From NCBI GenBank assembly GCA_902774395.1, contig CACYIK010000004.1:30932-94931 (forward strand): a DNA stretch of 64,000 nucleotides, written 5' to 3'. Below the pieces are notes generated by a model. That model did not search any database and had not been told where the DNA came from. It was given only the letters and a program-made list of their open reading frames with translations. Origin of the DNA: an uncultured Bacteroidota bacterium. Lineage in GTDB: Bacteria; Bacteroidota; Bacteroidia; Bacteroidales; P3. Numbering within the stretch: position 1 is the first letter of the stretch; each line of letters opens with the position of its first letter. Both the position numbers and the translations under genes were made by a program. Shown here piece by piece: positions 1 to 64,000 of the stretch.

Positions 1-94
1 TAATGGTTCCCTTCAGCGTGCCTTGGGCGAGGGCGACCATTTCCGCCATCAGCAAGAGTCCGAATGTCAATAGTACTTTTCTAAACATTCTCAT
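1..94 (-). CDS. N-terminal end of a secreted protein; the gene continues beyond the window start
   Basis: Reverse strand from ATG at 92-94 reads MRMFRKVLLTFGLLLMAEMVALAQGTLKGTI. This is a signal peptide followed by a start resembling carboxypeptidase-regulatory-like N-domains of TonB-dependent receptors. Only 31 codons are visible. Confidence 0.3.
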   Translation of the reverse strand, partial: MRMFRKVLLTFGLLLMAEMVALAQGTLKGTI

Positions 95-123
95 TGCGTT
101 TACATGTTAAGTGATTATTTATT

Positions 124-480
124 TTATTGATTTATTTCGTCAATGTATTTATTGTTCAATATCACCTGGCTGATAACCGCCTGTCTCAGGTCGAACTGCG
201 GCCGAACAGTCTCTTCGGCAACCATGTTCATCACCGGGGCCGGCGCAGCCTTGGGAGCTGCCGACGGACGGTAGATGTCGTCGACGGTCTCATAGGTAAA
301 GTACGGCGACTCCATTTCGGAGGCAGCCTTCTCTTCCCGCATGCTCATGTCTCCCTCGTCCTCGGCGGGAACAGCAGAGCCACCCACAGGGACGCTCTGC
401 TCTTCCATAGCCTTCTTCGCCTTGGAGGTAAAAGAGACTCCAAAGAAAAGAATGAGGATTAATATGGTGACAATGCTCAT
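124..480 (-). CDS. hypothetical small membrane-anchored protein
   Basis: 118-aa ORF with an N-terminal TM helix (IVTILILILFFGV) and an acidic/proline-rich tail. It lies directly downstream of secDF on the same strand. No recognisable family. Confidence 0.4.
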   Translation of the reverse strand: MSIVTILILILFFGVSFTSKAKKAMEEQSVPVGGSAVPAEDEGDMSMREEKAASEMESPYFTYETVDDIYRPSAAPKAAPAPVMNMVAEETVRPQFDLRQAVISQVILNNKYIDEINQ

Positions 481-536
481 GTCGGTTATTTATCTCTTTT
501 TATATTGAATCAATAATTATTATATACACACACTTA

Positions 537-3524
537 TTACTCGGCGATCTCTTTTACTTTCTGCTTGCCGGAAATCTCGTAGACCACGGCGCAGGCAATG
601 CAGAGCGAGGAGAAGACACCGACGATGACACCGACGAGGAGAGCGAAGATGAATCCGCGGATCACCTCACCGCCGAAGAGGAACATCATCAGCAGGGTGA
701 CGAAGGTGGTGCCGGAAGTGTTCACCGTACGGGCCAAAGTGGAGTTGATAGCGTCGTTCATGTGGGTCATGAGGTCACGCTTCGGATAGAGCTTGCGGTA
801 CTCACGCACACGGTCGAAGATAACCACAGTGGCGTTGATGGAGTAACCGATGACCGTCAGCACGGCGGAGATGAAGTACTGGTCGACCTCCAGGTTGAAG
901 GGGAGCAGACCATAGAGCAGCGAGAAGAGACCGATGACCAGGATGGTGTCGTGGGTCAGAGCGGCCACAGAACCGATACCGAAACGCCAGCTGCGGAAGC
1001 GGAGTCCGATATAGACGAACATCACGAGGAGACCTCCGATAACAGCCCAGATGGAGTGCACCAGGTTGTCGTGGGCAACACCCTCGCCGAACTGGTCGGA
1101 CTGGATGACACCGTATTCAGAGCTCTCGGTAGACTGGAACTGCTCGAGGGTGGGCTGCTTGGCGAAGTGCTTGTTGGAACCGGCATAGAGCTTGCTCATG
1201 ATGTCGTTCTTCACATCGTCGCCATCCTCTTTGATCTTGTACTTGGTGGTCACCTTCACCTGGTTGGAGGGTCCGAAGTTCTTCACCTCGGGAGCCTCGG
1301 GGAACTGGCTGGCGATGTCGGCACGGACGGCATCCTCGTCGACGGGCTGGTCGAAGCGGATGACATAGGTGCGGCCACCGGTGAAGTCGATACCGAAGCT
1401 CAGGCCGCGCAGGGCGAAGCTGCCGAGGCAGACCACGATGGCGATGCCGGCGATGGCATAGAACATCTTGCGCTTGCCAAGGAAGTCGATATGGACATCA
1501 CGGAGGAAGTTCTCGGAGAAGGAGAAGGAGAAGTTCATCTTGCGCTTTCTGTTCAGACTGCCGTCAATCATCAAGCGGGTGATGAAGATGGAGGTGAAGA
1601 GCGAGGTGACGATACCGATGCAGAGGGTGACGGCGAAGCCGCGGACAGCACCGGAACCGAACATCACAAGAACGAGACCCAGCAGGAAGGTGGTCACCTG
1701 ACCGTCGATGATGGCGGAGTAGGCGTTCTTGAAACCGTTCTGGACAGCGTTGGAGATGCTGACGCCAGCGCGGAGCTCTTCTTTGATACGCTCATAGATA
1801 ATCACGTTGCCGTCGACAGCCATGGCCATCGTCAGCACAATACCGGCGATACCGGGGAGGGTGAGCACAGAGCCGATGGAGGCAAGGACTCCTATAAGAA
1901 GGAATACATTAGTAATAAGGGCAGCCACCGAGACCCAGCCGGCACGGTTGTAGAAGAACACCATGTAGATGAGCACCACGATGAATGCCAAGATGAAGGA
2001 AATAAGACCATTGTGGATGGACTCCTCACCGAGGGAAGGTCCGACGACGGTGTCGGAGACGATCTTGGCGGGAGCGGGAAGCTTACCGGACTTCAGGATG
2101 TTGGCGAGGTCCTTGGCCTCCTCGATGGAGAAGTTACCCGTAATCTGCGAACGACCGCCGGCAATCTCATTCTGCACCGTGGGGGCGGAATAGACCTGGT
2201 TGTCGAGGACGATGGCGATGGGTTTCTTGATATTCTGGGCAGTGATGGTTTTCCACTTGCGGGCACCTTCACTGGTCATACGCATGTCGACTTCGGCCTT
2301 GCCGTTGCCCTGACCGAAATCCTGGGAGGCGTCGGCGACGGCGCTACCGTCGAGCAGCGGGGAACCGTCACGCGTGGTAATCTTGATAGCATAGAGGGTG
2401 TAGACATCCTTCTCGTTGAAGTAGTCGGTCTCAGGTTTGGCCGACCAGAGGAACTTGACGGCCTTGGGATTGTAGGCCTTCTTCTCGATAGCCTGCTCAA
2501 GCATGGTGTTGATAGCGGCCATGTCCTGCTTCTTGGCATAAGCCACGAAGGAGGCGTTGCCGTTGAAGAGGTGCAGCTTGTCATAGAGCTTTGCCTCGGG
2601 CTGGGCGGCGGGAGCCTGAGCCTCGACGGCGGTGCTGTCATTCTCGACGGCGGTGCTGTCGTTGGTCTGCTCAGCGGTGGTGAAGTTGGCGACGACATTG
2701 TCGGCTCTGTCGAGGAAGGGTTTGGCCTCGGCGAGGTCGTAGACCTGCCAGAACTCGAGCTGGGCGGTACCCTGGAGGAGTTTACGCACACGCTCGGGAT
2801 CCTTCACACCGGGGAGCTCGACGAGGATACGCTCGGAGGCGGCCAGCTTCTGGATGGTGGGCTGAGCCACACCGAATTTATCGATACGACGGTTGATAAC
2901 CTCGAAGGTCTGGTCGTAAGCCTCGGAAGTAACATTGCGGATGGCTTCAATAATGGTGTCGCGCGTAGCGCCGGCTCTCAGTTTATCCTTGAAATAGCTG
3001 CTGCTTCCGAAAAGGGTGTAGAGGTCAAGGTCTTTGCTCTCCTCTGCAAACAGGGTGACAAAGTCAGCGTTGGTGGTCTTCTTCTGTCTGTCGAGAGCTC
3101 TCTTGATGGCGTCGTTGAGCTTCGGGTCGTCCTTGTGGTTGCCAGCCAGCTGGCGGACCACCTCAGAGGTGGAGACCTCGAGCATCACGTTCATACCACC
3201 CTTCAGGTCAAGACCGAGGTTGATTTCACGGGACTGGCAGTCACGGTAGGTATAGCCGAGATAAACCTTCTGATCTGCCTTCTCAAGAAGAATGCTCTCC
3301 TCCTTCACCTGCTGGATGGAATCCTGGAGGATCTGAGCTTTGTTCTTGTCATTGTTGGCAAGCTGCATGATCTGCGCCTGCACATCTTTGCTGTTAACGT
3401 AGTTTTCGGCTTCAGTTTTGGCGTTGCCCTCAATCACGGTTGTCACAACTGTAAACGACAATTGGAACAAACAAGCCAGGGCAAACGCCCAAGTCAGAAA
3501 TTTGATAAGTCCTTTATTCTGCAT
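537..3524 (-). CDS. secDF: protein translocase subunit SecDF (fused)
   Basis: 995-aa ORF with an N-terminal TM helix, a large periplasmic domain (LDLKGGMNV) and two 6-TM bundles. The fused SecD-SecF architecture is typical of Bacteroidota. Confidence 0.93.
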   Translation of the reverse strand: MQNKGLIKFLTWAFALACLFQLSFTVVTTVIEGNAKTEAENYVNSKDVQAQIMQLANNDKNKAQILQDSIQQVKEESILLEKADQKVYLGYTYRDCQSREINLGLDLKGGMNVMLEVSTSEVVRQLAGNHKDDPKLNDAIKRALDRQKKTTNADFVTLFAEESKDLDLYTLFGSSSYFKDKLRAGATRDTIIEAIRNVTSEAYDQTFEVINRRIDKFGVAQPTIQKLAASERILVELPGVKDPERVRKLLQGTAQLEFWQVYDLAEAKPFLDRADNVVANFTTAEQTNDSTAVENDSTAVEAQAPAAQPEAKLYDKLHLFNGNASFVAYAKKQDMAAINTMLEQAIEKKAYNPKAVKFLWSAKPETDYFNEKDVYTLYAIKITTRDGSPLLDGSAVADASQDFGQGNGKAEVDMRMTSEGARKWKTITAQNIKKPIAIVLDNQVYSAPTVQNEIAGGRSQITGNFSIEEAKDLANILKSGKLPAPAKIVSDTVVGPSLGEESIHNGLISFILAFIVVLIYMVFFYNRAGWVSVAALITNVFLLIGVLASIGSVLTLPGIAGIVLTMAMAVDGNVIIYERIKEELRAGVSISNAVQNGFKNAYSAIIDGQVTTFLLGLVLVMFGSGAVRGFAVTLCIGIVTSLFTSIFITRLMIDGSLNRKRKMNFSFSFSENFLRDVHIDFLGKRKMFYAIAGIAIVVCLGSFALRGLSFGIDFTGGRTYVIRFDQPVDEDAVRADIASQFPEAPEVKNFGPSNQVKVTTKYKIKEDGDDVKNDIMSKLYAGSNKHFAKQPTLEQFQSTESSEYGVIQSDQFGEGVAHDNLVHSIWAVIGGLLVMFVYIGLRFRSWRFGIGSVAALTHDTILVIGLFSLLYGLLPFNLEVDQYFISAVLTVIGYSINATVVIFDRVREYRKLYPKRDLMTHMNDAINSTLARTVNTSGTTFVTLLMMFLFGGEVIRGFIFALLVGVIVGVFSSLCIACAVVYEISGKQKVKEIAE

Positions 3525-3621
3525 ACTTTATATATAAATTTATGTTTTTTATTATATTCCTTTGAACATGCAAAAATAATAAAAAATATTGACATAGCAA
3601 ACAAAATCGAAAAAAAACATG

Positions 3622-3629
3622 TATCTTTG
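3622..3629 (+). promoter_or_regulatory. Bacteroidota -7 promoter box (TAnnTTTG) for radC
   Basis: TATCTTTG followed by CA, about 30 nt upstream of ATG 3658, in an AT-rich intergenic region. Confidence 0.5.
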
Positions 3630-3657
3630 CACAAAAATTCTAGAATTACAACAAGAT

Positions 3658-4371
3658 ATGAACGATAATTTTTCACTGACGCTCAAAGAGTGGGCCGACG
3701 AGGACAAACCCCGTGAAAAAATGCTTGACAAGGGCAAGAAGGAGTTGACTAACGCCGAGCTGCTGGCCATCCTGCTGCGCAGCGGCCTGAAGGGGAAAAC
3801 CGTTGTCGAGGTGGCCAAAGAAGTGCTGACCTGTTCGGGCAACAGCCTGACCACCCTTTCACAGATGGACTTCAAGCAGTTAAGCTCCATCAAAGGGGTC
3901 GGCGCGGCCAAAGCCACCACCCTCATGGCAGCCCTCGAGCTGGGCTGGCGCATGCAGGGGGAGATAAACAAAGACAAAGAGCTGGTAATCAGCAACAGCG
4001 ACAACCTCTTCAATTACATGAAGTCCACGCTCGTCAACCTCGACCACGAGGAGTTCTGGGCCATCTTCCTCAGCAACCGCGGCAAAGTGCTGGGGCGCCA
4101 GCGCATCTCCCTGGGCGGACAGACCAGCACCTCGGTCGATCAGCGCATCCTCTTCCGTAACGCTCTTGAATGCAAGGCGGTAAGCCTCATGGTGGCACAC
4201 AACCACCCTTCGGGCTCCCTGCGTCCGAGCCTGGAAGACAAACAACTTACCCGCCGCCTTACGGAAGCGGGTAGTCTTCTTGAAATCAAATTATTGGAGC
4301 ATATCATCATCGGCATAAACCCCTTGGGGCAGGCCGACTACTTCAGCTTCCACGACAACGGTCTCCTCTAA
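3658..4371 (+). CDS. radC: RadC-family JAB/MPN domain protein
   Basis: HhH-like IKGVGAAKA and JAB motif HNHPSGSLRPS. The start was moved from 3619 to the in-frame ATG at 3658 because 3619 lies inside the promoter box. Confidence 0.88.
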   Translation: MNDNFSLTLKEWADEDKPREKMLDKGKKELTNAELLAILLRSGLKGKTVVEVAKEVLTCSGNSLTTLSQMDFKQLSSIKGVGAAKATTLMAALELGWRMQGEINKDKELVISNSDNLFNYMKSTLVNLDHEEFWAIFLSNRGKVLGRQRISLGGQTSTSVDQRILFRNALECKAVSLMVAHNHPSGSLRPSLEDKQLTRRLTEAGSLLEIKLLEHIIIGINPLGQADYFSFHDNGLL

Positions 4372-4724
4372 CGCGACACCGTCAACTCCACGCTGACCGA
4401 CTCCATCTGCCCTCCCAAGGGAGGATTCAGCTTGCTGACTTTCACCGTAACCGTCTCTACAGCAGCAAAATCTGCCAACACCCTCTCCCCTATCCTGCGG
4501 GCCACATGCTCCAGCAGATGAGAGGGCGTCATCATTTCCGCCTTCACCACCTGGTAGACGTCCAGATAGCTGACCGTATCTGATATGTTATCAGACACTT
4601 CAGCCTTGGAAGTGTCGGTCATGAAGGCGAGGTCGACACGGAAATGGGTGCCGATGACACGCTCCTGCTCGAAACAGCCGTGATGCGCATAGAAGCGCAT
4701 GTCGTTGATGGTGATAACAGCCAT
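4368..4724 (-). CDS. folB: dihydroneopterin aldolase
   Basis: 118 aa. The N-terminus INDMRFYAHHGCFEQERVIGTHFRVDL is typical of the FolB family. Confidence 0.8.
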   Translation of the reverse strand: MAVITINDMRFYAHHGCFEQERVIGTHFRVDLAFMTDTSKAEVSDNISDTVSYLDVYQVVKAEMMTPSHLLEHVARRIGERVLADFAAVETVTVKVSKLNPPLGGQMESVSVELTVSR

Positions 4725-4728
4725 GGAA

Positions 4729-5772
4729 TCAGATGATATTGTCGAACTGGTGCAGGAAGCGGAGGTCGTTCTCGAAGTAGAGGCGCAGGTCGCGGATCTG
4801 ATACTTCAGCATGGCCATACGCTCCACACCCATACCGAAGGCGAAGCCCGTATATTCCTTGCTGTCAATGCCGCAGGCGTCGAGGACGTTGGGGTCCACC
4901 ATGCCGCAGCCCAGAATCTCGAGCCAGCCGGTACCCTTGCAGATATTGCAGCCCTTGCCGCCGCAGATGTTGCACGAGACATCCATCTCGGCACTCGGCT
5001 CAGTGAACGGGAAATAGCTGGGTCTCAGACGTATCTGGGTCTCCGGACCGAACATCTCCTTGGCGAAATAGAGCAGCGTCTGCTTGAGGTCGGCGAAGGT
5101 CACCTTCTTGTCGACATAGAGGCCTTCCACCTGATGGAAGATACAGTGGGCGCGGGCGCTAATAGCCTCATTCCTAAACACTCTGCCCGGGGCGATGATG
5201 CGGATGGGAGGCTTGTGGGTCTCCATCACGCGCACCTGCACCGACGAGGTGTGGGTACGGAGGGCGATATCCTGCTTACCTTCCTCTTTCTGAACGAAGA
5301 AGGTGTCCTGCATGTCGCGGGCGGGATGGTCGGGCGGGAAGTTCAGTGCCGAGAAGAGATGCCAGTCGTCTTCTATCTCCACCGACTCCTCGATGGTGAA
5401 GCCGATACGGGCGAAAATCTCGGCAATCTCGTTCATCGTCACCGACAGCACGTGACGGCTGCCACGGTTGGCGAAGTCGGCAGGCATCGTCAGGTCATGA
5501 CGGTCCTCGGCCTCCTCGCTCTCCTCGACGAAGTTCTTGAATTCCTCGACCTTGGCCAAAGCGGCGTTTTTCAGATTGTTCAGGGCCACGCCCATCTCTT
5601 TCTTCTGGTCGTTGGGGAGCGTCTTGAACTGCTCAAAGAGCTCGTTCATCACACCCTTGCGGCCAAGGAAACGGACACGGAACTTCTCCACCTCGGCAGC
5701 CCTGTCCTCAAACTCTTCGATGCGGGCCGCACGAATCTCTTCAATGTACTGGGAAATAAGATCTTTCAGCAT
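4729..5772 (-). CDS. pheS: phenylalanine--tRNA ligase alpha subunit
   Basis: Class II aaRS motifs: FPPDHPARDMQDTFF, GRVFRNEAISARAHCIFHQVEG, GFAFGMGVERMAM. Confidence 0.95.
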   Translation of the reverse strand: MLKDLISQYIEEIRAARIEEFEDRAAEVEKFRVRFLGRKGVMNELFEQFKTLPNDQKKEMGVALNNLKNAALAKVEEFKNFVEESEEAEDRHDLTMPADFANRGSRHVLSVTMNEIAEIFARIGFTIEESVEIEDDWHLFSALNFPPDHPARDMQDTFFVQKEEGKQDIALRTHTSSVQVRVMETHKPPIRIIAPGRVFRNEAISARAHCIFHQVEGLYVDKKVTFADLKQTLLYFAKEMFGPETQIRLRPSYFPFTEPSAEMDVSCNICGGKGCNICKGTGWLEILGCGMVDPNVLDACGIDSKEYTGFAFGMGVERMAMLKYQIRDLRLYFENDLRFLHQFDNII

Positions 5773-5781
5773 ATTATTACG

Positions 5782-6468
5782 TTACTTTTTAATCACTTTA
5801 ACACTCAGGATGCGGACATCCTCCAACGGACGGTCCATCGGGTCCGTCTTGACGGCCGCTATCTTGTCGACAACATCCATACCCTCAAGCACTTCGCCAA
5901 AGACGGTGTAGTCGCCGTCGAGGTGCGGGGCACCACCCTCCTCGGCATAGATCTTACGATGCTCGTCGGAGTATTTCTTGCCGAAGCGCTGCTCCATCAT
6001 ATTCATCTCGCCGTCAGACCATTTACGACCCTGGACGATATAGAACTGTGAGGCCGACGACTCCTTCTTGGGGTTCACGTCGTCACCCTGGCGGGCGGCA
6101 CACAGTGCGCCACGCTTATTGATATGGTTCTCACGGAATTCCGCGGGGATTTTATATCCCAAATCACCCTCGCCGAGCATCTGTCCCGCCTTGGCGTTCT
6201 TCGAGTCGGGGTCGCCACCCTGAATCATGAAGCCCTTGATGACCCGATGGAACAGCGTCCCGTCGTAGACACCTTCACCAGCCAATTTTATGAAATTGTC
6301 ACGGTGCAAAGGGGTGTCGTCATACAGCAGAATGACAATATTTCCGCTGCTGGTCTGCATTTCCACCCGCACGCCGGAATCCTTTCCGGACTCCTGTTTT
6401 TCAACCCCTTGCGCGGTCACGAATAAAGCAGGGAATAAAAAAAACGCCAAAAATATTATTTTTTTCAT
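5782..6468 (-). CDS. cyclophilin-type peptidyl-prolyl cis-trans isomerase, secreted
   Basis: FHRVIKGFMIQGGDP cyclophilin signature. The start was moved to the internal MKKIIFLAFFLFPALFVTAQG signal peptide (ATG 6466-6468); the upstream extension reads through an AT-rich promoter. Confidence 0.88.
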   Translation of the reverse strand: MKKIIFLAFFLFPALFVTAQGVEKQESGKDSGVRVEMQTSSGNIVILLYDDTPLHRDNFIKLAGEGVYDGTLFHRVIKGFMIQGGDPDSKNAKAGQMLGEGDLGYKIPAEFRENHINKRGALCAARQGDDVNPKKESSASQFYIVQGRKWSDGEMNMMEQRFGKKYSDEHRKIYAEEGGAPHLDGDYTVFGEVLEGMDVVDKIAAVKTDPMDRPLEDVRILSVKVIKK

Positions 6469-6550
6469 CCTATATAGAATAAATTTGCTAATTTTGCAAT
6501 GCAAAAATAAGAATAAAAATAGAAATAACGACTCAAAAAAACATAGTTTT

Positions 6551-6925
6551 ATGAAGAAAAAAATCCTCTCCTTCTTCGCGCTGCTGGCTTTCAGCATCTT
6601 ACCCATGACACTTTTTACCGCCTGCGACAAAGACACCAATAGTTATTTGGATGTTTATGTGGTCGACGAAGCCACCAACGAGCCGATTTCGGGAGCCGTC
6701 ATCAAGATTTCCCAAAGCAACGGAGGCAACGTCCGCGACAATGGCGTCACCGACAAGAACGGCCACTACAAAACAAAATTCTCCGCTCCCGCCATCATCA
6801 ATATCGAAGCCGCCCTCAACGTCCCCGGAGGAGAGCGCCGCGGCTCCACCACCATCCGCCTGCTCGAAGGCGAGACCATCAACACGAAAATCGCACTCAC
6901 AAGCCAGATCTACGGCCAACGATAA
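6551..6925 (+). CDS. small lipoprotein with a carboxypeptidase-regulatory-like (Ig-like) fold
   Basis: Start at ATG 6551 gives MKKKILSFFALLAFSILPMTLFTAC (lipobox). LDVYVVDEATNEPISGAVIKI...TDKNGHY resembles CarboxypepD_reg domains. Confidence 0.5.
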   Translation: MKKKILSFFALLAFSILPMTLFTACDKDTNSYLDVYVVDEATNEPISGAVIKISQSNGGNVRDNGVTDKNGHYKTKFSAPAIINIEAALNVPGGERRGSTTIRLLEGETINTKIALTSQIYGQR

Positions 6926-6937
6926 ACAACTCATACC

Positions 6938-8464
6938 ATGACCTTTAAACCGACAAAACAAGATCAGGAACAGCTCGTCTCGCTGGGCCTGACCACCGAG
7001 CGTGTACAGGAACAAATCAACCACTTCAAGGAGGGGTTCCCAAAATGCCGCCTCGATGCCGCCTCCACTCCCGAAAACAACGGCATCCGCTGCCTCGACG
7101 ACAAAGAGATAGCCCGCTGCGAGAAACAATACCGCACCCTAGCCAAAGGCAAGAAGATTCTGAAGTTCGTCCCCGCCTCCGGCGCCGCAACACGCATGTT
7201 CAAAGACCTTTACAGCTTCTCCTCGACCTATTTCGGCGTCGCCAAAGACTTCGAGAAGCAGTTCCCCGAAGTGAAGACCTTCCTCGAGAACCTCCGCACC
7301 TTCGCCTTCTACAACGACCTGAAAAACTGCATGGAAGCCGCCGACCTCGACCTCGAGGACTACATGCGCCGCGGCGACTACACCACCGTCATCAACTTCC
7401 TGCTCAAAGAGCAATACCTCGGCTACGGCAGCCTGCCCAAAGCGCTGTTAAAGTTTCACCGTTATGGAGCCGTGCAACGCACTCCGTTAGAGGAACATAT
7501 CGTCGAGGGCGCACTCTACGCCCGCAACAGCGACGACACCGTTAACCTCCACTTCACCATCTCGCCCGAACACCGCGCCGGCTTCCGCCGCAAAATCGCC
7601 GAAGTGAAACAATATTATGAGAGCACCTTCGGCATCAAACTGAATATAAGCTTCTCGGAACAAAAGCATTACACCGATATCATCGCCGTCGACGAGCAGA
7701 ACAATCCCGTGCGCGACGAGAACGGCCGCCTCATCTTCCGCCCCGGCGGACATGGTGCCCTCATCGAGAACCTCAACGAGCAACGCGCCGACCTTATCTT
7801 CATCAAGAACATCGACAATGTTGTCCCCGACTGGATGAAGCATACCACGGTGATTTACAAACAGGTGCTGGCCGGCATGCTCCTCGACCTGCGCGAGAAA
7901 TGCTTCGGCTACCTCCGCACCCTCGACGACAAACCCGACCGCCGCACCCTCAACAAAATTATCCGCTTCGCCAAAGAGGAGCTTAATATCATGGTACCAG
8001 ACGGTTGCGACGCCCAGACGCTCCACAGCCTCCTCAACCGTCCCATGCGCATCTGCGGCATGGTGAAGAACCTCGGTGAGCCGGGTGGAGGCCCCTTCTA
8101 TACCATTGATACCAAGGGCAGAAGAAGCCTCCAGATCGTCGAGTCGGCCCAGATCAACCACAACGACCCGCAGCAGGAGGGCATCTTCCAGGCATCGACC
8201 CACTTCAACCCCGTCGACCTGGTATGCAGCACCAAGAACTACCGCGGCCGTTATTTCGACCTGAGGAAATATGTCGACCCGCAGACCGGATTCATCAGCA
8301 AGAAGACCAAGGGTGCCCTCACCCTGAAGTCGCAGGAGCTCCCCGGCCTCTGGAACGGCGCCATGACCGACTGGATCACCCTCTTCGTCGAGGTCCCCGT
8401 CGCCACCTTCAACCCCGTCAAGACCGTCAACGACCTCCTTCGGAAAGAACACCGCGAAGCCTGA
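6938..8464 (+). CDS. conserved hypothetical protein, DUF4301-like
   Basis: 508-aa cytoplasmic ORF with good coding character. The N-terminus (QEQLVSLGLTTERVQEQINHFKEGFP) matches my recollection of DUF4301 proteins of Bacteroidota. Not verified by search. Confidence 0.45.
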   Translation: MTFKPTKQDQEQLVSLGLTTERVQEQINHFKEGFPKCRLDAASTPENNGIRCLDDKEIARCEKQYRTLAKGKKILKFVPASGAATRMFKDLYSFSSTYFGVAKDFEKQFPEVKTFLENLRTFAFYNDLKNCMEAADLDLEDYMRRGDYTTVINFLLKEQYLGYGSLPKALLKFHRYGAVQRTPLEEHIVEGALYARNSDDTVNLHFTISPEHRAGFRRKIAEVKQYYESTFGIKLNISFSEQKHYTDIIAVDEQNNPVRDENGRLIFRPGGHGALIENLNEQRADLIFIKNIDNVVPDWMKHTTVIYKQVLAGMLLDLREKCFGYLRTLDDKPDRRTLNKIIRFAKEELNIMVPDGCDAQTLHSLLNRPMRICGMVKNLGEPGGGPFYTIDTKGRRSLQIVESAQINHNDPQQEGIFQASTHFNPVDLVCSTKNYRGRYFDLRKYVDPQTGFISKKTKGALTLKSQELPGLWNGAMTDWITLFVEVPVATFNPVKTVNDLLRKEHREA

Positions 8465-8640
8465 GCGGCAAGGCAGTTTACTTACTTGTCCGAAGCAAAG
8501 CGATGAGGACGAAAGTCAGCATCTAGAAGGTTAAATTCTGCATCTAGAAGGTTAAATAAAGTTAGAAAAAAAGCTGACCAAAGCCCAAAAAACGGCCGAC
8601 AAAGCCAAAATTGGAAATCAATAAGATACAAGCGCAAAAT

Positions 8641-8675
8641 GGCACATAACTGACTAGTTATGTGCCATTTATCGT
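8641..8675 (+). terminator. intrinsic terminator candidate after the DUF4301-like gene
   Basis: Perfect 10-bp stem GGCACATAAC/GTTATGTGCC (8641-8666) with a 6-nt loop, followed by a T-rich tract (ATTTATCGTTTT). Confidence 0.55.
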
Positions 8676-8693
8676 TTTAATGAACTTATAACA

Positions 8694-8800
8694 CACTGAT
8701 ACTCAATACCAACACCGTACCAACGACGTATCAACACCGTATCAACTCCGACCCAACACCGACCACAGTCGGAGATGATACGTTTTTGCCACGGTACTGA
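8694..8800. repeat. stutter-word hairpin element, copy 1 of a dispersed ~85-bp repeat (second copy 38656-38790)
   Basis: CACTGATACTCAATACCAACACCGTACCAACGACGTATCAACACCGTATCAACTCCGACCC... aligns at roughly 80% identity, same orientation, with 38656 onward. The right arm GTCGGAGATGATACG pairs with CGTATCAACTCCGAC. Confidence 0.8.
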
Positions 8801-8868
8801 CACGTCATTCACACCAATCTCTTCTTTCTCTTTTCGCGCACATTTCATTGAACGTTAATTGCCGTTAA

Positions 8869-9467
8869 TTATCCATCAATTGTCTGGGATTCAGCGTCGA
8901 CAACGACCAGTTTGCCCTGCATTCGTGGTATTTCCGCAATGCGCTGGTCAGAGCCAACTACAAGAATGTGGCAAAAGGCATCAGTCAAGACGGTCACTTT
9001 CTTGAACTCTTCTTCCAGAATCTCCTGATGGGTGAGAATAACGAGCTAAAGAACAGATACATGCTGGTGAACCCACCTGAAGAGTGGAAACAACCCACAA
9101 GCACCGATCAAGAACAGGACAAGCACCGTACAAGTACCGTACAAGTACCGAACAAGCTCGAGGATTTATTACACACAAATAATCCTGACATTGTAAGGCT
9201 CGTGATGGCTATTGGATGTCGGCAATTATCTGTGACACAAATGATGGAATCCATTGGATTGAAACATCGACCCACTTTTTGCAGAACTATCTCAATCCTG
9301 CCATTACCGATGGAAATATCTGTTTGTTATATCCAGACAAACCTCGCCATCCCCGCCAGAGATACCTGCTGACCGTGAAGGGGCAGATGCTGTATCGGGA
9401 ACTTACAAAACAATATCGCCCGACACCGGCAGCGGATTCTTCGCTAGATAAAGTCGGTTCTCGTTGA
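8869..9467 (+). pseudogene. 5'-truncated, frameshifted fic-family gene remnant with a C-terminal wHTH module
   Basis: The frame opens at 8869 without a start or the Fic core. It reads ...HSWYFRNALVRANYKNVAKGI...LSVTQMMESIGLKHRPTF, then shifts frame at a T5 run (9276-9280) to QNYLNPAITDGNICLLYPDKPRHPRQRYLLT. The tail is homologous to the C-terminus of the 15441-16883 protein (MTEIMDHIGMKHRYNVKHRYIDPLIESGFLEMTIPDKPNSRSQKY). Confidence 0.55.
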
Positions 9468-9500
9468 ATTCAAGATGCAAGTCGCTAACTAACTGGATTT

Positions 9501-10352
9501 TCATAATCTAAATATTTGCATCATGCGGATTAACGCTCGACGGAAGAGTGCGTAATTCCTGCTGTCTGACACATCAAGCAGGTCGTTCAGCAGGAGGCTT
9601 TCGTCTTCCTTATCCACCTCCTGTTGCAACATTTCGGCATAGTATTGGCGATTATGGGGAGAAAGCATTGCCCGCAGGTCGGAGGCAATCCACTCTGCAC
9701 CGGCCACGGTGACGTCGAATGTTGTCGCCTCGACATCGACCTCTTGCGGAAGGCCGTCGCGCGTGAGGGCGTATGCCACATAAACATTCTGCAGAATATA
9801 AACCATATCGGACGCATCCTTGAGGGTGCTGAGGTGGCGGTCACTCCATGTGTCCAGTTTCAGTAGGAACTGGCCGCTGAGCGATGCCATCCGGAACGAG
9901 AATTCCTCATCCACAGTCACCTTGTCGGCATGTTCCATCACCTCCGAAAAGCAACGCACCGACATCACAGGCGACCCCTCAGGAGGCCAAGCAATCATCC
10001 CGTTGTGCTCCACCTCCCCAAACGGCACAATGTCCACCTCATAGTGGTTTTGCCCTTGCGGTCCCACATAGTAGAACCGTTGGCGTTCGGAAGCTTTAAC
10101 GAAATAGTTCTGCAACAGCAACTGTGAGAGGTGCTCATACTGACTCCAATCGTCCAACGCCACAGCCACATCGAGGTCGAGCGTACGTCGGGGATTATTG
10201 CCGACATTCAGCAATCTCATGGCGATATCGCGTGCGGCAGCCCCCACCACATAAACCTCCTCTCCGAGCGCCGCATAGCACTCCGACAGCGCCTGCAGCG
10301 TCTCCACCAGCAACTCGTTCTTCAACGTTTCTTTCTTTATCGAATACTCCAT
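9501..10352 (-). CDS. nucleotidyltransferase-domain protein, candidate toxin partner of the upstream AbiEi-like gene
   Basis: 283 aa. Pol-beta-type NTase motif VVGAAARDIAMRLLNVGNNPRRTLDLDVAV (G-x-A/S...DxD). Starts 3 nt after the stop of the 10356-10940 gene. Confidence 0.55.
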   Translation of the reverse strand: MEYSIKKETLKNELLVETLQALSECYAALGEEVYVVGAAARDIAMRLLNVGNNPRRTLDLDVAVALDDWSQYEHLSQLLLQNYFVKASERQRFYYVGPQGQNHYEVDIVPFGEVEHNGMIAWPPEGSPVMSVRCFSEVMEHADKVTVDEEFSFRMASLSGQFLLKLDTWSDRHLSTLKDASDMVYILQNVYVAYALTRDGLPQEVDVEATTFDVTVAGAEWIASDLRAMLSPHNRQYYAEMLQQEVDKEDESLLLNDLLDVSDSRNYALFRRALIRMMQIFRL

Positions 10353-10355
10353 ATC

Positions 10356-10940
10356 TCAATAACCAATAACCTTTATAATTCTCTCTGCGGCTTCGCGGCA
10401 GCGGTCGTTGCCCATCGCCAGCAAGTCGGCATACACCACCACAGGCGGGGTGCCCGCCTCGTCCCAGAACTTGCGGTAGACGTATATCTCGCCGTCGGCC
10501 TTCGGAATCATCCGACCAGTGGCTATCAGCGCATTGGCGTTGTCGGAAACGTAGACATCCCAACGTTCTGGCTGTAGGTAGTCATCCAATAAAGCAGCTG
10601 CAGGCTCCCCTCCCCAACTGACATTCTCCGGCATGCGTATGTCACGCCAGCACTCCTTTACCTGAGGTGTAAGAAACGTGAATCGAGCAACAAAGAAACG
10701 CTCTTTGAGCCCGTCGGCATAGGCTCGTGTCCATCGGTCGAGCAGAGATGTCCGTTTCCTCAGCAGGCGTTTTTTGCCGTCCTCCACGACGTAACCCTTC
10801 TCCATCAGGCTCTGCATGACATTATTTACCGACCCAACAGAGACACCTGCCGCCGCAGCCAGCTGCCGGTATCTTAAATTAGTGTTTGACTTATCTTGCA
10901 ACAACCTGAAAACAACCTGAAATTCTGCTTTATGCATCAT
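10356..10940 (-). CDS. AbiEi-like winged-helix transcriptional regulator / type IV antitoxin candidate
   Basis: 194 aa. N-terminal wHTH (LRYRQLAAAAGVSVGSVNNVMQSLMEKGYV). The C-terminal part (LLDRWTRAY...WGGEPAAALL...VVVYADLLAMGNDRCREAAERI) matches my recollection of AbiEi antitoxin C-domains. Confidence 0.55.
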   Translation of the reverse strand: MMHKAEFQVVFRLLQDKSNTNLRYRQLAAAAGVSVGSVNNVMQSLMEKGYVVEDGKKRLLRKRTSLLDRWTRAYADGLKERFFVARFTFLTPQVKECWRDIRMPENVSWGGEPAAALLDDYLQPERWDVYVSDNANALIATGRMIPKADGEIYVYRKFWDEAGTPPVVVYADLLAMGNDRCREAAERIIKVIGY

Positions 10941-10967
10941 AATTCTTAATGTTTATCCCACCTATTT

Positions 10968-11021
10968 TGTTCATTTAATACATTGTGTTCAAAATAATTG
11001 AACAAAAACAATTATTGAACA
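10968..11021. promoter_or_regulatory. nested palindromic operator candidate upstream of the AbiEi-like gene
   Basis: Four hexamer half-sites: TGTTCA (10968-10973), TGTTCA (10986-10991), TGAACA (10999-11004), TGAACA (11016-11021). The inner pair forms GTTCAAAATAATTGAAC. The site lies 28-80 nt upstream of the ATG at 10940 (minus strand). Confidence 0.4.
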
Positions 11022-11260
11022 ATATCGATGCAAAGATACACATTTTCTTTAATATAGCAAAAAAAATATCGTCATATAAAGAAAGTGTCGTGTTTTTTTA
11101 ATTTTGTTTATCACATTTTTATCTGTTTTCGTAAATCTTTCTACCCATAAAGTATGGAGATTGCGGAATTGTTACATGCTTGCCGCATGTTTTTTTTGCC
11201 TCCTCCGACGGGGCTCCAAAATTAAATTTGGCGGTTCCAGATAATCTTTGTATCTTTGCA

Positions 11261-11268
11261 GTTTGAAA
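11261..11268 (+). promoter_or_regulatory. Bacteroidota -7 promoter box (TAnnTTTG) for the type I R-M operon
   Basis: TATCTTTGCA about 30 nt upstream of the hsdR ATG at 11298. Confidence 0.5.
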
Positions 11269-11297
11269 ATGAATAATCGAATTCAAATATTACGCTG

Positions 11298-14003
11298 ATG
11301 ACACCGGAAGAGAAGGCTAGAGTTAAGATAGACCAGATGTTTGAGGACGCTGGCTGGAAGGTGGTGGATAGGGATTTCTATTCGCCAACCCTTACAGCTG
11401 CAGCTATTCGAGAAGGCCTTATGAACGGTAATCGAGAAGCCGACTACTTCCTGTTTATCAACGGTATGGCCGTAGGTGTGTTGGAAGCGAAACGTAAAGA
11501 GGTGGATGTAACCACGACTATTGTATGCGAACAGGCAGAACTATATGCCCGTGGTGTCCCCAATTGTTATAAGGCTTACTCTCGACCTCTCCCTATCATC
11601 TATCAGTCAAACGGCGAAGAAACATACTTCCGTGATTTCCGCGATAAAGAAGGCGAACTAGTAGAAACCGATCGCATCTATACTCCGAAAGAGATTGTCA
11701 AAATGCTGGGTATAGACGACCCCTACGCCGGTTTGCCTGATTTAAAAAGAAAAGGGCTGCGCGATTGTCAGTATGAGGCTATCCGCGAATTGGAAAGCAG
11801 TTTCCGCGCAGGTCAAAAAAAAGCCTTGATAGTGTTGGCTACAGGGGCGGGCAAGACTTACACCGCCTGTATGGCCGCCTATCGCTTTCTGGCTTTCACT
11901 CCGGTGAAACGTATCCTTTTCCTGGTCGACCGAAACAATCTTGGCAAACAGGCAGAAGGAGAGTTTGGAATGTTCCGCCTGACTGAAAATGGCGACCCGT
12001 TCAACACCATCTTTACGGTGGATCGCCTGAGGTCTGCCAAAGTGCCGTCGGACAGCAATGTGGTCATCTCCACCATACAACGCCTGTTCTCTCTTCTCAC
12101 AGGTAAGGAGATAGTAGATAATGATGACGACGATGAAGACACCGCCACAGAAGAAGTACAGTTGCCGGGAAACATCACGATTCCACCAGATTTCTTCGAC
12201 CTGATTATAATCGACGAATGCCATCGTTCCATCTATGGCAATTGGAAGAAAGTGTTGGATTACTTCCAAACAGCCAAAATGATAGGGCTGACGGCGACCC
12301 CTGTCCCCGAAACAAAGGCCTTTTTCAACAATAACATTGTTGTCAATTACACGCTTGAACAATCCATCGTGGACGGCGTGAATGTAGATGCCCGCGTTTA
12401 TCGTATCAAGACAGAGGCCACAGAGAATGGTGGCGCTATCTTGATAGGCGACAAACTGAGACGGATGACACGATATACAGGCAAGGTGGAAACCATCCGC
12501 AACGAAGAGTCGAAGAACTACACAAAAGAGGAACTGAACCGCAGCATTATCAATCCGGCACAAATCAAGCTCGTGCTGGAAACATATCGCGATACTGTCT
12601 ATACTGAGATGTTCACCGACCCTCAGCGTGAGCCGAATATGGATTATCTGCCCAAGACACTCATTTTCGCGCTGAACGAAATCCATGCCAACAATATCGT
12701 GACGATTGCAAAGGAAGTGTTTGGACGGACAGACGACAAGTTTGTGCAAAAGATTACATACTCCTCGGGCGACAGCAACGAGTTAATCCGTCAGTTTCGC
12801 AACGACAAGGAATTCCGCATAGCAGTCACCTGCACATTGGTGGCAACGGGCACGGATGTGAAACCGCTCGAAGTGCTGATATTCATGCGCGATGTGGCAT
12901 CCGAGCCGCTTTGTATCCAGATGAAAGGTCGCGGCGTGCGCACCATAGGCGACGACCAGCTGCGCAACGTCACCCCCAATGCCTTCAGCAAGGATTGTTT
13001 CTTCCTCGTAGATGCCGTAGGCGTAACCGAGAGCCAAAAGACTGTCACAAGTCCAGGCAATGGTGAAACCGAGCAAAATATCACGCTGAAACGGTTGCTG
13101 GAGCTGCTGACTCACGGCAACGTGAACGATGACTATCTGCGCTTGATTGCCGCCAAACTCGCGCGTATCTACAACAAGTGTACCGACAAACAGCGAGAGG
13201 AGTTTGAAAGAATGGCCCACAGCGGTATGCAGGAAATCTCGGCTGCCATCTTCGACGCTTTGGAGAAAAACACGTTGCCTCCATACGAAAGCATCGATGA
13301 GCCGAATTTTGAACGTAAAGCGTTGGTGGCTCCGCTGACCCATCATCCCGAGGCGCGTCAGTTTCTGCTTATCCTTGCGGCCGGTTTTGTGGAAACACTT
13401 ATGCCTGGCGAAGACCAGCTGATATCAAAAGGATTCTCGCAAGAGGAGGCAAAAGAGCTCACTTCGGCATTTGAGAAATACTGCGAGGAACATCAAGACG
13501 AGATTGAGGCACTTCGAATGATTTACAACAACGAGGGGGAGCCTCTGACCTACTATATCCTGAAAGACTTGGAGAACAAGCTGAAGATGGCCAACAATCG
13601 CTTCCAGTCGTCCCGCATCTGGAACTCGTATGCCATTGTAAGTCCTCAAGCTGTGAAGAAGCATACCACCAAGGAGGAGAAAGAGGCGCTCACCAATATC
13701 ATTCAGCTGGTGCGTTTCGCCAACCATCAGATAGAGAAACTGGAGAGCCTTTACCCATTGGCTCAGCAGCGTTTCAACCTCTGGTATGGTCAGATGCAGC
13801 GCACAGTGACCGAGTCTCAGATAGCCATCATCCGGCAGATAGTGGATTATATCGCTTCCAACGGAGCCTGCACCATCAAGGATATTATCGAGGACGACAG
13901 AAACCGTGCGGCCCAGCTCATCAATGCCTTCGGAGGGAAGGAGCAGGCCGACGAAGCCCTCGTGTCGCTCTCCAAATTCTTACTTTACAGAAAAACAGCA
14001 TAA
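11298..14003 (+). CDS. hsdR: type I restriction endonuclease subunit R
   Basis: 901 aa. N-terminal nuclease-like region (READYFLFINGMAVGVLEAKR). SF2 helicase motifs (LATGAGKT, IIIDECHRS, GLTATP, ATGTDV, QMKGRGVR). Confidence 0.93.
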   Translation: MTPEEKARVKIDQMFEDAGWKVVDRDFYSPTLTAAAIREGLMNGNREADYFLFINGMAVGVLEAKRKEVDVTTTIVCEQAELYARGVPNCYKAYSRPLPIIYQSNGEETYFRDFRDKEGELVETDRIYTPKEIVKMLGIDDPYAGLPDLKRKGLRDCQYEAIRELESSFRAGQKKALIVLATGAGKTYTACMAAYRFLAFTPVKRILFLVDRNNLGKQAEGEFGMFRLTENGDPFNTIFTVDRLRSAKVPSDSNVVISTIQRLFSLLTGKEIVDNDDDDEDTATEEVQLPGNITIPPDFFDLIIIDECHRSIYGNWKKVLDYFQTAKMIGLTATPVPETKAFFNNNIVVNYTLEQSIVDGVNVDARVYRIKTEATENGGAILIGDKLRRMTRYTGKVETIRNEESKNYTKEELNRSIINPAQIKLVLETYRDTVYTEMFTDPQREPNMDYLPKTLIFALNEIHANNIVTIAKEVFGRTDDKFVQKITYSSGDSNELIRQFRNDKEFRIAVTCTLVATGTDVKPLEVLIFMRDVASEPLCIQMKGRGVRTIGDDQLRNVTPNAFSKDCFFLVDAVGVTESQKTVTSPGNGETEQNITLKRLLELLTHGNVNDDYLRLIAAKLARIYNKCTDKQREEFERMAHSGMQEISAAIFDALEKNTLPPYESIDEPNFERKALVAPLTHHPEARQFLLILAAGFVETLMPGEDQLISKGFSQEEAKELTSAFEKYCEEHQDEIEALRMIYNNEGEPLTYYILKDLENKLKMANNRFQSSRIWNSYAIVSPQAVKKHTTKEEKEALTNIIQLVRFANHQIEKLESLYPLAQQRFNLWYGQMQRTVTESQIAIIRQIVDYIASNGACTIKDIIEDDRNRAAQLINAFGGKEQADEALVSLSKFLLYRKTA

Positions 14004-15434
<1,431 letters not shown>

Positions 15435-15440
15435 ACCAAT

Positions 15441-16883
15441 ATGATAACAAAAGAGGAACTGCGGGAATTACTGCACAGCACGGAAACATATAGAGTGGAA
15501 CGCACCACCTCGACAGGTGATATGGATAAGTTTCAGGAAGCCATCTGTGCGTTCTCGAATGATTTGCCCAATTCACGCAAGAATGGTTATCTTATTATAG
15601 GAGCATACGATAATGGGAAGTTGTCTGGCTTGAAAGTGACTGACGACCTGCTGAAGAAGATTGCCTCCATCCGTTCCGATGGCAATATTCTTCCGTTACC
15701 GATGATGTCTGTCGAACGCTTTGAATTTCCGGAAGGAGATCTTCTTGTGGCCGAGGTATTGCCATCGCTTCTTCCCCCCGTTCGTTACCGTGGACGGACA
15801 TTTATTCGCATAGGCCCTCGTCGAGATATTGCAACGGAAGCTGAGGAGAGAATACTATTAGAGCGTAGGACTTCATATATGGCCACCTTCGATGCAATGC
15901 CCTGTTTGGGAGCATCGATAAAAGACATTGACACCGAATATATAAAGAACGACTATCTCCCTCAAGTTGTTGATCCAGACTTGCTGGCCACCGACAAACG
16001 GGATTTGAAGGAACAACTGTCCGCCATCCATCTGTATGATCTCGAACACGACTGTCCCACAAATGCTGCCATCATCCTTTTTGGCAAGAATCCGCAATAC
16101 TATATGCACGGATGTTATGTCCAATATGTACATTTTGCAGGAATAAACAATGGTGGCGAAATATTGAACGAGAAGCAGATAAAAGGGTGCCTGTGTAGAA
16201 TGTTGCCTCAATTGGAGAGTTTTGTCCGTGACGCCGTCGTGACATCCCGTCCGGTACCCATTGGTATGTTGCGCGAGCAAACCGTCTTCAATTATCCAGA
16301 GTTGGCATTAAGAGAGTTGCTGATGAACGCCTGTATGCACAGGGATTACCAGTCGAATATGCCAATCCGTCTCTACCAGTATGACGACCGCATAGAAATA
16401 CTCAATGCTGGAGGACTCTATGGCGAGGCGAGGCCCGAGAACTTCCCGACGGTAAACGACTATCGTAATCCCATCATTGCCGAAGCTATGCGAGGGCTCA
16501 AATATGTCAATATGTTCAACCGTGGTATTGAGCGTGTTAAAACCATGTTCCAAGAAAACGGGAATCCGGAACCCTCATTCAAAGTCGATAAGATTACTGC
16601 TTTCGAGGTCGTGGCCAAACCGACTTTATCACTCAACTTAGTCACTGATAAAGAAAAAGTGACTAAGTCAGTGACCAAGATGACGGAAAAGGTGAATGAT
16701 ATTATTGCTTTCTGTTCCGTTCCTCGGAGTATGACCGAGATAATGGATCATATAGGCATGAAACACCGTTATAATGTGAAGCATAGATACATCGACCCTT
16801 TGATTGAAAGTGGTTTCTTGGAGATGACCATACCCGACAAACCAAATAGCAGAAGTCAAAAGTACAAGAGGGCATTAACTTAG
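15441..16883 (+). CDS. AlbA_2 (Schlafen-like) + HATPase_c_4 ATP-binding protein with a C-terminal wHTH module ('RecG-like' putative regulator)
   Basis: 480 aa. N-terminal AlbA_2-like region (ETYRVERTTS...EAICAFSNDLPNSRKNGYLIIGAYDNGKLSGL). Central region ELALRELLMNACMHRDYQSN...IEILNAGGLYG. C-terminal wHTH shared with the fic remnant. Embedded between hsdM and hsdS, 6 nt after hsdM. Confidence 0.75.
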   Translation: MITKEELRELLHSTETYRVERTTSTGDMDKFQEAICAFSNDLPNSRKNGYLIIGAYDNGKLSGLKVTDDLLKKIASIRSDGNILPLPMMSVERFEFPEGDLLVAEVLPSLLPPVRYRGRTFIRIGPRRDIATEAEERILLERRTSYMATFDAMPCLGASIKDIDTEYIKNDYLPQVVDPDLLATDKRDLKEQLSAIHLYDLEHDCPTNAAIILFGKNPQYYMHGCYVQYVHFAGINNGGEILNEKQIKGCLCRMLPQLESFVRDAVVTSRPVPIGMLREQTVFNYPELALRELLMNACMHRDYQSNMPIRLYQYDDRIEILNAGGLYGEARPENFPTVNDYRNPIIAEAMRGLKYVNMFNRGIERVKTMFQENGNPEPSFKVDKITAFEVVAKPTLSLNLVTDKEKVTKSVTKMTEKVNDIIAFCSVPRSMTEIMDHIGMKHRYNVKHRYIDPLIESGFLEMTIPDKPNSRSQKYKRALT

Positions 16884-16930
16884 TCACTTAACTTAGTCAC
16901 TAATCAAAAAAAGTGACCAAGTTAAAATGG

Positions 16931-18343
16931 ATGTTTATGGACACAAAGAAACTACGCCAGAAGATACTCGACCTCGCCATTCGTGGCAAACTCGTCCCCC
17001 AAGACCCCAACGACGAGCCTGCCTCTGTATTGCTGGAGCGCATCCTTGCTGAGAAAGAACGCCTCATCAAGGAAGGAAAGATAAAACGAAGCAAGAAGAC
17101 GGCTACAAATGATGATATTGAAGCGCCCTTTGAGATTCCTGAAAGTTGGGAGTGGACAAACATCGAAGCTGTTGCTGAATCCAATATAGGATTGACATAT
17201 AAACCATCTGATATTACATTAAATGGAATACCAGTTTATCGCTCAAACAACATTCAGAATAAAGAGATAGTTTTAACAGACATTGTAAGAGTAAAAACTG
17301 ATATTCAAACAAAACAATATCTCAATGAGGGTGATTTGCTAATATGTGCTAGAAATGGAAGTCGAAATCTTGTAGGTAAATGTGCTCTTATAAAGCACCT
17401 CACTGAGCCAACTTCTTTTGGGGCTTTTATGGCAGTTTGTCGAAGTGAGTTCAACGAATGGATTTTTCTATTGCTTAATTCAGAATACTTTAATACATAT
17501 TTGGACGAATCAAATTCAACTGCTATAAATCAGGTGACTCAGAAAATGCTCCTTGCATTTCAATTACCATTTCCACCTAAAAAAGAACAAAAGCGTATTT
17601 ATAATGAGGTTACTAAATGGTTTTCTGTGATTGACGAATTGGAGAGCAACGAGGGTGATTTGTTGAAGGCTATAGATAAAGCAAAGTCCAAAATCCTCGA
17701 CCTCGCCATTCACGGTAAACTTGTACCCCAAGACCCCAACGACGAACCCGCCATTGAACTCTTAAAGCGCATCAACCCAAAGTTTGAACCTTGTGATAAT
17801 GAACTCGACGACACCCATCTTCCAGATAATTGGTGCTGGACAACACTAGGCAATATCTTTAACCATAATACAGGGAAGGCATTAAATAAGTCTGATTCGC
17901 AGGAAGGATCATTGCTGCCATATATTACGACGTCTAATGTATATTGGAATCGGTTTGATTTATCTGAGATAAAGAAGATGTTCTTTAAAGACTCAGAAAT
18001 TGACAAATGTACAATAACAAAAGGCGACTTGTTGGTTTGTGAGGGTGGCGATATAGGACGTTCTGCAATATGGAACTATGATTACGATATTTGTATTCAA
18101 AACCACATCCATAGGCTACGTGCAAAAGGCGATGTCAGCCATCTCCTGTATTTATACGTCCTTATGTTTTACAAATGGACAGACAGAATACGGGGGAATG
18201 GCATTGGTCTTCAAGGATTGTCATCTAGGCTATTAGACAAAATCATCGTACCATTACCTCCATATCAGGAGCAACTCCGCATCGTATCAAAGATAGAAGA
18301 ACTCTTTGCCGCCCTTAACAGTATCAAAGAATCCCTAGAATAA
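16931..18343 (+). CDS. hsdS: type I R-M specificity subunit S
   Basis: Two AT-rich target-recognition domains separated by duplicated conserved helices KILDLAI(R/H)GKLVPQDPNDEPA (DNA 16961-17023 and 17690-17751). The ORF track starts at GTG 16913; the first ATGs are 16931 and 16937. Confidence 0.9.
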   Translation: MFMDTKKLRQKILDLAIRGKLVPQDPNDEPASVLLERILAEKERLIKEGKIKRSKKTATNDDIEAPFEIPESWEWTNIEAVAESNIGLTYKPSDITLNGIPVYRSNNIQNKEIVLTDIVRVKTDIQTKQYLNEGDLLICARNGSRNLVGKCALIKHLTEPTSFGAFMAVCRSEFNEWIFLLLNSEYFNTYLDESNSTAINQVTQKMLLAFQLPFPPKKEQKRIYNEVTKWFSVIDELESNEGDLLKAIDKAKSKILDLAIHGKLVPQDPNDEPAIELLKRINPKFEPCDNELDDTHLPDNWCWTTLGNIFNHNTGKALNKSDSQEGSLLPYITTSNVYWNRFDLSEIKKMFFKDSEIDKCTITKGDLLVCEGGDIGRSAIWNYDYDICIQNHIHRLRAKGDVSHLLYLYVLMFYKWTDRIRGNGIGLQGLSSRLLDKIIVPLPPYQEQLRIVSKIEELFAALNSIKESLE

Positions 18344-18347
18344 ACTC

Positions 18348-19445
18348 ATGAATAGGCTTGTACTCATAGGCAACGGCTTCGACTTGGCGCACGGCTTGAA
18401 AACAAGCTATGCGGATTTCATCAACTGGTATTGGGCGCAGTGGGGATACTTATTGAGAGGAAAAGCAAAAAGATTTGAAGAAGATGAGCTCTGTTCGTTT
18501 TCGCTGAATGAGATAGGACTGGGTGGCTGGTATCTTGTTTGGAGTCATTATTATCAAAAACAAAACCCCTTCGATTGGGATTTGAATGAGGTGGCGAAAT
18601 TAGCAAGAGAGGATCGAAAACTATGTGAATTCAAATACAAAAGCCCTTTCTTCGAGCATATCAACAAAAGCTTTGAAAACAAACGATGGGTTGATATCGA
18701 AAACGAATACTATGACTTACTGGTAAAGGCAAAAACATTTGGCAACCAATATCAATCTCTTAACAAACAATTGGAGTCTGTCCGTAACAAACTAATAACA
18801 TTTCTATGTGAGGTGAGCAAAGAACAACCTCCTATGATAGAGGAAATAAAAGAAAAAATATATCGTCCAATAGAAAGGAGAGAACTGCAAACATCTCACC
18901 CATATGTCAGAAATGAAGAATTAGTCATCAGGAACACGTTGTTGCTCAACTTCAACTATACCAACACTCCGGAAATGTATTTGGCAGATAATTCGACGGT
19001 CAACTACATACACGGGAAATTAGATGACCCTCAAAGCGTAATCTTCGGCTATGGGGATGAATTGGACGAGAATTATAAAAGGCTCAAGGAGCAAAATGAT
19101 AGCGAGTGTATGCGTCATGTGAAGTCCATCCGATACTTGGAGCACGACAACTACCGTCGCATGCTCGAGTTCATCGAGTCGGCCCCTTTCCAAGCCGTCA
19201 TTATGGGGCACTCCTGTGGCAATAGCGACAGAACATTGCTTAACACCATCTTTGAACACCGCAACTGCTTATCAATAAAGCCATATTATTACCAGAAAGA
19301 CGATAAGACAGACAACTATTCCGAATTGACAATAAACATCAACCGAAATTTCAGCGACCCAAAACTGATGCGCGACCGCGTGGTATGCAAAGATTACTGC
19401 GAACCACTAACTGGGGTGAAACCAGGAGTAATAGTAATGGGGTAG
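18348..19445 (+). CDS. AbiH-like abortive-infection family protein
   Basis: 365 aa. The N-terminus LVLIGNGFDLAHGLKTSYADFINWYW matches the hallmark N-terminal motif of the AbiH family (Pfam AbiH) as I recall it. Starts 4 nt after the hsdS stop. AT-rich like the hsdS TRDs. Confidence 0.65.
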   Translation: MNRLVLIGNGFDLAHGLKTSYADFINWYWAQWGYLLRGKAKRFEEDELCSFSLNEIGLGGWYLVWSHYYQKQNPFDWDLNEVAKLAREDRKLCEFKYKSPFFEHINKSFENKRWVDIENEYYDLLVKAKTFGNQYQSLNKQLESVRNKLITFLCEVSKEQPPMIEEIKEKIYRPIERRELQTSHPYVRNEELVIRNTLLLNFNYTNTPEMYLADNSTVNYIHGKLDDPQSVIFGYGDELDENYKRLKEQNDSECMRHVKSIRYLEHDNYRRMLEFIESAPFQAVIMGHSCGNSDRTLLNTIFEHRNCLSIKPYYYQKDDKTDNYSELTININRNFSDPKLMRDRVVCKDYCEPLTGVKPGVIVMG

Positions 19446-19479
19446 AAAATAGATGGACAAGAAAAGAAAGCGAAATGGG

Positions 19480-19925
19480 GTGTATGTGATAATGAAAGTG
19501 AAATGCGTTTATTTGCAAATGTGTGAATCTTGAACAATCGATTGCTTAAACTGAGGTCGGCGACAATGTGGAGCCAATATTTGAATGCGTTAATGTGTAA
19601 ATGCGTAAATGTGTGAGTAAACATAAAAATTACATATTTGGCTTCTATAGAGATAATTGTAAGAGAGGGATCTAATAAAAAAGGGTATTGGATTATAGCT
19701 GATTTACAATAAATGTTACAATAAATGTTACAATAAATGCTACAATAAATAATACATATCATCTATGAGACTTATCGATACTTGAATGCGATATAAACCT
19801 AAACATTTATATAAGTTAATGCGTGAACGTTATAACGAATGTGTAAATGCGATAATGTGTGAATGAGTAAATCTTGAATAATCGATTGCTTGAGCTGAGG
19901 TCGGCGACAATGTGGAGTCAATGAG
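19480..19925. repeat. non-coding repeat region: duplicated ~55-bp core with stutter-word arms, plus a 12-bp x4 tandem array
   Basis: Core AATCTTGAACAATCGATTGCTTAAACTGAGGTCGGCGACAATGTGGAGCCAAT (19526-19578) recurs as AATCTTGAATAATCGATTGCTTGAGCTGAGGTCGGCGACAATGTGGAGTCAAT (19870-19922). Both copies are preceded by AATGCGT/AATGTGT word runs. TACAATAAATGT x4 lies at 19705-19755. Confidence 0.8.
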
Positions 19926-20101
19926 ACAAAGGACAACAGGAGTCCCTGGTTGGTGGTCAAGAAGTATTAGCAGCCGCGGAAACACGCACTAACCTACAGC
20001 AATGCCAAGTCATGATATAGGCATCGAGGAAGAGGGACCTCTGCCGATGGCGGCAGAAAGCACCACAGATTATTGAATCAGAGATAAAGTTTTTTTCATA
20101 G

Positions 20102-20338
20102 GACCCTATTTTAACATTGCTGAGGATGATGAAGTCGGGCATCGTGGTGCGCAGTACTCATTATGAGGTAGAAGACCCCTTCTTCCGTCAATGGATTTGC
20201 CAGAATATCACGCAATATTTCTGGAATAGCAAAAAAAAGAAGAGGGGGGTAAATTCATGGTGTGTGCGTTGGTGGACGGGGTTTCCTCTGACCGAATCGG
20301 CGATTTCATATTTTATTTTTGGCGTTTTCCGGAAATAA
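20102..20338 (+). pseudogene. possible C-terminal remnant of an AAA/DUF234-type ATPase gene
   Basis: A frame without a proper start reads ...LTLLRMMKSGIVVRSTHYEVEDPFFRQWI..., resembling the tail (Y-x-I/V-x-DPFF-x-xW) of archaeal-type ATPase/DUF234 proteins common in Bacteroidales. The rest is low complexity. Confidence 0.3.
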
Positions 20339-20415
20339 TTATATATTTGCGAATAACAAACGTTTCGGATAATTCCGATAACGAACATATTATTAATTAA
20401 TTAAAAGAAATCGCT

Positions 20416-21567
20416 ATGAAAAAATTCTTACACACTTTTGCCCTTGTGGCTATGATGCTTCCGTTGGCAAGCGGCTCTCTTTGGGCCCAGGAAGATGTTA
20501 CCATCGGTTCTTTGGCTGGGGCTACGGATGACGCCTACCTCCCTGTAAACACGCTGTACAACTACTCCTACTCCCAGCAGATCTACACTGCTGATGAGAT
20601 TGGTATGGTTGGCACCATCGACTCAATAACCCTTTGGATGTTAGGAACCCAGGATTTATACAATGTTCCTATCACCATTTATATGGTTGAGGTGGACAAG
20701 GAGACCTTCGAAAGCAACACCGACTGGGTGACGGTGAGCGAGGGCGATATCGTGTATACCGACACGCTGACGGTTTTCCACGGTAACTATCCCGAAGCCT
20801 ACACCATCGTGCTTGACACTCCGTTTGTATACTCCGGCACCGGCAACCTGCTGATTGCCGTCAACAACACCACCGGCATTTGGAAGAGCGGTCTGAGAGC
20901 TATGGTATTCGGCAATAGCTCGGGGGCTGCAAAAGCCATCTATGCCCGCCGGGACGGCGTCGGCGTCTACGACCCCTACAACCCCACCTTCGAAGCTAAC
21001 GAAACCACAGGCAAACGCAATGTTATCACCCTTAGCTTCACCCCTGCCCCCTGCGACCCTGTGACCGACGTCACCGTGAGCAACATAACCGGCACCAGCG
21101 CCACTGTGGCTTGGACTGCCCCCGAGGGTCAGACCACCTGGGAGATTGAGTATGGCACGCCCGGCCATACTGCCGGCGCCGGCACCATTGTCACCGCTGA
21201 TAGCAACCCCTACGACCTCACTGACCTCGAGCCGAGCACCGAGTACGGCGTGTATGTCCGCGCTGTCTGCGCGCGTAATCTCTACAGCGACTGGAGTGCC
21301 GAGGCTTCCATCAACACGCTCGGCATCCACGACGCCATGGGCAGCACCGTCAGTGTCTCCCCGAACCCCGCCAGCAGCAATGTCACCATCAGTGGCATTG
21401 AGGACGAGGCCTCCGTTATGGTTGTCGACATGAACGGCCGCACGGTCTTCACCGCCAATGCCAACGAGAGCCTCACCATCGACCTCGCGGGCTTTGCCCA
21501 GGGCGCCTACTTCATCCGCATCTGCGGTGAGCAGACCATGGCCATCCGAAAGCTCCTCGTAAAGTAG
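20416..21567 (+). CDS. secreted T9SS cargo protein: N-domain + fibronectin type III + type A C-terminal sorting domain
   Basis: Signal peptide MKKFLHTFALVAMMLPLASGSLWAQ. FN3-like VSNITGTSATVAWTAPEG...TEYGVYVRAVC. CTD VSPNPASSNVTISG...GAYFIRI...RKLLVK. Confidence 0.8.
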   Translation: MKKFLHTFALVAMMLPLASGSLWAQEDVTIGSLAGATDDAYLPVNTLYNYSYSQQIYTADEIGMVGTIDSITLWMLGTQDLYNVPITIYMVEVDKETFESNTDWVTVSEGDIVYTDTLTVFHGNYPEAYTIVLDTPFVYSGTGNLLIAVNNTTGIWKSGLRAMVFGNSSGAAKAIYARRDGVGVYDPYNPTFEANETTGKRNVITLSFTPAPCDPVTDVTVSNITGTSATVAWTAPEGQTTWEIEYGTPGHTAGAGTIVTADSNPYDLTDLEPSTEYGVYVRAVCARNLYSDWSAEASINTLGIHDAMGSTVSVSPNPASSNVTISGIEDEASVMVVDMNGRTVFTANANESLTIDLAGFAQGAYFIRICGEQTMAIRKLLVK

Positions 21568-21586
21568 TTCTATCTCCGATATTAAG

Positions 21587-21622
21587 CGAGGTCCCTTGCA
21601 ATGCATGGGATCTCGTTTTTTT
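21587..21622 (+). terminator. intrinsic terminator
   Basis: Stem CGAGGTCCC / GGGATCTCG (21587-21595 / 21607-21615) followed by T7 (21616-21622), 20 nt after the stop at 21567. Confidence 0.65.
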
Positions 21623-21730
21623 GTTATGCAAAGCGAGAGGAGAAAGAATTTGCTTTATACATCAAGCAAAAAAAGGTGCCGACACAATAAAATGGGAAGT
21701 GATTCGTTTTTAGGGGAAAACTTTTATAAC

Positions 21731-22330
21731 ATGAAGAAATCAACTATCGTCATCATCAGCATTGTGGCCTTCGTGGCCATCCTCTTCATCTGGGGTATCA
21801 GCGTCAACAACAGCCTCGTGAAACACGACGAGAAGGTGCAGCAGGCATGGAGCCAGGTGGAGAACGTCTACAAACGCCGCATGGACCTTATCCCGCAGCT
21901 CGTCAACACCGTCCAGGGTGCCGCCAACTATGAGAAGGGCGTGCTCACCGAGGTCATCGAGGCCCGCTCGGGTGTGGAGAAAGTCAAGATCGACCCCGAG
22001 AACCTCTCCGAAGAGCAGGTCAAGTCGTTCCAGCAGGCTCAGGACCGCCTCAGCAAGGCCGTGGCCAACAGCATCAAGGTCACCGTCGAGCGCTATCCCG
22101 AGCTGACCGCCACGCAGGGATTCCTCAACCTGCAGCAGCAGCTGGAGAGCACCGAGAACCGCATCACCACGGAGCGCGGCAAGTTCAACAAGGAGGTGCA
22201 GGAATACAATACCAAGCTGCGCCGCTTCCCCAACAGCATCATCGCCGGCATCTGCGGCTTCGAGAAGAAGGGCTACTTCACCGCCCCCGAAGAGGCTGCC
22301 GAACCCGTCAACGTCGAATTCAACTTCTAA
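21731..22330 (+). CDS. lemA: LemA family protein
   Basis: Start at ATG 21731 gives an N-terminal TM helix (STIVIISIVAFVAILFIWG), then a typical LemA sequence (NSLVKHDEKVQQAWSQVENVYKRRMDLIPQLVNTV...RRFPNSIIAG). Confidence 0.88.
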   Translation: MKKSTIVIISIVAFVAILFIWGISVNNSLVKHDEKVQQAWSQVENVYKRRMDLIPQLVNTVQGAANYEKGVLTEVIEARSGVEKVKIDPENLSEEQVKSFQQAQDRLSKAVANSIKVTVERYPELTATQGFLNLQQQLESTENRITTERGKFNKEVQEYNTKLRRFPNSIIAGICGFEKKGYFTAPEEAAEPVNVEFNF

Positions 22331-22352
22331 AGACAACACTCTTCCCCTTTAG

Positions 22353-22425
22353 CAAAGACAAGAAAGGACAAGAAAAGACAATCTATATCATCAAAAGTTG
22401 TTCTTTCTTGTCCTTTCTTGTCTTT
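22353..22425. repeat. stutter-word hairpin between lemA and the TPM gene
   Basis: Left arm CAAAGACAAGAAAGGACAAGAAAAGACAA (22353-22381). Right arm TTGTTCTTTCTTGTCCTTTCTTGTCTTT (22398-22425) is its near reverse complement. Confidence 0.85.
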
Positions 22426-22448
22426 AAAACAACGAATACAGTAGTTCT

Positions 22449-23246
22449 ATGAGAAAAATAGTCTTGTTGTTGATGATAGTCTTGGGTGTGGGGGGGCTTC
22501 ACGCGCAGTGGATGCCTGAGAAGAGCAACCGGCTGGTCAACGACTATTCCCACATGCTCACCACGGAGCAGGCCAACAGCCTGGAGAAGCGCCTTGTGGC
22601 TTTCAACGACTCCACCTCGAACCAGATTGTGATCATCATCACCCCCACCCTGGGCGGCGACGCCGCCTGGGCCGTGGCCACACAGATAGGACAGGAATGG
22701 GGCGTGGGACAGAAGAAGTTCGACAACGGCGTGGTGATACTCATCAAGTCGAAAAGCGCCGAGGAGCCCGACGGCGACGTGACCATCGCCACGGGTTATG
22801 GCGTTGAAGGCGCCCTGCCCGACGCTTTCTGCAAACGCATCATCGACGACGTGATGGTCGGCCCCCTGGGCAATGGCGACTACTACACAGCCCTCACCGA
22901 GGCCCTCGACCTTATCGAGCCCACGCTGCGCGGCGAATACAGCTATGCCAAATACCGCGACGAGGAGCGCCGCGACGCCGTGACGGGCCTGCTCATCTTT
23001 GTCGGCCTCATCGGCGTGGTGGCCCTGTCGCTGTGGCTCTACTACCGCAAACACCCCAACGACTTCAACAACAAGGGCAACAACGGCCACAAGGGCGGCG
23101 GCGGCAGCGGTCTCTTCATGGGTGCCTACCCCTGGTTCATGGGCAGCGGCACCCGCGGCGGCGGCGGCGGCTTCAGCAGCGGCGGAGGTTTCGGTGGCTT
23201 CGGCGGCGGAAGCTTCGGCGGCGGCGGAGCATCGGGAAAGTTTTGA
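22449..23246 (+). CDS. TPM-domain (YgcG-like) membrane protein with a glycine-rich tail
   Basis: Signal peptide, TPM-like region (LVNDYSHMLTTEQANSLEKRLVAFNDSTSNQIVIII), a TM helix and a C-terminal GGGGFSSGGGFGGFGGGSFGGGG tail. Classic LemA neighbour. Confidence 0.82.
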   Translation: MRKIVLLLMIVLGVGGLHAQWMPEKSNRLVNDYSHMLTTEQANSLEKRLVAFNDSTSNQIVIIITPTLGGDAAWAVATQIGQEWGVGQKKFDNGVVILIKSKSAEEPDGDVTIATGYGVEGALPDAFCKRIIDDVMVGPLGNGDYYTALTEALDLIEPTLRGEYSYAKYRDEERRDAVTGLLIFVGLIGVVALSLWLYYRKHPNDFNNKGNNGHKGGGGSGLFMGAYPWFMGSGTRGGGGGFSSGGGFGGFGGGSFGGGGASGKF

Positions 23247-23380
23247 GAATTGAGAATTAAGAATTAAGAATTAAGAATTGAGAATTAAGAATTAAAAATT
23301 AAAAATTAAGAATTTCGCTATTGGGTGGGATTAAAAATATTGTTAATTTTTCAATTTTAATCACCAATTTTCAATTTTTT
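23245..23380. repeat. 7-bp x10 stutter array (GAGAATT/AAGAATT/AAAAATT) with an imperfect inverted partner
   Basis: 23245-23314 is exactly ten 7-nt words. 23331-23380 (TTAAAAATATTGTTAATTTTTCAATTTTAATCACCAATTTTCAATTTTTT) is a degenerate reverse complement (AATTGAAAATT vs AATTGAGAATT). Confidence 0.85.
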
Positions 23381-23382
23381 CG

Positions 23383-23390
23383 TATCTTTG
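23383..23390 (+). promoter_or_regulatory. Bacteroidota -7 promoter box (TAnnTTTG) for the small ORF
   Basis: TATCTTTGCA about 75 nt upstream of ATG 23466, followed by an AT-rich leader. Confidence 0.5.
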
Positions 23391-23465
23391 CAGCACGTTT
23401 GTTTTGAGCGGAATGCGCTTTACAAACTGATAGTCAAGTATATAAACAAATAAAAATTATACACC

Positions 23466-23603
23466 ATGGGTATCAATGCTAACAAAAAAGTGAAGAGAAG
23501 AAAGGTCCGCATCAACGGTAACAAGAACTCCACCAACAACTGGGGTATCACCGCTGCTGGCTGGAATGCTGTGCACAAAGCCATCATCAACGCTGAGGAC
23601 TAA
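23466..23603 (+). CDS. candidate small basic protein (45 aa), below the ORF-track length cutoff
   Basis: My translation: MGINANKKVKRRKVRINGNKNSTNNWGITAAGWNAVHKAIINAED*. It has its own consensus promoter box, an AT-rich leader, a downstream T9 run (23695-23703), and GC-rich codon usage like the neighbouring genes. Confidence 0.45.
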   Translation: MGINANKKVKRRKVRINGNKNSTNNWGITAAGWNAVHKAIINAED

Positions 23604-23618
23604 TTCCTTCAAAGTATC

Positions 23619-23773
23619 TGAGTTGCTGAGTGACTAAGTTGCTGAGTAACCAAGTAGCAAAGTAGCTAAGTTGCGAAGTAAAGCAATTTAGCTTCTTTTT
23701 TTTACTAGGAAAATCTAGGAGAAGCTAGGATAACCTAGGATAACCTAGGAGGTTCTAGGAGGACCTAGGAGGA
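23619..23773. repeat. two adjacent stutter arrays: AGTTGCTGAGT/AAGTAGC words, then CTAGGA every 10 bp x7
   Basis: 23619-23685: AGTTGCTGAGTGACTAAGTTGCTGAGTAACCAAGTAGCAAAGTAGCTAAGTTGCGAAGTAAAGC. CTAGGA occurs at 23705, 23715, 23725, 23735, 23745, 23755 and 23765, an exact 10-bp phasing. The array ends 25 nt before the Nudix ATG. Confidence 0.85.
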
Positions 23774-23797
23774 TTTAAGGGGAGAAAAACAACCACC

Positions 23798-24346
23798 ATG
23801 AAGCAAACCACTTTGTGCTATATCGACAACGGCGACAGCTATCTGATGCTGCACCGCGTGAAGAAAGAGAACGACGCCAGCCACGGCAAGTGGATAGGCG
23901 TGGGCGGCAAGTGCGAGGCCGACGAGAGCCCCGACGAGTGCATGCTGCGCGAGGTGAAGGAAGAGACGGGTCTGGACATCACCAAATGGCACTACCGCGG
24001 CATCGTCACCTTCATCTCCGACACCTGGCCCAACGAATACATGCACCTCTTCACCGCCACGGCCTGGCGCGGCGAGCCCGACATGAGCATCGACGACGAG
24101 GGCACCCTGGCGTGGATACCCAAATCAGTGATTAGTGATCAGTGTTCAGTGCTCAGTGACGTCCTGCAGGACAGCGGCAGCCAACTTAACACTAAACACT
24201 TACCACTAAACAATCTTCCCATGTGGGAGGGCGACAAGATATTCCTCCGCCTCCTTCTTGACGAGTCCACCCCCTTCTTCTCCCTCAAGCTCGTCTATGA
24301 GCAGGACGAAATGGTAAAAGCGACACTTAATGGAACGGCACTTTGA
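23798..24346 (+). CDS. Nudix hydrolase (MutT-like)
   Basis: Nudix box GKWIGVGGKCEADESPDECMLREVKEETGL. Carries an in-frame word-array insertion at 24126-24211. Confidence 0.85.
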   Translation: MKQTTLCYIDNGDSYLMLHRVKKENDASHGKWIGVGGKCEADESPDECMLREVKEETGLDITKWHYRGIVTFISDTWPNEYMHLFTATAWRGEPDMSIDDEGTLAWIPKSVISDQCSVLSDVLQDSGSQLNTKHLPLNNLPMWEGDKIFLRLLLDESTPFFSLKLVYEQDEMVKATLNGTAL

Positions 24347-27038
24347 CCCGTGGCAACAGGAGGCGATAGAGATCAGTGGCGGACGCCACCTGGTGCTGGC
24401 GCCTCCGGGATGCGGCAAGACAGACATCCTGACCGAGCGCATCGTCCACGCCCATGAGCAGGGTGTGGAATACCGCGACATGCTGTGTCTCACCTTCACC
24501 AACCGCGCCGCCAAGGGCATGGCTCAGCGTATCGCCGACCGCACAGGCAATCCTGTGCCCGACGACCTCTTCGTGGGGAACATACACCGTTACTGCTCGC
24601 AGATGCTCTTCAACGAAGGCCTCGTGAACCACAACAGCGCCATCATCGACGAGGGCGACGTGGACAACATCGTCCAGGAGGAGCTCTGCAAGAAGATGAA
24701 TATCGAGAGCCGCACCACGGAGCTCATGCGCTTCCAGCACGGCCTGCAGCAGATGGCGCTGGGCATGCGCGGCGAGCTGGTGCTGCACAACGAGCTTTTC
24801 CATGCCGGCGGCGTAGCGAAGCTCTGCGACGTACTGGGGCGTCCCTTCGACGAGGACAATATCGCCGACATCTACACCGACATCGAGAACCTCTACCAGA
24901 GATACAGCATACTGCAGGAACTGCCGGCCGCCAACCTCATGCGTCTGGCCAAAGCCTACGAGCACTACAAGGCAGAGAACGACCTGCTGGACTATGACGA
25001 TTTGCTGATACTGGCGTACCAGTATTTGCAAGGTGAAAGGTTAAAGGTGAAAGGTGAAACAGTTGGTACAATCAATACCTCTCACCTCTCACCTTTCACC
25101 TCTCACCATTACCAGTGGATTGAGATTGACGAGGTGCAGGACCTCAACGCATTGCAGTTCGCCCTGGTGGACCTCTTCGCTGCCGACGACGCCACCATCG
25201 TATACCTCGGCGACGAGCAGCAGGCCATCTTCTCCTTCATCGGCGCCAAACTCGAGACCCTCGAAACCCTGAAACAGCGCTGCGAAGGACATATCCACCA
25301 CCTGCACACCAACTACCGCTCGCCCAAATACCTGCTCGACCTACAGAACGACTATGCGGAGAAGAACCTCGGCATCAGACGCGACCTCCTGCCCACCACC
25401 CCGCAATCAGCGCCCGTCACGCCACACCCGCAGGACCTCTGCCTGATGAATGTCGGCGACGCACAGCTGGAGAGTTACTATGCCGCCCGCTTCGCCAAGC
25501 GTTACGGCGAGATGGATCCCGAAGGGAAGGTTGCCATCCTCGTCAGCACCAACCGCGAGGCCGACGACATCGGCGAAGTGATGAGCGGCATGGGCATCAG
25601 TCACTTCAAGATCAGCGGCACCGACCTCTTCTCGCTGCCCGCCATGCGGATGCTCACGGCGCACCTCAGCGTCCTGGCCGACGAGATGGTCTTCATCGCC
25701 TGGGCGCGTCTGCTGTGGGGTCTCAAGGTGACACCCACCTATACCGCCGCGCGCAACCTCATGCGCGACATGCGCCGCGTGGCGCTGCTGCCCACCGACT
25801 TCCTGCGCTACCCCGACAGCTCCTACCTGCAGGAGTTCGTCCATGTATACGACCACGAAGAGCTCGTCATCTTCGACACCGAGACCACCGGCCTCGACGT
25901 GCGCCACGACGACATCATCCAGATTGCCGCCGTCAAGGTGCGGCAGGGCAAGGTGGTAGGAAAACCCTTCAACATTATCCTCGAGACCGACAAGGAGCTG
26001 CCCGCCACCGTGGGAGGCCACCCCAACCCCATGCTCGAGGTCTACCGCAACAGCAAACGCTATTCCCGCACCGAAGGACTGAAGAAATTCCTGGAATACT
26101 GCCAAGGGAAGACCTTGGTGGGGCACAACGTGGAGTACGACTACCAGATACTACGTAATAATCTAATAAGGGAGACAGGAGATAAGGAGACAGGAGATAA
26201 GGCTGTACTCCCCAATAAATATTTCGACACCCTGAAATACATCCGGCTGGTGCGGCCGCGCCTGCGGCAGTACAAGCTCGGCCACCTTCTCGAGGTACTG
26301 CACCTCGAAGGGCAGAACAGCCACCAGGCCGACGACGACATCATGGCCACGCTCTCGCTACTCAACTACTGCCACAACGTGGCACGTCAGATGATTGACG
26401 ACCAGCGGCTCTTCGTCAGCAATCACCAGAAACAGGTGGACAAGTTCCACAAGCTGTACGCAGAGATGCATCAGCATGGATGTAAGGAGACAGGAGACAA
26501 GGAGACAGGAGACAAGACAAATGAAGAGGGGGGGATTGTTGCTGAATTACAATATGCCTACGAGAAGTTGCTCGAGGCCAAGCTTATCGAGCCCATCGAT
26601 AAATGGCATCACCTGCTGCACTACCTCGAGGGAGAGCTCATCCGCACCGACCTCTACCCCACTCTGCAGCAGCAGCTCGAGCGTTATGTCACCGACCTCA
26701 ACACCCTCAAGGAGGCCGACCTCTGCGGCAGCACGCTCGAGGAGCGCTACATCATCTCCACGGTACATAAAGCCAAGGGATTGGAGTTCGAGACGGTGAT
26801 AGTCTACCGCGCCATCGACGGCTGCTACCCCGGCAGCCACAGCTGGACAGAGAAACAGATACTGGAGGATGCGCGCCGACTCTTCGTGGCCCTTTCACGC
26901 TCCAAACGACGCCTCTGCGTGCTCTACGACGAGTATTACGGACGCTCGATACACGCCATTAGTCCCTTCCTAGAGAAAGTCCAGGGACACTTCACCCTCT
27001 ACCGCCGTTCGTCTGACGGTAAGATACGTGAAGTCTGA
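24330..27038 (+). CDS. UvrD/Rep-family SF1 helicase with an embedded DEDDh (DnaQ-like) 3'-5' exonuclease domain
   Basis: Walker A LAPPGCGKTDIL, Walker B IEIDEVQDL, exonuclease motifs VIFDTETTGLD / LVGHNVEYDYQIL / HQADDDIMAT, UvrD_C motifs ISTVHKAKGLEFETVIVY and LFVALSRSKRRL. Overlaps the Nudix gene by 17 nt. Confidence 0.85.
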   Translation: MERHFDPWQQEAIEISGGRHLVLAPPGCGKTDILTERIVHAHEQGVEYRDMLCLTFTNRAAKGMAQRIADRTGNPVPDDLFVGNIHRYCSQMLFNEGLVNHNSAIIDEGDVDNIVQEELCKKMNIESRTTELMRFQHGLQQMALGMRGELVLHNELFHAGGVAKLCDVLGRPFDEDNIADIYTDIENLYQRYSILQELPAANLMRLAKAYEHYKAENDLLDYDDLLILAYQYLQGERLKVKGETVGTINTSHLSPFTSHHYQWIEIDEVQDLNALQFALVDLFAADDATIVYLGDEQQAIFSFIGAKLETLETLKQRCEGHIHHLHTNYRSPKYLLDLQNDYAEKNLGIRRDLLPTTPQSAPVTPHPQDLCLMNVGDAQLESYYAARFAKRYGEMDPEGKVAILVSTNREADDIGEVMSGMGISHFKISGTDLFSLPAMRMLTAHLSVLADEMVFIAWARLLWGLKVTPTYTAARNLMRDMRRVALLPTDFLRYPDSSYLQEFVHVYDHEELVIFDTETTGLDVRHDDIIQIAAVKVRQGKVVGKPFNIILETDKELPATVGGHPNPMLEVYRNSKRYSRTEGLKKFLEYCQGKTLVGHNVEYDYQILRNNLIRETGDKETGDKAVLPNKYFDTLKYIRLVRPRLRQYKLGHLLEVLHLEGQNSHQADDDIMATLSLLNYCHNVARQMIDDQRLFVSNHQKQVDKFHKLYAEMHQHGCKETGDKETGDKTNEEGGIVAELQYAYEKLLEAKLIEPIDKWHHLLHYLEGELIRTDLYPTLQQQLERYVTDLNTLKEADLCGSTLEERYIISTVHKAKGLEFETVIVYRAIDGCYPGSHSWTEKQILEDARRLFVALSRSKRRLCVLYDEYYGRSIHAISPFLEKVQGHFTLYRRSSDGKIREV
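25032..25107. repeat. in-frame stutter-word hairpin inside the helicase gene
   Basis: Left arm GGTGAAAGGTTAAAGGTGAAAGGTGAAA (25032-25059) and right arm CTCTCACCTCTCACCTTTCACCTCTCACC (25079-25107) are near reverse complements. Translated as GERLKVKGETVGTINTSHLSPFTSH, immediately before the Walker B motif. Confidence 0.85.
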
Positions 27039-27091
27039 CATTTTCCCCTGAGTGATTTTACTTTTGCCCTGTTCAAACGTATTATAGGCAA

Positions 27092-27625
27092 ATGAACGGC
27101 ACGATAGACATAGAATTGATGCGGCAACTCCGTGGAGGGAGCGAGGCGGCGCTACGCGAAATCATCGAGCGCCATCGAGAACGCCTCTACCGGCTGGCAT
27201 ACCGCCTCCTGAACGACCGTGACGAAGCCAGCGACGCTGTGCAGGAGACTTTCATCCGCCTATGGAAGCATGCCCGCCGGTTCGACCCGAGCCAGAGCCT
27301 GGCTTCCTGGCTTTGCACCATCTGTGCCCGTCGCTGCTACGACGAACTGCGTCGGCGGAGACGCCACCGCGAGACCCTCGCCGAGATGCCCGTCGAGGTC
27401 GTACCACCCGATACACTAGCCTCCGAAGAACTGCTCATCCTACTCCGCCAAGCCATCGCCACCCTGCCGTCCAAGCAGCGCGTGGTCTACCAACTGCGCG
27501 AGATTGAGTGCCTCACCACAGACGAGGTCGCCGCCGCCACACGCATGAGCGCCGACCAGGTGAAAGCCAACCTCTGCGTGGCGCGCAACAAAGTGAGAGA
27601 AATACTGAAAGGATATGGAATATAA
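27092..27625 (+). CDS. ECF-type RNA polymerase sigma-70 factor
   Basis: 177 aa. Region 2 (RLYRLAYRLLNDRDEASDAVQETFIRLW) and region 4 (LPSKQRVVYQLREIECLTTDEVAAATRMSADQVKANLCVAR). Confidence 0.9.
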   Translation: MNGTIDIELMRQLRGGSEAALREIIERHRERLYRLAYRLLNDRDEASDAVQETFIRLWKHARRFDPSQSLASWLCTICARRCYDELRRRRRHRETLAEMPVEVVPPDTLASEELLILLRQAIATLPSKQRVVYQLREIECLTTDEVAAATRMSADQVKANLCVARNKVREILKGYGI

Positions 27626-27923
27626 CAAACTGATAGAACGAATGCAGCAGACGCCCGTCGAAGTTCCCGACACCGACGCCATCCTCGGCGGCATGCGACG
27701 TACCCTGCACCGTCGACGACAGCAACGGACACTGCTGGCCTCTGCGGTATGCCTGCTCCTTGCCACCCTGCCACTGACTATGTCTATGGGCGACAGCCAG
27801 TCCACTCCCACCCTGGCCGAGGCTGTCAGCGCCACCCTGCCGTCTTCGCCCAACGACCTGCCGGCGCCGCTGGCAGGATACAAGAACTCAATCCGTAACC
27901 ATCAAAAAACAAAAGTGATATGA
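27615..27923 (+). CDS. putative anti-sigma factor (single-pass membrane protein)
   Basis: 102 aa. Overlaps the sigma gene by 11 nt. One TM helix (LLASAVCLLLATLPLTM). The call rests on position only. Confidence 0.45.
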   Translation: MEYNKLIERMQQTPVEVPDTDAILGGMRRTLHRRRQQRTLLASAVCLLLATLPLTMSMGDSQSTPTLAEAVSATLPSSPNDLPAPLAGYKNSIRNHQKTKVI

Positions 27924-28891
27924 AACGCCATTCAATTATCCTTGCAGCGGCCTCGCTGCTGCTGATAGCCTCATGCACCGCGCACTATGTGGCTACCGAC
28001 ACCGTGAAGCGCAACCTCGACGGCTCGCGTCAGATTCTCACCAGCGCCAACAACAGAGCCTCTTTCGACGGCTGGCGAAAGGACACTCTTGCCACCCCGC
28101 AGCCTTTCGACTTCCGAAGCGAGAAAGACACCATGCGCTACGCCTTCACCATCGGCATCGTCCGCAACGGATGGACAATGAAGTCCGACAGTCTGCCACG
28201 TATTCTGCAGCCCGAGGTGACCGTCAGCAAGAGTTTCCGCTGGTTCACCACCCGCTACCACTACACGGCCCGTTTCCCCCAGCTGGACAGCCTGCCCGTG
28301 CCCATCGACGACTACCTCACCCCCGACGAGCAACGGCTACTCTTCACCCCCAACGAGTTGCCCGCCGACTGGACCGGCACCGACCTATACAGCATGCTTG
28401 ACAAGCTGAACACCAAGTATGTAAAATGGTGGGACCATTGCCTCTTTGAGAAAGAGATGGAAACCTATTCCGCCCTCTGCGACAGCACACAACGGGCATT
28501 GCTAACCCAATACCACGACACGTTGCTAGCCCTAATCCTTGCCGACCTGCCTAACGAGCGCAAATCATTCGGGAACGTAGCACAGAACTTCCCCGAGCTG
28601 GACTTCATCGGAGACCTAGACCGCAACGACAACACACTGTCCTGGACTGCCTCCTTCTGGGCCTACGAACACTGGAACCTAGACGCACAAGTACTTTGGC
28701 GCGTCGTGCTACCAGGCGACCACATGGTAGAGCACATGGTCAGTGCCGACCGCATGATTATGGGTGACTACGTGATTGAGGAGTACGCAGACGTCGTCAA
28801 CTGGTGGGCTTGCGCCCTGACGCTGATAGTGCTTGCCGGCGGATGCCTACTGGCAAAACGTAAGCTATCGAGAAAGATCAGAGAAATCTAG
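27920..28891 (+). CDS. hypothetical lipoprotein with a C-terminal TM anchor
   Basis: 323 aa. Lipobox LLLIASC, C-terminal TM helix WWACALTLIVLAGGCLLA followed by KRK. 4-nt overlap with the anti-sigma candidate. No family recognised. Confidence 0.5.
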   Translation: MKRHSIILAAASLLLIASCTAHYVATDTVKRNLDGSRQILTSANNRASFDGWRKDTLATPQPFDFRSEKDTMRYAFTIGIVRNGWTMKSDSLPRILQPEVTVSKSFRWFTTRYHYTARFPQLDSLPVPIDDYLTPDEQRLLFTPNELPADWTGTDLYSMLDKLNTKYVKWWDHCLFEKEMETYSALCDSTQRALLTQYHDTLLALILADLPNERKSFGNVAQNFPELDFIGDLDRNDNTLSWTASFWAYEHWNLDAQVLWRVVLPGDHMVEHMVSADRMIMGDYVIEEYADVVNWWACALTLIVLAGGCLLAKRKLSRKIREI

Positions 28892-31200
28892 CGTCTGTAG
28901 TCCTTCCACTTGTCGCAGTGGCGGGCGATGTCCTGACCCGTGGGGGTGTTGGCCAGATGCTGCATCAGGTAGGTATACTCATAGACACGTCGCAGGGCCT
29001 GGGCCTTGCGCTCGGGGTCGGCATAGGTCCGGAAAGCCTCTTTTCGCAGCCGCTGAGACTCTTTCTTGGCCTGACGGGCATAAGACATCACGGCGTCGTC
29101 GGCAGCCATGTAGGACTGCAAATAACGGTCGTCCCGCGGGTCTTCATCACCATACCAATCGGAGAGTTGTCCGTCGAAATAGTCGAAGCCGTAGCTCACC
29201 AAAGGCCAGCAACGTCCAGTGAACGACTCGTTCAGGTTGAACATATTGCTCAGCGCGATGGAGAGCGTCAGCAGGGCGTCGGCACGGTCGTCGGGACTTG
29301 CAGCCTCACGCGACTGGCGCTGCAAGTCGGCAAGACGCTTGGCGCTATTCACCTTATAGTTGTCGACATGCCACGTCTCCACCTCGCCATACTCGAAGGG
29401 GTCGAAGCGCATATACTCGTCCGTATTGAGGCATTGCTGATACTGGGGGCTGACCTTTGCCAGCCAGCGATAGGCCTCCTCATAGCGCAGCTCGCGCAGC
29501 AGGTGGGTGCCTATAATGTCGTACCAGTAGTCTTTCTCCACATATCCGCGCTCGTTGAGCCACTGTCCCATCTTGTCGGACGGCTTCACCACCTGCTGCC
29601 AGTAGCCGGCCAGCTTGTCGGCCTTCATCAGGTCGACACGCAAGAAGAGGCGGTTGCTGAAGTCGTGCATGTTGTATCCAGGGTAGAACTGATAGCGGAA
29701 GTTCCAAGGTAACCACGTTATATCACTGAAGTCCAATTTTGTGCGGAGAACAGCTCTCACCACCGTAGGACCATAGCCGTCGTAGCTTCTCGTCTCATCA
29801 TCAATCCAGTCATACTCCACAGACAATGGTCCCGGGGTGCGGAATGCTTTGAGCACCGAATTACCCGTCAGTTGGAAGAAGCGGTTGTCGGCCATATTGG
29901 CCAACTGGAGGGCTCGGTTCGTACGGCCGGCAGCAGCGAAGCGGTCGGCAAGGCCACCCTTGCGCAGCACGATACGGCGCAGCGCGTCGTTGGCATAGAC
30001 GGTGCGGAAGCAGTTGTCATAGTCGCCGATATGAAGCATAATATAGCGGCTCGCGCTGTCGAGACCTTCCCATTCGACCTTCATGCGGCTGTCAAGCCAC
30101 TGCAGGTCGGCGAAGAGCCGCTGCTCGTAGCGGGCGTCGATGGCGTCGAGGCATGAGTGGAGGTAGATGCGCAGGGTACGGATGGAGGCGTTGAGGAAGT
30201 CGTCCGTCGAAGTCAGCCCCTCCACCATCGCCAAGGCCTCGCGCTGGCGGCCCATGTGGTCGAGCAGACAGGCGGCGACGTAGCGCCACATAGGTTGGTT
30301 CTTCACTCGCGGGTCCTTGCCGGCGCGGGTGGCCACGTCAAGCAGGCGCCGCAGCTGGAGAGAGTCGAGGGCGTAGGAAGAGAAACGGTTGTCGACGGTG
30401 TAGTTCTCCACCACGAAGAGGACCCTTTGCAAAGCCATGGGGAAGAAGGGGGAGTTGGGGCGGTAGCGCATCACCTGCTCGAAGACCGCCACCTTGTCGT
30501 CTTGGATGAGCTGCAGCGAGGCGGCATCGCCAAGACGCGAATAGATGTCCACAGCCTCCTGCTTGCGTCCCATGCGGTTCAAACAGGCGGCAAGGTAACC
30601 CTCGGCCTGGTCTCGCAGGAAGCCTTTTTTCAGAACACCCTGGCGTTTCTTCCACAGTGCCTCGCAGTCCTCGTTGCGTCCACTGCGGTAGAGGCATTTC
30701 ATGGCCAGCAGCAGGTAGCGGTCGGCATAGCGTCCCTTCGCTTGGGAAGCCACGGCGACAATCTTGTCGATGTCGAGGCCACCGTCGTCCATGCCGCAGC
30801 CGTAATACCAGGGCGAACGCATCTGCTCGCTCCACTGCTCATAGTATTTGCTCCACACCAGCAGGCGTACAGCGTCGTTGTCTTTATTGGCAATAAGTTT
30901 GCGGCAGAAAGCGTTGCCGCAGTCTTCGCCACGCTCCACACGCTGCCAGTCGGCCAGATTGAATTCGTAAATTGCCTGGCGCACCTCTTCGTACTTCGTC
31001 CCCGGCACCGCCTCCATCCAGAGGCGGCAGTTGGCCTGCATGCGGCCGTCGGCGGGCTCTTTGAGTTCAGCATAATAGGGCAGCAGACGATAGAGGTCGT
31101 AGTCGGCGGGGAGGACGATGGGGCCGGGGCCGCAGGCCACGGCACGCAGCGCGCAAAACAGCAACAATGTACTAACGGCTATAAATCTCTTCAATCTCAT
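28888..31200 (-). CDS. large conserved hypothetical secreted protein
   Basis: 770-aa ORF with a signal peptide (LLLFCALRAVAC) and helical-repeat-like composition. No motif recognised. Confidence 0.55.
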   Translation of the reverse strand: MRLKRFIAVSTLLLFCALRAVACGPGPIVLPADYDLYRLLPYYAELKEPADGRMQANCRLWMEAVPGTKYEEVRQAIYEFNLADWQRVERGEDCGNAFCRKLIANKDNDAVRLLVWSKYYEQWSEQMRSPWYYGCGMDDGGLDIDKIVAVASQAKGRYADRYLLLAMKCLYRSGRNEDCEALWKKRQGVLKKGFLRDQAEGYLAACLNRMGRKQEAVDIYSRLGDAASLQLIQDDKVAVFEQVMRYRPNSPFFPMALQRVLFVVENYTVDNRFSSYALDSLQLRRLLDVATRAGKDPRVKNQPMWRYVAACLLDHMGRQREALAMVEGLTSTDDFLNASIRTLRIYLHSCLDAIDARYEQRLFADLQWLDSRMKVEWEGLDSASRYIMLHIGDYDNCFRTVYANDALRRIVLRKGGLADRFAAAGRTNRALQLANMADNRFFQLTGNSVLKAFRTPGPLSVEYDWIDDETRSYDGYGPTVVRAVLRTKLDFSDITWLPWNFRYQFYPGYNMHDFSNRLFLRVDLMKADKLAGYWQQVVKPSDKMGQWLNERGYVEKDYWYDIIGTHLLRELRYEEAYRWLAKVSPQYQQCLNTDEYMRFDPFEYGEVETWHVDNYKVNSAKRLADLQRQSREAASPDDRADALLTLSIALSNMFNLNESFTGRCWPLVSYGFDYFDGQLSDWYGDEDPRDDRYLQSYMAADDAVMSYARQAKKESQRLRKEAFRTYADPERKAQALRRVYEYTYLMQHLANTPTGQDIARHCDKWKDYRR

Positions 31201-32104
31201 CGTAGCTGTACTTTGAAAGGTTCAACGAATCGAGGTGATAGAGTATGGTGACACGCTCGCCGCCACGCTCGGGCATTTCTTTCCACAAATGGCGCATCTG
31301 CTCCATCTCGCCCCACTCCTCACGGACCACCAGGCCGTCGGAATCTCTTCCCAGTTCCGCCGAGTTAACGAGGTGTGAGAACTGGCCGCCGTCCTTGAAG
31401 GCCACCCCCCAGCCGAAGACCGGCCAGACAAGGGTCATGTCCTGCAGACGGCCGGTGGTGAGTCTCGAAAGATACGGCGCCACATCGTCGTAATCAAGGA
31501 TAGAGTTGCGCGTCTTCGGCGACCGCAGGTTACCGGTGTTGTAGAGCATGAGCGTTTTGTTGTCGACCTCCAGGCTGTCGAGCCGAGGCTCGATCTGGTG
31601 CAGACGTACCGTCGAGCTGAGGCGGATGCCGCGCTCGTGGAGCATCTCCTGCAAGTAATGGCAGAAGCGGTAGTATTCATCCTTGGTGCGCTCGGTCCAG
31701 TCGCAGTCTACCTGCAGTTCCTTCACCTCGAAGCCCTTGCATTCGGCCATCTTCAGCACACGCTCGACAATCTTCCGTCCTATCGCCTCACTTTCCCAAT
31801 ACATCTTGTCCATGGCCTCGTTGGTGATATACACCACGGGAACAATCTCCATGCCGTCGGGCAGCACCTGCAAGAAGCGGGTCGTGGCAATGGGTGCCGC
31901 TGTCTCGGTCTCGTGCACGTCGACATCGAAGAGGTGCAGATAGAGGCGCGTCACATGGTGGTCGCGCAACCAGTCGAGCTCATACTGCGTGGGGTTGTAC
32001 GTGGTCTTCCAATGATAGATAGCCCTGACGGGCTCTTTCTCCTGCGAGCAAGCCACCATCAGGAGGAAGCAGAGCACAGGGAAAAGGAGTGCACGGTTTT
32101 TCAT
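31172..32104 (-). CDS. hypothetical lipoprotein
   Basis: 310 aa. Lipobox FLLMVACSQ. Overlaps the downstream 770-aa gene by 29 nt (co-transcribed). No family recognised. Confidence 0.55.
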   Translation of the reverse strand: MKNRALLFPVLCFLLMVACSQEKEPVRAIYHWKTTYNPTQYELDWLRDHHVTRLYLHLFDVDVHETETAAPIATTRFLQVLPDGMEIVPVVYITNEAMDKMYWESEAIGRKIVERVLKMAECKGFEVKELQVDCDWTERTKDEYYRFCHYLQEMLHERGIRLSSTVRLHQIEPRLDSLEVDNKTLMLYNTGNLRSPKTRNSILDYDDVAPYLSRLTTGRLQDMTLVWPVFGWGVAFKDGGQFSHLVNSAELGRDSDGLVVREEWGEMEQMRHLWKEMPERGGERVTILYHLDSLNLSKYSYDEIEEIYSR

Positions 32105-32107
32105 TTC

Positions 32108-32587
32108 TCAGAGCTTATAGTTTTTCATCCGGTGCTCAGCGAGTGCCTCATAACGGGTACCCGGACGGCCATAGTTGGCGTAGGGATGGATGCTGATACC
32201 TCCGCGCGGGACGAAGAGGCCGACAACCTCGATATAGCGCGGATCCATCAGTTTGACGAGGTCGTCCATGATGATGTTCACGCAGTCCTCATGGAAGTCG
32301 CCGTGGTTGCGAAACGAGAAGAGGTACAACTTGAGACTCTTGCTCTCCACCATGCGCTGGTCTGGGATATAGAGAATCTTTATCTCGGCGAAGTCGGGCT
32401 GCCCAGTGATGGGACAGAGCGAGGTGAACTCGGGGCAGTTGAACTGCACCCAGTAGTCGCGCTCGGGATGGCGGTTTTCGAAAGCCTCGAGCACCTGCGG
32501 GGCATAGGTCTGAGGTATCTCGGCCTTGTGGCCTAACGACTGAAGATTGTCTTGTTCTCGGTTCATCTTTTTGTATTGTATCCCCAC
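32108..32587 (-). CDS. queF: NADPH-dependent 7-cyano-7-deazaguanine (preQ0) reductase
   Basis: Catalytic Cys context [14 protein letters not shown] and QueF motif [21 protein letters not shown]. Confidence 0.9.
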
Positions 32588-32627
32588 ACTTCATGTGGGG
32601 TTATTGAAAGGTTGTCCCTCCGGGACA

Positions 32628-33212
32628 TTATTGAATATTTAAAATCTTATGAATCTGCAATGAGAGTTTCCACTGGGGATGACCTTTGATGTAGTCGATG
32701 GCCTTGGCCGTAATCTCGGCGTTGCGCACGGGGTCGCCGGTGTCGCAGGGCTGCAGGAAACGGGCGTGGGTACACATGATGTCGGCATACATCGAAGGTT
32801 CCGTCTCGCCATCGTAGACCACTTTGATCTCGTCGACGATGGAGAGTTCCACCTTGGCCTCGCGACCGAGGAAGAGGTCCTTCGGCGAAAGGGTGATCCA
32901 GTCAACATTGGAGGGCAGTCGACGGGTGCCGTTGGTCTCCACGGCGACGAACCTGTCCTCGTCATGCAGGGCGTCGACAAGACTTTTGGTGAGTTGCAGC
33001 GATGGCTCGCCACCGGTGATGACCACGAGGCGGGCAGGATACTGTACCACCTCGGCCACAATCTCCTCGTCGCTCATCTCGGTGCCACTCTCGTGCTGCG
33101 TGTCACAGAATGGGCAACGCAGATTGCAGCCGCTCAGCCGCACGAAGACGGCGGCGGTGCCGGCATAGTAGCCTTCACCCTGCAAACTGTAGAATATCTC
33201 GTTGACTTTCAT
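32628..33212 (-). CDS. queE: 7-carboxy-7-deazaguanine synthase (radical SAM)
   Basis: IFYSLQGEG and radical-SAM cluster CNLRCPFCDT. Lies in the que operon. Confidence 0.9.
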   Translation of the reverse strand: MKVNEIFYSLQGEGYYAGTAAVFVRLSGCNLRCPFCDTQHESGTEMSDEEIVAEVVQYPARLVVITGGEPSLQLTKSLVDALHDEDRFVAVETNGTRRLPSNVDWITLSPKDLFLGREAKVELSIVDEIKVVYDGETEPSMYADIMCTHARFLQPCDTGDPVRNAEITAKAIDYIKGHPQWKLSLQIHKILNIQ

Positions 33213-33230
33213 ACTTTTCTTTACTCTGGG

Positions 33231-33362
33231 GTAGTTAAAGAAGTTAAAGGAAGTTATCGCTCGCTACGCTCGCTAGTAGTTAAAGCCGATAGTACCGTCT
33301 CTGGTGCAGAATAATGCATTTGTCCTTTAACTACTTTAACTACCTTGACTACTTTAACTACC
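33231..33362. repeat. stutter-word hairpin inside the que operon (queD-queE spacer)
   Basis: Left arm GTAGTTAAAGAAGTTAAAGGAAGTTAT...AGTAGTTAAAGCC (33231-33286). Right arm CCTTTAACTACTTTAACTACCTTGACTACTTTAACTACC (33324-33362), with 9-nt words that are the reverse complement of the left-arm words. Confidence 0.85.
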
Positions 33363-33367
33363 TAAAA

Positions 33368-33700
33368 TCAATCGATCTCGTACGTGGCGATATTGCCGGT
33401 GGTCTCCTGGACGTCGACGCGGTAGCAGTTGGGCACCTGCTGCTGGCACCAGTGGGCGATATTCTCGGCCGTGGGGTTGCAGCCTATCACGTCATTGATG
33501 ACCTGGTGGTCGAGACGGTCGACAATCTGGCTCTTGATCTTGGAGAAGTCCACCACCATACCGTTATGGTTCAACTCGCGAGCCTTGCAATAGATAGTGA
33601 TCTGCCAGTTGTGGCCGTGCAGCTGGGTGCACTTGCTCGGATAATCCAGTTCCAAGCGGTGGGCACCGGAGACTTCAATATGCTTGGTTACGTAATACAT
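33368..33700 (-). CDS. queD: 6-carboxy-5,6,7,8-tetrahydropterin synthase
   Basis: 110 aa. PTPS-family motifs (SGAHRL, LHGHNW). Lies in the que operon. Confidence 0.88.
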   Translation of the reverse strand: MYYVTKHIEVSGAHRLELDYPSKCTQLHGHNWQITIYCKARELNHNGMVVDFSKIKSQIVDRLDHQVINDVIGCNPTAENIAHWCQQQVPNCYRVDVQETTGNIATYEID

Positions 33701-33736
33701 ATTTTTTTTGTAGTTAAGTAGACAGTAGTTAAGTAG

Positions 33737-34402
33737 TTAAGCCAATTGCCCCGTCTCATATTCCGTGGGGTCGGGGATGCCGGCTTCGCGGAAGGCTTCT
33801 TTACGCTCGGTGCAGGTACCGCAGGTGCCACAGTGCTTTTCGCCACCACGGTAGCATGAGTAGGTATGGCCATAGTCGATGCCGAGGGCTGCGCCGCGAC
33901 GCACCAGGTCGGCCTTGGAAAGATTCGTATAGGGCGCCGCAATTTCCACATTGACATAGGTCCCAGCCCGCATGGCAGCATCCATGGCCTCGATAAACTC
34001 GGGACGGCAGTCAGGGTAGATGGCGTGGTCGCCGCCATGGTTGGCTATCAGCACACGCTTCAGTCCGCGGCTCTCGGCCAACCCACAGGCGATAGAGAGC
34101 ATGATGCCATTGCGGAACGGCACCACGGTGCTCTTCATGTTCTCTTCGTCATAGTTGCCGCTAGGGATAGCTTCGGCGCCACTGAGCAGCGACGACTGGA
34201 AATAGCGGCTCATGAAGCCCAGCTCTATCACCAGGTGCTCGATATTCAGCAGGGCACAATGATGGCGCGCACAGGCAATCTCGCGTGCAGCGTGGTTGCT
34301 GCCGTAATCGAAGGTAACAGCGAGCGCGACCCGTTCACGCTCCTCATAGAGCAGCGTGGTCGAGTCGAGCCCGCCGGAATAGATGATTACAGAATCTCTC
34401 AT
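33737..34402 (-). CDS. queC: 7-cyano-7-deazaguanine synthase
   Basis: PP-loop YSGGLDSTTL and C-terminal Zn cluster CYRGGEKHCGTCGTCTERKEAF. Confidence 0.93.
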   Translation of the reverse strand: MRDSVIIYSGGLDSTTLLYEERERVALAVTFDYGSNHAAREIACARHHCALLNIEHLVIELGFMSRYFQSSLLSGAEAIPSGNYDEENMKSTVVPFRNGIMLSIACGLAESRGLKRVLIANHGGDHAIYPDCRPEFIEAMDAAMRAGTYVNVEIAAPYTNLSKADLVRRGAALGIDYGHTYSCYRGGEKHCGTCGTCTERKEAFREAGIPDPTEYETGQLA

Positions 34403-35103
34403 TTCAGATAATACTCCACGGTGGTCACCACACGGACTTTCTTAATCTGCGGGGTGTTCTCGTCAAGGTCCTCGACATCGAAGTAGCCCTGCGAGGCAGT
34501 GCGCATCTTGCCAATCTCGCTACCCGAGTTCTTGGCGAACTCGTCGGCGGCCGAGCGGGCATTCTTCAAACTCTCGGCAATCATCGAGGGCTTGATATCG
34601 TTCAAGCCGTGATACTCGTAGTTGGCGTAGGTGCTGCTGATGATGTCCTTCTTGAGCAGCTCGGCATCGATCTTCTTCTGCAGCGAGCCCACGAGGTCCA
34701 TCTTCGAGGTGAAGACATTGATGGTCTGGTTGGCGTTGTAGCGGAAGCGGATATTGGAGGTGTAGTAACTGTCGAAACGGTCGTTGAAGTGGGCCGAGGT
34801 GTACTTGATCTCGTCGTCGGTGAAGCCAGCCTGCTTGAGGAGAGCGATGATCGTCTGGTCGTTGCGGTCCATACGGCTACGGAGGTCGGGCAACTCGTTG
34901 TCCTGCTCGCTGTAGCTGATACGCAGCACCACACGGTCAGCAGGCACTTCTTTCTCGCAGAGGCCACGGACAGTCACGGTGTCGTCGTAGGATTTGAGGG
35001 TCTTGATGGTGCAGACCATAAAGATACCCAGCACGAGGGCCGCCAACACAAGGCTAACGCCCAGGATGATGTTCTTCTTGAACAGACATTTGTTTTCTTC
35101 CAT
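34399..35103 (-). CDS. SIMPL-domain (DUF541-like) membrane-anchored protein
   Basis: 234 aa. N-terminal TM helix, then a pattern typical of SIMPL proteins (VTVRGLCEKEVPADRVVLRISY ... ASQGYFDV). 4-nt overlap with queC. Confidence 0.6.
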   Translation of the reverse strand: MEENKCLFKKNIILGVSLVLAALVLGIFMVCTIKTLKSYDDTVTVRGLCEKEVPADRVVLRISYSEQDNELPDLRSRMDRNDQTIIALLKQAGFTDDEIKYTSAHFNDRFDSYYTSNIRFRYNANQTINVFTSKMDLVGSLQKKIDAELLKKDIISSTYANYEYHGLNDIKPSMIAESLKNARSAADEFAKNSGSEIGKMRTASQGYFDVEDLDENTPQIKKVRVVTTVEYYLK

Positions 35104-35184
35104 GATATTGCTTTTTAATACATTCTTAAGTATTTCCTTAACGTCATTTCTTTCATTTTATTACCCCGAGTCAAAAAAAGTTTG

Positions 35185-35192
35185 TATCTTTG
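35185..35192 (+). promoter_or_regulatory. Bacteroidota -7 promoter box (TAnnTTTG) for sstT
   Basis: TATCTTTGCA 26 nt upstream of ATG 35218. Confidence 0.5.
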
Positions 35193-35217
35193 CACCCCCA
35201 AACAAAAACAATCTATC

Positions 35218-36447
35218 ATGAATTTTGCCGTCAAGATCTTGAATAAATATACCAATACCAGCCTGATGCTAAGGATTTTCATCGGACTGGTGATAGGTGC
35301 CGCCATCGGACTGCTGCTGCCGCAGTGGACTGGCATCGCCATCCTTGGGAAGATGTTTGTCAGCGCCCTGAAAGGCATCGCGCCGGTGTTGGTGGCGGTG
35401 TTGGTGATGTCGTCGGTAGCCAAAGCCGGCAAAGGCTACGGACGCCGCTTCACATCGCTGATATGCATCTACCTGCTCTCCACATTCATCGCCGCCGTCT
35501 GCGCCGTGGTGGGCAGTTTTCTGTTCCCGGTGACGCTCGATCTCGGCGAGGCCGCACAGGTCGACTCCAGCGTGGGCTCGCTGGCCGACGTGTTCGCCAA
35601 CCTGCTCACCTCCATGGTGGCCAACCCCGTGGCAGCCATTGCCAACGCCAACTACATCGCCATCCTCTTCTGGAGCATCGTCATTGGCATCTCGCTGAAG
35701 ACCATGGCCTCGAAGGCCACCGTCAACGTAGTACACGACCTCTCCGCGGTGGTCACCAAGGTGGTGCGGTGGGTCATCCAGTTCGCCCCCTTCGGCATTT
35801 TAGGTCTGGTCTTCTCCACCGTCAGCGAGAACGGCCTGACCGTCTTCTCCACCTACGGCCACCTGATACTCCTGCTGGTGGGTTGCATGCTCACCAACGC
35901 ACTCATCTTCAACCCTCTCATAGCTTTCATCCTGACCAAGAAGAACCCCTACCCGCTCCTCTTCACCTGTCTGAAGGAGAGTGGCCTGCAGGCTTTCTTC
36001 ACACGCTCTTCGGCGGCCAATATCCCCATCAATATGGCGCTCTGCAAGAAGCTGGGATTGGATGAGGACTTCTACTCCGTGAGTATCCCGCTGGGCGCCA
36101 CCATCAATATGGACGGCGCGGCGGTCACCATCACCGTCTTCGCCCTAGCGGTGGCCCACACCGTGGGTGTCGACGTCACCTTCGCCTCGGCCCTGTTCCT
36201 GGGCATCATCGCCACCCTCGGCGCCTGCGGCGCCTCGGGCGTGGCCGGCGGTAGCCTGCTGCTCATCCCCATGGCCTGCTCCTTCTTCGGCATCGGCAGC
36301 GACATAGCCATGCAGGCCGTCGCCATCGGCTTCATCGTCGGCGTCGTCCAAGACTCCGTCGAGACCGCCCTCAACTCCAGCGGCGACGCCTTCTTCACCG
36401 CCACCGCCGAACAGCACGACAGGGCAAAAGTAAAAAGTAAAAACTAA
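35218..36447 (+). CDS. sstT: serine/threonine transporter SstT (DAACS family)
   Basis: Polytopic membrane protein with sodium:dicarboxylate symporter motifs (TRSSAANIPI, ATINMDGAA). The start was moved to ATG 35218 because 35182 lies inside the promoter box. The last codons (DRAKVKSKN) fall in a GTAAAAG word array. Confidence 0.88.
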   Translation: MNFAVKILNKYTNTSLMLRIFIGLVIGAAIGLLLPQWTGIAILGKMFVSALKGIAPVLVAVLVMSSVAKAGKGYGRRFTSLICIYLLSTFIAAVCAVVGSFLFPVTLDLGEAAQVDSSVGSLADVFANLLTSMVANPVAAIANANYIAILFWSIVIGISLKTMASKATVNVVHDLSAVVTKVVRWVIQFAPFGILGLVFSTVSENGLTVFSTYGHLILLLVGCMLTNALIFNPLIAFILTKKNPYPLLFTCLKESGLQAFFTRSSAANIPINMALCKKLGLDEDFYSVSIPLGATINMDGAAVTITVFALAVAHTVGVDVTFASALFLGIIATLGACGASGVAGGSLLLIPMACSFFGIGSDIAMQAVAIGFIVGVVQDSVETALNSSGDAFFTATAEQHDRAKVKSKN

Positions 36448-36459
36448 AAGGTAAAAGGT

Positions 36460-36508
36460 AAAAAAAGAAGGCTGACACAATGTTGATTGTGTCAGCCTTC
36501 TTTTTTTT
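36460..36508. terminator. bidirectional intrinsic terminator between sstT (+) and hutU (-)
   Basis: Perfect 14-bp stem GAAGGCTGACACAA / TTGTGTCAGCCTTC (36467-36480 / 36487-36500), flanked by an A7 run upstream and a T8 run downstream. Confidence 0.8.
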
Positions 36509-36527
36509 GAGTTCTTACCTCTTAGTT

Positions 36528-38528
36528 CTAGAAGAGGCCTTCGAGGACGGAGTCGTCGACGAGGTTGGGCATGGTGACCTTAAGCTCGGGGCAGATGTCC
36601 ATGGCGCGCTTGATGGCGAACATGGCGCCTTCGTTGCGGGCCCAGGAACGGCGGCTGATGCCGTTGTTGACGTCCCAGTGGAGCATCATGCGGAGACGGC
36701 GGTCGCAAGCCTCAGAACCATCGAGGACCATGCCGAAGCCACCATTGATGACCTCGCCCCAGCCAACGCCGCCGCCGTTGTGGATAGAAACCCACGTGGC
36801 GCCACGGAAGCTGTCGCCGATGACGTTCTGCACGGCCATATCGGCGCAACGGTTCGAGCCATCGTAGATGTTGCTGGTCTCACGGAAGGGGCTGTCGGTA
36901 CCGCTGACGTCGTGGTGGTCGCGACCGAGGACGATAGGGGCGCTGATCTCACCCTTCTTGATGGCCTCGTTGAAGCGGGCGGCAATCTTGGTGCGGCCTT
37001 CGCAGTCGGCATAGAGAATACGGGCCTGGGAACCGACAACAAGGTGATTCTCCTTGGCACCCTTGATCCACTGGATATTGTCGTGCATCTGCTGCTGAAT
37101 CTCGGCGGGAGCCGTGGCAGCAATCTCACCCAGCACCTCCATGGCGATATGGTCGCTCTTGTCGAGGTCCTCAGGCTTGCCACTGGTGCAGACCCAGCGG
37201 AAGGGACCGAAGCCGTAGTCGAAGCACATCGGGCCCATGATATCCTGAACGTAGGAAGGATAGCGGAAAGCGGTCTTATCGGCATTCCAGATATCGGCAC
37301 CGGCGCGGCTGCTCTCCAGCAGGAAGGCGTTGCCGTAGTCGAAGAAGTACATACCCTTGGCGGTAAGCTTGTTGACGGCAGTCACATGGCGGCGGAGAGA
37401 CTCCTGCACCTTCTCCTTGAAGAGCTCTGGCTTCTCGGCCATCATCACCTTGGCATCCTCGAAGCTGACACCCACGGGATAGTAGCCACCGGCCCAGGGG
37501 TTATGCAGCGAGGTCTGGTCGCTGCCGAGGTCCACCTTGATGCCCTTCTCAGCGCAGTACTCCCAGAGGTCGACGACATTGCCCTGGTAGGCATAGCTCT
37601 TGGCCTCCTTGGCGGCGATGGACTTGTTGACGGCCACGAAGAGCTCGTCGAGGTTGTCGTGCACCTCGTCGACCCAGCCCTGCGTGTAGCGCTTCTGCGT
37701 GGCGGCGGGGTTGATTTCGGCGGTGATGGAGACCACACCGGCGATGTCACCAGCCTTGGGCTGGGCGCCACTCATGCCGCCGAGGCCGGCGGTGATGAAG
37801 AGCTTACCGGCGGTGCCACCACCGAGCTTACGGGCAGCGTTCAAGACGGTGATGGTGGTGCCGTGGACGATACCCTGAGGACCGATGTACATGTAGGAGC
37901 CGGCGGTCATCTGACCGTACTGCGTGACGCCGAGGGCGTTGTAGCGCTCCCAGTCGTCGGGCTTGCTGTAGTTGGGAATCATCATGCCGTTGGTGACGAC
38001 CACACGCGGGGCGTCCTTGTGGCTGGGATAGAGTCCCATGGGATGACCGCTGTACATCACGAGTGTCTGCTCGTCGGTCATCTCACTCAAATATTTCATA
38101 ACCAGACGGTACTGAGCCCAGTTCTGGAAGACGGCGCCGTTGCCGCCGTAGGTGATGAGCTCGTGGGGATGCTGAGCCACGGCGGGGTCGAGGTTGTTCT
38201 GGATCATCAGCATGATGGCGGCAGCCTGACGGCACTTGGCGGGGTACTCCTCGATGGGGCGGGCATACATCTTGTAGGTGGGACGCAGACGGTACATATA
38301 GATGCGGCCGTACTTCTGCAGCTCCTCGGCGAACTCCTTGGCCAGCATCTTGTGGTGCTTGGCGGGGAAGTAGCGCAGGGCGTTGCGGATGGCGAGCTTC
38401 TTCTCGGCAGGCGTCAGGATGTCCTTACGCTTGGGGGCGTGGTTCACCGTAGGGTCGTAAGCGGGCATTTCGGGCAGCGGATCGGGGATACCGAGGCGCA
38501 ATTCATTCTGGAATTCTTCTAAAGTCAT
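36528..38528 (-). CDS. hutU: urocanate hydratase
   Basis: 666 aa, long-form urocanase. Conserved blocks include TAGLGGMSGAQP and GTDSPFRETSN. Confidence 0.93.
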   Translation of the reverse strand: MTLEEFQNELRLGIPDPLPEMPAYDPTVNHAPKRKDILTPAEKKLAIRNALRYFPAKHHKMLAKEFAEELQKYGRIYMYRLRPTYKMYARPIEEYPAKCRQAAAIMLMIQNNLDPAVAQHPHELITYGGNGAVFQNWAQYRLVMKYLSEMTDEQTLVMYSGHPMGLYPSHKDAPRVVVTNGMMIPNYSKPDDWERYNALGVTQYGQMTAGSYMYIGPQGIVHGTTITVLNAARKLGGGTAGKLFITAGLGGMSGAQPKAGDIAGVVSITAEINPAATQKRYTQGWVDEVHDNLDELFVAVNKSIAAKEAKSYAYQGNVVDLWEYCAEKGIKVDLGSDQTSLHNPWAGGYYPVGVSFEDAKVMMAEKPELFKEKVQESLRRHVTAVNKLTAKGMYFFDYGNAFLLESSRAGADIWNADKTAFRYPSYVQDIMGPMCFDYGFGPFRWVCTSGKPEDLDKSDHIAMEVLGEIAATAPAEIQQQMHDNIQWIKGAKENHLVVGSQARILYADCEGRTKIAARFNEAIKKGEISAPIVLGRDHHDVSGTDSPFRETSNIYDGSNRCADMAVQNVIGDSFRGATWVSIHNGGGVGWGEVINGGFGMVLDGSEACDRRLRMMLHWDVNNGISRRSWARNEGAMFAIKRAMDICPELKVTMPNLVDDSVLEGLF

Positions 38529-38655
38529 AGTATTATATTTTTATTTATCAATCACTTACACGTACGTATCACGCTCATGGCACAACACGTACAACGTTGC
38601 AAAAATACAAAAAAAATCCCGACTCCCGACAGCAAATTTTATCCAAATTGCAACT

Positions 38656-38790
38656 CACTGATACTTAACACCAACACCGTACCAACTCCGTATCAAGTCC
38701 GACTCAACTCCGACCCAAGTCCGACTATGGTAGGAGTTGATACGGTGTTGGTAGGGTGTTGGTAGGTGTTTGATAGGGTATTGGTACGGT
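38656..38790. repeat. stutter-word hairpin element, copy 2 of the dispersed repeat seen at 8694-8800
   Basis: The left arm CACTGATACTTAACACCAACACCGTACCAACTCCGTATCAAGTCCGACTCAACTCCGACCC pairs with the right arm GGAGTTGATACGGTGTTGGTAGGGTGTTGGTAGGTGTTTGATAGGGTATTGGTACGG. Confidence 0.85.
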
Positions 38791-41187
38791 TTAGAACTGG
38801 AGTTGGAGGCCGACGGTGAGGCGCGGGAGGAGGACCTTGCCGGGGGCGGGGTCCTTTCCGAGGTCCTCAAGACGGTAGCGGGCATAGACGCCTATAACGT
38901 CGTAGGTGAGGCGGGTGACGACGCCATAGGTAATACGGTAGTCCTCGGTAGCTTTGGCATCGGAGTAGGAGTGCTCGCTGTAGTTGGACGAGGAGCCATT
39001 GGGATTTTCTCCGCCGAGGGTGTAGGTGTCACCCTCGCCGCTCACGTAGACGCCAAGGTCCCAATGGAGGCCATTGCCGAAGAGGCCTAGGGCACGGAGG
39101 CGGATGCGCTGGAAGAGTTCAAGATTGAGGACCTCGCTCATTTCGAGGCTGCGGTTGATGACCTCCTTGTAGCCGCTCAGGTCAGCCTGGGTGATACCCA
39201 GCGAGGTCTCGAAGTCGTTGAGGGGTGCGTCGTTGAAACGGTAGTGCGTGAAGGTCATGCCGATGCCGATACCAATGCTATAGGTCTTGCTGTAGGACTG
39301 GAGGATGCGGATGCCGAAGCTCCAACTGGGGGACCAGCCGTTGACAGGCATTTCAGCACTCTCAGTGGAGATGGGCAGGCCGAAGCCAAAGTAGACATGG
39401 GAGTGATATTTGGCGTTGCTTCCATAGAGGGAGGGCTGCTGCATATCATCGTCACGGTAATGTTTGTCGGAGGCGGCGAAAGCGTCCTCGGAAGTTATGG
39501 TACCAAAACTGTCGTGATCAGCATCAGGATCTATGCTGGAGGTAATGCCCTCTGTATAACCATCAAGGAAGACTTCGAGGCGATGGCCTGAACAGATGCT
39601 GAAATGTATGGCACCGGTGGTGTCGAGGAAGTAGATGTGCTGATTGCCGTAGCGCACGACATATCCATCGATGGCCATCTCTTTATAGAAGATGGGCTTG
39701 TTGACAACCGCACGGAGTGGACGGACAAGGATTTCGCCGTCTTTCTCTTCGAAGTGGAAGGTGGGGGACGGAGTGGCTGAGTGACTAGGTGACTGAGTGA
39801 AAAAGTCGGCCTGGGGGACGCCGTAGCCGAAGGCGTAGTCACAGTAGGGGTAGAGGTCGGCAGACTGCTCGATGAGGTGGAACATCTCCATGGCGCTCTT
39901 GCCGGGCGAGGCCTGCCAGGCACAGGCGGCAAAGCCGGCGACGAGGGGGCAGGAGAAGGAGGTGCCGTGGACATAGTGATATTTGTTGTCACCCTTGCCG
40001 GTATTGGCAGTGCGGGCGTAGCCAAAGGCGCAGACGTTGGGTTTCTGGCGGCCGTCGGCGCTGGGACCGTAAGATGAGAAGGCGATGTGGTTGTACTTAG
40101 TGAGGCTATTTTCGATGCCACCCACGCAGAGGACGCTATCGGCGTCGGCGGGAGTGATGATGGTTTTCCACTGGCTATCGGTGGCTTCGTTGCCGGCGGA
40201 GTTGACGACGAGCATGCCCTTGCGGGCAGCAAGGTTGCCTGCCTTGGCGACATAGGAGGTGCCGTCCATGTCGGTGGTGTAGTGGCGTTCCTTTCCATAG
40301 CCGAGGGAGGAAGAGATGATGTTGGCGCCGTTGCGGTCGGCCCATTCCACGGCCATCTGCCACCAGACCTCTTCCTTGAAGGGCTCGGAGTTGACCTCGG
40401 TACGTGCCAGGAGGAACTCGGCGCCTGTGGCGAGGCCAAGGTCGCGGTTGTCCATGCGGCCGGCGATACAGGAGAGCGTCATGGTGCCGTGGGAGTTCCA
40501 TCCGTAGACATCCTCCTTATCCTTGGGAAAATTCCAGGTCTTGATAATCTGATGGTTGTCGCGCAGATGTTTGAAGGCGGCGTGGGTGTTGACCTGCGGG
40601 AAGCCGCCGTCGAAGACGGCGATGCGGATGCCACGGCCGTCGAAGCCGGCGTCACGGAAGGCCTTGCCATTCATACGGACGAGCTGAGCCTCGAGAGGGC
40701 CGTCGACGGTGGCGATGTCGAAGAGGCCAGGAACGTCGGGTGACTGATTGGCTGAGTGACTAAGTGGCTGAGTGGCTGACGCGAGGTGGAGGCCGGTGGC
40801 GGCGATGGGTTGGACGCGGAGAACGTAGGGCAGATGCTCGATGGCAACGATTTGGTCAGGGGTGGCCATGACACCTAGGGCGTTCATCCAACGGCTAACG
40901 CCGATTAATGATGAATAATGAGTGATGAATGATGAACTATCGGTGAGGATCGTCTCTATCTGTTTTACGTAACCGTCGTTCAGCGGGTAGTTGGTGATGT
41001 CGTAGAGGTCGGCACCGCACTGGTGGTAGCGTTCGATGGCCTTGGCGTCGAAATAAGAGTAAGGGTCGAAGGTAGTGCCAGCCTTGTCGGCAAGGAAGAC
41101 CCAGTAGGCCTGTTGCGAGTGGAGAGTGGAGAGAGGAAAGTGCAAAGCAATAGCACAAAGCACTGCAAAAAACAAAATCTTTTTCAT
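38791..41187 (-). CDS. S8 (subtilisin-like) serine peptidase with a C-terminal beta-barrel-like domain
   Basis: Signal peptide. Catalytic triad contexts IAVFDGGF (Asp), NSHGTMT (His), GTSFSCPLVAG (Ser). The C-terminal ~260 aa show alternating-hydrophobic strands and end in LTVGLQLQF. Contains four in-frame word arrays. Confidence 0.82.
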   Translation of the reverse strand: MKKILFFAVLCAIALHFPLSTLHSQQAYWVFLADKAGTTFDPYSYFDAKAIERYHQCGADLYDITNYPLNDGYVKQIETILTDSSSFITHYSSLIGVSRWMNALGVMATPDQIVAIEHLPYVLRVQPIAATGLHLASATQPLSHSANQSPDVPGLFDIATVDGPLEAQLVRMNGKAFRDAGFDGRGIRIAVFDGGFPQVNTHAAFKHLRDNHQIIKTWNFPKDKEDVYGWNSHGTMTLSCIAGRMDNRDLGLATGAEFLLARTEVNSEPFKEEVWWQMAVEWADRNGANIISSSLGYGKERHYTTDMDGTSYVAKAGNLAARKGMLVVNSAGNEATDSQWKTIITPADADSVLCVGGIENSLTKYNHIAFSSYGPSADGRQKPNVCAFGYARTANTGKGDNKYHYVHGTSFSCPLVAGFAACAWQASPGKSAMEMFHLIEQSADLYPYCDYAFGYGVPQADFFTQSPSHSATPSPTFHFEEKDGEILVRPLRAVVNKPIFYKEMAIDGYVVRYGNQHIYFLDTTGAIHFSICSGHRLEVFLDGYTEGITSSIDPDADHDSFGTITSEDAFAASDKHYRDDDMQQPSLYGSNAKYHSHVYFGFGLPISTESAEMPVNGWSPSWSFGIRILQSYSKTYSIGIGIGMTFTHYRFNDAPLNDFETSLGITQADLSGYKEVINRSLEMSEVLNLELFQRIRLRALGLFGNGLHWDLGVYVSGEGDTYTLGGENPNGSSSNYSEHSYSDAKATEDYRITYGVVTRLTYDVIGVYARYRLEDLGKDPAPGKVLLPRLTVGLQLQF

Positions 41188-41195
41188 GGTGTTTA

Positions 41196-41906
41196 TTATT
41201 GTAATACTGTATGCAAGATTTCGTGGCTGTGGAAATGTGAGAAGCCGCTGAGGTGGAGGTGGTAGTAGGTGATGAGGGCGTTGATGAGCGCGGTGCGCTC
41301 ATCAAGTGGAGAGTGGAGAGTGGAGAGTGGAGAGTTAAGGTAGTGGTGGAGGGTTTCGGAGAGGTGGGGGGAAAGGGTGGTCTCGGTGGAGGCGGAGACG
41401 AAGCGGCCTTCTTGAAGATCGAAGAGGGGCTCGCGGGTACAGTAGTTATCGAAAGGCTCGATGCCGAGGTGACGGGCAACGGTGAGGAGGAAGGTTATGG
41501 GAAGTGATGAGTGAGGAGTGGGGAGTGAGGAATTTATGGATTCGACGTAGTCGAAGAGGGCGGGCATGGGTTCGGATTCACGGAGGGCTTTATAGAGCAC
41601 TTCCGTCATGAAGAAACGCAGAGCGTTTTGTGTGGGTGAGTAACTGAGTGGCTGAGTGGCTGAGTGACTGAGTAACTGAGAGAGTTCTTTGACGTAGTTG
41701 AGGTCGGTCTTTTCGTTGTTGTAGACCACCATATCGAGGCATGAGAGGGGCTGCAGGAGGTTCTGTTTTACGCGGCCTCCCCTACCCCTTACACCTTTTA
41801 TTATATAGGAGCGCACCCCGAGCTGCCGCGTGAAGACCTTCACCACTACCGAGGACTCTGAGTAGGGAGTGGTGTGGAGTACGAGGCCACGGGTGGAGAG
41901 AAGCAT
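41196..41906 (-). CDS. recO: DNA repair protein RecO
   Basis: 236 aa. The N-terminal OB-fold sequence TRGLVLHTTPYSESSVVVKVFTRQLGVRSYIIKGVR is typical of RecO. Contains three in-frame word arrays. Confidence 0.8.
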   Translation of the reverse strand: MLLSTRGLVLHTTPYSESSVVVKVFTRQLGVRSYIIKGVRGRGGRVKQNLLQPLSCLDMVVYNNEKTDLNYVKELSQLLSHSATQPLSYSPTQNALRFFMTEVLYKALRESEPMPALFDYVESINSSLPTPHSSLPITFLLTVARHLGIEPFDNYCTREPLFDLQEGRFVSASTETTLSPHLSETLHHYLNSPLSTLHSPLDERTALINALITYYHLHLSGFSHFHSHEILHTVLQ

Positions 41907-41958
41907 TGTTTAATGATGAATGATGAGTGATGAGTGATGAATGATAAGTGATAAACGA

Positions 41959-44310
41959 CTATCTGATGATAAGGATCTTGGCCACGGAGCGGTTGTCACC
42001 TTGGCTATCGGAAGCGAAGACGTAGTAGACGCCCGAGGCCACCTTTTCGCCGCTGGCGGTGCGACCGTCCCAGATGGCCTGACCACCGTTGGCGGTGGTG
42101 GTATAGACGGTATGTCCGGCAGCATCGGTGATATGCACCAAGCCGTTGCGGGTGAAGCCCTTGATGGCGATAGGACCGTCATAGTCGGGCTTTACGGGAT
42201 TGGGGAAAGCATAGACCTTGTCGAGCGGCGAGCTGACGGCATAGGTGGCGGTGCCGCGGTAGACCTGCAAGCCACGGTCGGTGCCAATATAGACCTCGCC
42301 GGTGCGCTCGTTGATACCCAGAGCGACAACCTTATCGGAATAGAGCGGGCTGTTGCTGGCAGTGAAATGCGCAAGCTGATCGAGGCCGTTGGCGGAGATG
42401 AGGTAGAGTCCCCCGCTGGCTGTGCCCACCCACTTGCGGTTAGCGCCGTCGACAGCGATGGCGGTGATACTCTCGTAAGCCATGAGGTATTCCGAGAACT
42501 CACCGTTGGTGATGGTGATGTTGCTGCAGTTCACCGGTGCATATTCTCCGTTACCGCCGTTGTTGAAAGCCTTGTAGCCGTCGTAGATAACCTTGATACC
42601 CTTGTTGGTGCCAATCCAGATGTTACCGTTATGATCCTGCAACAGGGCGGTGACGGCGTCGGTGGAGAGTTTGCTGCCGTTGTTGGGGTTGACTTTTGCC
42701 ATGTGGCTCACGCCGTCGTGGACATAGATGACGTTGCTGCGACCGCAGAACCACTTATAGCCTGTGACGCTGTCGCAGACAAGCTTGTCGACCTCGGGGG
42801 TAGTGACCATTGACATGGTGGGGAAACCCTTCCAGGTGCCGTCGGCACGACGGACAGCGAGGGCATGAGTGCTTTGGGAGTTGAGTATCCACAGGTCGCC
42901 ACGGAGGTCGAACTCCACCGCGCCGGTATTGAGACGGCTATAAGATCCCGAGCTGTAGGGTATCAGAGCGCCCTCCGTATTGGTGCTATTGTAGAGCGTC
43001 TGCACCTGGTTGTTGCGTATCGACACCACCCCATGTCCCCATAGGGCAGCCACGCTCTCATTGGTGTCGCGGGGATTGACAGCCACGTCGAGGAGGTCGC
43101 TAAGACCGTCGAGGAGACCATTGCTGCGGTCGAGAGAGGACCACCTTTGACCCACGGCGGTATACACATTGGGGGCGAGATAGGCACTGGCGTATGTCGG
43201 TGTATGGCCACCAGGGCAAAGCATCATACGATAGTTGAAAGGTACGAGACGGTAGACATTGTCGGCATTCGCGGGACCGGAAGGACGGTGGTATTCCTCT
43301 TCGCCGGAGGGATGAATGCCCACGATACCCTCCCATGGATGCGCCACCCATAGGATACCCTCGCGAGCGAAGGTGGCGTCGCGAGCCTCGAGGGTGCCCC
43401 AGTTGTAGGTGCTGTAGTCGTCAATGAGGGTAAACAACGTGTCGTAGACAAGCACATGGCCATCGGCGCACACCGCCACCTTGTCGGCGGAAGCCTGCAT
43501 GGCGTTCACAACACCACCCCAGCGCAGAAGGGAATAGGAGGAACCACGGCGGACAAGGAGCGAGCAATTATCGGGGTTGGAGGCGTAGCCGGCAACCAAA
43601 AGTTGTTGTGCAACGGGACAGAGCATGGCGACATTGAGGCTGTCGAGCCGGTGGTCGATATCCCAACGGTCACTGACGGAAGGGTGTTGTTCTGAGACGG
43701 AGAGCCGCTTCAAGCCCTCGCCGGTGGCGGCGAAGAGGCTGTCGGGCATGAAGGCGAGGTCGTAGACAGGCGTATAGGTGCCGCCGGCGCCGAGATACCA
43801 GGTCTCCTTGATTTCCTGACGGCGGACATCCACCACCACCACGCCAAAGCCTGTAGCCAGATAGGCGTTGCCGTTGGAGAAACGCACGTGATAGATGCTT
43901 TTGTCGCCAGAAATCTCGCTGCGTTTGATGTCGGAGAGGTTGTATGTACGGCCATCGATGAGCAGGTCGACATTGGAGTTATTGTAGGCCACCACAAGAC
44001 ATTGTGTAGCCTTGTCATAGCCTATTGTGGCGATACCGACATCGTTCAGTCCGTCTCCCTTGTCGAAAGTTGTCAGCGTGTGGTCGTCGAGGTCGTAGCA
44101 AAACACGCCGTCCAGGGCAGCAGCATAGATTCGGTCGCCGGCATCGACCACATGATTGACCAATGAATAGTCCAGACATCCGCGCCAGTGGCCAATGGCC
44201 GTCTGGGCAATTGCTGAATTGAAAATTGAAAATTGGAAAATGAAAAATAAACTTACACAGAGAATGCTGCGCAAGCAACTGACCACCGACCGCTGACGAA
44301 CAACTTTCAT
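41959..44310 (-). CDS. two-beta-propeller protein with a T9SS-type C-terminal domain (PorZ-like)
   Basis: 783 aa. Signal peptide, repeated propeller blades (WIGT/WVGT/IGTDRGL motifs), and a C-terminal Ig-like domain AFPNPVKPDYDGPIAIKG...SGVYYVFA...AKILIIR. Size and architecture match PorZ. Not verified. Confidence 0.5.
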   Translation of the reverse strand: MKVVRQRSVVSCLRSILCVSLFFIFQFSIFNSAIAQTAIGHWRGCLDYSLVNHVVDAGDRIYAAALDGVFCYDLDDHTLTTFDKGDGLNDVGIATIGYDKATQCLVVAYNNSNVDLLIDGRTYNLSDIKRSEISGDKSIYHVRFSNGNAYLATGFGVVVVDVRRQEIKETWYLGAGGTYTPVYDLAFMPDSLFAATGEGLKRLSVSEQHPSVSDRWDIDHRLDSLNVAMLCPVAQQLLVAGYASNPDNCSLLVRRGSSYSLLRWGGVVNAMQASADKVAVCADGHVLVYDTLFTLIDDYSTYNWGTLEARDATFAREGILWVAHPWEGIVGIHPSGEEEYHRPSGPANADNVYRLVPFNYRMMLCPGGHTPTYASAYLAPNVYTAVGQRWSSLDRSNGLLDGLSDLLDVAVNPRDTNESVAALWGHGVVSIRNNQVQTLYNSTNTEGALIPYSSGSYSRLNTGAVEFDLRGDLWILNSQSTHALAVRRADGTWKGFPTMSMVTTPEVDKLVCDSVTGYKWFCGRSNVIYVHDGVSHMAKVNPNNGSKLSTDAVTALLQDHNGNIWIGTNKGIKVIYDGYKAFNNGGNGEYAPVNCSNITITNGEFSEYLMAYESITAIAVDGANRKWVGTASGGLYLISANGLDQLAHFTASNSPLYSDKVVALGINERTGEVYIGTDRGLQVYRGTATYAVSSPLDKVYAFPNPVKPDYDGPIAIKGFTRNGLVHITDAAGHTVYTTTANGGQAIWDGRTASGEKVASGVYYVFASDSQGDNRSVAKILIIR

Positions 44311-44822
44311 ACGTTTTCTTTCTTCAGGAAAATATACTGGTAGAGTACCGCCAACAGCGTGGTCGTCAGCGTGGAGAGGATGGTGGCGAGAAGCATGCTG
44401 CCGAAGCCTCGAAAACCAAAGAGTTCCAGCAAGAAGAATACAAAATAGAAAGCCCCCAGCATCAACAGCAGATAGCTGATGAAGTACTGAGGTGTCACGC
44501 TATAGAAACTGGGAGTGTTGATTACCACCGGCTCGCCACGTGTTAGGATACGGTTGGCAAAGAGGATACGCAGCATGGCCACCACAGTACAGGCCATCGC
44601 GTGGAATCCCAACATATTGCTCATCATGTCGGCAACCAGACCTGTGGCAAATGCCGTCAGCAAGAGCGGTATGCGTTTCATGTCGGTGGGCAGCATCAAG
44701 ATGAACAGCACATAGAGCATCGGCATGGCATAGCCACCGAGATAGACGTGGTTGAGCACCACCACCTGCAAAAACATCAGCAGACAAAAACGACCTATAT
44801 TCCGTAAAAGCAGATTATTCAT
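44307..44822 (-). CDS. mreD: rod shape-determining protein MreD
   Basis: 171 aa, about 5 TM helices. Immediately downstream of and overlapping mreC. Confidence 0.7.
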   Translation of the reverse strand: MNNLLLRNIGRFCLLMFLQVVVLNHVYLGGYAMPMLYVLFILMLPTDMKRIPLLLTAFATGLVADMMSNMLGFHAMACTVVAMLRILFANRILTRGEPVVINTPSFYSVTPQYFISYLLLMLGAFYFVFFLLELFGFRGFGSMLLATILSTLTTTLLAVLYQYIFLKKENV

Positions 44823-45654
44823 ATTTCGACAGGGTTTCTTCCATCAGTTTGTCCTGTTCCTCGCGGAAACGGTTCTTGATGATATAGACATGGTCCAGTT
44901 TATTGAAATTGGTAGCCAGGAGAATCTTCACTTTATAGAAGCCCGTACCCTGCTCGGGTTCAGCCTCCTCTATATAGCCCACCGGAATGCCCTCCGGGAA
45001 ATCGCCCTCATGCGACGTAACGATAGTGTCGCCAGGGTAGAACTGATACGCGACGGGCATGTCCTTCACCTGAGCATAGCGGTAGTCTTTTCCGTCCCAC
45101 ATCAGATGGCCACTGATACCGGTGCGCTGGGCTTTCACGCTGTTGAGACTCTTTGAGTGAAGCACCGGCATGATGGTGGCGAAATTGTCCGACACCGACA
45201 TCACCACACCTACAATGCCTTCGGGCGAGATGACAGTCATGTCGGGCTCAATGCCGTGAGTACGGCCCTTATTGATCATGATGTAGTTGTTCTGCTGACT
45301 CCACGAGTTCTTGATGACTTGTGCCTCTGTGTAGCTGTAACGCTGGCGGTAGACGGTATCGTTCACCGTGAAGACGCTGTCGCTATAGCTAATGTATGAC
45401 GCCGCCAGTTGTGCTCTGAGCTGGGCATTCTCCGCGGCCAAGCGGTCGTTCTCGCCTTTCAGCCCGAAGTAGCCACTGATACTATGCACTCCTTGGTACC
45501 AGCCTCCAGCGATGCTGTTAGTCCATGCTATAAGTTTAGAACTCTGGTAATAGCTGGTACGGGACATCAACACAATACTCACTATCAGCAATAATACGAA
45601 TACTACCACGTAGTCGTATTTCCTAAGCAGTATTATCAGTCGGTTCCTATTCAT
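44815..45654 (-). CDS. mreC: rod shape-determining protein MreC
   Basis: N-terminal TM helix, coiled coil (ENDRLAAENAQLRAQL), and beta-barrel domain blocks GIVGVVMSVSDNFATIMPV and GDTIVTSHEGDFPEGIPVGYI. Confidence 0.85.
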   Translation of the reverse strand: MNRNRLIILLRKYDYVVVFVLLLIVSIVLMSRTSYYQSSKLIAWTNSIAGGWYQGVHSISGYFGLKGENDRLAAENAQLRAQLAASYISYSDSVFTVNDTVYRQRYSYTEAQVIKNSWSQQNNYIMINKGRTHGIEPDMTVISPEGIVGVVMSVSDNFATIMPVLHSKSLNSVKAQRTGISGHLMWDGKDYRYAQVKDMPVAYQFYPGDTIVTSHEGDFPEGIPVGYIEEAEPEQGTGFYKVKILLATNFNKLDHVYIIKNRFREEQDKLMEETLSKYE

Positions 45655-46210
45655 TTAAAAACTCCTCTATCACTTTACGGGTCTCGTCCACGGCGCGCTG
45701 CAGGTCGTCGTTGACGATGGTACGGTCGAATGCCGGTGCCTGCTCCAGTTCCTCGGCACTGCGGGCCAGACGCTTGACGATGGCCTCCTCGCTGTCGGTA
45801 CCACGGCTGCGCAAGCGCTGCTCCAGTACCTGCAGACTGGGCGGCATAACAAAGACTGACAGGGCATCGGCTCCAAAATAACGTTTGATATTCTTACCTC
45901 CGTTGACGTCAACATCGAACACAATCACCTTACCCTCGTTCCAGATGCGGTCAATCTCGCTCTTCAGCGTACCGTAACAAGTCCCCTGATAAACTTCTTC
46001 CCACTCGAGGAACTCGTCGTCATGAACACGTTTCATGAATTCCTCATGGCTGAGGAAATAATAGTCCTTGCCGTTGACCTCCTCGCCGCGCGGCTTGCGC
46101 GAGGTAGCCGAAATGGAGAAATCGAAACAGTCGAAATACCGCATCAACTCCTTGATGATGGTCGTCTTGCCACATCCCGACGGTGCAGAGAACAGAATTG
46201 CTTTGCCCAT
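45647..46210 (-). CDS. gmk: guanylate kinase
   Basis: P-loop SAPSGCGKTT, TSRKPRGEEVNGKDYYF, GTCYGT. Confidence 0.93.
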   Translation of the reverse strand: MGKAILFSAPSGCGKTTIIKELMRYFDCFDFSISATSRKPRGEEVNGKDYYFLSHEEFMKRVHDDEFLEWEEVYQGTCYGTLKSEIDRIWNEGKVIVFDVDVNGGKNIKRYFGADALSVFVMPPSLQVLEQRLRSRGTDSEEAIVKRLARSAEELEQAPAFDRTIVNDDLQRAVDETRKVIEEFLNE

Positions 46211-46213
46211 AGG

Positions 46214-47251
46214 TTAGAATTTCTTGTTAAACACCTTGTAGAACGACTGAACCGACAAGGAATTCTCATCCCACTGGTTCTGCGCCGACACCTCGTTGAC
46301 ATAAAGCAGGGCCTCATCGCGCGTGTCGATGCTGTTCAGGCGAAGGATAAAGTCGTTGTAAGCCTTCATATTGTTGTGGAACAACTCGGACATGAAGCTG
46401 AACTTGTCATTGATGTTGATTACCGTACGAAGGTCTAAGACTTTCTTGCCCAGTCCCACTTCACTATCCACACGCAGTTCGCCGCTTTCCACGCCGCCCA
46501 GCTTCTCACCCAGCGTGCGCACCGTGGGTTTCTCGACGACAGGATTCTTCAGGTAGTCGAGCAGCGAAGCCTGGGTGCCTGACTTGGAGTCGCTGGCAGC
46601 AACGGACTCCTGGACGGGTTCGGGTGCAGGTTCAGGAGCGGGTTCGGGTGCGGGAACAGGTTCGGGTTCAGGAGCGGGTTCGGGTTCTGGCTCCGGTTCG
46701 GGTTCAGGCGTAGCTTCAATAATCACTTCGTCAAACAACAGGCCGTTACCGTTTCCCTCCAAGTCTTCCATCTGAGGCATCTCCACGGGCTCGGGTTCGG
46801 GAGCGGGTGCAGGCTCAGGAACAGGCTCGGGTTCAGGTGCGGGCTCGGGCTCCGGTTCAGGTTCCGGTTCAGGTTCCGGCTCGGGCTCGGGTTCCGGCTC
46901 GGGAGCAGGTGCGGGTTCGGGTTTAACCATAGGTTCGGGGGCGTCCGTAGGCTCAGCCTCCACGTTTTCCACACCCATGGCGGCCATCGTCGCCATCACG
47001 GTCGACGACAGTATTTCGTCGTCAGGCATAACAAGCGTCTCCATCCGATGTGCCTCGTCACCCTCTTTGGTCTTTCCGCCGTCCACTTTCTCTTCTCCCA
47101 TACGTAAAGCCACATCATACAAACGGCGAAGGTCCTCAAGCAAGAGGTCTCTCTCGATGAGGCTCACCTGTCCCTCATGCGCCACAATGCGGTTGGCAAT
47201 GGCACACAACTTCTGCATACCCTCTGTCAGTTCTTTGACACTGTTTTTCAT
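46214..47251 (-). CDS. hypothetical protein with two long Pro-Glu ([12 protein letters not shown]) linkers
   Basis: 345 aa. Structured N- and C-terminal domains are separated by hexanucleotide GGTTC(G/A)-type repeat tracts at about 46610-46720 and 46790-46925. Confidence 0.6.
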
Positions 47252-47354
47252 GCGTTATATCTATTAACTTATTAAATACAAATAGATTATACCACCTCCA
47301 TGGTATATTTTCCAATTGTAAAAGTACCATATTTTTAACTACCACGCACGCATG

Positions 47355-47389
47355 ACAAAAAAAAGTTATCAAACCATAGGGTTGATAAC
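47355..47389 (-). terminator. intrinsic terminator after the DUF4956 gene
   Basis: On the minus strand: stem GTTATCAA / TTGATAAC (47382-47389 / 47365-47372) followed by a U8 run (A-run 47357-47364 on the plus strand). Confidence 0.6.
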
Positions 47390-47427
47390 TCAAAAAAAGC
47401 AGACGTTAAATACTAAACGCTAGCTGG

Positions 47428-48138
47428 TTATGATTTCTTGAATTTCGTCACCATGTCAATGTCATTGGGTTCGGGATCATCGGGGAGATAGGTCACTTTG
47501 AGGAAGGCGGTGTCTTTGAGGAAGTCGATGCTCCCCACTTGCACCTTGACAATCTCCAGACCTGTGCGCTCGCGCAGGTCCGCCAGCAGCTCGGCCCTAC
47601 GTTCAGGTTTGATCAGTTCAATTTTCTCATAGGTAATGATTTTCTGAGCCTTGCGGTTGGACATCCCTGCGGCCTCGAGCACCCCTATCAGCAGGATAAA
47701 GATAACGTTAGTGGCGATAAAGGAGGCGTAGCTCGATGCCATCCCCGCACCGTTGATGATGCTGATAGCGATGAGTACAAACAGATAGGTCATCTCTCGG
47801 ATGGGCAGTTGTTCAGTACGATAGCGTATCATGCTGAATATACCGAAAAGACCCAAGGCGACACCCACCTCCACCGACATGTTCTGCAGCTGATAGAGGA
47901 TAAAGAAGATAGCCGAAGAAAAAAGAATATAGGTGAAATAATAGTCACGGCGACGACTCTTGCGATAGTAGAAAAAGTGGGTAATAATCCAGCATACCAA
48001 TAGATTGATACCGAACAGGATAAGCAACTTACCCAATGCAGGTCCATCAAAGACCTGAATATTGAGAAAATCGACAGCCTGTTCCTCGGCATCGCCGAAA
48101 CGTGCTGCAATGTCAGAATTAAATTCAACGGGTTCCAT
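47428..48138 (-). CDS. DUF4956-like membrane protein (VTC partner)
   Basis: 236 aa, 4-5 TM helices plus a soluble C-domain. Overlaps the upstream VTC gene by 14 nt. This pairing is typical of Bacteroidales polyphosphate clusters. Confidence 0.65.
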   Translation of the reverse strand: MEPVEFNSDIAARFGDAEEQAVDFLNIQVFDGPALGKLLILFGINLLVCWIITHFFYYRKSRRRDYYFTYILFSSAIFFILYQLQNMSVEVGVALGLFGIFSMIRYRTEQLPIREMTYLFVLIAISIINGAGMASSYASFIATNVIFILLIGVLEAAGMSNRKAQKIITYEKIELIKPERRAELLADLRERTGLEIVKVQVGSIDFLKDTAFLKVTYLPDDPEPNDIDMVTKFKKS

Positions 48139-48892
48139 ATTCTTTCAATTTATTTATATACAATAATTTACTTTTAAACCGATTATGTTTTGCACCGGGG
48201 TCTGTCAACGATGTGCCGATACAATATTTGCTCATCCGTCGCGGCAGGATATGCATCTCATGAAGAGCTTTCTCTATGTCCGACATGGGGGCGCCCACCT
48301 CATGTTTCACTTCTATCACCAGCAAATGACTAATATCGGCATCGATACCTGTGGCACGATTATGGAACGAGATGCCGCTGTCGATGGTCACCCTTTCTTT
48401 CATCCCTTTATCCACCAGCGTAATACGTTCAAACCTATTCTCCAAGCATTCATGCAGCGACGCCACAGGATAGGGGGTTCGCTCATCAACGAAGTGCGCC
48501 ACCTCTGGGAGCTCCAGACAGCTGTCGAACAACGACACATCAATAGGTATGCGCACTTTCCGGGTCTTCTTCTTATTATCCTTATTCTTGATTTCGAAGA
48601 AGGTGGTGTCTGTCGAGCGATAGGTTCGCACCCGCAACTTCTGCCGATTGAGTTTCTTGTTGTGGTGCATGGTGTACATAGCCAAATCGGCGGTGTCGAA
48701 ATAGAGCGTGCGGTAAGGGGCAATGGGATTGTCGGCAATGTGTTGCACATAGTATTGTCCCGCCACCCGTTCCAGCAGTTCCTCCAGCTGGCAGATGGAA
48801 GCCATATACTTCTGATCCACACGATTCATCAGACGGACAGCTTTCATGTCGTCCAGTCCAATGGGGGCCATCTGTTTCAACACCGAGTTCAT
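48125..48892 (-). CDS. VTC-domain polyphosphate polymerase-like protein
   Basis: 255 aa. RVDQKY, Y..LYFDT, LRVRTYRSTDTTFFEIKNKDNKKKTRKVRI and LLVIEVK blocks are typical of VTC/triphosphate-tunnel domains. Confidence 0.7.
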   Translation of the reverse strand: MNSVLKQMAPIGLDDMKAVRLMNRVDQKYMASICQLEELLERVAGQYYVQHIADNPIAPYRTLYFDTADLAMYTMHHNKKLNRQKLRVRTYRSTDTTFFEIKNKDNKKKTRKVRIPIDVSLFDSCLELPEVAHFVDERTPYPVASLHECLENRFERITLVDKGMKERVTIDSGISFHNRATGIDADISHLLVIEVKHEVGAPMSDIEKALHEMHILPRRMSKYCIGTSLTDPGAKHNRFKSKLLYINKLKEYGTR

Positions 48893-48906
48893 GCTCTAAC
48901 CTAGAA

Positions 48907-49329
48907 CTACTTGTAGGAATACTCGAACGTCTTGGTAGTCTCCAACTTGCCGTTGGGCTTGTAGTTCAGTTGACGTTTCTTCGTACCATCGTCGTTATAC
49001 TCGAACTGTTTGATACGTACCACTTTGTTCTTGTCGTTATACTCCACCTGTTCCTTGCACTTGGTCGAGTTGCCCTCATAGCTGTAGGTCGTGCGCTTTT
49101 TCTGCCCATAGGAGGCATACTCTATCTCTTCTATCTTACGACCTTGCTCGTCGTATGTCACCATATTGTCCAGATAGGGGACAGTAGAGCCCGCACGGGT
49201 GTTCCATTCCTTGACCACAAGATTCTTCTTGCGCTCGCGCTTGCTAGGTTTGTCGTTTTGAGTCTGTGCCTCGGCAACGCCCATCAAACCTATCAGTCCC
49301 ATCAGACCTAATACTAAAATCTTTTTCAT
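48907..49329 (-). CDS. hypothetical small secreted protein
   Basis: 140 aa. The signal peptide MKKILVLGLMGLIGLMGVAEAQ is encoded by a word array. Followed by repetitive beta-hairpin-like KxxEYxYxxxG segments. Confidence 0.5.
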   Translation of the reverse strand: MKKILVLGLMGLIGLMGVAEAQTQNDKPSKRERKKNLVVKEWNTRAGSTVPYLDNMVTYDEQGRKIEEIEYASYGQKKRTTYSYEGNSTKCKEQVEYNDKNKVVRIKQFEYNDDGTKKRQLNYKPNGKLETTKTFEYSYK

Positions 49330-49343
49330 CTCTCTATAATACT

Positions 49344-50189
49344 TTAAAACGAGTAACTATATCCTATCACAAGCCAGCCCTTAAAACCCGATACACGTTC
49401 GTAGCTTTTCAACTTAGTACCCTCGGCATTGGCGTCGACCTCCTTGTCGGTCAACCAGTCGGCCAGCAGTGCCACCTCCAGTCGGTTTTCCTTATTCAGC
49501 CTATATTCCACTCCCAGGGCACCGCGCCAACGGTTGACATACCAGCCACTGAAACCGTCGAGGAACCAACCAGCCTCGCCAGTACGCGACCCCGCGTCGG
49601 TCACATAGTAGGTGCCGTCCCAGTTGGCTTTGATGACAGGCGCATTCATGGTATTGCGCATCTCCACATAGCCATACGGTTCCCAGCGTCGGAAGCCTTT
49701 GTATGTAAGTTTCAGGCGACTCTTGAGCATCCATGCCATGCGAGGTGCTTGGTATTCGTTCATTTGGCCCGAGCGGTAGGTACCCTGCACACGTTCTCTT
49801 AACGAGAGACTCCAGTCGCCAAAGCGGTAGGTGTAGGCCACATCAGCCATCAGCCTGTGACGCGGACTTTTAAAAGCCGAATCACTCGAGCTATAAGAGT
49901 TTATCATGGCATAGCCCAGCGACACCTTCAACTCTGGCGATATCTTGTAGCTCAACGACAACTGGCTCTGGAACCTGTCGAACGAAGCGAAATTATTATC
50001 CATCCACACTTGTTCCCTCAACGTCAGGTGCAGCCCCTTGGCGAGCTTTTTGTCGAACGACAACGACAGACGTCCACCCACCTCCGGGTCTAGGGTCACA
50101 TCCGTCTGAGCCCGAACAGCGCTCATCAAGCCCATAAGTCCCATCAGACCTATAATCAACGCTCTTTTCATAATTTCAACATTCATCAT
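49344..50189 (-). CDS. outer-membrane beta-barrel protein, DUF2490-like
   Basis: The signal peptide (alternative start MKRAL at 50171) is encoded by a word array. Alternating-hydrophobic strands, C-terminal YSYSF. Confidence 0.5.
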   Translation of the reverse strand: MMNVEIMKRALIIGLMGLMGLMSAVRAQTDVTLDPEVGGRLSLSFDKKLAKGLHLTLREQVWMDNNFASFDRFQSQLSLSYKISPELKVSLGYAMINSYSSSDSAFKSPRHRLMADVAYTYRFGDWSLSLRERVQGTYRSGQMNEYQAPRMAWMLKSRLKLTYKGFRRWEPYGYVEMRNTMNAPVIKANWDGTYYVTDAGSRTGEAGWFLDGFSGWYVNRWRGALGVEYRLNKENRLEVALLADWLTDKEVDANAEGTKLKSYERVSGFKGWLVIGYSYSF

Positions 50190-50203
50190 TCAACATTTAT
50201 CAC

Positions 50204-51913
50204 TTACCACCCACTTCCGCTATAGTTGGTCAGGCTCACATTGCTGCCGCCACTAACCTCGGGCCCGGCGACAAGCATCCCGTTGCACATCTCGGTTCCT
50301 CCACTGACGGTAACGCTCTTCTTCACCGTCGGCTGCTGTGCGCCAGAGACGACAAGTTTGGTTCCACCGCTCGAAGGAGTTTTGAAAGCATAGGTATTGT
50401 CACCCACGGTGATGCTGTACCACACATTCTTGGTCCACGACGATGCCTGGTAGCAACTCTGCGTCAGCTGGGCGCCATTCTCCAAGTTGCCGATGGCAAT
50501 GATGGTTCCTCCCTGAATGTAGAGTTTATATCCCCCCTCGGTATTGGCGTCGATAGCCATCTCGGGCGAGGTCTTGCCGATGGCGTAGACCACCCCACCC
50601 TGGATGTAGCAGTTGCCGTTGGCATCGAGGGCGTCGTTGCCTGTAGAGTAGGCGCAGACAACGCCGCCACTGATTGTCATGGTTGAGGCCGAGTTGATGG
50701 CGTCGTCCGAGGACTGGCTGTACACCTCGCCACCCGTCACGGTCAGCGTACCCTTGGTTTCTATGCCTTCGTGGCTCGAAGCCTTGACGGTAATCACGCC
50801 ACCTGAAATTTCAATATTGCCATCCACCTTGATGCCCTTGGCACCCACACTGTTGTCTCTGCTGCTGCCACCGGGACCACCTCCGGGGCCGTGACCACCG
50901 CCACTGGACGAGCCGAAGTTGGAACCCGTCACGGTGATATTCACCTCACCGCCACGGAAATAGGCAGCGCCATCACAGCTGATGCCTTTGCCTCCCATGC
51001 CACTATTAGTGATAGTCAGAGTTCCGTCAATCATCTCGAACAGCTGGTCGGCCTTCACACCCGCCGTGCCGCTGGTGTCGCGAACGCCATCCTCGGTGGT
51101 CACCACGGTATTACCCGTGATGGCAAGCGTGGTGGCACCGCCTTCGAAGCGCACCAGCGAGTCACTGCTGAATCCTTTCTTGCCAGCGGCCGACACATTC
51201 ACATTGACAGTGCCACCTTTGACAAGAATATAGTCCTTGCCGCGTACACCGTGGCCTGCCGAAGAGCTCACATTGACACTTCCCGATGCAAAACAGACCC
51301 AGTCGTCGCTGGTGATGCCCGCCTTTCCGGTGGCCGTCACCGCCAGCGCCCCTTCACCACTCACCACAATCTGGCCTTCGCTGAACAGCGCAGCCTTCTC
51401 GTCTTCTGTCGAGGGTGTGAGCGTGTAGTTGGCACCATCGGCCAGCGTACTGCTGCCTTTGAGTACCACATCCACCCGCTTGCCCTTGTTGGGCGTGGAG
51501 GAGAGCCCCTGCACATTGATGGCTGCGCCACGAGTATTTTTGATGCTGGCATCATTCAACGTAATGCCCTGTTTGCGGCCGCTGTATATCTTCAGATAGC
51601 CGTCGGTGGTCGACCCACTCACATGGTACATCACCTTCTTTGCGCTGGTATTGGTCACCGTCACATCGTTCCCGTTCACCGTAGCCGACACACTGTCGCC
51701 AGTACCCGTCACAGTGGCATCGCCCGACGTGGAGAAAACCACCTGCACAATGCGGTCATAATCACCATCGTCAATGATAATGCTATCGATTACATCATCA
51801 TTGCCTGGCGACACATTATTGATTTCATCCTTATTACAGGCCATGGCCAGCATTGTGGTCATTGCCAACATCGTCCACAGGGGGAAATTTCGGCCAAGAC
51901 TTCTCCTTTTCAT
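50204..51913 (-). CDS. lipoprotein with parallel beta-helix-like repeats (DUF4353 'carbohydrate-binding domain' type)
   Basis: 569 aa. Lipobox LAMAC. Repetitive G/T/V-rich beta-strand repeats and an internal GGGHGPGGGPGG tract. Commonly accompanies VTC/DUF4956 clusters as I recall. Confidence 0.5.
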   Translation of the reverse strand: MKRRSLGRNFPLWTMLAMTTMLAMACNKDEINNVSPGNDDVIDSIIIDDGDYDRIVQVVFSTSGDATVTGTGDSVSATVNGNDVTVTNTSAKKVMYHVSGSTTDGYLKIYSGRKQGITLNDASIKNTRGAAINVQGLSSTPNKGKRVDVVLKGSSTLADGANYTLTPSTEDEKAALFSEGQIVVSGEGALAVTATGKAGITSDDWVCFASGSVNVSSSAGHGVRGKDYILVKGGTVNVNVSAAGKKGFSSDSLVRFEGGATTLAITGNTVVTTEDGVRDTSGTAGVKADQLFEMIDGTLTITNSGMGGKGISCDGAAYFRGGEVNITVTGSNFGSSSGGGHGPGGGPGGSSRDNSVGAKGIKVDGNIEISGGVITVKASSHEGIETKGTLTVTGGEVYSQSSDDAINSASTMTISGGVVCAYSTGNDALDANGNCYIQGGVVYAIGKTSPEMAIDANTEGGYKLYIQGGTIIAIGNLENGAQLTQSCYQASSWTKNVWYSITVGDNTYAFKTPSSGGTKLVVSGAQQPTVKKSVTVSGGTEMCNGMLVAGPEVSGGSNVSLTNYSGSGW

Positions 51914-52047
51914 AAACTATTGGTATCTAGATATCATTTTTGATTACAATTTGGTTCCGGTAACACAAATTTTCTTGCAAAGATAAACATTTTTTTTCAT
52001 CTAGCGAATATAAAAAAACACTTTTTAAATAAATAAAGTTTTTTTCT

Positions 52048-52055
52048 TATATTTG
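52048..52055 (+). promoter_or_regulatory. Bacteroidota -7 promoter box (TAnnTTTG)
   Basis: TATATTTGCA in the AT-rich region upstream of the CoA-transferase gene (ATG 52147). Confidence 0.4.
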
Positions 52056-52146
52056 CACCGCGATACTATCATAACATCAATGCATAACAGACAATAGGAC
52101 AATATTTTAAGAAGCAATTAAAAACAAAACCTATTAAAAACTGTTT

Positions 52147-53451
52147 ATGAACTGGAAAGACGAATACAAAAGGAAGATTTCGAAACCCGAAGACGCCATC
52201 AAAGATATTCATGACGGCGATTGTGTTGTTTTAGGTCATGCTGCCGCTGTGCCGCGTGTGGTGCCCCATGTCATGGCCGAACACTGTGAAGACTACAACG
52301 ACGTACTTATTTTCCACATGACCACGCTGGGCGACAACGAGCTACTGCATCCGCGCTGCTATGGTCATTTCCGCCATGTGAGCAATTTCCTCAGCGGCAA
52401 CTCGCGCGATACGGTCAACCATCTGGAGGGTGACTTTTTCCCCGCCTACTTCCACGATGTGCCCGAGATGATTGGCGACGAGATTCCCTGCGAGGTGGCC
52501 ATCTTCCAAGCCACGCCGCCCAACGAGGACGGTTACTGCTCGCTGGGTGTCAGCTGCGACTACGCCCTCGCCGCCATCCGCCGCGCCCGTTCCGTCATCA
52601 TCGAGACCAACGAACTGATGCCTTTCGTGGGCGGCGACAACATGATTCACGTGTCGCAAATCGACCATATCATCCCCTGTGCCAACCCCCTGCCCGAGTT
52701 GCACTCCTCCGAGCCCTCGGAGGTAGAGAAAGCCATCGGACGCCACTGCGCCTCGCTGGTGGTCGACGGTGCCACCCTTCAGCTGGGTATCGGCGCCATC
52801 CCCAATGCCGTGCTCGCCGAGCTGGCCGACAAGAATGACCTGGGCATCCACTCCGAGATGTTCAGCGACGGCGTGGCCGACCTCATGAAGAAGGGCAACA
52901 TCAATGGCAGCCGCAAGACCATGCATAAGAACAAGGTGGTGGCCACCTTCATCATGGGCAGCCGCGAGCTGTACGACTTCGTCGACGGCAACGAGGATAT
53001 CGAGCTCTACCCTGTCGACTATACCAACGACCCCATCGTCATCGCACAACAATACCGCATGACCTCCATCAACTCGTGCCTCGAGGTCGACCTGATGGGT
53101 CAGGTGGCCAGCGAGACCATCGGCATGCGCCAGTATAGCGGTATCGGAGGCCAGATCGACTTCGTGCGCGGCGCCTCCATGGCCCGCGAGGGAAAGAGCA
53201 TCATCGCCATGCCCTCCACCGCCGCCGGCGGCACCATCTCACGCATCAAGCCTTTCCTCACCCCCGGCTCGGCCGTCAGCACCACACGCAACGACGTGAA
53301 CTACCTCGTCACCGAGTATGGCATCGCACGTCTCAAGGGACGCACCCTGCAGCACCGTGCAGAAGACCTCATCCAGATTGCACACCCCGACTTCCGTCCC
53401 ATGCTCATCGAAGAGTACGAACGACGCTTCCAGTGCAAATTCCCCGCATAA
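52147..53451 (+). CDS. acetyl-CoA hydrolase/transferase family protein (4-hydroxybutyrate/butyryl CoA-transferase-like)
   Basis: 434 aa. Family blocks LQLGIGAIPNAV, GIHSEMFSDG, SGIGGQIDFVRGA. Confidence 0.88.
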   Translation: MNWKDEYKRKISKPEDAIKDIHDGDCVVLGHAAAVPRVVPHVMAEHCEDYNDVLIFHMTTLGDNELLHPRCYGHFRHVSNFLSGNSRDTVNHLEGDFFPAYFHDVPEMIGDEIPCEVAIFQATPPNEDGYCSLGVSCDYALAAIRRARSVIIETNELMPFVGGDNMIHVSQIDHIIPCANPLPELHSSEPSEVEKAIGRHCASLVVDGATLQLGIGAIPNAVLAELADKNDLGIHSEMFSDGVADLMKKGNINGSRKTMHKNKVVATFIMGSRELYDFVDGNEDIELYPVDYTNDPIVIAQQYRMTSINSCLEVDLMGQVASETIGMRQYSGIGGQIDFVRGASMAREGKSIIAMPSTAAGGTISRIKPFLTPGSAVSTTRNDVNYLVTEYGIARLKGRTLQHRAEDLIQIAHPDFRPMLIEEYERRFQCKFPA

Positions 53452-53480
53452 TCATAATTCATTTTTAATATCACCAAAAC

Positions 53481-56390
53481 ATGAAAAAGACAATCCTGAG
53501 TTTCTGCTTCATCGCCGCCATGCTCATCACGGGCGTCAGCGCACAGAAGTATGAGTACAAGACCTATCCCAACGACCCGCTGAACATCCGCGAGTACACG
53601 CTGAAGAACGGTCTCAAGGTGTTTATGAGCGTCTACAAGGACGCTCCGCGTATCCAGACCTACATCGCCGTGCGTGCAGGTTCGAAGAACGACCCCGCTG
53701 AGACCACCGGCCTGGCCCACTACCTGGAGCACATGCTCTTCAAGGGCAGCCACCAGCTCGGCACCACCGACTGGGAACGCGAGAAGAAAGAGTTGGACAA
53801 GATTGAGGCCCTCTACGAGGTATACCGCAAGACCACAGACGATGCCAAACGCGCCGCCATCTACCACCAGATTGATTCCATCAGCTATGTGGCATCTACC
53901 ATTGCCATCGCCAACGAGTATGACAAGTCGATGACCGCCATCGGCAGCGAGGGCACCAACGCCTTTACCAGCAACGACTACACCATGTACGTCGAGAACA
54001 TCCCCGCCAACATGCTGGAGACCTGGGCGAAAGTGGAGGCCGACCGCTTCCCGAACCTCGTGCTGCGCCTCTTCCACACCGAACTCGAGGCTGTCTACGA
54101 GGAGAAGAACATCAGCCTGGCTCAGGACAACCGCCGCGTCAACGAGGAGATGATGCGCGCCCTCTTCCCCCACCACCCCTACGGCACCCAGACCACCCTC
54201 GGCACCATCGAGCACCTCAAAAATCCCTCGATGACCAACATCTACCGCTTCCACCACACCTACTATGTGCCTAACAACATGTGCATCGCCATGGCCGGCG
54301 ACTTCAACCCCGACGAGGCCATCAAGATTATCGACAAATACTTCGGCAGCTGGGTGCCCGGCAACGTGCCTGAGTTCCACAAGGTGAAGGAAGCACCCAT
54401 TACCAGCCCCATCATCCGCCTGGTCAACGGTCAGGACCCCGAAAGCATCACCCTCGCCTTCCGCATCGAGGAAGGTAACGGCAGCCGCGACGCCCTGCTG
54501 GCACAGGCCATGGAGTATGTGCTCAACAACGGTTCATGCGGTCTCATCGACCTCAACCTCAATCAGAAGCAGCTCTGCCTCGGTGCTTACGCCGGCACCT
54601 ATACCCTCAACGACTATGCTGCCTTCATGCTCGGCGGTCGTCCCTCACAGGGTCAGAGCCTCGGCCAGCTGCGCGACCTGCTGCTTGAACAGGTGGAGCT
54701 CCTGAAAGAGGGCAAGTTCGACGAGGACCTCATCAAAGCCGGCATCAACCAGCTGAAGCTCCAGATCATGAAACAGGCCGAGAGCAACAACAGCCGCGCC
54801 TCGCAGATGGCCTACGCCTTCGTGCAGCACCAGACCTGGGACCAGGTGTGCAAGGAAATCGATGAACTTGCTAAAATCACGAAGAAAGACATCGTAGACT
54901 TCGCCAACCGCATCTGCAAGGACAACAACTACGTCATTGTCTTCAAGCACCAAGACACCCCCGACCCCGTTACCAAGGTTGTCAAACCCGCCATCACCCC
55001 CATCAGCGTGAGCCGCGACAACGAGAGCGCTTTCCTGTCTCAGATAAAAGCCGATGCTGCCAAGGCCAAGCCCATCCAGCCCGTCTTCGTCAACTTCAAA
55101 AAAGACCTACAGAAGGGCAAGACCGCCAACGGCAGCGAGGTGCTCTATGTGAAGAACGTCGAGAACGGCACCTTCAATCTGCAATACCGCTTCGAGTTCG
55201 GCTACGCTGCCGACAAAAGCATGGACCTGGCCGCCGACCTGGTGGAATACCTCAACACCGACAAGCACACCGCCGAGCAGCTGCAGGAAGAATTCTTCAA
55301 ACTGGCTTGCAGTTATAACATCCACGTGGGCGACGAGAACATCACCGTGGGCATCAGCGGCTTGGCCGAGAATATGGAGAAGGCCATGACCCTGGTGGAG
55401 GAGATTATGGCCGGCTGCCAGCCCAACGACGAAGCGCTGCAGATGCTTGTGGAGCGCCTTATCAAGAGCCGCACCGACAACAAGACCAACCAGCGCGCCG
55501 CCTTCCGCGCCCTCAACACCTACGGTGTCTGGGGTGAGGAATACGTCAAAGAGAACAACGAGAGCGACGCCCAGCTGCGCGCCTACACCGCCAAACAGCT
55601 TACCGATGCCCTGCACGGTCTCTTCCAATACAAGCACCGCGTGCTCTACTATGGCCCGCTGACCCTCAAGGAGGCCACCGCAGCCGTCAACAAGATACAC
55701 AAGGTGAAGCCCGTCAAGGATGTGCCCGCCAACAAAGTCTACCAGCCTGTGGAGACCAATGAGAACGAGGTACTCTTCGTGAACTACGACGCCAAGAACG
55801 TCTACCTCACCGAGTACTTCCGCGGCGAGCAGTACAACACCTCGCTGGTACCCAAAGTGTATCTCTTCAACGAGTACTTCGGCGGCTCGATGAACGCCAT
55901 AGTGTTCCAGGAGATGCGCGAGAAACGCAGCCTCGCCTACAGCGCCAGCAGCTACTACAGCAACAGCGGACGCAAGGACGGCTTCTTCTACAACTCCGCC
56001 AACATCATCACCCAGAACGACAAGCTCTTCGACGCCCTCGATGCCTACGAGGAGCTCTTCAACGACATGCCCGAGGCCGAGGCCAATTTCAATCTGGCCA
56101 AGGATGCCCTCATTGCCAGCAGCCGCACCAAACGTATTACCAAAATGGCTATCATCACCGTCTACCTGCATTGCGAACGCATGGGTCTCAAAGAGCCTCT
56201 GAACAAACAGAACTTCGCCGCCTTCCAGAAGCTGACCATGAACGACCTCACCAGCTTCCAGAAGCAGTACATCAAAGGCCAGAAGAAAACCTACCTCATC
56301 CTCGGCAAGGAGAGCGAGATCGACTTCAACCGCCTCGCCAAGTTCGGCAAAGTGAAGAAGCTCACGCTCGACGAGGTCTTTGGCTACTAA
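53481..56390 (+). CDS. M16-family (insulinase-like) zinc peptidase, secreted
   Basis: 969 aa. Signal peptide, inverted zinc motif HYLEHMLFKG (HxxEH). Two M16 halves. Confidence 0.9.
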   Translation: MKKTILSFCFIAAMLITGVSAQKYEYKTYPNDPLNIREYTLKNGLKVFMSVYKDAPRIQTYIAVRAGSKNDPAETTGLAHYLEHMLFKGSHQLGTTDWEREKKELDKIEALYEVYRKTTDDAKRAAIYHQIDSISYVASTIAIANEYDKSMTAIGSEGTNAFTSNDYTMYVENIPANMLETWAKVEADRFPNLVLRLFHTELEAVYEEKNISLAQDNRRVNEEMMRALFPHHPYGTQTTLGTIEHLKNPSMTNIYRFHHTYYVPNNMCIAMAGDFNPDEAIKIIDKYFGSWVPGNVPEFHKVKEAPITSPIIRLVNGQDPESITLAFRIEEGNGSRDALLAQAMEYVLNNGSCGLIDLNLNQKQLCLGAYAGTYTLNDYAAFMLGGRPSQGQSLGQLRDLLLEQVELLKEGKFDEDLIKAGINQLKLQIMKQAESNNSRASQMAYAFVQHQTWDQVCKEIDELAKITKKDIVDFANRICKDNNYVIVFKHQDTPDPVTKVVKPAITPISVSRDNESAFLSQIKADAAKAKPIQPVFVNFKKDLQKGKTANGSEVLYVKNVENGTFNLQYRFEFGYAADKSMDLAADLVEYLNTDKHTAEQLQEEFFKLACSYNIHVGDENITVGISGLAENMEKAMTLVEEIMAGCQPNDEALQMLVERLIKSRTDNKTNQRAAFRALNTYGVWGEEYVKENNESDAQLRAYTAKQLTDALHGLFQYKHRVLYYGPLTLKEATAAVNKIHKVKPVKDVPANKVYQPVETNENEVLFVNYDAKNVYLTEYFRGEQYNTSLVPKVYLFNEYFGGSMNAIVFQEMREKRSLAYSASSYYSNSGRKDGFFYNSANIITQNDKLFDALDAYEELFNDMPEAEANFNLAKDALIASSRTKRITKMAIITVYLHCERMGLKEPLNKQNFAAFQKLTMNDLTSFQKQYIKGQKKTYLILGKESEIDFNRLAKFGKVKKLTLDEVFGY

Positions 56391-56399
56391 CGACGAGCC

Positions 56400-57344
56400 A
56401 TGGACAACAACAAGGTATCAATAGTTGTATCTGTATACAACGAGGCACAAGTGCTGCCCCGGTTCTATGAAGAACTGGAGGCAGCACTTGCCGGCCTTGG
56501 CCGTGAGCACGAGACCATCTTCGTGGACGACGGCTCAACCGACGGCAGCCGAGAGCTGCTCGACCGCCTCAGCGCTGCCGACGAGACCGTGACAGCCATC
56601 CATTTCTCGCGCAACTTCGGCCACGAAGCAGCCATGATTGCCGGCATCGACCACGCCTCCGGAGACGCCATCGTCTGCATGGACGCCGACTGCCAGAACC
56701 CGCCGGCACTGCTCCCCTCCATACTGCAGCGTTTCGACGAGGGAAACGATATCGTGACCATGACACGCGAGGAACGAGCCGACGGAGGATTCCTCAACCA
56801 CCTCTCCTCTCGTTTCTTCTACGCCCTCATCAACCGCCTCTCCGACACTCGCCTGCAGCCCAACGCCTCCGACTTCTTCCTCATCTCCCGCCGCGTGGCC
56901 GATGTGCTGCGCCGCGACTACCGTGAGCGTACCCGCTTCCTGCGCGGCGTAATACAGACCGTGGGGTTCAACGCCACCACACTCCCCTACCGCGCCCCTC
57001 AACGAGCCGCCGGAGAGAGCCACTACCACTTCTCCAACCTGCTCCATCTCGCCTTCTCCTCCATCGCTTCCTTCTCCAAGGCTCCCCTGAAACTGGGCAT
57101 CTACAGCGGACTGCTGTTCGGCGTGCTTTGCATAGGCTTGATTGTCTACTCCCTGGTGATGTGGATTGTCGACCGTCCCGTGGGTGGCTACACCACCCTC
57201 ATCATCTTCCTCAGCGCCTTCGCCGCTGTCTTGCTCTTCGTAGTGGGCGTGATAGGCTACTACGTAGGCATCATCCTCGACGAGGTGAAGGGACGTCCCC
57301 TATATGTCATCGAATACACTTCGACAAACAAAGACAATAAATAA
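56400..57344 (+). CDS. family 2 glycosyltransferase (polyprenyl-phosphate sugar transferase type, GtrB/ArnC-like)
   Basis: VSIVVSVYNE, FVDDGSTDGS, DADCQNPP, plus two C-terminal TM helices. Confidence 0.88.
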   Translation: MDNNKVSIVVSVYNEAQVLPRFYEELEAALAGLGREHETIFVDDGSTDGSRELLDRLSAADETVTAIHFSRNFGHEAAMIAGIDHASGDAIVCMDADCQNPPALLPSILQRFDEGNDIVTMTREERADGGFLNHLSSRFFYALINRLSDTRLQPNASDFFLISRRVADVLRRDYRERTRFLRGVIQTVGFNATTLPYRAPQRAAGESHYHFSNLLHLAFSSIASFSKAPLKLGIYSGLLFGVLCIGLIVYSLVMWIVDRPVGGYTTLIIFLSAFAAVLLFVVGVIGYYVGIILDEVKGRPLYVIEYTSTNKDNK

Positions 57345-59219
57345 ATGAAGTTCTTGAAGGACCTGGCAAGCCAGTCTGTTCTACCCTACGTGGCATGGCT
57401 GGCGGTGGCAATACTCGCCGTGAGTCCGCTCTTCCAGATAGGCGTCAACTCAAGCGACGATTTCCAATACTACGTCACAGCACAGCGGTCGTGGGATTAC
57501 TGGGCGATGGACCACTACTACTACGCCATCACTGGCCGTTTCTACTTCCTCATCACCAAATACTTCTACTACATCCCCTATCTGCTCGACAATTTCTTTG
57601 CAGCCAAGTTGATACAATACGGAACACTTTTCTCCGCCTATCTGCTCTTCGCCTACCTGGTCTGGCGTGTGCTCCATTCACGTCAGGCCGCTGCACTGAC
57701 ATTGCTCATCCTGCTGTTCAATACTGTGGCCACGCCGCCGTCATTCTTCATCGCCGTCACCAGCTATCCCTTCTACTTCACTTTCAGCCTTATCATCTTC
57801 CTCCTGGGATGCCTGATGTATGTAAACCACTACCAATGCCCCACCCCAACGCGCCACTGGCGTCCATGGGTGGGCGGAGCCTTGATATTCATCAGTTTCC
57901 TCTTCTATGAGACCTACATTGTCTTTGCGCTGATGCTGGGAATCTACGTCTTCTTCCGTCATTGGCGTAACGAGGGACTGAAGGACTCCTTCCGTAGCCG
58001 ATCCTTCTATCATGAGACCTTACCGCTGCTGCTGGCTGCTGGCATCTACCTCCTCATCTATTTCGGCTATCGAATCTATCTGCAGAAATACAACGCCGAA
58101 GCGGCGCTCTACGATGGCACCTCCTTCAATGCCGCCACCTTCAGCATAGCCAACTGCTGGAGAGTCCTCTACCGCTGCGCCATCATGGCGCTGCCTGGAC
58201 AGCCCTATTTCCACAGCCAACACCTCATGGTCGACAATTCCATGCTGCTGGAGGGCCACTCCAACACGCCACTCTTTGTCCTCGGGCACGCCTCGGCAGC
58301 CACATGGGCATGCGCCCTGCTAGTGGGTGCTCTGCTCTGGTGGATTACCAAGAGATTTGACACAATCTCTTGGAAAAAACTGTTATGGACAGCCCTTATC
58401 GGCATAGCCGTCGCTTTGTTCGCACACACGCTCATTGCACTGTCCGAGAAATACAATACGCAATGGGCCGGCTGGATTCGTGGCTATGTCACCACGTTGT
58501 TCTCCTACTTCGGTGTAGCGCTGGTGCTGATGGCCGCCGTGCTGGCATCGCTCAAAGGGATACAGCATCTGCGATGGCAAAAGGTCGTTCGCAGCTTCTG
58601 GTGCATCCTCATTGTCTTCTTTGCCGTACTCAACGGCTACTCCAATGAGCATATCTCCCGGGCACTGTCATGCAACCTGAACCGCGTCACAGCCATCAAC
58701 CTGATCGGCGAAAGCGGGTTCTTCGACCAGATGCCACAGGGTTCCATACTCTATACCGACGCGCTCTACCGCATCTCCCCTATGGCATTCTCCATCTCTA
58801 ATGCCGACTACACAAGTGATATCGACAGTCTGATTGCCTTGCGGGCCAACCACAAAATCCTCAGCACTAACAAACTTCAATTCGTCAACACATTCCGTGA
58901 AGAGAATCCCGAGGCCCCTCTCTACGTCATCAATGCCATTCCCACACAAAAAGCCGGCGAGCTGTTAGTCGTTATCGCTCCTGTCGACTCCCTCTCCTCT
59001 CCTGTCGAAGATATCCGCACCTCGCATGCCGACATCTTCTACCTCTCACCGGAGAAGCACTACACCGTAGTCTACACCTCCCTCTCCGGCACCCATTTCG
59101 TCACCGTCGATGCTCCCAAACACGAGTCCATGACTCACTGCACACTCGATGACGAAGGGCTGAATCCTTGGGAGATATTCATCAGCAACATGATTCCCCA
59201 TAACCTTTACCACGAATGA
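57345..59219 (+). CDS. large polytopic membrane protein (GT-C/ArnT-like candidate)
   Basis: 624 aa. About 12 predicted TM helices in the N-terminal 430 aa, then a soluble C-domain. The start codon directly abuts the GT2 stop. No motif recognised. Confidence 0.55.
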   Translation: MKFLKDLASQSVLPYVAWLAVAILAVSPLFQIGVNSSDDFQYYVTAQRSWDYWAMDHYYYAITGRFYFLITKYFYYIPYLLDNFFAAKLIQYGTLFSAYLLFAYLVWRVLHSRQAAALTLLILLFNTVATPPSFFIAVTSYPFYFTFSLIIFLLGCLMYVNHYQCPTPTRHWRPWVGGALIFISFLFYETYIVFALMLGIYVFFRHWRNEGLKDSFRSRSFYHETLPLLLAAGIYLLIYFGYRIYLQKYNAEAALYDGTSFNAATFSIANCWRVLYRCAIMALPGQPYFHSQHLMVDNSMLLEGHSNTPLFVLGHASAATWACALLVGALLWWITKRFDTISWKKLLWTALIGIAVALFAHTLIALSEKYNTQWAGWIRGYVTTLFSYFGVALVLMAAVLASLKGIQHLRWQKVVRSFWCILIVFFAVLNGYSNEHISRALSCNLNRVTAINLIGESGFFDQMPQGSILYTDALYRISPMAFSISNADYTSDIDSLIALRANHKILSTNKLQFVNTFREENPEAPLYVINAIPTQKAGELLVVIAPVDSLSSPVEDIRTSHADIFYLSPEKHYTVVYTSLSGTHFVTVDAPKHESMTHCTLDDEGLNPWEIFISNMIPHNLYHE

Positions 59220-60685
59220 AGTCCCTGTTGCCTCTTTTCTTCGCACTCCTTCTGGCAGGCTGTTCCGGACAATGTCCCTGCACCGTCTGCGAAGAGGTCC
59301 CCGCCACACCAGCCCCTGGTTTTGTCACCCTGCAGGATGGCCATTTCTCCATTGACGGAGAAAAATGGTTCCCCATGATGCTAAACTACAAGGCCTTCAT
59401 CGATGGCGACCGTGTGGTACCCGCGCCATGGTACAGCGACGGCGATGTCCGCGCCCATTTCGACACCATAGCCGCCTGGGGATTCGATGCCGTACGCGTC
59501 TGTCTCGACGCCATAAGCGAAGAGGGCGACACCACCGCCATGTACCGCGCCACACGCCGCATGGTGCAGCAAGCCGACAGCGCCGGACTCCGTGTCATGC
59601 TGCTCATCAAGCCTCCTCTCGACAACTACTGGCGCGAATATACCATCGGGCTGCTGAAACGTCTGTCCGACCTGCCGGCGCTGTGGGCCTACGACTTCAT
59701 GAACGAGCCGCTCTACTTCGACCCCGAGCCTGAGCGCGGCAAATGCGACGCCGTCAACACCGTGTGCGAATGGCGCCAAATGGTACGCACCTACGCGCCC
59801 CATCAGCTCTTCACCGTGGCCACCGCCGAACCCATCGAAGTCTTCGAGTGGGACCCCTCCATGCTGCCGGTCGACTTTTTGGAGATGCACACCTACCATC
59901 CCCTGCGTGTGCAGGCCGAGATGTGGTGGTACAGCCACTACTGCGGCAAGCCCTGGATGGTAGGCGAGACAGGCTTGCCTGCCGACGGCGACAGCATACC
60001 CTACTCCGAACAAGTGGGCTTCATGTGGGAGACCTACCGCTACGCCAAGCTGAACGGTGCTGCAGGCTACGGATGGTGGGAGTTCCAGGACTGCCCCGAA
60101 GGTGTCAACTTCGAAGCACAATACACCGGTCTGCGCGACCGCGAAGGCCGTCCCAAATTGGCTGCCGACTTCGCCAAAACAATCCCCATCGTCTGTCTTG
60201 GAGTCGATTTGGAAGAGGACTACCTGCCACCGGTGAACTACTACAACATGCTGGCCTACGAGAATGTGGCCGCAACAGGTCGTGTGGTGGACGAAAAGGG
60301 GAAGCCCATCGAGGGCGCCGTCATCCGCGGATGGAACAAGGACTGGAGCGTCGGCATGAACACCTACAGCGACTGCAACGGCCGTTTCCGCCTGGTGAGC
60401 AACGACATCTGCACCCACTTCGAGGTGAGCGCCCCGCGATGCAGCAAAGTGAAGTTCGACAAGAAACTTTCCTATCCTGCCGGCATCAGCCTTCCCAACC
60501 GCACACGCGAGTACCAGCAGATACCCCTCCTCGGCTGGGGTCCCTGCTACCCCGGTCCCATGGGCGACACCGCCTGCTATCCGCTCCCCTGGGCGGCCAT
60601 CGACGACACCGCAGCCCGCAAACAATTCGAGGCCTCCACTGCCGTGGAAGCCTCGATAGGAGACATAAAGCTGAAACGGCTCTAG
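59216..60685 (+). CDS. GH5-like glycoside hydrolase lipoprotein with a C-terminal carboxypeptidase-regulatory-like domain
   Basis: Lipobox LLLAGCSG. GH5 acid/base context YDFMNEPLYF and nucleophile context WMVGETGLP. C-terminal TGRVVDEKGKPIEGAVIRG...DCNGRFRL. Confidence 0.68.
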   Translation: MKSLLPLFFALLLAGCSGQCPCTVCEEVPATPAPGFVTLQDGHFSIDGEKWFPMMLNYKAFIDGDRVVPAPWYSDGDVRAHFDTIAAWGFDAVRVCLDAISEEGDTTAMYRATRRMVQQADSAGLRVMLLIKPPLDNYWREYTIGLLKRLSDLPALWAYDFMNEPLYFDPEPERGKCDAVNTVCEWRQMVRTYAPHQLFTVATAEPIEVFEWDPSMLPVDFLEMHTYHPLRVQAEMWWYSHYCGKPWMVGETGLPADGDSIPYSEQVGFMWETYRYAKLNGAAGYGWWEFQDCPEGVNFEAQYTGLRDREGRPKLAADFAKTIPIVCLGVDLEEDYLPPVNYYNMLAYENVAATGRVVDEKGKPIEGAVIRGWNKDWSVGMNTYSDCNGRFRLVSNDICTHFEVSAPRCSKVKFDKKLSYPAGISLPNRTREYQQIPLLGWGPCYPGPMGDTACYPLPWAAIDDTAARKQFEASTAVEASIGDIKLKRL

Positions 60686-61164
60686 AAGACCTCCTTGATG
60701 GTCTGCGACTGGCCGTTGATGATAAACGTGTCGCCTACCTTATGGCCTTTCACAGCCATATAGATAGGTGTCTGCGCCGAGATGGCAAACCAGACCTCTG
60801 CGGGCCTCGGTTCTGCCGAGGACGACTTATAATTTACAGTAAATTTTCCTGCGCCGATGCTTAAGAAGAACTTCTGCCGATCGGTGACTACGCAGGCGCC
60901 GTGTTCCACGGTGTCGAACGGCGGCAGCTTGAGCAAATCCTGCAAGGCGCGGATGCCGGCCAAGGCATTGCTGTACTGACGGGCATACATATCGCGCGAG
61001 CGCATCATCTTGGTACGGTAAGCGTCGTAGCGGTCCACGTTGGCGCCATAGTCGTTGCTCTGCTGCTGCGCCGAGTCCATCTCCTGCTTGGCTATATTAG
61101 CAATATGCTCCTGCTGTTGGATGCAGGAGCATATCACTTGTTGTCTATTTTCTTCGCGCGTCAT
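60682..61164 (-). CDS. GreA/GreB-like C-terminal-domain protein
   Basis: 160 aa. N-terminal coiled-coil-like region. The C-terminus ISAQTPIYMAVKGHKVGDTFIINGQSQTIKEV resembles the Gre factor FKBP-like domain (SP.G.AL.G..VGD). Confidence 0.45.
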   Translation of the reverse strand: MTREENRQQVICSCIQQQEHIANIAKQEMDSAQQQSNDYGANVDRYDAYRTKMMRSRDMYARQYSNALAGIRALQDLLKLPPFDTVEHGACVVTDRQKFFLSIGAGKFTVNYKSSSAEPRPAEVWFAISAQTPIYMAVKGHKVGDTFIINGQSQTIKEVF

Positions 61165-62441
61165 TTCTTCTTCGCGGGGGCTTTCTTCTTGGCAGCCGGC
61201 TTCTTAGCGGCAGCTTTCTTTGCCACCGGCAGACGGCCAGGATAGACCTTGAGGGCCTCTTCAAGGCACTTCATGGCAGCCTTGAGGTCGTTGATGTTGA
61301 GGCAGTAGGTGATACGGGCCTGATGGCGTCCCAACTCGGGATTGACATAGAAACCCGTAGCCGGAGCCAACATCACGGTGGCACCATTGTAGCTGAAGTC
61401 CGTCAAGAGCCACTGGCAGAAATGGTCGCTGTCTTCCACCGGCAAGTCGATGACGGTGTAGAAAGCACCCTTGGGCATCGGGCAGAAGCAGCCGGGAATC
61501 TTGTTGACGCCCTCGACGATGACATTGCGGCGAGCCACATATTCTTTCTGTACCTTGTTGAAATAATCCTGCGGAGTATCCACAGCGGCCTCGGTGAAGA
61601 ACTGTCCGAAGCTGGGGGGAGACAGACGGGCCTGCGCCAGACGCATGGCCGTGGCATAGACCTCACTGTTGCGGGTCACCAAGCAGCCCACACGGGCACC
61701 GCAGGCGCTGTAGCGCTTCGACACCGAGTCGAACAGGATGGTGTTGCGCTCCAAGCCTTCGAGCTGCATGACGCTGAAATGCTTGTTGCCGTCATAGCAG
61801 AACTCGCGATACACCTCGTCGGCAAAGAGGAAGAGGTCGTATTTCTTCACCAGACCAGCCACCTTCAGCAGCTCCTCGTGGGTGTAGAGGTAACCCGTGG
61901 GGTTGTTGGGGTTGCAGATCATGATGGCACGCGTATACGGCGTGATATACTTCTCGAACTCGTCCATCGGCGGCAGGGCAAAGCCCGTTTTGATGTCGCT
62001 GGGCACCGTGACGATCTTCGCACCACAGAGGCTGGCGAAGGTGTTATAGTTGGTGTAGTAAGGCTCGGGAATGATAATTTCGTCGCCCGGGTTGAGGCAG
62101 ACGGTGAAGGCCATCTGCAAAGCCTCGCTGCCACCAGTGGTGATGATAATCTGGTTGGGGGTAACGTCGATACCATGACGGTGGTAGTAGTTGCAGAGCG
62201 CACGACGGGCGCTGGGGATACCGGCCGAGTGGCTGTATTCCAACACGCCGTGGTTCTTGGCCATCTCGTGGGCCTTGACCGACAGGGCCTCGAGGGCACC
62301 GGCGGGGGTCTCGATATCGGGCTGGCCGATATTCAGGTGGTACACATGCACTCCACGCTCCTTGGCGGCATCGGCGAAGGGGACGAGTTTACGGATGGCA
62401 CTCTGAGGCAGTTCGAGGCCTTTATGCGAAATATGCGGCAT
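61161..62441 (-). CDS. PLP-dependent (class I/II) aminotransferase with a Lys/Ala-rich C-terminal tail
   Basis: Typical aspartate-aminotransferase-like sequence with the PLP lysine context SVSKRYSACGARVG. Extra tail PVAKKAAAKKPAAKKKAPAKKK. Confidence 0.88.
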   Translation of the reverse strand: MPHISHKGLELPQSAIRKLVPFADAAKERGVHVYHLNIGQPDIETPAGALEALSVKAHEMAKNHGVLEYSHSAGIPSARRALCNYYHRHGIDVTPNQIIITTGGSEALQMAFTVCLNPGDEIIIPEPYYTNYNTFASLCGAKIVTVPSDIKTGFALPPMDEFEKYITPYTRAIMICNPNNPTGYLYTHEELLKVAGLVKKYDLFLFADEVYREFCYDGNKHFSVMQLEGLERNTILFDSVSKRYSACGARVGCLVTRNSEVYATAMRLAQARLSPPSFGQFFTEAAVDTPQDYFNKVQKEYVARRNVIVEGVNKIPGCFCPMPKGAFYTVIDLPVEDSDHFCQWLLTDFSYNGATVMLAPATGFYVNPELGRHQARITYCLNINDLKAAMKCLEEALKVYPGRLPVAKKAAAKKPAAKKKAPAKKK

Positions 62442-62460
62442 AGTAATTCAGTAGTATGGT

Positions 62461-62967
62461 TTAACGGGTAGGTTTGTTCTTCATGATGGGGACCGTCTTC
62501 TCGGCGGGAGCAGCCTCGACAGCGGGAGTAGCCTGGGGCTTGTCCTGAGGAGCGGGAGCAGCTTCCTGCTTCACATTACCTTTGATACGCAGCACCACAC
62601 GGGGATTGTCGACGGCGTTGCTGGTGACGGTGACGGTCTTCGAGAAACCACCCACGTTGTTGGTGTTGTAGTGCACCTTGATGGTACCTTCCTGACCCGG
62701 CATGACGGGTTTCTGGGTATAGCTGGGGGTCGTGCAGCCGCACGAGGCCTTCACACTGGAGAGAATCAAGGGCTCGTTGCCCTCGTTGACGAAGGTGAAC
62801 ACGCAGTCGCCGTTGGCGCCCTTCATGATGGTACCGTAGTTGTGCTCGGTCTCGGTGAAACGAATCTTCGCGCCGTTGGCGGGAACTTCTTTCTTCTCAG
62901 TCTCCTGAGCGTTGGCAAAGCCAAATGCCATCGAGGCAAAAAGGCAGATTAATGCAAACTTTTTCAT
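62461..62967 (-). CDS. DUF1573-domain secreted protein
   Basis: Signal peptide. Hallmark FTFVNEGNEPLILSSVKASCGCTTPSYTQKPVMPGQEGTIKV. Confidence 0.72.
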   Translation of the reverse strand: MKKFALICLFASMAFGFANAQETEKKEVPANGAKIRFTETEHNYGTIMKGANGDCVFTFVNEGNEPLILSSVKASCGCTTPSYTQKPVMPGQEGTIKVHYNTNNVGGFSKTVTVTSNAVDNPRVVLRIKGNVKQEAAPAPQDKPQATPAVEAAPAEKTVPIMKNKPTR

Positions 62968-63370
62968 TTTGTTATAATGTTTTTAGGTTTATTCTGTTCT
63001 TTTCTTCCCTCTCCCTTGGGAGGGTTTTAACCATTATTTATTTGGGCTGCAAAATTACTAAATTTTTAGTACATGCAAACAAAAAAAAATTGCAAAAAAA
63101 AGCAAAAACCGCACAACCCTTTGATTCACAAAGTCGCAACGCATTTATTTTTACTTACTTTGGTCTTGGTTTAGTGAGAGTTAAGAAGGGAGATAAAAAA
63201 AGGGACTTTAACAGTGTTTTAACATTTGGGAGAGCTGTAATGAGTCCAGACGGACAGGCGCGGTGGCAGAGGTGCTGTCGGAGATACATGACAAGACAGA
63301 ATATCAATAACTTAATCATACACTAAAAAATATTTTCACCATTTTTGGTGATGGTATGATTTTTTTTTCG

Positions 63371-63378
63371 TATCTTTG
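63371..63378 (+). promoter_or_regulatory. Bacteroidota -7 promoter box (TAnnTTTG) for the oxidoreductase operon
   Basis: TATCTTTGCA about 57 nt upstream of ATG 63435. Confidence 0.5.
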
Positions 63379-63434
63379 CAGGCACATATTTAACGACGCG
63401 AAAACCAATATATTAATCTTATAACATTAAAATT

Positions 63435-63653
63435 ATGGCATTTAAAGGACAAATCATCATCGATACCGAGCGCTGCAAAGGCTGCGGAGTCTGTGTACCC
63501 GTGTGCCCGATGAAGTGCATCGCGTTGTCGAAAAATGTAAACGGTAAGGGTTACAACTACACCGAGACCGTGAATGACAGTTGCATTGGCTGCGCCAGCT
63601 GCGCCATGGTGTGCCCCGACGGCGTGATCTCCGTTTACAAGAAGAAAATCTAA
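63435..63653 (+). CDS. 4Fe-4S dicluster ferredoxin subunit of a 2-oxoacid:ferredoxin oxidoreductase (delta subunit type)
   Basis: 72 aa with two CxxCxxCxxxCP motifs (CKGCGVCVPVCP, CIGCASCAMVCP). Confidence 0.85.
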   Translation: MAFKGQIIIDTERCKGCGVCVPVCPMKCIALSKNVNGKGYNYTETVNDSCIGCASCAMVCPDGVISVYKKKI

Positions 63654-63677
63654 ACGAAAAAGAAAGAAAGGAATACT

Positions 63678-64000
63678 ATGGCAAGAGAACTTCAACTGAT
63701 GAAGGGCAATGAAGCTATTGCCCGCGCAATGATTGCCAGCGGTTGTGACGGATACTTCGGCTATCCTATCACCCCGCAGAGCGAAGTTATGGAAACCCTT
63801 ATGGCTGAGAAACCGTGGGAGACCACCGGTATGACCGTGCTGCAGGCCGAGTCTGAGGTCGCTTCGATCAACATGGTCTACGGCGGCGCCGCCACCGGTA
63901 AGAAAGTCGCCACCTCGAGCTCCAGCCCCGGAATCTCGCTGATGCAGGAAGGTCTGACCTACCTCGCCGGCGCCGAAATCCCCTGCCTGGTGGTCAACGT
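63678..64000 (+). CDS. 2-oxoacid:acceptor oxidoreductase alpha subunit (KorA/VorB-like), 5' part only
   Basis: My translation from ATG 63678: [41 protein letters not shown]...[17 protein letters not shown]. It runs off the window end. Confidence 0.82.

Follow-up and report, generated by a model that had tools for sequence, protein, structure and literature searches.

A probable phage-defence hotspot in the chromosome of an uncultured rumen Bacteroidales

In the passages of PMC12707154 that treat it, the immigration control region (ICR) of Escherichia coli (Sibley & Raleigh 2004) is described as a stretch of variable, cassette-like content between conserved anchors. The content is dominated by several type I hsdRMS families, together with the type IV enzymes Mrr and GmrSD, and the region was defined by means of an 'empty site' strain (PMC12707154). 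Similarly, the loci cDHS1 and cDHS2 of Pseudomonas aeruginosa (Johnson et al. 2023) have consistent core flanks, variable defence content and a lower GC, and are assigned to no obvious group of mobile elements; transfer by homologous recombination in the conserved flanks has been proposed for them, a route expected to leave no mobile-element scars (PMC10250203).

The locus reported here, a slot for predicted phage-defence genes in an uncultured rumen Bacteroidales, is flanked by housekeeping genes and belongs to a known class of loci, not to a new one. It was analysed in a stretch of 64,000 nucleotides, referred to as the window, whose coordinates are used throughout. With a probability of roughly 0.85, the segment from 8465 to ~20333 (to ~21680 at genus level) constitutes the variable part of a chromosomal defence hotspot free of mobility genes, located between DUF4301 and LemA, where cassettes are replaced by recombination and later deletions erode the older occupants. 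The features that characterise a defence hotspot were found together, namely variable content with empty sites, anti-phage cargo, lack of mobility markers and horizontal origin.

Variable content between conserved anchors

The frame of the locus is made up of the following features.

6938-8464, + strand: DUF4301 gene (Pfam PF14134, E 1.5e-206), the conserved left anchor of the hotspot
8630-8677, + strand: terminator-like hairpin directly 3' of DUF4301 (inverted repeat and terminator scan match)
8690-8800, + strand: stutter-word hairpin (word period 11 nt), one of a family of repeats scattered over the genome
20318-21567, + strand: T9SS cargo gene (fn3 and Por_Secre_tail, Pfam), with its own -33/-7 promoter at 20318-20349
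21731-22330, + strand: LemA gene, the right core anchor at genus level (empty-site alignment)

An ortholog of the DUF4301 gene is present in 23 of the 24 species sampled from the genus. On the right, the T9SS gene was found in all ten conspecific contigs (10/10) and is the anchor within the species; the genus comparison revealed no ortholog at this site in relatives, that of G128 being located elsewhere. The variable segment had been drawn in the first-pass annotation from DUF4301 to the T9SS gene, which holds within the species, up to the T9SS promoter, while at genus level the T9SS gene too is absent from the site. The anchor is there provided by LemA, whose true start, according to the empty-site alignment, is the ATG at 21731 and not the TTG at 21596, and whose exact 199-aa product is encoded on 22 contigs.

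Empty sites were found in four sister species (G011, G005, G009 and G002), where DUF4301 is followed by LemA-TPM-NUDIX after 95-465 bp. Three other species have fillings of their own: a Type ISP restriction enzyme with a YafQ toxin in G017, a GrpE-like/Hsp70-like/TPR cluster in G012 and a HipA-like toxin in G047. Conspecific metagenome contigs, with flanks 94-99.6% identical to the window at the nucleotide level over 10 kb, differ in what lies between DUF4301 and the T9SS gene, with at least six cargos represented, among them:

another type I system with an embedded YhcG nuclease, plus Mrr and a C69 peptidase
RhuM, a Dam-type methylase, DUF7226, a DndB/DpdB-like protein, a helicase, a methylase, HAD and AlbA_2
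RhuM, GmrSD, DpnI and a methylase
a 1674-aa primase-helicase
an EcoR124-type type I system
an HTH_11 fragment

Across the alleles, the anti-phage or candidate systems include three kinds of type I system, Type ISP, Mrr, GmrSD, DpnI, AbiE-like, AbiH, AlbA_2, the PDC-S72 Fic protein, DpdB-like, YafQ and HipA. Gene content that is syntenic and invariant across the genus, the outcome named beforehand as fatal to an accessory island, is therefore not what these four empty sites, three foreign-species fillings and at least six strain cargos display. An assembly artefact was ruled out, since both junctions of the window are 100% identical in independent assemblies from at least eight samples.

The stutter-word hairpin had been proposed as the left edge of the island, a role that had to be rejected. 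The element belongs to a family that blastn places at about 40 loci, spread across 16 contigs, and because the family is dispersed in this way the hairpin is not an island edge; it is present in the frames of both allele A and allele B, and analogous hairpins occupy the empty sites of G011 and G002. The terminator-like hairpin, similarly, lies within a 96.7%-identical frame common to the window and allele A, and is part of the conserved frame.

Gene remnants and mobility markers

The left block of the variable segment contains two remnants and two intact genes.

8887-9467, + strand: 3' remnant of a Fic-family gene (Pfam Fic-like_C; PADLOC PDC-S72 positions 237-345 of 377)
9403-9504, - strand: metallophosphoesterase stub of 33 codons, with the deletion junction 9415/9416
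9501-10352, - strand: nucleotidyltransferase (NTase), AbiEii-like (PF08843 at 19.8 bits, below the cut-off of 22.5; PDC-M21B, E 3e-4)
10356-10940, - strand: AbiEi_2-type winged-helix regulator or antitoxin (PF09952)

As to an AbiE system, a type IV toxin-antitoxin module of two genes in which an AbiEi wHTH antitoxin precedes a GTP-specific nucleotidyltransferase of the AbiEii family, the AbiEi_2 match is at E 2.8e-23 and the adjacent NTase stays under the PF08843 cut-off; searches for NCBIfam and PDB matches to the latter gave none. Both remnants were compared with allele A, in which the corresponding genes are intact. The Fic remnant lacks its HTH_3 partner gene and ~217 N-terminal codons, including the Fic motif, the HTH gene and the 5' half of the Fic gene being gone at the deletion junction 8883/8887; what is left shifts frame at the T-run 9276-9280 and has lost its stop codon through a second deletion. 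The intact 393-aa allele matches the PADLOC candidate PDC-S72 at E 1e-128, and intact copies, 376-428 aa long, occur in 56 of the 142 other species of the genus, as well as in conspecific contigs. At the position of the metallophosphoesterase stub, which a tblastn search of the genome containing the window recovers at a length of 39 aa, allele A carries a 260-aa Metallophos gene, the third gene of an AbiEi-NTase-Metallophos operon which is kept in four other species; positions 4998-5709 of allele A are missing from the window. As read from these alignments, the ancestral AbiE-like module is composed of three genes, the third of which, coding for the metallophosphoesterase, has been deleted in the window, and the left wreckage is the product of deletions inside a once-intact block of HTH-Fic and AbiEi-NTase-metallophosphoesterase genes. 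Since the stubs map to internal deletions of genes intact in allele A, no insertion boundary is located there: the fic gene does lack its 5' half and is frameshifted as first annotated, but it does not mark an edge.

At the right end, the first-pass annotation had placed non-coding repeats and the tail of an ATPase gene. Both are present, but three gene tails, not one, are stacked there.

19501-19922, + strand: two direct copies of a 78-nt repeat (repeat search), bracketing a 12-nt array (x4) and gene tail 1
19629-19712, + strand: gene tail 1, last 27 codons and stop of an AlbA_2/HATPase_c_4/HTH_11 gene, identical to a G047 C-terminus
19923-19970, + strand: gene tail 2, last 15 codons and stop of an HTH_11 protein, equal to the end of a 125-aa ORF of L115
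20114-20215, + strand: gene tail 3, last ~34 codons of a 352-356-aa P-loop ATPase, stop lost (genus search)

Tail 1, whose gene has lost ~1.4 kb by deletion, corresponds to the C-terminus of a 501-aa protein of G047, with 96-99% identity at the nucleotide level. Homology to the conspecific contig L115 begins at 19920. Tail 3, undetected by Pfam, is 89% identical to the last 35 residues of a 352-aa ORF of G124 and has matches in 30 of the 142 other species. Right junctions fall at five places (19920, 20021, 20123, 20241 and 20333), which match the stacked tails.

No tRNA was found in 1-40000, and Rfam gave no credible match, the one match being far below the gathering score. Integrase or transposase domains were detected neither in the window ORFs scanned with Pfam nor in the called genes of any allele, and a repeat search found no direct repeats bracketing the variable segment. 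The first-pass statement that integrase, transposase and tRNA are lacking is borne out in the window by the ORF domain scan and by the tRNA scan of 1-40000. An integrative mobile element (ICE, IME or prophage) was accordingly rejected, the window containing no integrase or recombinase and no att duplication, and no allele encoding an integrase or recombinase. The island might instead be a decayed element of this kind (ICE, IME or prophage-like defence element), which has lost integrase and attachment sites and whose ends are the stubs. Its low GC and several gene remnants would fit such an origin, as would the primase-helicase fusion of one conspecific allele, a kind of protein also found on mobile elements. 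The explanation is nevertheless improbable, because relaxase domains, as well as those of integrase and transposase, are missing from all of the alleles, at least six in number, and from the three fillings of other species, tRNA and bracketing repeats are lacking, and the stubs are internal deletions rather than element ends. Replacement of cassettes in a hotspot without mobility genes remains the preferred reading.

The type I operon and its transfer between species

The larger part of the cargo is formed by a putative operon and its candidate promoter.

11227-11260, + strand: candidate resident Bacteroidetes-type promoter (-33 TTTG at 11227-11230; -7 TATCTTTG at 11251-11258)
11298-14003, + strand: hsdR (Pfam ResIII, EcoEI_R_C; PADLOC REase_I)
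14010-15434, + strand: hsdM (Pfam N6_Mtase, HsdM_N; PADLOC MTase_I)
15441-16883, + strand: AlbA_2 (Schlafen-like)/HATPase_c_4/Fic-like_C protein (Pfam), between hsdM and hsdS
16913-18343, + strand: hsdS specificity subunit (Pfam Methylase_S; PADLOC Specificity_I)
18348-19445, + strand: AbiH-family abortive-infection protein (PF14253, E 6e-33), 4 nt after hsdS

According to Pfam, PADLOC and NCBIfam matches, hsdR, hsdM and an hsdS with two recognition domains lie in one operon, and hsdR and hsdM code for a predicted type I restriction-modification system of the EcoAI/EcoEI family. The hsdS gene contains two Methylase_S stretches and an internal conserved repeat of 84 nt. It is single, and a phase-variable shufflon was rejected, the repeat search having revealed no further, inverted copies of hsdS and no recombinase being present. 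Membership of the last gene in the AbiH family is shown by 115.4 bits against the curated PF14253 cut-off of 30.9, and by a PADLOC AbiH match at E 4e-12; the protein is predicted to be Sir2-like (PMC13064643). Family matches, that of the NTase below the cut-off, were obtained for the intact genes listed as defence-type in the first-pass annotation (AbiEi-like/NTase, hsdRMS, AlbA_2 and AbiH-like), and the defence function of each is putative, following from family membership.

The hsdR-hsdM-AlbA_2 block (11250-17155) is 96% identical at the nucleotide level to a copy in G123 (G123:C7), located at a different locus, between DXS/Fic and C10 peptidase/AlaRS; the core genes of the two species share 70-88% identity. 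Protein identity to G123 is 98% for hsdR and hsdM vs 45% for hsdS, and the nucleotide match is lost exactly across the two target-recognition domains of the latter (17156-17629 and 17804-18250), both of which are replaced relative to the G123 copy. The AlbA_2 protein is 98% identical in G123 and 61% in G075, and absent from G117; for AbiH the identity is 60-66% in G123 and G146, and no copy occurs in G117 or G075. AlbA_2 and AbiH are demonstrably optional passengers among near-identical operon copies, and the block, as judged from its sequence identity, has been horizontally transferred. The route of acquisition, previously described as not visible, has thereby become visible in part, through the operon copy elsewhere in another species and through the left junction after the -7 box.

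In composition, the segment 8465-21595 has 46.7% GC vs a genome mean of 54.7%, which places it in the 2nd percentile among 4050 genome windows of 13 kb; GC drops to 40.3% in hsdS and AbiH and to 37.1% in the non-coding stretch 19446-20415. The region 8.7-20.4 kb is therefore AT-richer than its flanks, as first noticed, and not indistinguishable from them in GC and codon usage, which would have spoken against an island. Codon usage is atypical for hsdS, AbiH and AlbA_2, with Karlin codon distances in the 91st-98th percentile and GC3 in the 2nd-5th (hsdS in the 2nd). It is ordinary for hsdR, hsdM and the AbiE-like genes, which fits donors within the genus and alone is no proof of foreign origin.

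These data also bear on the possibility that the ancestor of the genus already had the segment and that the species with empty sites lost it, so that differential loss and not gain would explain its distribution. The T9SS gene is native-like (56.9% GC) and fixed in the species, and deletions are evidently frequent at the locus. Such a history is hardly credible, given a 96% identical operon at a non-homologous locus of a species with much lower core identity, allele cargos that are unrelated systems rather than subsets of one ancestor, and the atypical codon usage of three genes. Gain by cassette replacement is the reading retained here.

Junctions, proposed recombination route and known systems

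The -7 element of the candidate promoter follows the consensus TAnnTTTG (PMC4747536), and by this consensus match the promoter at 11227-11258 apparently drives the five genes hsdR-hsdM-AlbA_2-hsdS-AbiH. For the left junction, the window was aligned with alleles A and B, L111, L117 and four cross-species operon copies; in every allele compared, divergence sets in immediately 3' of GTATCTTTGCA, the -7 box (11250-11260), with breakpoints at 11260 and 11270. TATCTTTGCA has 152 copies in the genome vs 3 expected; being so general, the shared box may only reflect a shared promoter architecture.

Each copy of the 78-nt repeat at the right end contains a 28-nt core, ACTGAGGTCGGCGACAATGTGGAGCCAA (19550-19577 and 19894-19921). 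Cargo could in principle be exchanged in an integron-like, site-specific manner between the -7 box on the left and this core on the right, by a recombinase whose gene would lie in another part of the genome. The left junction at the -7 box is common to five alleles and to the four cross-species operon copies; on the right, the match to G123 stops at 19580, and the matches to G047, G137 and L115 have a boundary at 19914-19922, each of these positions corresponding to the 3' end of a core copy, and the AlbA_2 gene of G047 is flanked by two cores. However, the core also occurs elsewhere in the genome, within ordinary genes and intergenic stretches, no core is present at the right junctions of the alleles checked (A, B, L111, L116 and L117), the -7 box is a general promoter element and no recombinase is linked to the locus, so that site-specific exchange is very unlikely.

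The hotspot may also be viewed, tentatively and with the odds clearly against it, as a fixed expression slot, where the promoter (-33 TTTG and -7 box) stays and cassettes swap behind it. The TATCTTTGCA box, near-universal in Bacteroidetes, would then be a short-homology crossover point, able to move defence operons between unrelated loci and species without a mobility gene, and the one-sided stack of tails would record successive replacements.

In the preferred reading of the locus, incoming DNA would recombine so that whole defence cassettes are replaced, the crossovers being either homologous, in the conserved flanks, or of short homology, at the conserved promoter sequence; both routes fit. 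The flanks of conspecific contigs show no gradient of identity toward the hotspot, and the data thus carry no recombination-tract signal. Later illegitimate deletions would wear down older occupants, leaving the Fic and metallophosphoesterase stubs at the left end and three stacked gene tails at the right. The present cargo would consist of the truncated AbiEi-NTase(-metallophosphoesterase) module and of the hsdR-hsdM-AlbA_2-hsdS-AbiH operon. The predicted type I enzyme would cut unmodified phage DNA and methylate that of the host, the two recognition domains of hsdS determining the site, with AbiH and the Schlafen-like AlbA_2 protein as optional back-up effectors on the same transcript.

An embedded gene not related to restriction-modification is known from E. 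coli, where prrC, coding for an anticodon nuclease, lies between hsdM and hsdS. The operon described here resembles it in having an extra, presumably co-transcribed defence-type gene inside an hsd operon, as a putative second line of defence. Its passengers are, however, an AlbA_2/HATPase_c_4 protein and AbiH instead of an anticodon nuclease, and they are optional among near-identical operon copies, their functional coupling being only putative.

Like cDHS1 and cDHS2, the locus has consistent core flanks, variable defence cargo, a lower GC and no assignment to a mobile element. It is smaller (~12-13 kb vs a cDHS median of 26 kb), is represented by about ten alleles vs more than 1600, and belongs to an uncultured host.

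As far as the ICR is covered in the passages cited above, its likeness to the present locus extends to the contents, the alleles found here holding Mrr, GmrSD and three different type I systems, and to the existence of empty sites. The two differ in phylum and in their anchors, DUF4301 and T9SS/LemA here vs yjiA and yjiN in the ICR; the cargo here adds AbiE-like, AbiH, AlbA_2, Fic/PDC-S72 and DndB-like genes, and the locus is known from metagenome contigs, not from isolates. The mechanism at work is most likely cassette replacement by recombination in a hotspot free of mobility genes, similar to the ICR.

Variability of the site within the genus and the species

The defence island proposed in the first-pass annotation (8694-20415) lies between a DUF4301 gene (6938-8464) and a T9SS cargo gene (20318-21567), the latter followed by LemA (21731-22330). 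The window covers C4:30932-94931 of a 2.35-Mb genome in 26 contigs, and the records related to it are genome bins of uncultured Bacteroidales from the rumen (cattle RUG bins) and from goat omasum. Alignment of other species of the genus (G codes) at this site revealed that gene content varies, in keeping with the accessory nature proposed for the island: four empty sites and three other fillings were found. In the closest species (G011, G005, G009, G002) the site is truly empty, DUF4301 being followed by LemA-TPM-NUDIX after a gap of only 95-465 bp. The fillings consist of 7.6 kb with a Type ISP restriction enzyme and a YafQ toxin in G017, 5.5 kb with a GrpE-like/Hsp70-like/TPR cluster in G012, and a HipA-like toxin in G047. 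Species at a greater distance have either an inverted LemA-TPM block or other core genes next to DUF4301, so that the site is also a rearrangement breakpoint.

None of the relatives carries a T9SS ortholog at this site, which rules out the T9SS gene as a genus-level core anchor. The ortholog in G128 sits elsewhere in its genome, and the sequence that it has in common with the window extends to 21625. A long LemA ORF from TTG 21596 is probably mis-started, as relatives and called products begin at ATG 21731. The G012 cluster (L067:1980-6727) comprises four genes, encoding a GrpE-like, an Hsp70-like (491 aa), an unknown 341-aa and a TPR protein; PADLOC gave no significant match for it, so that the cluster is possibly a defence system not yet described. 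NUDIX and a UvrD-like helicase gene, which overlap in the window (24330-24346), are 4-6 kb apart in G011, G002 and G005 (L063, L064, L065); their junction is possibly another variable site close by.

Conspecific contigs were obtained by exact-protein look-ups, with LemA first and then with allele-specific genes; all alleles are known from metagenome assemblies. Over 10 kb, their flanks match the window at 94-99.6% identity; T9SS-LemA is kept in all of them, with at least six different cargos to the left of T9SS.

Cargos of conspecific alleles
Allele A, part 1: HTH_3, intact Fic, metallophosphoesterase, nucleotidyltransferase (NTase), AbiEi
Allele A, part 2: a type I system other than that of the window, its hsdM and hsdS separated by a YhcG nuclease; then Mrr and C69 peptidase
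Allele B: no AbiE genes; RhuM, Dam-type methylase, DUF7226, DndB/DpdB-like protein, helicase, methylase, HAD protein, AlbA_2 protein
Other alleles: RhuM-GmrSD-DpnI-methylase; 1674-aa primase-helicase; EcoR124-type type I system; HTH_11 fragment alone

The 1674-aa protein (L116:1041-6065) combines a DnaG zinc ribbon with DEAD helicase and UvrD-type helicase domains. No mobility genes were found in any of these alleles, at least six in number, and a gradient of flank divergence towards the site, sought as a sign of recombination, was not found. Assemblies made independently from eight or more samples match the window at 100% identity both over 356-12392 and over AbiH-T9SS-LemA, which excludes binning or assembly artefacts as the source of the island.

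Composition and origin of the present cargo

Genes of the present cargo
Minus strand: NTase and AbiEi_2 regulator
Plus strand, in this order, with intergenic gaps of 4-29 nt: hsdR, hsdM, AlbA_2/HATPase_c_4/Fic-like_C protein (gene between hsdM and hsdS), hsdS, AbiH

Going by family membership, the type I enzyme would restrict unmodified DNA and AbiH would act in abortive infection; AbiH is predicted to be Sir2-like (PMC13064643). The NTase scores below the AbiEii cut-off. A PDB sequence search returned nothing for NTase or AbiH, and only weak matches for the AlbA_2 protein, to an uncharacterised protein and to a Fic C-terminal domain. The reported absence of integrase, transposase and tRNA was borne out by domain searches of the locus genes and by a tRNA scan of the locus; an Rfam scan of 8300-21800 gave a single chance match, far below threshold.

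The segment had been described as AT-richer than its flanks, and its GC content (8465-21595) is indeed 46.7%, whereas the genome stands at 54.7% and the flanks at 54-57%. Among all 13-kb windows this value is at the 2nd percentile, and the segment is the eighth-lowest in GC of the 13-kb regions of the genome. The fall is uneven, from 48.8% in hsdR-hsdM-AlbA_2 to 40.3% in hsdS and AbiH and 37.1% in the non-coding stretch 19446-20415, while the T9SS gene is at 56.9%. Codon usage agrees with this unevenness. The distance from the genome is at the 91st-98th percentile for hsdS, AbiH and AlbA_2, whereas hsdR, hsdM and the AbiE-like genes are ordinary; the T9SS gene is native-like.

A block that takes in hsdR, hsdM, AlbA_2 and the beginning of hsdS (11250-17155) matches contig C7 of G123 at 96% identity; in G123 it sits between DXS/Fic and C10 peptidase/AlaRS. 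Since DUF4301, LemA, TPM and NUDIX are only 70-88% identical between the two species, the shared restriction operon block is a recent horizontal transfer. Both hsdS recognition domains have been replaced relative to G123 (protein identity is 45%, while hsdR and hsdM reach 98%), and AbiH is 66% identical. Other copies of the operon have a diverged AlbA_2 (G075), lack both AlbA_2 and AbiH (G117) or carry AbiH at 60% (G146); this variation shows AlbA_2 and AbiH to be passengers that one type I restriction operon can carry or lack. Other species have the AbiE-like module and the Fic gene separately, which makes the island a mosaic of modules that circulate independently.

When AbiH (18348-19445) was compared with loci L130-L135 of several species, the first ~88 nt and the 3' half were conserved and the middle was variable. 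AlbA_2-type genes follow AbiH in three of five other rumen loci examined (L130, L131, L133), even with no adjacent copy of this hsdS.

Edges of the segment

Deletions on the left side were mapped by alignment to allele A. At junction 8883/8887, 1.34 kb is missing, corresponding to the HTH_3 gene and the first ~217 Fic codons, including the HPFxEGNTR motif; at junction 9415/9416, the missing 0.71 kb comprises the stop codon of Fic and the metallophosphoesterase gene except for 29-39 codons. Comparison with the intact Fic gene, whose product is a full-length match to the PADLOC candidate system PDC-S72 (E 1e-128), thus upheld the description of the window gene as lacking its 5' half and frameshifted at a T-run, the length of which differs from the intact allele. 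The intact Fic upstream of the G123 operon copy was rejected as ancestor of this stub, the proteins being unrelated.

AbiEi, NTase and metallophosphoesterase form a conserved three-gene operon in G090, G138, G016 and G122. The two genes annotated as an AbiEi-like/NTase pair are both present, but they are not an original pair: the third gene has been deleted, and the apparent AbiE pair is thus shown to be a truncated three-gene module. The three-gene operon also occurs in allele A. The loci compared for the module were window 9403-10940, L136:5016-7231, L099, L100, L076 and L078.

The stutter-word hairpin (8690-8800), taken at first as the left edge of the island, does not mark it, as it lies inside the frame common to all alleles and has ~40 relatives dispersed over the genome. 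Such hairpins (with an 11-nt word period here) form a genome-wide repeat family, found also in sister species and often directly 3' of genes. Both G011 and G002 have similar ones at their empty DUF4301-LemA sites.

At the left cargo junction, blastn aligns the window with alleles A, B, L111 and L117 at 80-98% identity as far as GTATCTTTGCA (11250-11260), immediately beyond which the sequences diverge. This box is also found in the operon copies of G123, G146, G117 and G075, which become homologous to the window at or just after that point. The box, with TTTG 20 nt upstream, matches the Bacteroidetes promoter consensus (-7 TAnnTTTG; PMC4747536) and is a predicted promoter. The genome has 152 occurrences of TATCTTTGCA, where about 3 would be expected.

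At the right edge three gene tails stand in a row.

19629-19712: tail 1, final 27 codons of an AlbA_2/HTH_11 gene of which G047 has an intact copy (501 aa)
19923-19970: tail 2, last 15 codons of an HTH_11 protein present in contig L115
20114-20215: tail 3, end of a 352-aa P-loop ATPase

The first-pass annotation had recognized the ATPase tail, which Pfam and own-genome paralog searches failed to detect and a later genus-wide search confirmed; the other two tails had been missed. The right breakpoints of conspecific alleles (19920, 20021, 20123, 20241, 20333) are nested among these tails, and the right junction of allele A falls just before the T9SS -7 box.

A 28-nt core, ACTGAGGTCGGCGACMWTGTGGAGCCAA, occurs at 19550-19577 and 19894-19921, and elsewhere in the genome at C22:9020, C14:17836 and C6:43357. 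Direct short-word arrays lie on both sides of the window, C22 and C14 copies; those of C14 and C6 are inside ordinary ORFs. Among relatives, G009 has a diverged copy at its empty site, and in G047 an AlbA_2 gene stands between two copies. As a cassette-boundary site the core was largely rejected, because of the copies within ordinary genes and its absence from most allele junctions.

Probable route of cargo replacement and comparison with known hotspots

Most likely, incoming DNA would recombine through the flanks or through the short conserved promoter sequence, replacing the cargo, which deletions would then erode. The promoter-box junction provides a testable idea for cassette movement without recombinases. 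Defence hotspots free of mobility genes are well documented in Proteobacteria. The locus described here, from uncultured rumen bins, is a clean example of small size that combines empty sites with six or more alleles and a readable deletion history. DUF4301 and T9SS/LemA can be used as anchor genes when rumen metagenomes are mined for new defence systems, the unclassified G012 cluster being one candidate. In its conserved anchors, cassette-like defence cargo and absence of mobility genes, the site resembles both the immigration control region of E. coli (PMC12707154) and the core defence hotspots of P. aeruginosa (PMC10250203).

Follow-up and report, generated by a model that had tools for sequence, protein, structure and literature searches.

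Several described systems share features with the short tandem arrays that we report here from a 64,000-nt stretch of DNA (the window) of an uncultured Bacteroidota bacterium. The closest structural analogue is the Foldback (FB) transposons of Drosophila and relatives, eukaryotic, kilobase-scale and transposase-associated elements whose inverted arms are arrays of short tandem sub-repeats, although neither homology to them nor mobility was seen here. Rickettsia palindromic elements (RPEs), like arrays here, are palindromic DNA that lies in frame within conserved proteins, where it occupies tolerant sites on the surface and is translated. However, RPEs are copied from a handful of consensus sequences of 100-150 bp, whereas the present elements have unique loops and arms of tandem short words, and at least one of them originated in place from local sequence. 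Quasipalindrome (template-switch) mutagenesis and slipped-strand VNTR change yield adjacent reverse-complement copies and whole-unit indels, and these predicted products match both the strain indels and the fold-back birth described below; the known cases are rare and point-like, whereas here such events shape hundreds of loci in each genome, and the periods are fixed. The BrickBuilt element of Porphyromonas gingivalis consists of 20-odd-nt bricks in a defined MITE with a single consensus. According to the accessible part of its description (PMC4596501), it is, like the present arrays, a Bacteroidales element of tandem units and inverted repeats (a minisatellite inside a MITE), but that part reports no copies inside ORFs.

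The first-pass annotation of the window could place the arrays in no described family, yet an umbrella category, that of long simple sequence repeats (LSSRs), exists and includes inverted pairs. As far as the accessible portions of the sources go (Mrazek et al. 2007, through the summaries in PMC4679880 and PMC4692102), LSSRs have 5-11-nt units, heptamers being commonest, with examples in Xanthomonas (GGGAATC), Nostoc (GGGGAYT), Calothrix/Nostoc (STRR), and Beggiatoaceae (TAACTGA), the last of which had already been noted in five Bacteroidetes; the window array at 41632 contains GTAACTGA (compare TAACTGA). Shared with LSSRs are head-to-tail 7-nt arrays far above chance, a sporadic phylogenetic distribution, length and sequence that vary between close relatives, and occasional inverted pairs able to form stem-loops, as described for Xanthomonas in the accessible part of PMC4692102. 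In the known cases, however, a genome is dominated by a single word or a few, and the arrays lie mostly between genes, whereas here we find 68 heptamer classes, about half of the arrays inside ORFs, a fixed array size of about 4-5 units, strong hairpin chirality, and a separate 11-nt palindromic family. Our literature search found no link between this rumen Bacteroidales clade and such repeats.

That 11-nt family (class C below) resembles the REP/REPIN/BIME elements and their RAYTs (PMC3733652; PMC3116915, available part) in being dispersed, intergenic, genome-specific palindromes downstream of genes, and its long hairpin (about 100-135 nt) is of similar size to a REPIN. Intragenic copies, notably in repair genes, likewise recall those reported for REPs. 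In contrast, class C arms are 40-58 nt of 4-5 tandem 11-mers, as opposed to REP stems of 5-13 bp (PMC3733652). The elements lack an unpaired GTAG/CGTC tag at their ends, that of the window family being CACTGATACT; no RAYT gene turned up near class C, and reports of GTAG REPs do not include Bacteroidetes. The first-pass statement that the arrays are neither CRISPR nor classical REP/BIME holds.

Arrays were called with TRF (period 6-16, at least 3 copies, score at least 36) and merged. The window contains 35 merged arrays, against 0.1 +/- 0.3 (maximum 1) in 40 block-wise dinucleotide shuffles. The proposal of a genuine, unusual, window-wide population thus survives the comparison with shuffled sequence, and all of its example loci are present, at or a few bases off the positions given. 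Arrays of period 7, 8 or 11 occur at 2.71 per 10 kb (1.04 Mb; 56 related loci plus the window) vs 0.09 in outgroups; they span about 56 related rumen MAG species and are nearly absent in outgroups. The relatives of the organism are unclassified rumen Bacteroidales MAGs, and the earlier placement in Prevotellaceae is unsupported. Although the source genomes are all metagenome assemblies, contigs from other samples and assemblers carry the arrays and are 100% identical to the window over 4.8-14.4 kb, so the arrays are not an assembly artefact. Exact reproduction in several samples and by several assemblers, reading frames kept open by coding arrays (82 of 92 stop-free on the sense strand), and divergence of orthologous arrays in step with species divergence make short-read assembly or sequencing errors hardly credible as the source. 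The array population is real, fast-evolving, and clade-wide.

It is not, as had been proposed, a single population. Three classes can be told apart by period, location, composition, loop size, and chirality. Class A comprises ordinary codon repeats of periods 6, 9, and 12, to which the previously listed loci 46615-46923, 23069-23227, and 49282/50124 belong as codon-period protein repeats:

46615 to 46923, minus strand: PEPEPE-type codon repeats, periods 6/12/36, an ordinary low-complexity linker.
49280 to 49308, minus strand: 9-nt codon repeat, (GLM)n, in a signal peptide; the identical word lies at 50124-50155 in the neighbouring gene.

Class B has 7/8-nt words in the register K-R-D-R-A-G-T (T preceded by AG, C excluded), 76% of them without G or C on one strand. 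The 68 heptamer classes, found among 135 arrays, have this compositional register in common. ORFs (RecO, S8 peptidase, NUDIX, UvrD-like helicase, PorZ) hold about half of the 7/8-nt arrays, and many arrays have a reverse-complement partner, the purine-rich arm being 5' in 18 of 21 pairs. Class C has 11-nt units forming palindromes with arms of 40-58 nt; hairpin chirality is near-absolute and opposite between classes B and C. By period, arrays number 131 (7 nt), 61 (8 nt), 84 (11 nt), 28 (9 nt), and 10 (10 nt). Array size, about 4-5 units, shows a plateau at 3-5 units and then a cut-off, unlike the geometric decay of codon repeat lengths. Nor are the words all locus-specific, as first described, or arbitrary at each locus: several recur (GAGTGACT, GTGGAGA, ATGATGA, GTAGTTAA, the KETGDK-coding word, ACCAACACCGT), the vocabulary is restricted clade-wide, and the 11-nt words form genome-specific families. 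Most inverted partners listed by the first-pass annotation are real, namely 22354/22398 (arms 28 nt, 93%), 25032/25082 (26 nt, 88%), 33230/33323 (22 nt, 95%), 38670/38719 (45 nt, 80%), and 24124/24184, as is a further pair at 8714/8770, and these fold far better than shuffles (z -3.3 to -9.3); the pair 23245/23331 (partner at 23339-23379) gives no significant hairpin vs shuffles (z about -1).

Arrays between genes, at gene ends, and in one linker of the window are as follows:

16623 to 16693, plus strand: inverted CTTAGTCACTGA / GTGACTAAGTCAGTGAC repeat, linker of the Schlafen-AlbA/HATPase/Fic-like_C gene.
16875 to 16925, unstranded: TTAACTTAGTCAC x2 and inverted GTGACCAAGTTAA, end of the same gene.
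19584 to 19872, unstranded: intergenic arrays AATGCGTA, TTACAATAAATG x3.9, and AATGTGTA, adjoining a ~70-nt direct repeat.
22354 to 22425, unstranded: class B hairpin of the 10-nt word AAAGACAAGA and its complement, LemA-TPM spacer (-36.7 kcal/mol, z -9.1).
23246 to 23314, unstranded: GAGAATT x10, immediately 3' of the TPM stop codon.
23612 to 23681, unstranded: 8-nt array (GAGTTGCT/GAGTGACT/AAGTAGCA) with a terminator hairpin at its end.
23705 to 23773, unstranded: CTAGGAnnnn x7, upstream of NUDIX.
33230 to 33361, unstranded: hairpin of the 9-nt word GTAGTTAAAG and its complement, queE-queD spacer (z -4.5).
33710 to 33741, unstranded: GTAGTTAA x4, queD-queC spacer, the word being that of the queE-queD hairpin.
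36426 to 36464, unstranded: GTAAAAG x5.6, where the SDF transporter gene ends, directly adjoining a bidirectional terminator (perfect, 22 bp).
41914 to 41952, unstranded: ATGATGA/GTGATGA x5.6, PorZ-RecO spacer.
50175 to 50202, unstranded: TTCAACA x3.3, spacer upstream of the DUF2490 gene.

Arrays had also been described in frame inside conserved proteins, and the translated ORFs agree:

9097 to 9156, plus strand: 11-nt array ACAAGYACCGT x5.5, in frame, linker preceding the Fic-like_C domain of a short ORF.
24124 to 24212, plus strand: class B two-armed hairpin TCAGTGA x5 / ACTAAAC x4, in frame in NUDIX.
25030 to 25107, plus strand: class B two-armed hairpin GGTGAAA x4 / ACCTCTC x4, in frame, UvrD-like helicase site 1.
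26166 to 26202, plus strand: GGAGACA+GGAGATAA (7+8 = 15 nt, encoding ETGDK) x2.4, helicase site 2.
26484 to 26516, plus strand: the same 15-nt word, GGAGACA+GGAGATAA, x2.2, helicase site 3.
39767 to 39800, minus strand: GAGTGACT-type 8-nt array in frame in the S8 peptidase, encoding FTQSPSHSATPS.
40740 to 40779, minus strand: GAGTGACT/GAGTGGCT x5 in frame in the S8 peptidase, encoding SATQPLSHSANQSP.
40903 to 40946, minus strand: ATGATGA-type array, S8 peptidase.
41117 to 41142, minus strand: GTGGAGA x3.7, S8 signal peptide.
41305 to 41335, minus strand: GTGGAGA x4.4 (100% match), RecO loop 3, encoding NSPLSTLHSPL.
41503 to 41531, minus strand: GAGTGAGG-type array, RecO loop 2.
41632 to 41680, minus strand: GAGTGGCT/GAGTAACT x5-6, RecO loop 1.
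44217 to 44246, minus strand: GAAAATT x4.3, PorZ signal peptide, encoding FFIFQFSIFNS.

The NUDIX hairpin puts 33 aa in place of a 16-aa loop, and unit 2 at helicase site 1 reads GGTTAAA, not GGTGAAA, exactly where an in-frame TGA would fall. Read in the pyrimidine-rich orientation, 91% of coding but 46% of intergenic words are free of stops. The first 40 aa of proteins are enriched in coding arrays (19 of 92), which are neither shorter nor more degenerate than intergenic ones. Arrays turn over at fixed permissive sites (RecO loops, S8 sites, helicase sites), where array-free relatives have short ancestral loops. Among 43 S8 orthologues, only 3 share the array at 40740, and that at 40903 is a species-specific +10-aa insertion at an otherwise nearly invariant site (ALATEE in most) with no relation to the ancestral sequence. 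The arrays that persist are those tolerated by selection, in spacers, terminator regions, signal peptides, and protein surface loops.

Array copy number changes by whole units between close strains, as the first-pass annotation had suggested checking; its contrast with ordinary microsatellites fails on this point, since the arrays do behave like microsatellites/VNTRs. Over 16.7 kb at 98% identity, each indel of at least 5 nt is a whole-unit array change (-7, +10, -15, -9 nt); loci L002 and L003 differ likewise, and in 108 helicase pairs of at least 97% identity the indels of at least 4 aa all fall at four array sites. In the window's own arrays, a 98% strain has one GAGAATT unit fewer at 23246 (L067 has about 5 decayed units), L072 and L074 carry one extra 10-nt unit at 23705, and one unit fewer is found at helicase site 2 in the 99% strain P0002/L072 and at site 3 in P0003/L074. 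At the position of the 23612 array, L067 has a plain GC-rich terminator instead.

A within-species pair with 99% identical helicases, L075 (empty) and L071 (filled), records one clean DNA-level birth event. The 93-nt L071 hairpin starts with the local S-G-E codons AGTGGAG, triplicated, and ends in their reverse complement, abutting the ancestral CTCAC; the comparison shows no target-site duplication and no foreign terminus, and the loop has no second occurrence among the fetched loci. This two-armed hairpin was born in place from local codons. Copying to other sites also occurs, with adjoining unique sequence: the window's NUDIX element and the L069 helicase element match at 94% over 35 nt, aperiodic loop included, and L070 has one array with an AAGACAnATG tail at two helicase sites. 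Identical words do not cluster significantly at short range (p about 0.1), a result that does not speak for local template switching as the mode of copying.

Class C behaves as a dispersed, multicopy, genome-specific family kept at conserved intergenic positions. Two copies lie in the window:

8694 to 8795, unstranded: copy 1, with 5' end CACTGATACTCAATACCAAC, five 11-nt units (ACCAACACCGT type), and a truncated right arm; intergenic, directly after the terminator hairpin at 8630-8677.
38656 to 38790, unstranded: copy 2, with the same 5' end, five 11-nt units, a 4-nt loop, and five inverted units; between the S8 stop and the urocanase promoter (-63.3 kcal/mol, z -5.8).

The family has a defined end, CACTGATACTYAAYACCAAC, with a chance expectation of 0, which occurs at four distinct sites with unrelated flanks in one strain, and its words are shared 58-95x more within than between genomes. 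In 26 of 40 species, the S8 gene is followed within 350 nt by an intergenic 11-nt-period array. Class C may have spread by a trans-acting transposase or by gene conversion. We consider it unlikely that all classes are non-autonomous mobile elements (MITE/REPIN/foldback-like), in which a trans-acting transposase would recognise the sub-repeats of the arms and one-armed arrays would be decayed halves. Class C fits this reading in its genome-specific words, its sharp and conserved 5' end, its four or more dispersed copies, and its sites downstream of terminators, as do the one class B element found in different genes of different species and the S8 insertion at 40903, which lacks a local seed. 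Four to five units per arm also resemble the multiple transposase-binding sites of transposon ends, and many 11-mers contain GTAG, the RAYT cleavage motif (PMC3733652). Against it stand the L071/L075 birth from a local word with neither target-site duplication nor foreign termini, and the uniqueness of class B loops, which leaves the fetched loci (about 1.3 Mb) without any full-length copy. Moreover, no transposase adjoins any of the four class C copies, their right arm has no mirror-image terminus, and the arms are 3-10 times the REP stem length.

It is distinctly unlikely, in our view, that the arrays and hairpins are selected cis-elements, with the repeats existing because of a function as terminators, RNA-stability hairpins, or phased arrays bound by a species-specific DNA/RNA-binding protein. 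Downstream of S8, class C keeps its position, 11-nt period, and palindromic form while its word changes; 11 bp is about one helical turn, and a word common to dispersed copies of one genome is expected for co-evolution with a trans factor. Class B hairpins, for their part, are polarised like bidirectional intrinsic terminators, often at gene ends, and the folds are very stable. But about half of the 7/8-nt arrays lie within ORFs of unrelated housekeeping proteins, presence varies within species, L067 makes do with an ordinary terminator, class C polarity is opposite to that of a terminator with no 3' U-run, and an Rfam search gave no match.

Plain slippage gives no reason to expect a sharp preference for periods 7, 8, and 11, the plateau with its cut-off, the restricted vocabulary that excludes C, or the near-absolute and opposite chirality of the two hairpin classes; and, because single-unit slips shift the frame, coding arrays as long and intact as intergenic ones are unexpected if such slips are frequent. 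These fixed periods, the plateau at about 4-5 units, the register, the chirality, and the clade-restricted distribution would suit a dedicated clade-specific enzyme writing short repeats and fold-back copies at nicks or breaks (a template-reiterating polymerase, reverse transcriptase, or primase-linked activity that would set period, unit number, and chirality). We hold such an enzyme to be very improbable, as no candidate gene was identified among the loci examined, the word in the reconstructed L071 birth is local and not supplied from outside, and most strain differences are explained by ordinary VNTR-type unit changes.

We favour, with modest confidence, in-situ tandem duplication and fold-back copying, with selection retaining arrays that are in frame and without stops at sites that tolerate them. 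Local words duplicated in tandem give rise, in place, to the 7/8-nt arrays and their 9-10-nt relatives, and these can gain a copy in reverse complement a few tens of nucleotides downstream, which yields a hairpin with its purine-rich arm 5'. The generator would be replication slippage combined with intra-strand (fold-back) and ectopic template switching, and it would be unusually frequent or sequence-selective in this lineage. Chromosomes of this uncultured rumen Bacteroidales clade would thereby keep generating and remodelling short-unit tandem repeats.

The population of short tandem arrays proposed in the first-pass annotation, which described degenerate 7-13-nt words, many of them in inverted pairs, is confirmed as an observation, and the interpretation put on it is partly supported. 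When TRF output for the window was filtered for a period of 6-16, at least 3 copies and a score of at least 36, with overlapping rows merged, 115 rows were reduced to 35 arrays, as against 0.1 ± 0.3 (maximum 1) in 40 block-wise dinucleotide-preserving shuffles, and the listed words could be read directly in the window sequence at their loci. The arrays are not assembly artefacts, since stretches of 14.4, 10.9 and 4.8 kb that take in arrays match the window at 100% identity in contigs that other assemblers built from other samples. Under the same filter, 56 related loci together with the window (1.04 Mb) yielded 390 arrays, or 3.75 per 10 kb, compared with 0.38 per 10 kb in seven distant outgroup loci; for periods 7, 8 and 11 only, the densities are 2.71 and 0.09 per 10 kb, respectively. 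Density also differs among species, from 0.5 to 14 per 10 kb, with loci L031, L002, L047 and the window from array-rich species and L019 and L026 from array-poor ones. Placement of the clade in Prevotellaceae was rejected, as the relatives of its RecO are exclusively uncultured, unclassified rumen or gut Bacteroidales MAGs at no more than 80% identity.

A single population had been claimed; instead, the arrays fall into three classes by period, location and structure. The period histogram is sharply peaked, with 131 arrays at period 7 (135 in the word and ORF counts), 61 at 8 and 84 at 11, next to 28 at 9 and 10 at period 10. Class A (periods 6, 9 and 12) is nearly all coding and consists of ordinary codon repeats, of which the window offers the following examples:

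46615-46923: PEPEPE repeat
23155: poly-Gly run
49282 and 50124: GLM repeats in signal peptides

Class B comprises periods 7 and 8, their sum 15, and some arrays of 9-10. About half of it lies within ORFs despite a period that is not a multiple of three, and 65 of the 135 period-7 arrays are wholly inside ORFs, although coding versus intergenic counts over the loci are approximate, the ORF calls being greedy and containing errors (33314-33721, for instance, is spurious, the real queD being on the minus strand). Heptamer words without G or C on one strand account for 76% (21% expected), and EM alignment places the words in the register K-R-D-R-A-G-T, whose last position is T in 91% and in which C is all but missing. 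The word does not always differ by locus: the 135 arrays fall into 68 canonical heptamer classes, and words such as GTGGAGA, GGTGAAA and GAGTGACT come back at unrelated sites throughout the clade. Class C (period 11) is about 70% intergenic and consists of near-perfect palindromes, with arms of 4-5 tandem 11-mers spanning 23-58 nt, mostly 40-58 nt, and loops mostly of 0-6 nt. The central 42 kb of the window has 23 arrays of period 7, 8 or 11, and no class B or C array lies in the outer 22 kb (1-8500 and 50250-64000), which may be due to gene content or to a difference in how long the DNA has been resident.

Inverted partners were found, as had been claimed, at 22354/22398, 25032/25082, 24124/24184, 33230/33323, 38670/38719 and 8714/8770, and the folds of these pairs are 3 to 9 standard deviations more stable than those of shuffles. 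In contrast, the pair 23245/23331, which is AT-rich, was rejected as a hairpin, since it folds no better than shuffles. At periods 7, 8 and 11 the number of units reaches a plateau at 3-5 and is then cut off; in codon repeats it decreases about tenfold per added copy. Coding arrays were not found to be shorter or more degenerate than intergenic ones, size and purity being equal. Hairpin chirality is near-absolute and opposite between classes: the 5' arm has G>C in 20 of 21 hairpins of 7-10 nt, which is the polarity of bidirectional terminators, and T>A in 15 of 16 hairpins of 11 nt. Both hairpins within genes fold better on the antisense strand, by 14-15 kcal/mol (-50.4 vs -36.4 kcal/mol at 25025-25115 and -38.6 vs -23.8 kcal/mol at 24115-24220), and the differences between their arms are transitions that leave G-U pairs on the antisense strand only. 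The copy-number plateau, the chirality, the antisense bias and the uneven spread together suggest that more than generic slippage is at work. Separately, the 22-bp inverted repeat at 36460-36507, which is perfect and has A- and T-runs on its flanks, lies between the convergent SDF transporter and urocanase genes and is predicted to be a textbook bidirectional terminator; it is not itself an array.

Pfam searches and translation agree with the earlier statement that arrays lie in frame inside conserved proteins, namely a NUDIX protein, a UvrD-like helicase, an S8 peptidase, RecO and PorZ. The gene and domain layout of the array-bearing helicase are:

24330-27038, plus strand: UvrD/REP helicase with an RNase_T/DEDDh exonuclease (aa 513-677) inside the UvrD_C region

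This helicase-exonuclease fusion is kept across the clade, and its 120 homologues (853 to 945 aa, 71-99% identity) share three permissive sites at which arrays or hairpins differ between lineages and array-free relatives have short ancestral loops. RecO has three arrays filling variable loops between conserved helices, with a word and length per loop that vary by species. At 40903, the S8 peptidase has a species-specific insertion of 10 aa at a position that is near-invariant (ALATEE in most) in 43 orthologues, and its word is unlike the ancestral sequence at that site. The NUDIX protein of the window has 182 aa, with 33 hairpin-encoded residues in place of a 16-aa loop; in array-free relatives its length is 165 aa. 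Near it, at 23467-23604 on the plus strand, is a conserved Lys/Asn-rich ORF of 45 aa, MGINANKKVKRRKVRINGNKNSTNNWGITAAGWNAVHKAIINAED, without a Pfam family in precomputed annotations; it is preceded by a Bacteroidetes-type promoter box, TATCTTTG, and its position between TPM and NUDIX is syntenic across several loci (L065, L067, L069, L070 and L072).

Two paralogous Fic-like_C ORFs (8968-9372 and 15441-16883) each have one array in the linker just upstream of Fic-like_C, an 11-nt array at 9097 and a GTGACTAAG inverted repeat at 16623. The region 9501-19445 is a low-GC (0.40-0.50) defence island with AbiEii-like, type I R-M HsdR/HsdM/HsdS and AbiH genes, in which a Schlafen-AlbA/HATPase_c_4/Fic-like_C gene is inserted between HsdM and HsdS; a strain related at 98% (locus L072) has another R-M/Mrr set upstream of window position 20333. 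At the island's edge, a direct repeat of about 70 nt, AATCTTGAAYAATCGATTGCTTRAGCTGAGGTCGGCGACAATGTGGAG (19528-19580 and 19872-19920), has AATGYGT arrays before each copy and may be an island boundary or att-like repeat.

A 7-nt repeat runs through all three reading frames. Words that are stop-free in every frame make up 91% of coding vs 46% of intergenic words in the pyrimidine-rich orientation, and 41% vs 16% in the purine-rich one. Of the 92 coding arrays, 82 have no stop on the sense strand, and 65 are pyrimidine-rich there. Unit 2 of the helicase hairpin is GGTTAAA precisely where GGTGAAA would put TGA in frame. The first 40 residues contain 19 of the 92, an enrichment that points to signal peptides. 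That the inserts are spliced out or left untranslated is unlikely in view of the stop-free sense strands and the stop-avoiding unit. Judging from the stop-free bias, that variant and the N-terminal enrichment, the inserts are almost certainly translated, and persist only where they are ORF-compatible and structurally tolerated.

Comparison of close strains, which had been proposed as a check, revealed changes by whole units. Between loci L072 and L073 (98% nucleotide identity), all indels of at least 5 nt are whole-unit array changes (-7, +10, -15 and -9 nt), and L002 and L003 likewise differ by whole units, including one 11-nt unit in a single arm of a class C hairpin. Among 108 helicase pairs with at least 97% identity, every indel of at least 4 aa falls at one of four array sites. 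Turnover is also seen over longer distances: locus L067 has a plain GC-rich terminator in place of two window arrays and arrays elsewhere where the window has none, and an orthologous spacer measures 150 nt with a hairpin in L009 vs 30 nt in L018.

One birth event is preserved in two helicase alleles that are 99% identical, an empty one of 873 aa (P0054, locus L075) and a filled one of 904 aa (P0064, locus L071). In the empty allele, which several sister lineages also have, the sequence is AGTGGAG AACGGAAC CTCACAGAC; in the filled allele, three copies of AGTGGAG are followed by decaying 7-nt units, a unique loop, CTCTCCA four times, further units and CTCACAGAC. Since AGTGGAG is present in the empty allele, the filled allele has its word from the S-G-E codon run already at the site, and its 3' arm is that word in reverse complement. 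Neither a foreign end nor a target-site duplication, the hallmark of MITEs, was found in this comparison, and class B loops are unique, without second copies in about 1.3 Mb. Pure transposition was therefore rejected for class B on the filled/empty pair and the unique loops. A second presence/absence polymorphism, at helicase site 1 (25030-25107), separates homologue P0046 from P0055 and P0041, which are at least 97% identical; going by protein sequence alone, its 26-aa segment, PLPLSQGEGRLTQNGVDNSPLLGRGA, appears to correspond to two small CTCCCC/GGGGAG-type palindromes in the DNA.

Copies also appear at a distance. The NUDIX element of the window matches the helicase site-1 element of locus L069 at 94% over 35 nt, including the aperiodic loop; in L070 an identical array, tail included, occupies two sites of the helicase, and a third site has it in two-armed form; and the word encoding KETGDK occupies a different helicase site in different lineages. 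Short-range clustering of identical words was not significant (48 observed vs 42 expected; 49/500 permutations). Pure local stutter as the whole story was rejected, because the S8 word at 40903 is unlike the ancestral sequence and because one element occurs both in NUDIX and in another species' helicase.

Class C behaves as a dispersed family. The window copies at 8694 and 38656 are alike over about 80 nt and have a common end, CACTGATACTYAAYACCAAC, with 0 chance occurrences expected; the family terminus in the window is CACTGATACT. A metagenome scan for the end located four distinct sites in one 98%-related strain, with unrelated upstream flanks and at least two coming after terminator hairpins; three of the nine matches in the scan were due to chance, having no arrays. 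Dispersal thus extends to at least four sites in one strain, and several 20-kb loci have two copies. The copies agree in the left arm and terminus and not in their right ends, the right arms being shorter and lacking a mirror-image end. No transposase was found next to the four copies examined, whose neighbours are ordinary housekeeping genes. Sharing of 11-nt words is 58-95 times higher within genomes than between them, and within 350 nt downstream of the S8 gene an 11-nt-period array is found in 26 of 40 species, with a word that differs per species. Concerted evolution of the copies in each genome and repeated insertion at a preferred site are both possible readings of this word sharing and kept position, and both leave room for a trans-acting partner, a transposase or binding protein, at which the conserved position and period with species-specific words hint. 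Nested class C elements were also seen (L036, 3473-3590 and 13119-13203; L027, 13117-13221), with inner 11-mers ACTGAAGAACT and outer 11-mers GGGCTCCGTAG, the latter containing GTAG and running past the main palindrome.

The annotation knew of no described family for these arrays; an umbrella category, that of long simple sequence repeats (LSSR), does exist. According to PMC4679880 and PMC4692102, which summarise Mrazek et al. 2007, LSSR have 5-11-nt units, heptamers being commonest, with cases in Xanthomonas (inverted pairs too), Nostoc, Calothrix and Beggiatoaceae, and TAACTGA repeats of the Beggiatoaceae type seen also in five Bacteroidetes. The present arrays resemble them in being head-to-tail arrays of such units above chance, in having the heptamer as the most abundant unit and in their whole-unit polymorphism between close strains. 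However, Xanthomonas GGGAATC, Beggiatoa TAACTGA and the cyanobacterial STRR have one or a few dominant words per genome and are mainly intergenic, unlike the diverse and often intragenic heptamers here. PMC3126725 was consulted for hairpins of STRR and gave nothing on them. What goes beyond the LSSR cases is a diverse yet compositionally constrained vocabulary, in-frame intragenic copies like those of Rickettsia palindromic elements, fixed array size, strong chirality and a dispersed, REPIN- or foldback-like family of 11-nt palindromes.

The analogy with Rickettsia palindromic elements holds for in-frame presence in conserved protein genes and fails for the single 100-150-bp consensus, which is missing here. 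The separation from REP/BIME stands: REP and REPIN are imperfect palindromes with stems of 5-13 bp and units of 20-40 nt (PMC3733652), and membership was rejected on stem length, class C arms being far longer. Class C alone is REP/REPIN-like in its many dispersed copies per genome, mostly downstream of genes, and its REPIN-like size and distribution; as to the conserved unpaired GTAG/CGTC tag at one end of REP, many class C 11-mers contain GTAG, and CTAC...GTAG brackets some of the elements. CRISPR was rightly set aside, the units being contiguous with no unique spacers between them. Intrinsic terminators, GC-rich hairpins with a U-run behind them where a gene ends, fit the class B polarity, and some copies lie at gene ends, but half are intragenic and the class C polarity is reversed. 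A known RNA family was rejected, as no Rfam 15 covariance model matched anywhere in the window at E <= 0.1. Literature searches turned up no account of such arrays in rumen Bacteroidales.

Several of these regularities point to a generating activity, possibly a specific one. Most likely, tandem duplication, together with template switching of the fold-back or ectopic kind, makes the arrays where they lie, and strong purifying selection then sifts which arrays persist, with the multicopy 11-nt palindromic element as a separate component. A bolder reading, which we consider improbable, is that the arrays record a process of repeat writing, peculiar to the clade and sequence-selective, that would set down some 4-5 copies of a word of 7, 8 or 11 nt, followed by a fold-back copy of fixed polarity, at any place in the chromosome, essential ORFs included; such a process could be an unusual property of the replisome or repair, or a dedicated enzyme. 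If true, this would be an undescribed mutational or mobile mechanism that steadily makes new peptide segments and hairpins, and the AGT-containing register that the arrays share with cyanobacterial STRR (CCCCAGT, CAACAGT) and Beggiatoa TAACTGA (reverse complement TCAGTTA) would suggest that different phyla have one mechanism in common.

A density of about 2.7 arrays per 10 kb would mean hundreds of such loci in a 3-Mb genome, a hazard in rumen metagenomics for MAG assembly, gene calling (spurious ORFs, shifted starts), protein-family alignments and strain typing. With visible birth, whole-unit polymorphism and a selection filter for stop-free, in-frame inserts at loop and signal-peptide sites, the clade offers a natural system for the origin of short tandem and inverted repeats and for the entry of new peptide segments into conserved proteins.

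What the first reader, a model, noticed from the sequence alone, without database searches (positions are those of the whole stretch)
25032..25107. 76-nt hairpin of GGTGAAA words inserted in frame just before the Walker B motif of the helicase
The sequence between ...LILAYQYLQ and HYQWIEIDEVQDL is a near-perfect inverted repeat: GGTGAAAGGTTAAAGGTGAAAGGTGAAA, a 19-nt loop, then CTCTCACCTCTCACCTTTCACCTCTCACC. It reads through as GERLKVKGETVGTINTSHLSPFTSH. In UvrD-family proteins the residues preceding the DExx box are structurally constrained. A 25-aa low-complexity loop here is therefore either tolerated as a surface loop, removed at the RNA or protein level, or modulates expression, for example through ribosome or polymerase stalling at a 28-bp stem.
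Basis: seen in the sequence. Interest (0 to 1): 0.62.

Follow-up and report, generated by a model that had tools for sequence, protein, structure and literature searches.

The report
Heptamer-repeat hairpin inside a helicase gene
A 76-base hairpin built from repeated 7-letter DNA words sits in frame in a floppy, highly variable surface loop of a rumen bacterium's helicase; it is one of dozens of slippage-prone mini-repeats in this genome and looks like a tolerated passenger, not a special control device.

Summary
Window 25032-25107 is (GGTGAAA)x4, a 19-nt spacer, then (CTCTCAC)x4. It lies in frame in a 902-aa UvrD-like helicase / DnaQ-like exonuclease gene of an uncultured rumen Bacteroidales. 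It is a lineage-specific insertion. Among 121 orthologues the linker before the motif II strand is 6-41 aa long, with 89 different sequences. About half are short and non-repetitive; many of the rest are other translated repeat or palindrome inserts.

It is not unique. The window holds 23 arrays of period 7/8/10/11, against 0.03 in shuffles. Several form inverted pairs, and at least six genes carry in-frame arrays (NUDIX, helicase, RecO, S8 peptidase, PorZ-like, one small ORF).

Conspecific strains differ by whole words: 7, 9 or 10 nt between genes, but 21, 24 or 15 nt inside genes. The stem's only non-wobble mismatch (GGTTAAA) removes an in-frame TGA.

RNA-run contigs give no sign that the insert is removed. 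AlphaFold2 places it in a low-confidence coil. No conserved loop or flanks mark a mobile element.

Best reading: a slippage-driven repeat hairpin tolerated in a permissive loop. This is a new variant of known kinds (heptameric SSRs; in-frame palindromes such as Rickettsia RPEs). The hairpin itself is of moderate interest; the genome-wide pattern is of more.

The parts
24330..27038 (+). Host gene: 902-aa UvrD/PcrA-like SF1 helicase with an inserted DnaQ/RNase T-like 3'-5' exonuclease domain (residues ~511-677).
   Evidence: ORF and translation. Pfam hits UvrD-helicase, AAA_19, UvrD_C and RNase_T. PDB hits PcrA, UvrD, DnaQ and PolC exonuclease.
25032..25059 (+). Left arm: four 7-nt words, GGTGAAA GGTTAAA GGTGAAA GGTGAAA. 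It encodes GERLKVKGE. The T at 25042 replaces the G that would create an in-frame TGA.
   Evidence: Stop test: the perfect array translates as LQGER*KVKGE.
25060..25078 (+). 19-nt spacer (CAGTTGGTACAATCAATAC), the loop of the hairpin. It is not conserved in GGTGAAA hairpins at other loci.
   Evidence: The L001/L003 loop differs. The L094 loop is unrelated. Metagenome contigs share only the arms.
25079..25107 (+). Right arm: CTCTCAC CTCTCAC CTTTCAC CTCTCAC C, which is the reverse complement of GGTGAGA/GGTGAAA words. It encodes (T)SHLSPFTSH. It holds 21 nt (3 words) more than the arm in the 83%-identical orthologues.
25110..25142 (+). Invariant beta-strand plus motif II / Walker B (YQWIEIDEVQD), immediately downstream of the insert.
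   Evidence: Invariant columns W263-N273. Aligned to PcrA 212-229. Strand E261-267 in the model.
26172..26201 (+). Second in-frame array in the same gene: (GAGACAGGAGATAAG)x2, encoding ETGDKETGDK. The conspecific contigs L023/L025 have one unit (15 nt) fewer.
26487..26516 (+). Third in-frame array: (GAGACAGGAGACAAG)x2, encoding ETGDKETGDK. L022 has one unit (15 nt) fewer. It lies in model coil 721-732 with pLDDT below 50.
24124..24212 (+). Sister element: an in-frame word hairpin, (ATCAGTG)x5 / spacer / (ACTAAAC)x4, in the adjacent NUDIX gene (23798-24346). It is a 26-aa insertion absent from six orthologues. A variant word again removes an in-frame TGA.

Best explanation
The 76-nt hairpin is a pair of inverted heptanucleotide micro-arrays, (GGTGAAA)4 and (TCTCACC)4. 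It occupies a length-tolerant, disordered linker between the last helix before motif II and the motif II beta-strand. The host is a UvrD-like helicase-exonuclease of an uncultured rumen Bacteroidales.

It is transcribed and read through as an unstructured loop of about 25 aa. I infer that it has no dedicated role in the enzyme.

It belongs to a genome-wide population of 7-11-nt word arrays, often arranged as inverted pairs. These arrays gain and lose whole words by replication slippage. Between genes, single-word steps survive. Inside genes, selection passes only frame-preserving steps (three words of 7 or 8 nt, or one 15-nt unit) and stop-free word variants.

The present symmetric 28-bp stem is recent. 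The left arm, including the stop-avoiding GGTTAAA word, is shared with orthologues down to about 77% amino-acid identity. The right arm grew by 21 nt in this species.

Shown here:
- it is an insertion in a hypervariable loop;
- whole-word differences separate strains;
- the frame-preserving step sizes and the stop purging inside genes;
- no removal of the insert is seen in RNA-run contigs;
- arrays are abundant across the genome.

Inferred:
- slippage as the mechanism;
- neutrality for helicase function;
- how the inverted arrangement first arose (fold-back or template-switch copying, or inversion of an array, is plausible but untested).
For: Insertion in a variable loop:
- The linker is 6-41 aa in 121 orthologues, with 89 distinct strings and 58 of them at most 13 aa long.
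- At the DNA level, nine species have 33-39-nt non-repetitive linkers (a tenth, L014, has 42 nt), while others carry unrelated hairpins.
- AlphaFold2 gives a coil at 242-257 with pLDDT below 50, flanked by a confident helix and strand.

Slippage with a frame filter (differences between conspecific or close strains):
- Intergenic: 7 nt at 23275, 10 nt at 23722, 10 nt at 23703, 9 nt at 33258, 5 nt at 23675.
- Intragenic: 15 nt at 26187-26204 and 15 nt at 26499, 21 nt in this right arm, 24 nt (3x8) at 40744.

Stop purging: a perfect GGTGAAA array would give TGA exactly where the T.C mismatch sits. The same holds in the NUDIX array.

Genome-wide class:
- 23 arrays of period 7/8/10/11 against 0.03 in shuffles, with period 7 the most common.
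- At least 6 genes carry in-frame arrays.
- The NUDIX hairpin is also a lineage-specific insertion.
- RecO loops carry different words at the same place and length in different orthologues.

RNA: an RNA-run contig enters the left arm. Sheep metatranscriptome contigs keep the 70-nt insert of the sister allele. No excision joint is seen.

Not a conserved mobile unit: other contigs match only the ~32-nt arms, and loops differ between loci.
Against: - The origin of the inverted arrangement is not demonstrated.
- The right arm is not a copy of the left arm: it uses TCTCACC rather than TTTCACC words and does not mirror the GGTTAAA variant.
- Insert types are patchily distributed on the helicase tree. 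A 96%-identical allele carries a different array, GGAGTGAAAG x4. This turnover (replacement, recombination or re-insertion) is faster than simple slippage predicts.
- Words share an AGTG/GTGA core more often than expected: 14 and 12 of 38 words against 3.6. Neutral slippage alone does not explain that.
- Neutrality for the protein and the mRNA is inferred, not measured.
- Only assembled contigs, not raw reads, were available, so rare length variants could not be seen.
- RNA-run contigs may include DNA carry-over.
Confidence: 0.68

Rival explanations
1. The hairpin is a copy of a small non-autonomous mobile palindromic element (MITE- or RPE-like). It transposed in frame into the helicase, as Rickettsia palindromic elements do.
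For: - In-frame palindromic inserts recur at the same loops in many orthologues.
- The same words turn up at different loci and genomes. (GGTGAAA)x3 occurs in more than 119 stretches, with several loci per rumen MAG. L094 has a hairpin with an identical 28-nt right arm.
- ETGDK words occur at three different loops of this protein family.
- An 81-nt nested palindrome is present in one and absent from the other of two 95-98%-identical alleles at this very site, L146 and L145.
Against: - Similarity between loci is limited to the word arrays. Loops and flanks are unrelated.
- No target-site duplication or defined termini are visible at 25032/25107.
- The arms change independently, by whole words.
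- The identical right arm in L094 is only about a 1-in-16 coincidence, given a two-word vocabulary.
- No transposase or RAYT link was examined.
Confidence: 0.12
2. The hairpin is a selected cis-acting nucleic-acid structure. It could be an mRNA stem that slows ribosomes or recruits an RNase, an antisense-strand RNA hairpin, or a DNA cruciform that tunes expression of the helicase or the operon.
For: - Folding is very strong compared with shuffles on both strands.
- The antisense strand is 14 kcal/mol more stable, because all three transition mismatches are G.U there.
- The intergenic members of the class sit directly after stop codons, where hairpins can act as terminators or 3' stabilisers.
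Against: - The long symmetric stem exists only in this species. Orthologues at 83% identity have a right arm of about 1.5 words and a fold energy of -16 to -17 kcal/mol. Many orthologues have no insert, and a 96%-identical allele has a direct array with no right arm.
- There is no U-tract or terminator-like tail.
- No Rfam family scores above its gathering threshold.
- The stem mismatch is explained by coding, not by structure.
Confidence: 0.08
3. The heptamer arrays are contingency loci. Gain or loss of a single 7-nt word reversibly frameshifts the helicase, and likewise the NUDIX/MutT-like and RecO genes. This would give switchable repair-deficient (mutator) subpopulations.
For: - The unit length is not a multiple of three and lies inside ORFs.
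- Arrays demonstrably change by whole words between strains.
- Three of the six array-bearing genes in the window are DNA-repair or mutation-avoidance genes.
Against: - Every intragenic length difference seen preserves the frame: 15, 15, 21 and 24 nt.
- No indel variants were seen at the site in four DNA runs.
- Arrays are interrupted by variant words, which stabilise them.
- Arrays also lie in unrelated genes (S8 peptidase, PorZ).
- Contig data cannot reveal minority frameshift alleles.
Confidence: 0.07
4. The segment is removed after transcription or translation (intron- or intein-like), or it is an assembly artefact.
For: None beyond its insertion-like appearance.
Against: - RNA-run contigs keep the insert, for the sister allele, or run into it. 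No joint is seen at its borders.
- It has no intein or group I/II intron features, and no Rfam hit above threshold.
- Frame maintenance and stop purging show it is translated.
- Identical sequence is found in independent assemblies from several studies.
Confidence: 0.02

Closest known systems
Heptameric long simple-sequence repeats in prokaryotes. Examples: Mrazek et al. 2007, as summarised in PMC4679880; Xanthomonas GGGAATC and Nostoc GGGGAYT arrays, PMC4692102; TAACTGA repeats of Beggiatoaceae, Cyanobacteria and some Bacteroidetes, PMC4679880; cyanobacterial STRR.
   Same: - Tandem 7-nt words, with period 7 the most common class.
- Strong excess over chance.
- Mostly intergenic, close to stop or start codons.
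- Xanthomonas has 70-75 convergent (inverted) array pairs able to form stem-loops.
- Copy number changes by whole units.
   Different: - Here there are many different words per genome rather than one favoured heptamer.
- The words are not G4-forming.
- Arrays and inverted pairs sit in frame in internal loops of conserved enzymes. [quoted passage not shown]
- The host is an uncultured rumen Bacteroidales.
Rickettsia-specific palindromic elements (RPE) and other MITE-like repeats fused in frame to genes (Ogata et al. 2000; reviewed in PMC2229807).
   Same: - A palindromic DNA segment inserted in frame into conserved protein genes.
- It is translated and apparently neutral or slightly detrimental.
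- It is also found between genes.
   Different: - RPEs are 105-146-bp families with a conserved full-length consensus and terminal inverted repeats.
- This hairpin is 76 nt, is built of tandem 7-nt words, and shares only the words (not loop or termini) with other loci.
- Its arms grow word by word.
Coding palindromes in Nematomorpha mitochondrial genes (PMC6649704).
   Same: Long inverted repeats embedded in protein-coding sequence, with both arms translated.
   Different: - Those are organellar, up to 284 bp, and perfect palindromes that are not built of tandem words.
- They occur in a different kingdom and probably have a different origin.
Simple-sequence contingency loci (phase variation; reviewed in PMC11868660).
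   Same: An intragenic SSR whose unit is not a multiple of three, and which is prone to slippage.
   Different: No frameshifting variants were observed, only frame-preserving steps. The arrays are interrupted by variant words and lie in housekeeping or repair genes rather than surface-structure genes.

Membership tests
Long simple-sequence repeat / micro-VNTR (unit 5-11 nt) | Head-to-tail copies (3 or more) of a short unit, in excess over chance. | tested here: met
   TRF finds 25030-25059 at period 7 x4.3 and 25077-25107 at period 7 x4.4. The word pattern occurs 7 times against 0.43 expected. The window has 23 arrays against 0.03 in shuffles.
Long simple-sequence repeat / micro-VNTR (unit 5-11 nt) | Copy number differs between related genomes by whole units. 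| tested here: met
   The right arm has exactly 3 more words (21 nt) than in L001/L003. Other arrays differ by 7, 9, 10, 15 and 24 nt between conspecific strains.
Convergent heptamer-array pairs (Xanthomonas GGGAATC type, PMC4692102) | Two arrays of the same or complementary word on opposite strands in close proximity. | tested here: met
   The arms at 25032-25057 and 25082-25107 are 88% complementary, with 24 Watson-Crick pairs of 28.
Convergent heptamer-array pairs (Xanthomonas GGGAATC type, PMC4692102) | Intergenic location and a G-tract word able to form a G-quadruplex. | tested here: not met
   The element lies inside ORF 24330-27038. The word GGTGAAA has no run of three or more G.
RPE / MITE-like mobile palindromic element | Dispersed copies sharing a conserved full-length consensus (arms, core and termini). 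| tested here: not met
   In four metagenomes more than 50-120 contigs match only the ~32-nt arms and diverge at the array borders. Loops differ in L001/L003 and L094.
RPE / MITE-like mobile palindromic element | Target-site duplication at the insertion borders. | tested here: not met
   The flanks TTGCAA|...|ATTACC show no direct repeat.
RPE / MITE-like mobile palindromic element | Fused in frame to a conserved protein gene and expressed with it. | tested here: met
   The frame is open. Variant words avoid stops. RNA-run contigs run into or across the insert.
REP / REPIN | GTAG- or CGTC-tagged 20-40-bp extragenic palindromes associated with a RAYT transposase. | tested here: not met
   There is no GTAG/CGTC tag at either end, and the location is intragenic. 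The RAYT association was not examined.
Phase-variable contingency locus | Frameshifting length variants of the intragenic SSR within populations. | tested here: inconclusive
   Only frame-preserving differences were seen, and no indels in four DNA runs. However, only assembled contigs were available, so minority alleles are invisible.
Intrinsic transcription terminator | G+C-rich stem followed by a U-tract. | tested here: not met
   No terminator-like site was called at 25032-25120 on either strand. The stem is followed by ATTACCAG on the + strand and TTGCAAAT on the - strand.
Intron / intein (segment removed from the product) | A joined form lacking the segment in RNA or protein, plus conserved splicing motifs. 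| tested here: not met
   No joint at the insert borders was seen in four RNA runs, and the sister allele's 70-nt insert is retained. There are no Rfam intron hits. The protein level is not testable here.
UvrD/PcrA-like SF1A helicase (host gene) | Motif I (GxGKT), motif II (DExQD) and the UvrD N- and C-terminal domains. | tested here: met
   PPGCGKT at residues 25-31 and DEVQD at 267-271. Pfam PF00580 at 2.4e-44 and PF13361 at 1.4e-47. PcrA at 8e-31.

The most novel reading that the evidence does not exclude
An active, lineage-specific process in rumen Bacteroidales seeds, inverts and homogenises 7-11-nt word arrays with a preferred AGTG/GTGA-core vocabulary. Candidates are a particular replication or repair defect, or a dedicated enzyme. 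The process acts even inside conserved genes, so that protein loops are continuously rewritten by 'coding minisatellites' read in all three frames. In repair genes (MutT-like NUDIX, UvrD-like helicase, RecO) the arrays could double as reversible frameshift switches.
Probability: 0.12. Interest if true: 0.8.

Novelty: new variant of a known kind. Interest (0 to 1): 0.45.

Why it matters
For the helicase itself, probably little: the insert looks like a tolerated loop.

The wider pattern is more useful.

- **A natural map of insertion-tolerant loops.** In a group of abundant, uncultured rumen Bacteroidales, slippage-prone 7-11-nt word arrays are dense enough to invade internal loops of conserved enzymes. 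The sites they occupy show which loops tolerate 5-30 extra residues.
- **A clean view of selection acting on a mutational process.** Inside genes, only steps of three words or one 15-nt unit survive, and stop-creating words are mutated.
- **Practical consequences.** The arrays are a source of strain-level markers. They break assemblies. They inflate apparent protein divergence and low-complexity content in MAG annotation.
- **A pointer to the cause.** If the cause of the array proliferation, or of the AGTG-type word preference, could be tied to a replication or repair feature of these genomes, it would bear on a long-standing question. That question is why heptameric repeats dominate bacterial long SSRs.

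Tried and rejected
- **Sliding 100-nt MFE scan of the whole window.** It was uninformative, because at 55% G+C almost every window folds to -25 to -45 kcal/mol. I replaced it with an explicit stem scan.
- **Literature searches.** They found no description of word hairpins or in-frame heptamer arrays in Bacteroidales. They returned only the heptamer-SSR, TAACTGA, Xanthomonas, RPE and Nematomorpha precedents.
- **A G.U asymmetry as evidence for a selected antisense RNA.** Both intragenic hairpins have 3 A.C and 0 G.U on the sense strand. The numbers are too small, and GGTGAAA/GGTGAGA words are freely mixed in arrays elsewhere. I rejected it as evidence.
- **Right arm templated from the left arm by fold-back copying.** Rejected for the recent 21-nt gain, because the new words are TCTCACC rather than TTTCACC and the GGTTAAA variant is not mirrored.
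- **Local copying of words.** Neighbouring arrays are only marginally more alike than distant ones: 0.66 against 0.61, P about 0.06. Arrays are clustered (median nearest-neighbour distance 310 against 1018 nt, P about 0.005), but hairpin pairs inflate that figure.
- **The 'GCCTCACCCC..CCCCTCTCC' palindrome seen at this site in other species.** It is absent from the window.
- **Laying contigs on 39700-42000.** A filter blocked the call at 41304-41339. The shorter stretch worked.
- **A second structure prediction without the insert.** Not run, because edited sequences cannot be submitted.
Full report
**1. The observation**

Window 25032-25107 reads GGTGAAA GGTTAAA GGTGAAA GGTGAAA, then the 19-nt spacer CAGTTGGTACAATCAATAC, then CTCTCAC CTCTCAC CTTTCAC CTCTCAC C. 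It lies in frame in a 902-aa ORF at 24330-27038 and is translated as GERLKVKGETVGTINTSHLSPFTSH.

TRF calls both arms as period-7 arrays of 4.3 and 4.4 copies. The repeat finder reports 26-nt arms that are 88% complementary. My own stem scan counts 24 Watson-Crick pairs, three A.C oppositions and one T.C mismatch.

As RNA, the sense strand folds to -36.4 kcal/mol (z = -6.7). The antisense strand folds to -50.4 kcal/mol (z = -8.5), because the A.C oppositions become G.U there. None of 200 shuffles does as well on either strand. The two-word pattern occurs 7 times in the window against 0.43 expected, and six of those lie in this hairpin.

The same sequence is present in independent JGI, ENA and Logan assemblies.

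**2. The host gene and organism**

The ORF is a UvrD/PcrA-like SF1 helicase. It has PPGCGKT at residues 25-31 and DEVQD at 267-271, with Pfam UvrD-helicase and UvrD_C domains. An RNase T/DnaQ-like exonuclease domain is inserted at about residues 511-677.

A Bacteroidota-type TAnnTTTG promoter element is visible upstream. The closest genomes are uncultured rumen Bacteroidales MAGs (RUG429, UBA2939, RUG153 and others) at 70-83% amino-acid identity. The runs that hold the sequence are bovine and sheep gut metagenomes.

**3. It is an insertion in a hypervariable loop**

In 121 orthologues, 72-99% identical, the flanks YDDLL[IV]LAYxxL and YxWIE[IV]DEVQDLN are almost invariant. The linker between them is 6-41 residues long, with 89 different strings. 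Fifty-eight of them are 13 residues or shorter and non-repetitive, for example SGEATTS and NGSNGLNGR.

Many of the longer linkers look like translated word arrays or palindromes:
- GERLKVKGE...TSHL (14 sequences)
- KGVQGVQGSEEECK
- KETGDKETGDKTN
- GVKGSEKGVKGSE...
- VDSEQWVVSSTREQILSTNHYPLQTKK
- SPLPLSQGEGRLTQNGVDNSPLLGRGAGVRP

At the DNA level, nine species have 33-39-nt linkers with little structure, and a tenth (L014) has 42 nt. Others carry unrelated hairpins of up to -72 kcal/mol.

It is not met.

AlphaFold2 (50-sequence alignment, mean pLDDT 70.9) places the insert in a coil at 242-257 with pLDDT below 50. The coil lies between helix 222-240 and the motif II strand 261-267. The strand aligns with PcrA 212-229. 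The residues immediately before the DExx strand are thus not constrained in this family.

**4. It is one of many**

The window contains 23 arrays of period 7, 8, 10 or 11 with at least three copies, against 0.03 in 30 dinucleotide-preserving shuffles. Over the window plus 22 related loci, period 7 is the most common (26 arrays), followed by 8, 11, 10 and 9.

Several arrays form inverted pairs:
- 8703-8817
- 22353-22426
- 23246-23379
- 24129-24212
- 25032-25107
- 36440-36529
- 38669-38790

The intergenic pairs sit directly after stop codons.

In-frame arrays occur in at least six genes:
- the NUDIX gene immediately upstream;
- the helicase, at three sites;
- RecO, at three sites;
- an S8 peptidase, at four sites;
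- a PorZ-like gene, in its signal peptide;
- a small ORF.

The NUDIX hairpin, (ATCAGTG)5 / spacer / (ACTAAAC)4, is also a lineage-specific insertion. It adds 26 aa and is absent from six orthologues.

In RecO orthologues the same loop, at the same length, carries different words: NSSLPTPHSSLP, TFHLSPLTSHLP, TTHYPLPTTHFP, NSQFSILNSQLP and TSDLRPPTSDLP. This points to word turnover or concerted evolution within long-lived arrays.

**5. How the arrays change**

I compared the window with conspecific contigs: L023-L025 at 98% nucleotide identity and L022 at 97%. Apart from a few 1-3-nt gaps, the indels are gains or losses of words inside arrays.

- **Intergenic:** 7 nt at 23275, 10 nt at 23722, 10 nt at 23703, 9 nt at 33258 and 5 nt at 23675.
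- **Inside genes:** 15 nt at 26187-26204 and 15 nt at 26499, and 24 nt (3 x 8) at 40744 in run X3.
- **In this hairpin:** exactly 21 nt (3 x 7) in the right arm, relative to the 83%-identical orthologues L001 and L003. Those two share the whole left arm, including GGTTAAA.

This is the signature of slipped-strand mispairing filtered by selection for reading frame.

Selection against stops is equally visible. A perfect (GGTGAAA)4 in this frame gives LQGER*KVKGE. The actual T at 25042 turns that TGA into TTA, and it is the stem's only non-wobble mismatch. The NUDIX array avoids a TGA in the same way. Both facts show that the arrays are translated.

**6. RNA and population data**

In four DNA metagenomes no contig lacks the hairpin. 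More than 50-120 other contigs per run match only the ~32-nt arms and diverge exactly at the array borders. The words are dispersed in the community; the loop and flanks are not.

In RNA runs, one contig covers 24930-25057, reaching into the left arm. Sheep metatranscriptome contigs span the site with 70 other letters in place of 88, which is consistent with the L022-type allele. No joint removes the insert.

That sister allele, 96% identical in protein, carries GGAGTGAAAG-type words x4 and no right arm. So even within about 97% nucleotide identity the content of the site has been replaced.

No Rfam family reaches its gathering threshold, and there is no terminator-like tail.

**7. Mobile element or local product?**

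*For mobility:*
- Inserts recur at the same loops.
- The same words recur at different loci and genomes. (GGTGAAA)3 occurs in more than 119 stretches, mostly in Bacteroidota, with several loci per rumen MAG. In the Bacteroidales loci I inspected, most lie at gene junctions.
- L094 has a hairpin with an identical right arm.
- An 81-nt nested palindrome is present in L146 and absent from L145, which are 95-98% identical, at this very site.

*Against mobility:*
- No loop, termini or target-site duplication are conserved.
- The arms grow independently, word by word.
- The recent 21-nt gain is not templated from the left arm.

I therefore rank local slippage above transposition. The first appearance of the inverted arrangement remains unexplained. 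So does the preference for an AGTG/GTGA core, found in 14 and 12 of 38 words against 3.6 expected.

**8. Comparison with known systems**

- **Heptameric long SSRs.** They are known to dominate bacterial long repeats (Mrazek 2007, as summarised in PMC4679880).
- **Xanthomonas GGGAATC arrays.** They include 70-75 convergent pairs able to form stem-loops, but they are intergenic and G4-forming (PMC4692102).
- **TAACTGA repeats.** They occur in Beggiatoaceae, Cyanobacteria and a few Bacteroidetes. When inside ORFs they lie mainly at protein ends (PMC4679880, section 15).
- **Rickettsia RPEs.** They are the classic in-frame palindromic inserts. They are 105-146-bp families with a conserved consensus (PMC2229807).
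- **Nematomorpha mitochondria.** Their genes carry long coding palindromes (PMC6649704).

The present element combines features of the first and fourth kinds. It is an SSR-built hairpin, drawn from a many-word vocabulary, sitting in internal loops of conserved enzymes of rumen Bacteroidales. I found no description of this combination in seven literature searches.

**9. Verdict**

The hairpin is real and statistically striking. It is best explained as a slippage-driven repeat hairpin tolerated in a permissive loop (confidence about 0.68).

The rivals are:
- a mobile palindromic element (0.12);
- a selected RNA or DNA structure (0.08);
- a contingency switch (0.07);
- removal from the product, or an artefact (0.02).

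The genome-wide phenomenon deserves more attention than this single instance does.

Noticed in passing
window 24124-24212 (in NUDIX ORF 23798-24346): A second in-frame word hairpin: (ATCAGTG)x5, a 26-nt spacer, then (ACTAAAC)x4, encoding SVISDQCSVLSD...QLNTKHLPLNN. It is a 26-aa insertion absent from six orthologues. A variant word removes an in-frame TGA.
   Followed up: yes
window 26172-26201 and 26487-26516: Two direct copies of a (GAGACAGGAGAYAAG)x2 array, encoding ETGDKETGDK, lie 315 nt apart in the same helicase gene. Each is one 15-nt unit shorter in a conspecific strain. The same ETGDK words occupy the motif II linker in other orthologues (P0009, P0042).
   Followed up: partly
window 41305-41335, 41503-41531, 41632-41680 (RecO, minus strand): Three in-frame 7/8-nt arrays lie in RecO loops. 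Across orthologues the same loop, at the same length, carries different words (NSSLPTPHSSLP, TFHLSPLTSHLP, TTHYPLPTTHFP, NSQFSILNSQLP, TSDLRPPTSDLP). This suggests concerted evolution of long-lived arrays.
   Followed up: partly
window 39767-39800, 40740-40779, 40903-40936, 41117-41142 (S8 peptidase, minus strand): Four in-frame arrays of period 7 or 8. A 97%-identical strain in run X3 lacks exactly 24 nt (3 x 8) at 40744.
   Followed up: partly
window 44217-44246 (PorZ-like gene 41959-44310, minus strand): An (AATTGAA)x4 array is translated as part of the N-terminal signal-peptide region (FFIFQFSIFNS).
   Followed up: no
window 22353-22426, 23246-23379, 33233-33361, 36426-36529, 38669-38790, 8703-8817: Intergenic word hairpins, each with its own word of 7-11 nt, sit directly after stop codons or between convergent genes. 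They are plausible terminators or 3'-end stabilisers. 23246-23379 has 10 copies against 4 in its two arms.
   Followed up: partly
window 8703-8817 and 38669-38790: Two loci 30 kb apart share closely related 11-nt words (ACCAACACCGT / ACCAACTCCGT / ATCAAGTCCGA), with G-rich inverted partners at both loci (clearer at 38669-38790). This is the best hint in the window of a dispersed family.
   Followed up: no
window plus L001-L022, all period-7/8 arrays: The words are not random. AGTG occurs (cyclically, on either strand) in 14 of 38 words, GTGA in 12 and CTGA in 7, against 3.6, 3.6 and 1.0 expected from letter-shuffled words. Some arrays are orthologous, so the counts are not fully independent.
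   Followed up: partly
L146 vs L145 (helicase motif II linker); also L002, L006, L009, L012: A different, nested G+C-rich palindrome (GCCTCACCCC..CCCCTCTCC..GGAGAGGGG..GGGGTGAGGC, 81 nt, about -110 kcal/mol with its flanks) is present in one and absent from the other of two 95-98%-identical alleles at the same site. The inserted 3' end is the reverse complement of the pre-existing left flank. GCCC direct repeats flank it, so either fold-back insertion or precise deletion is possible.
   Followed up: partly
L094 3295-3390: In another rumen Bacteroidia MAG (RUG12856), a GGTGAAA/GGTGAGA hairpin follows a stop codon. Its right arm is identical to the window's (TCTCACCTCTCACCTTTCACCTCTCACC), but its loop is unrelated.
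   Followed up: no
window 23705-23773: Six to seven 10-nt words, CTAGGAnnnn, each containing part of the palindrome CCTAGG, lie just upstream of the NUDIX start codon. A conspecific strain has one more word.
   Followed up: no
window ~16000-20333: G+C drops to 0.40-0.41, against about 0.55 elsewhere. Synteny with the conspecific contigs L023/L024 starts only at 20333. Upstream of that point those contigs carry type I restriction-modification genes, Mrr and a C69 peptidase. This looks like a strain-variable island.
   Followed up: no
window 46615-46923 (ORF 46214-47251, minus strand): Long period-6/12/36 arrays, (CGGGTT)n-like, lie inside an ORF. These are ordinary in-frame repeats of a unit divisible by three, in contrast with the 7/8-nt arrays.
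   Followed up: no
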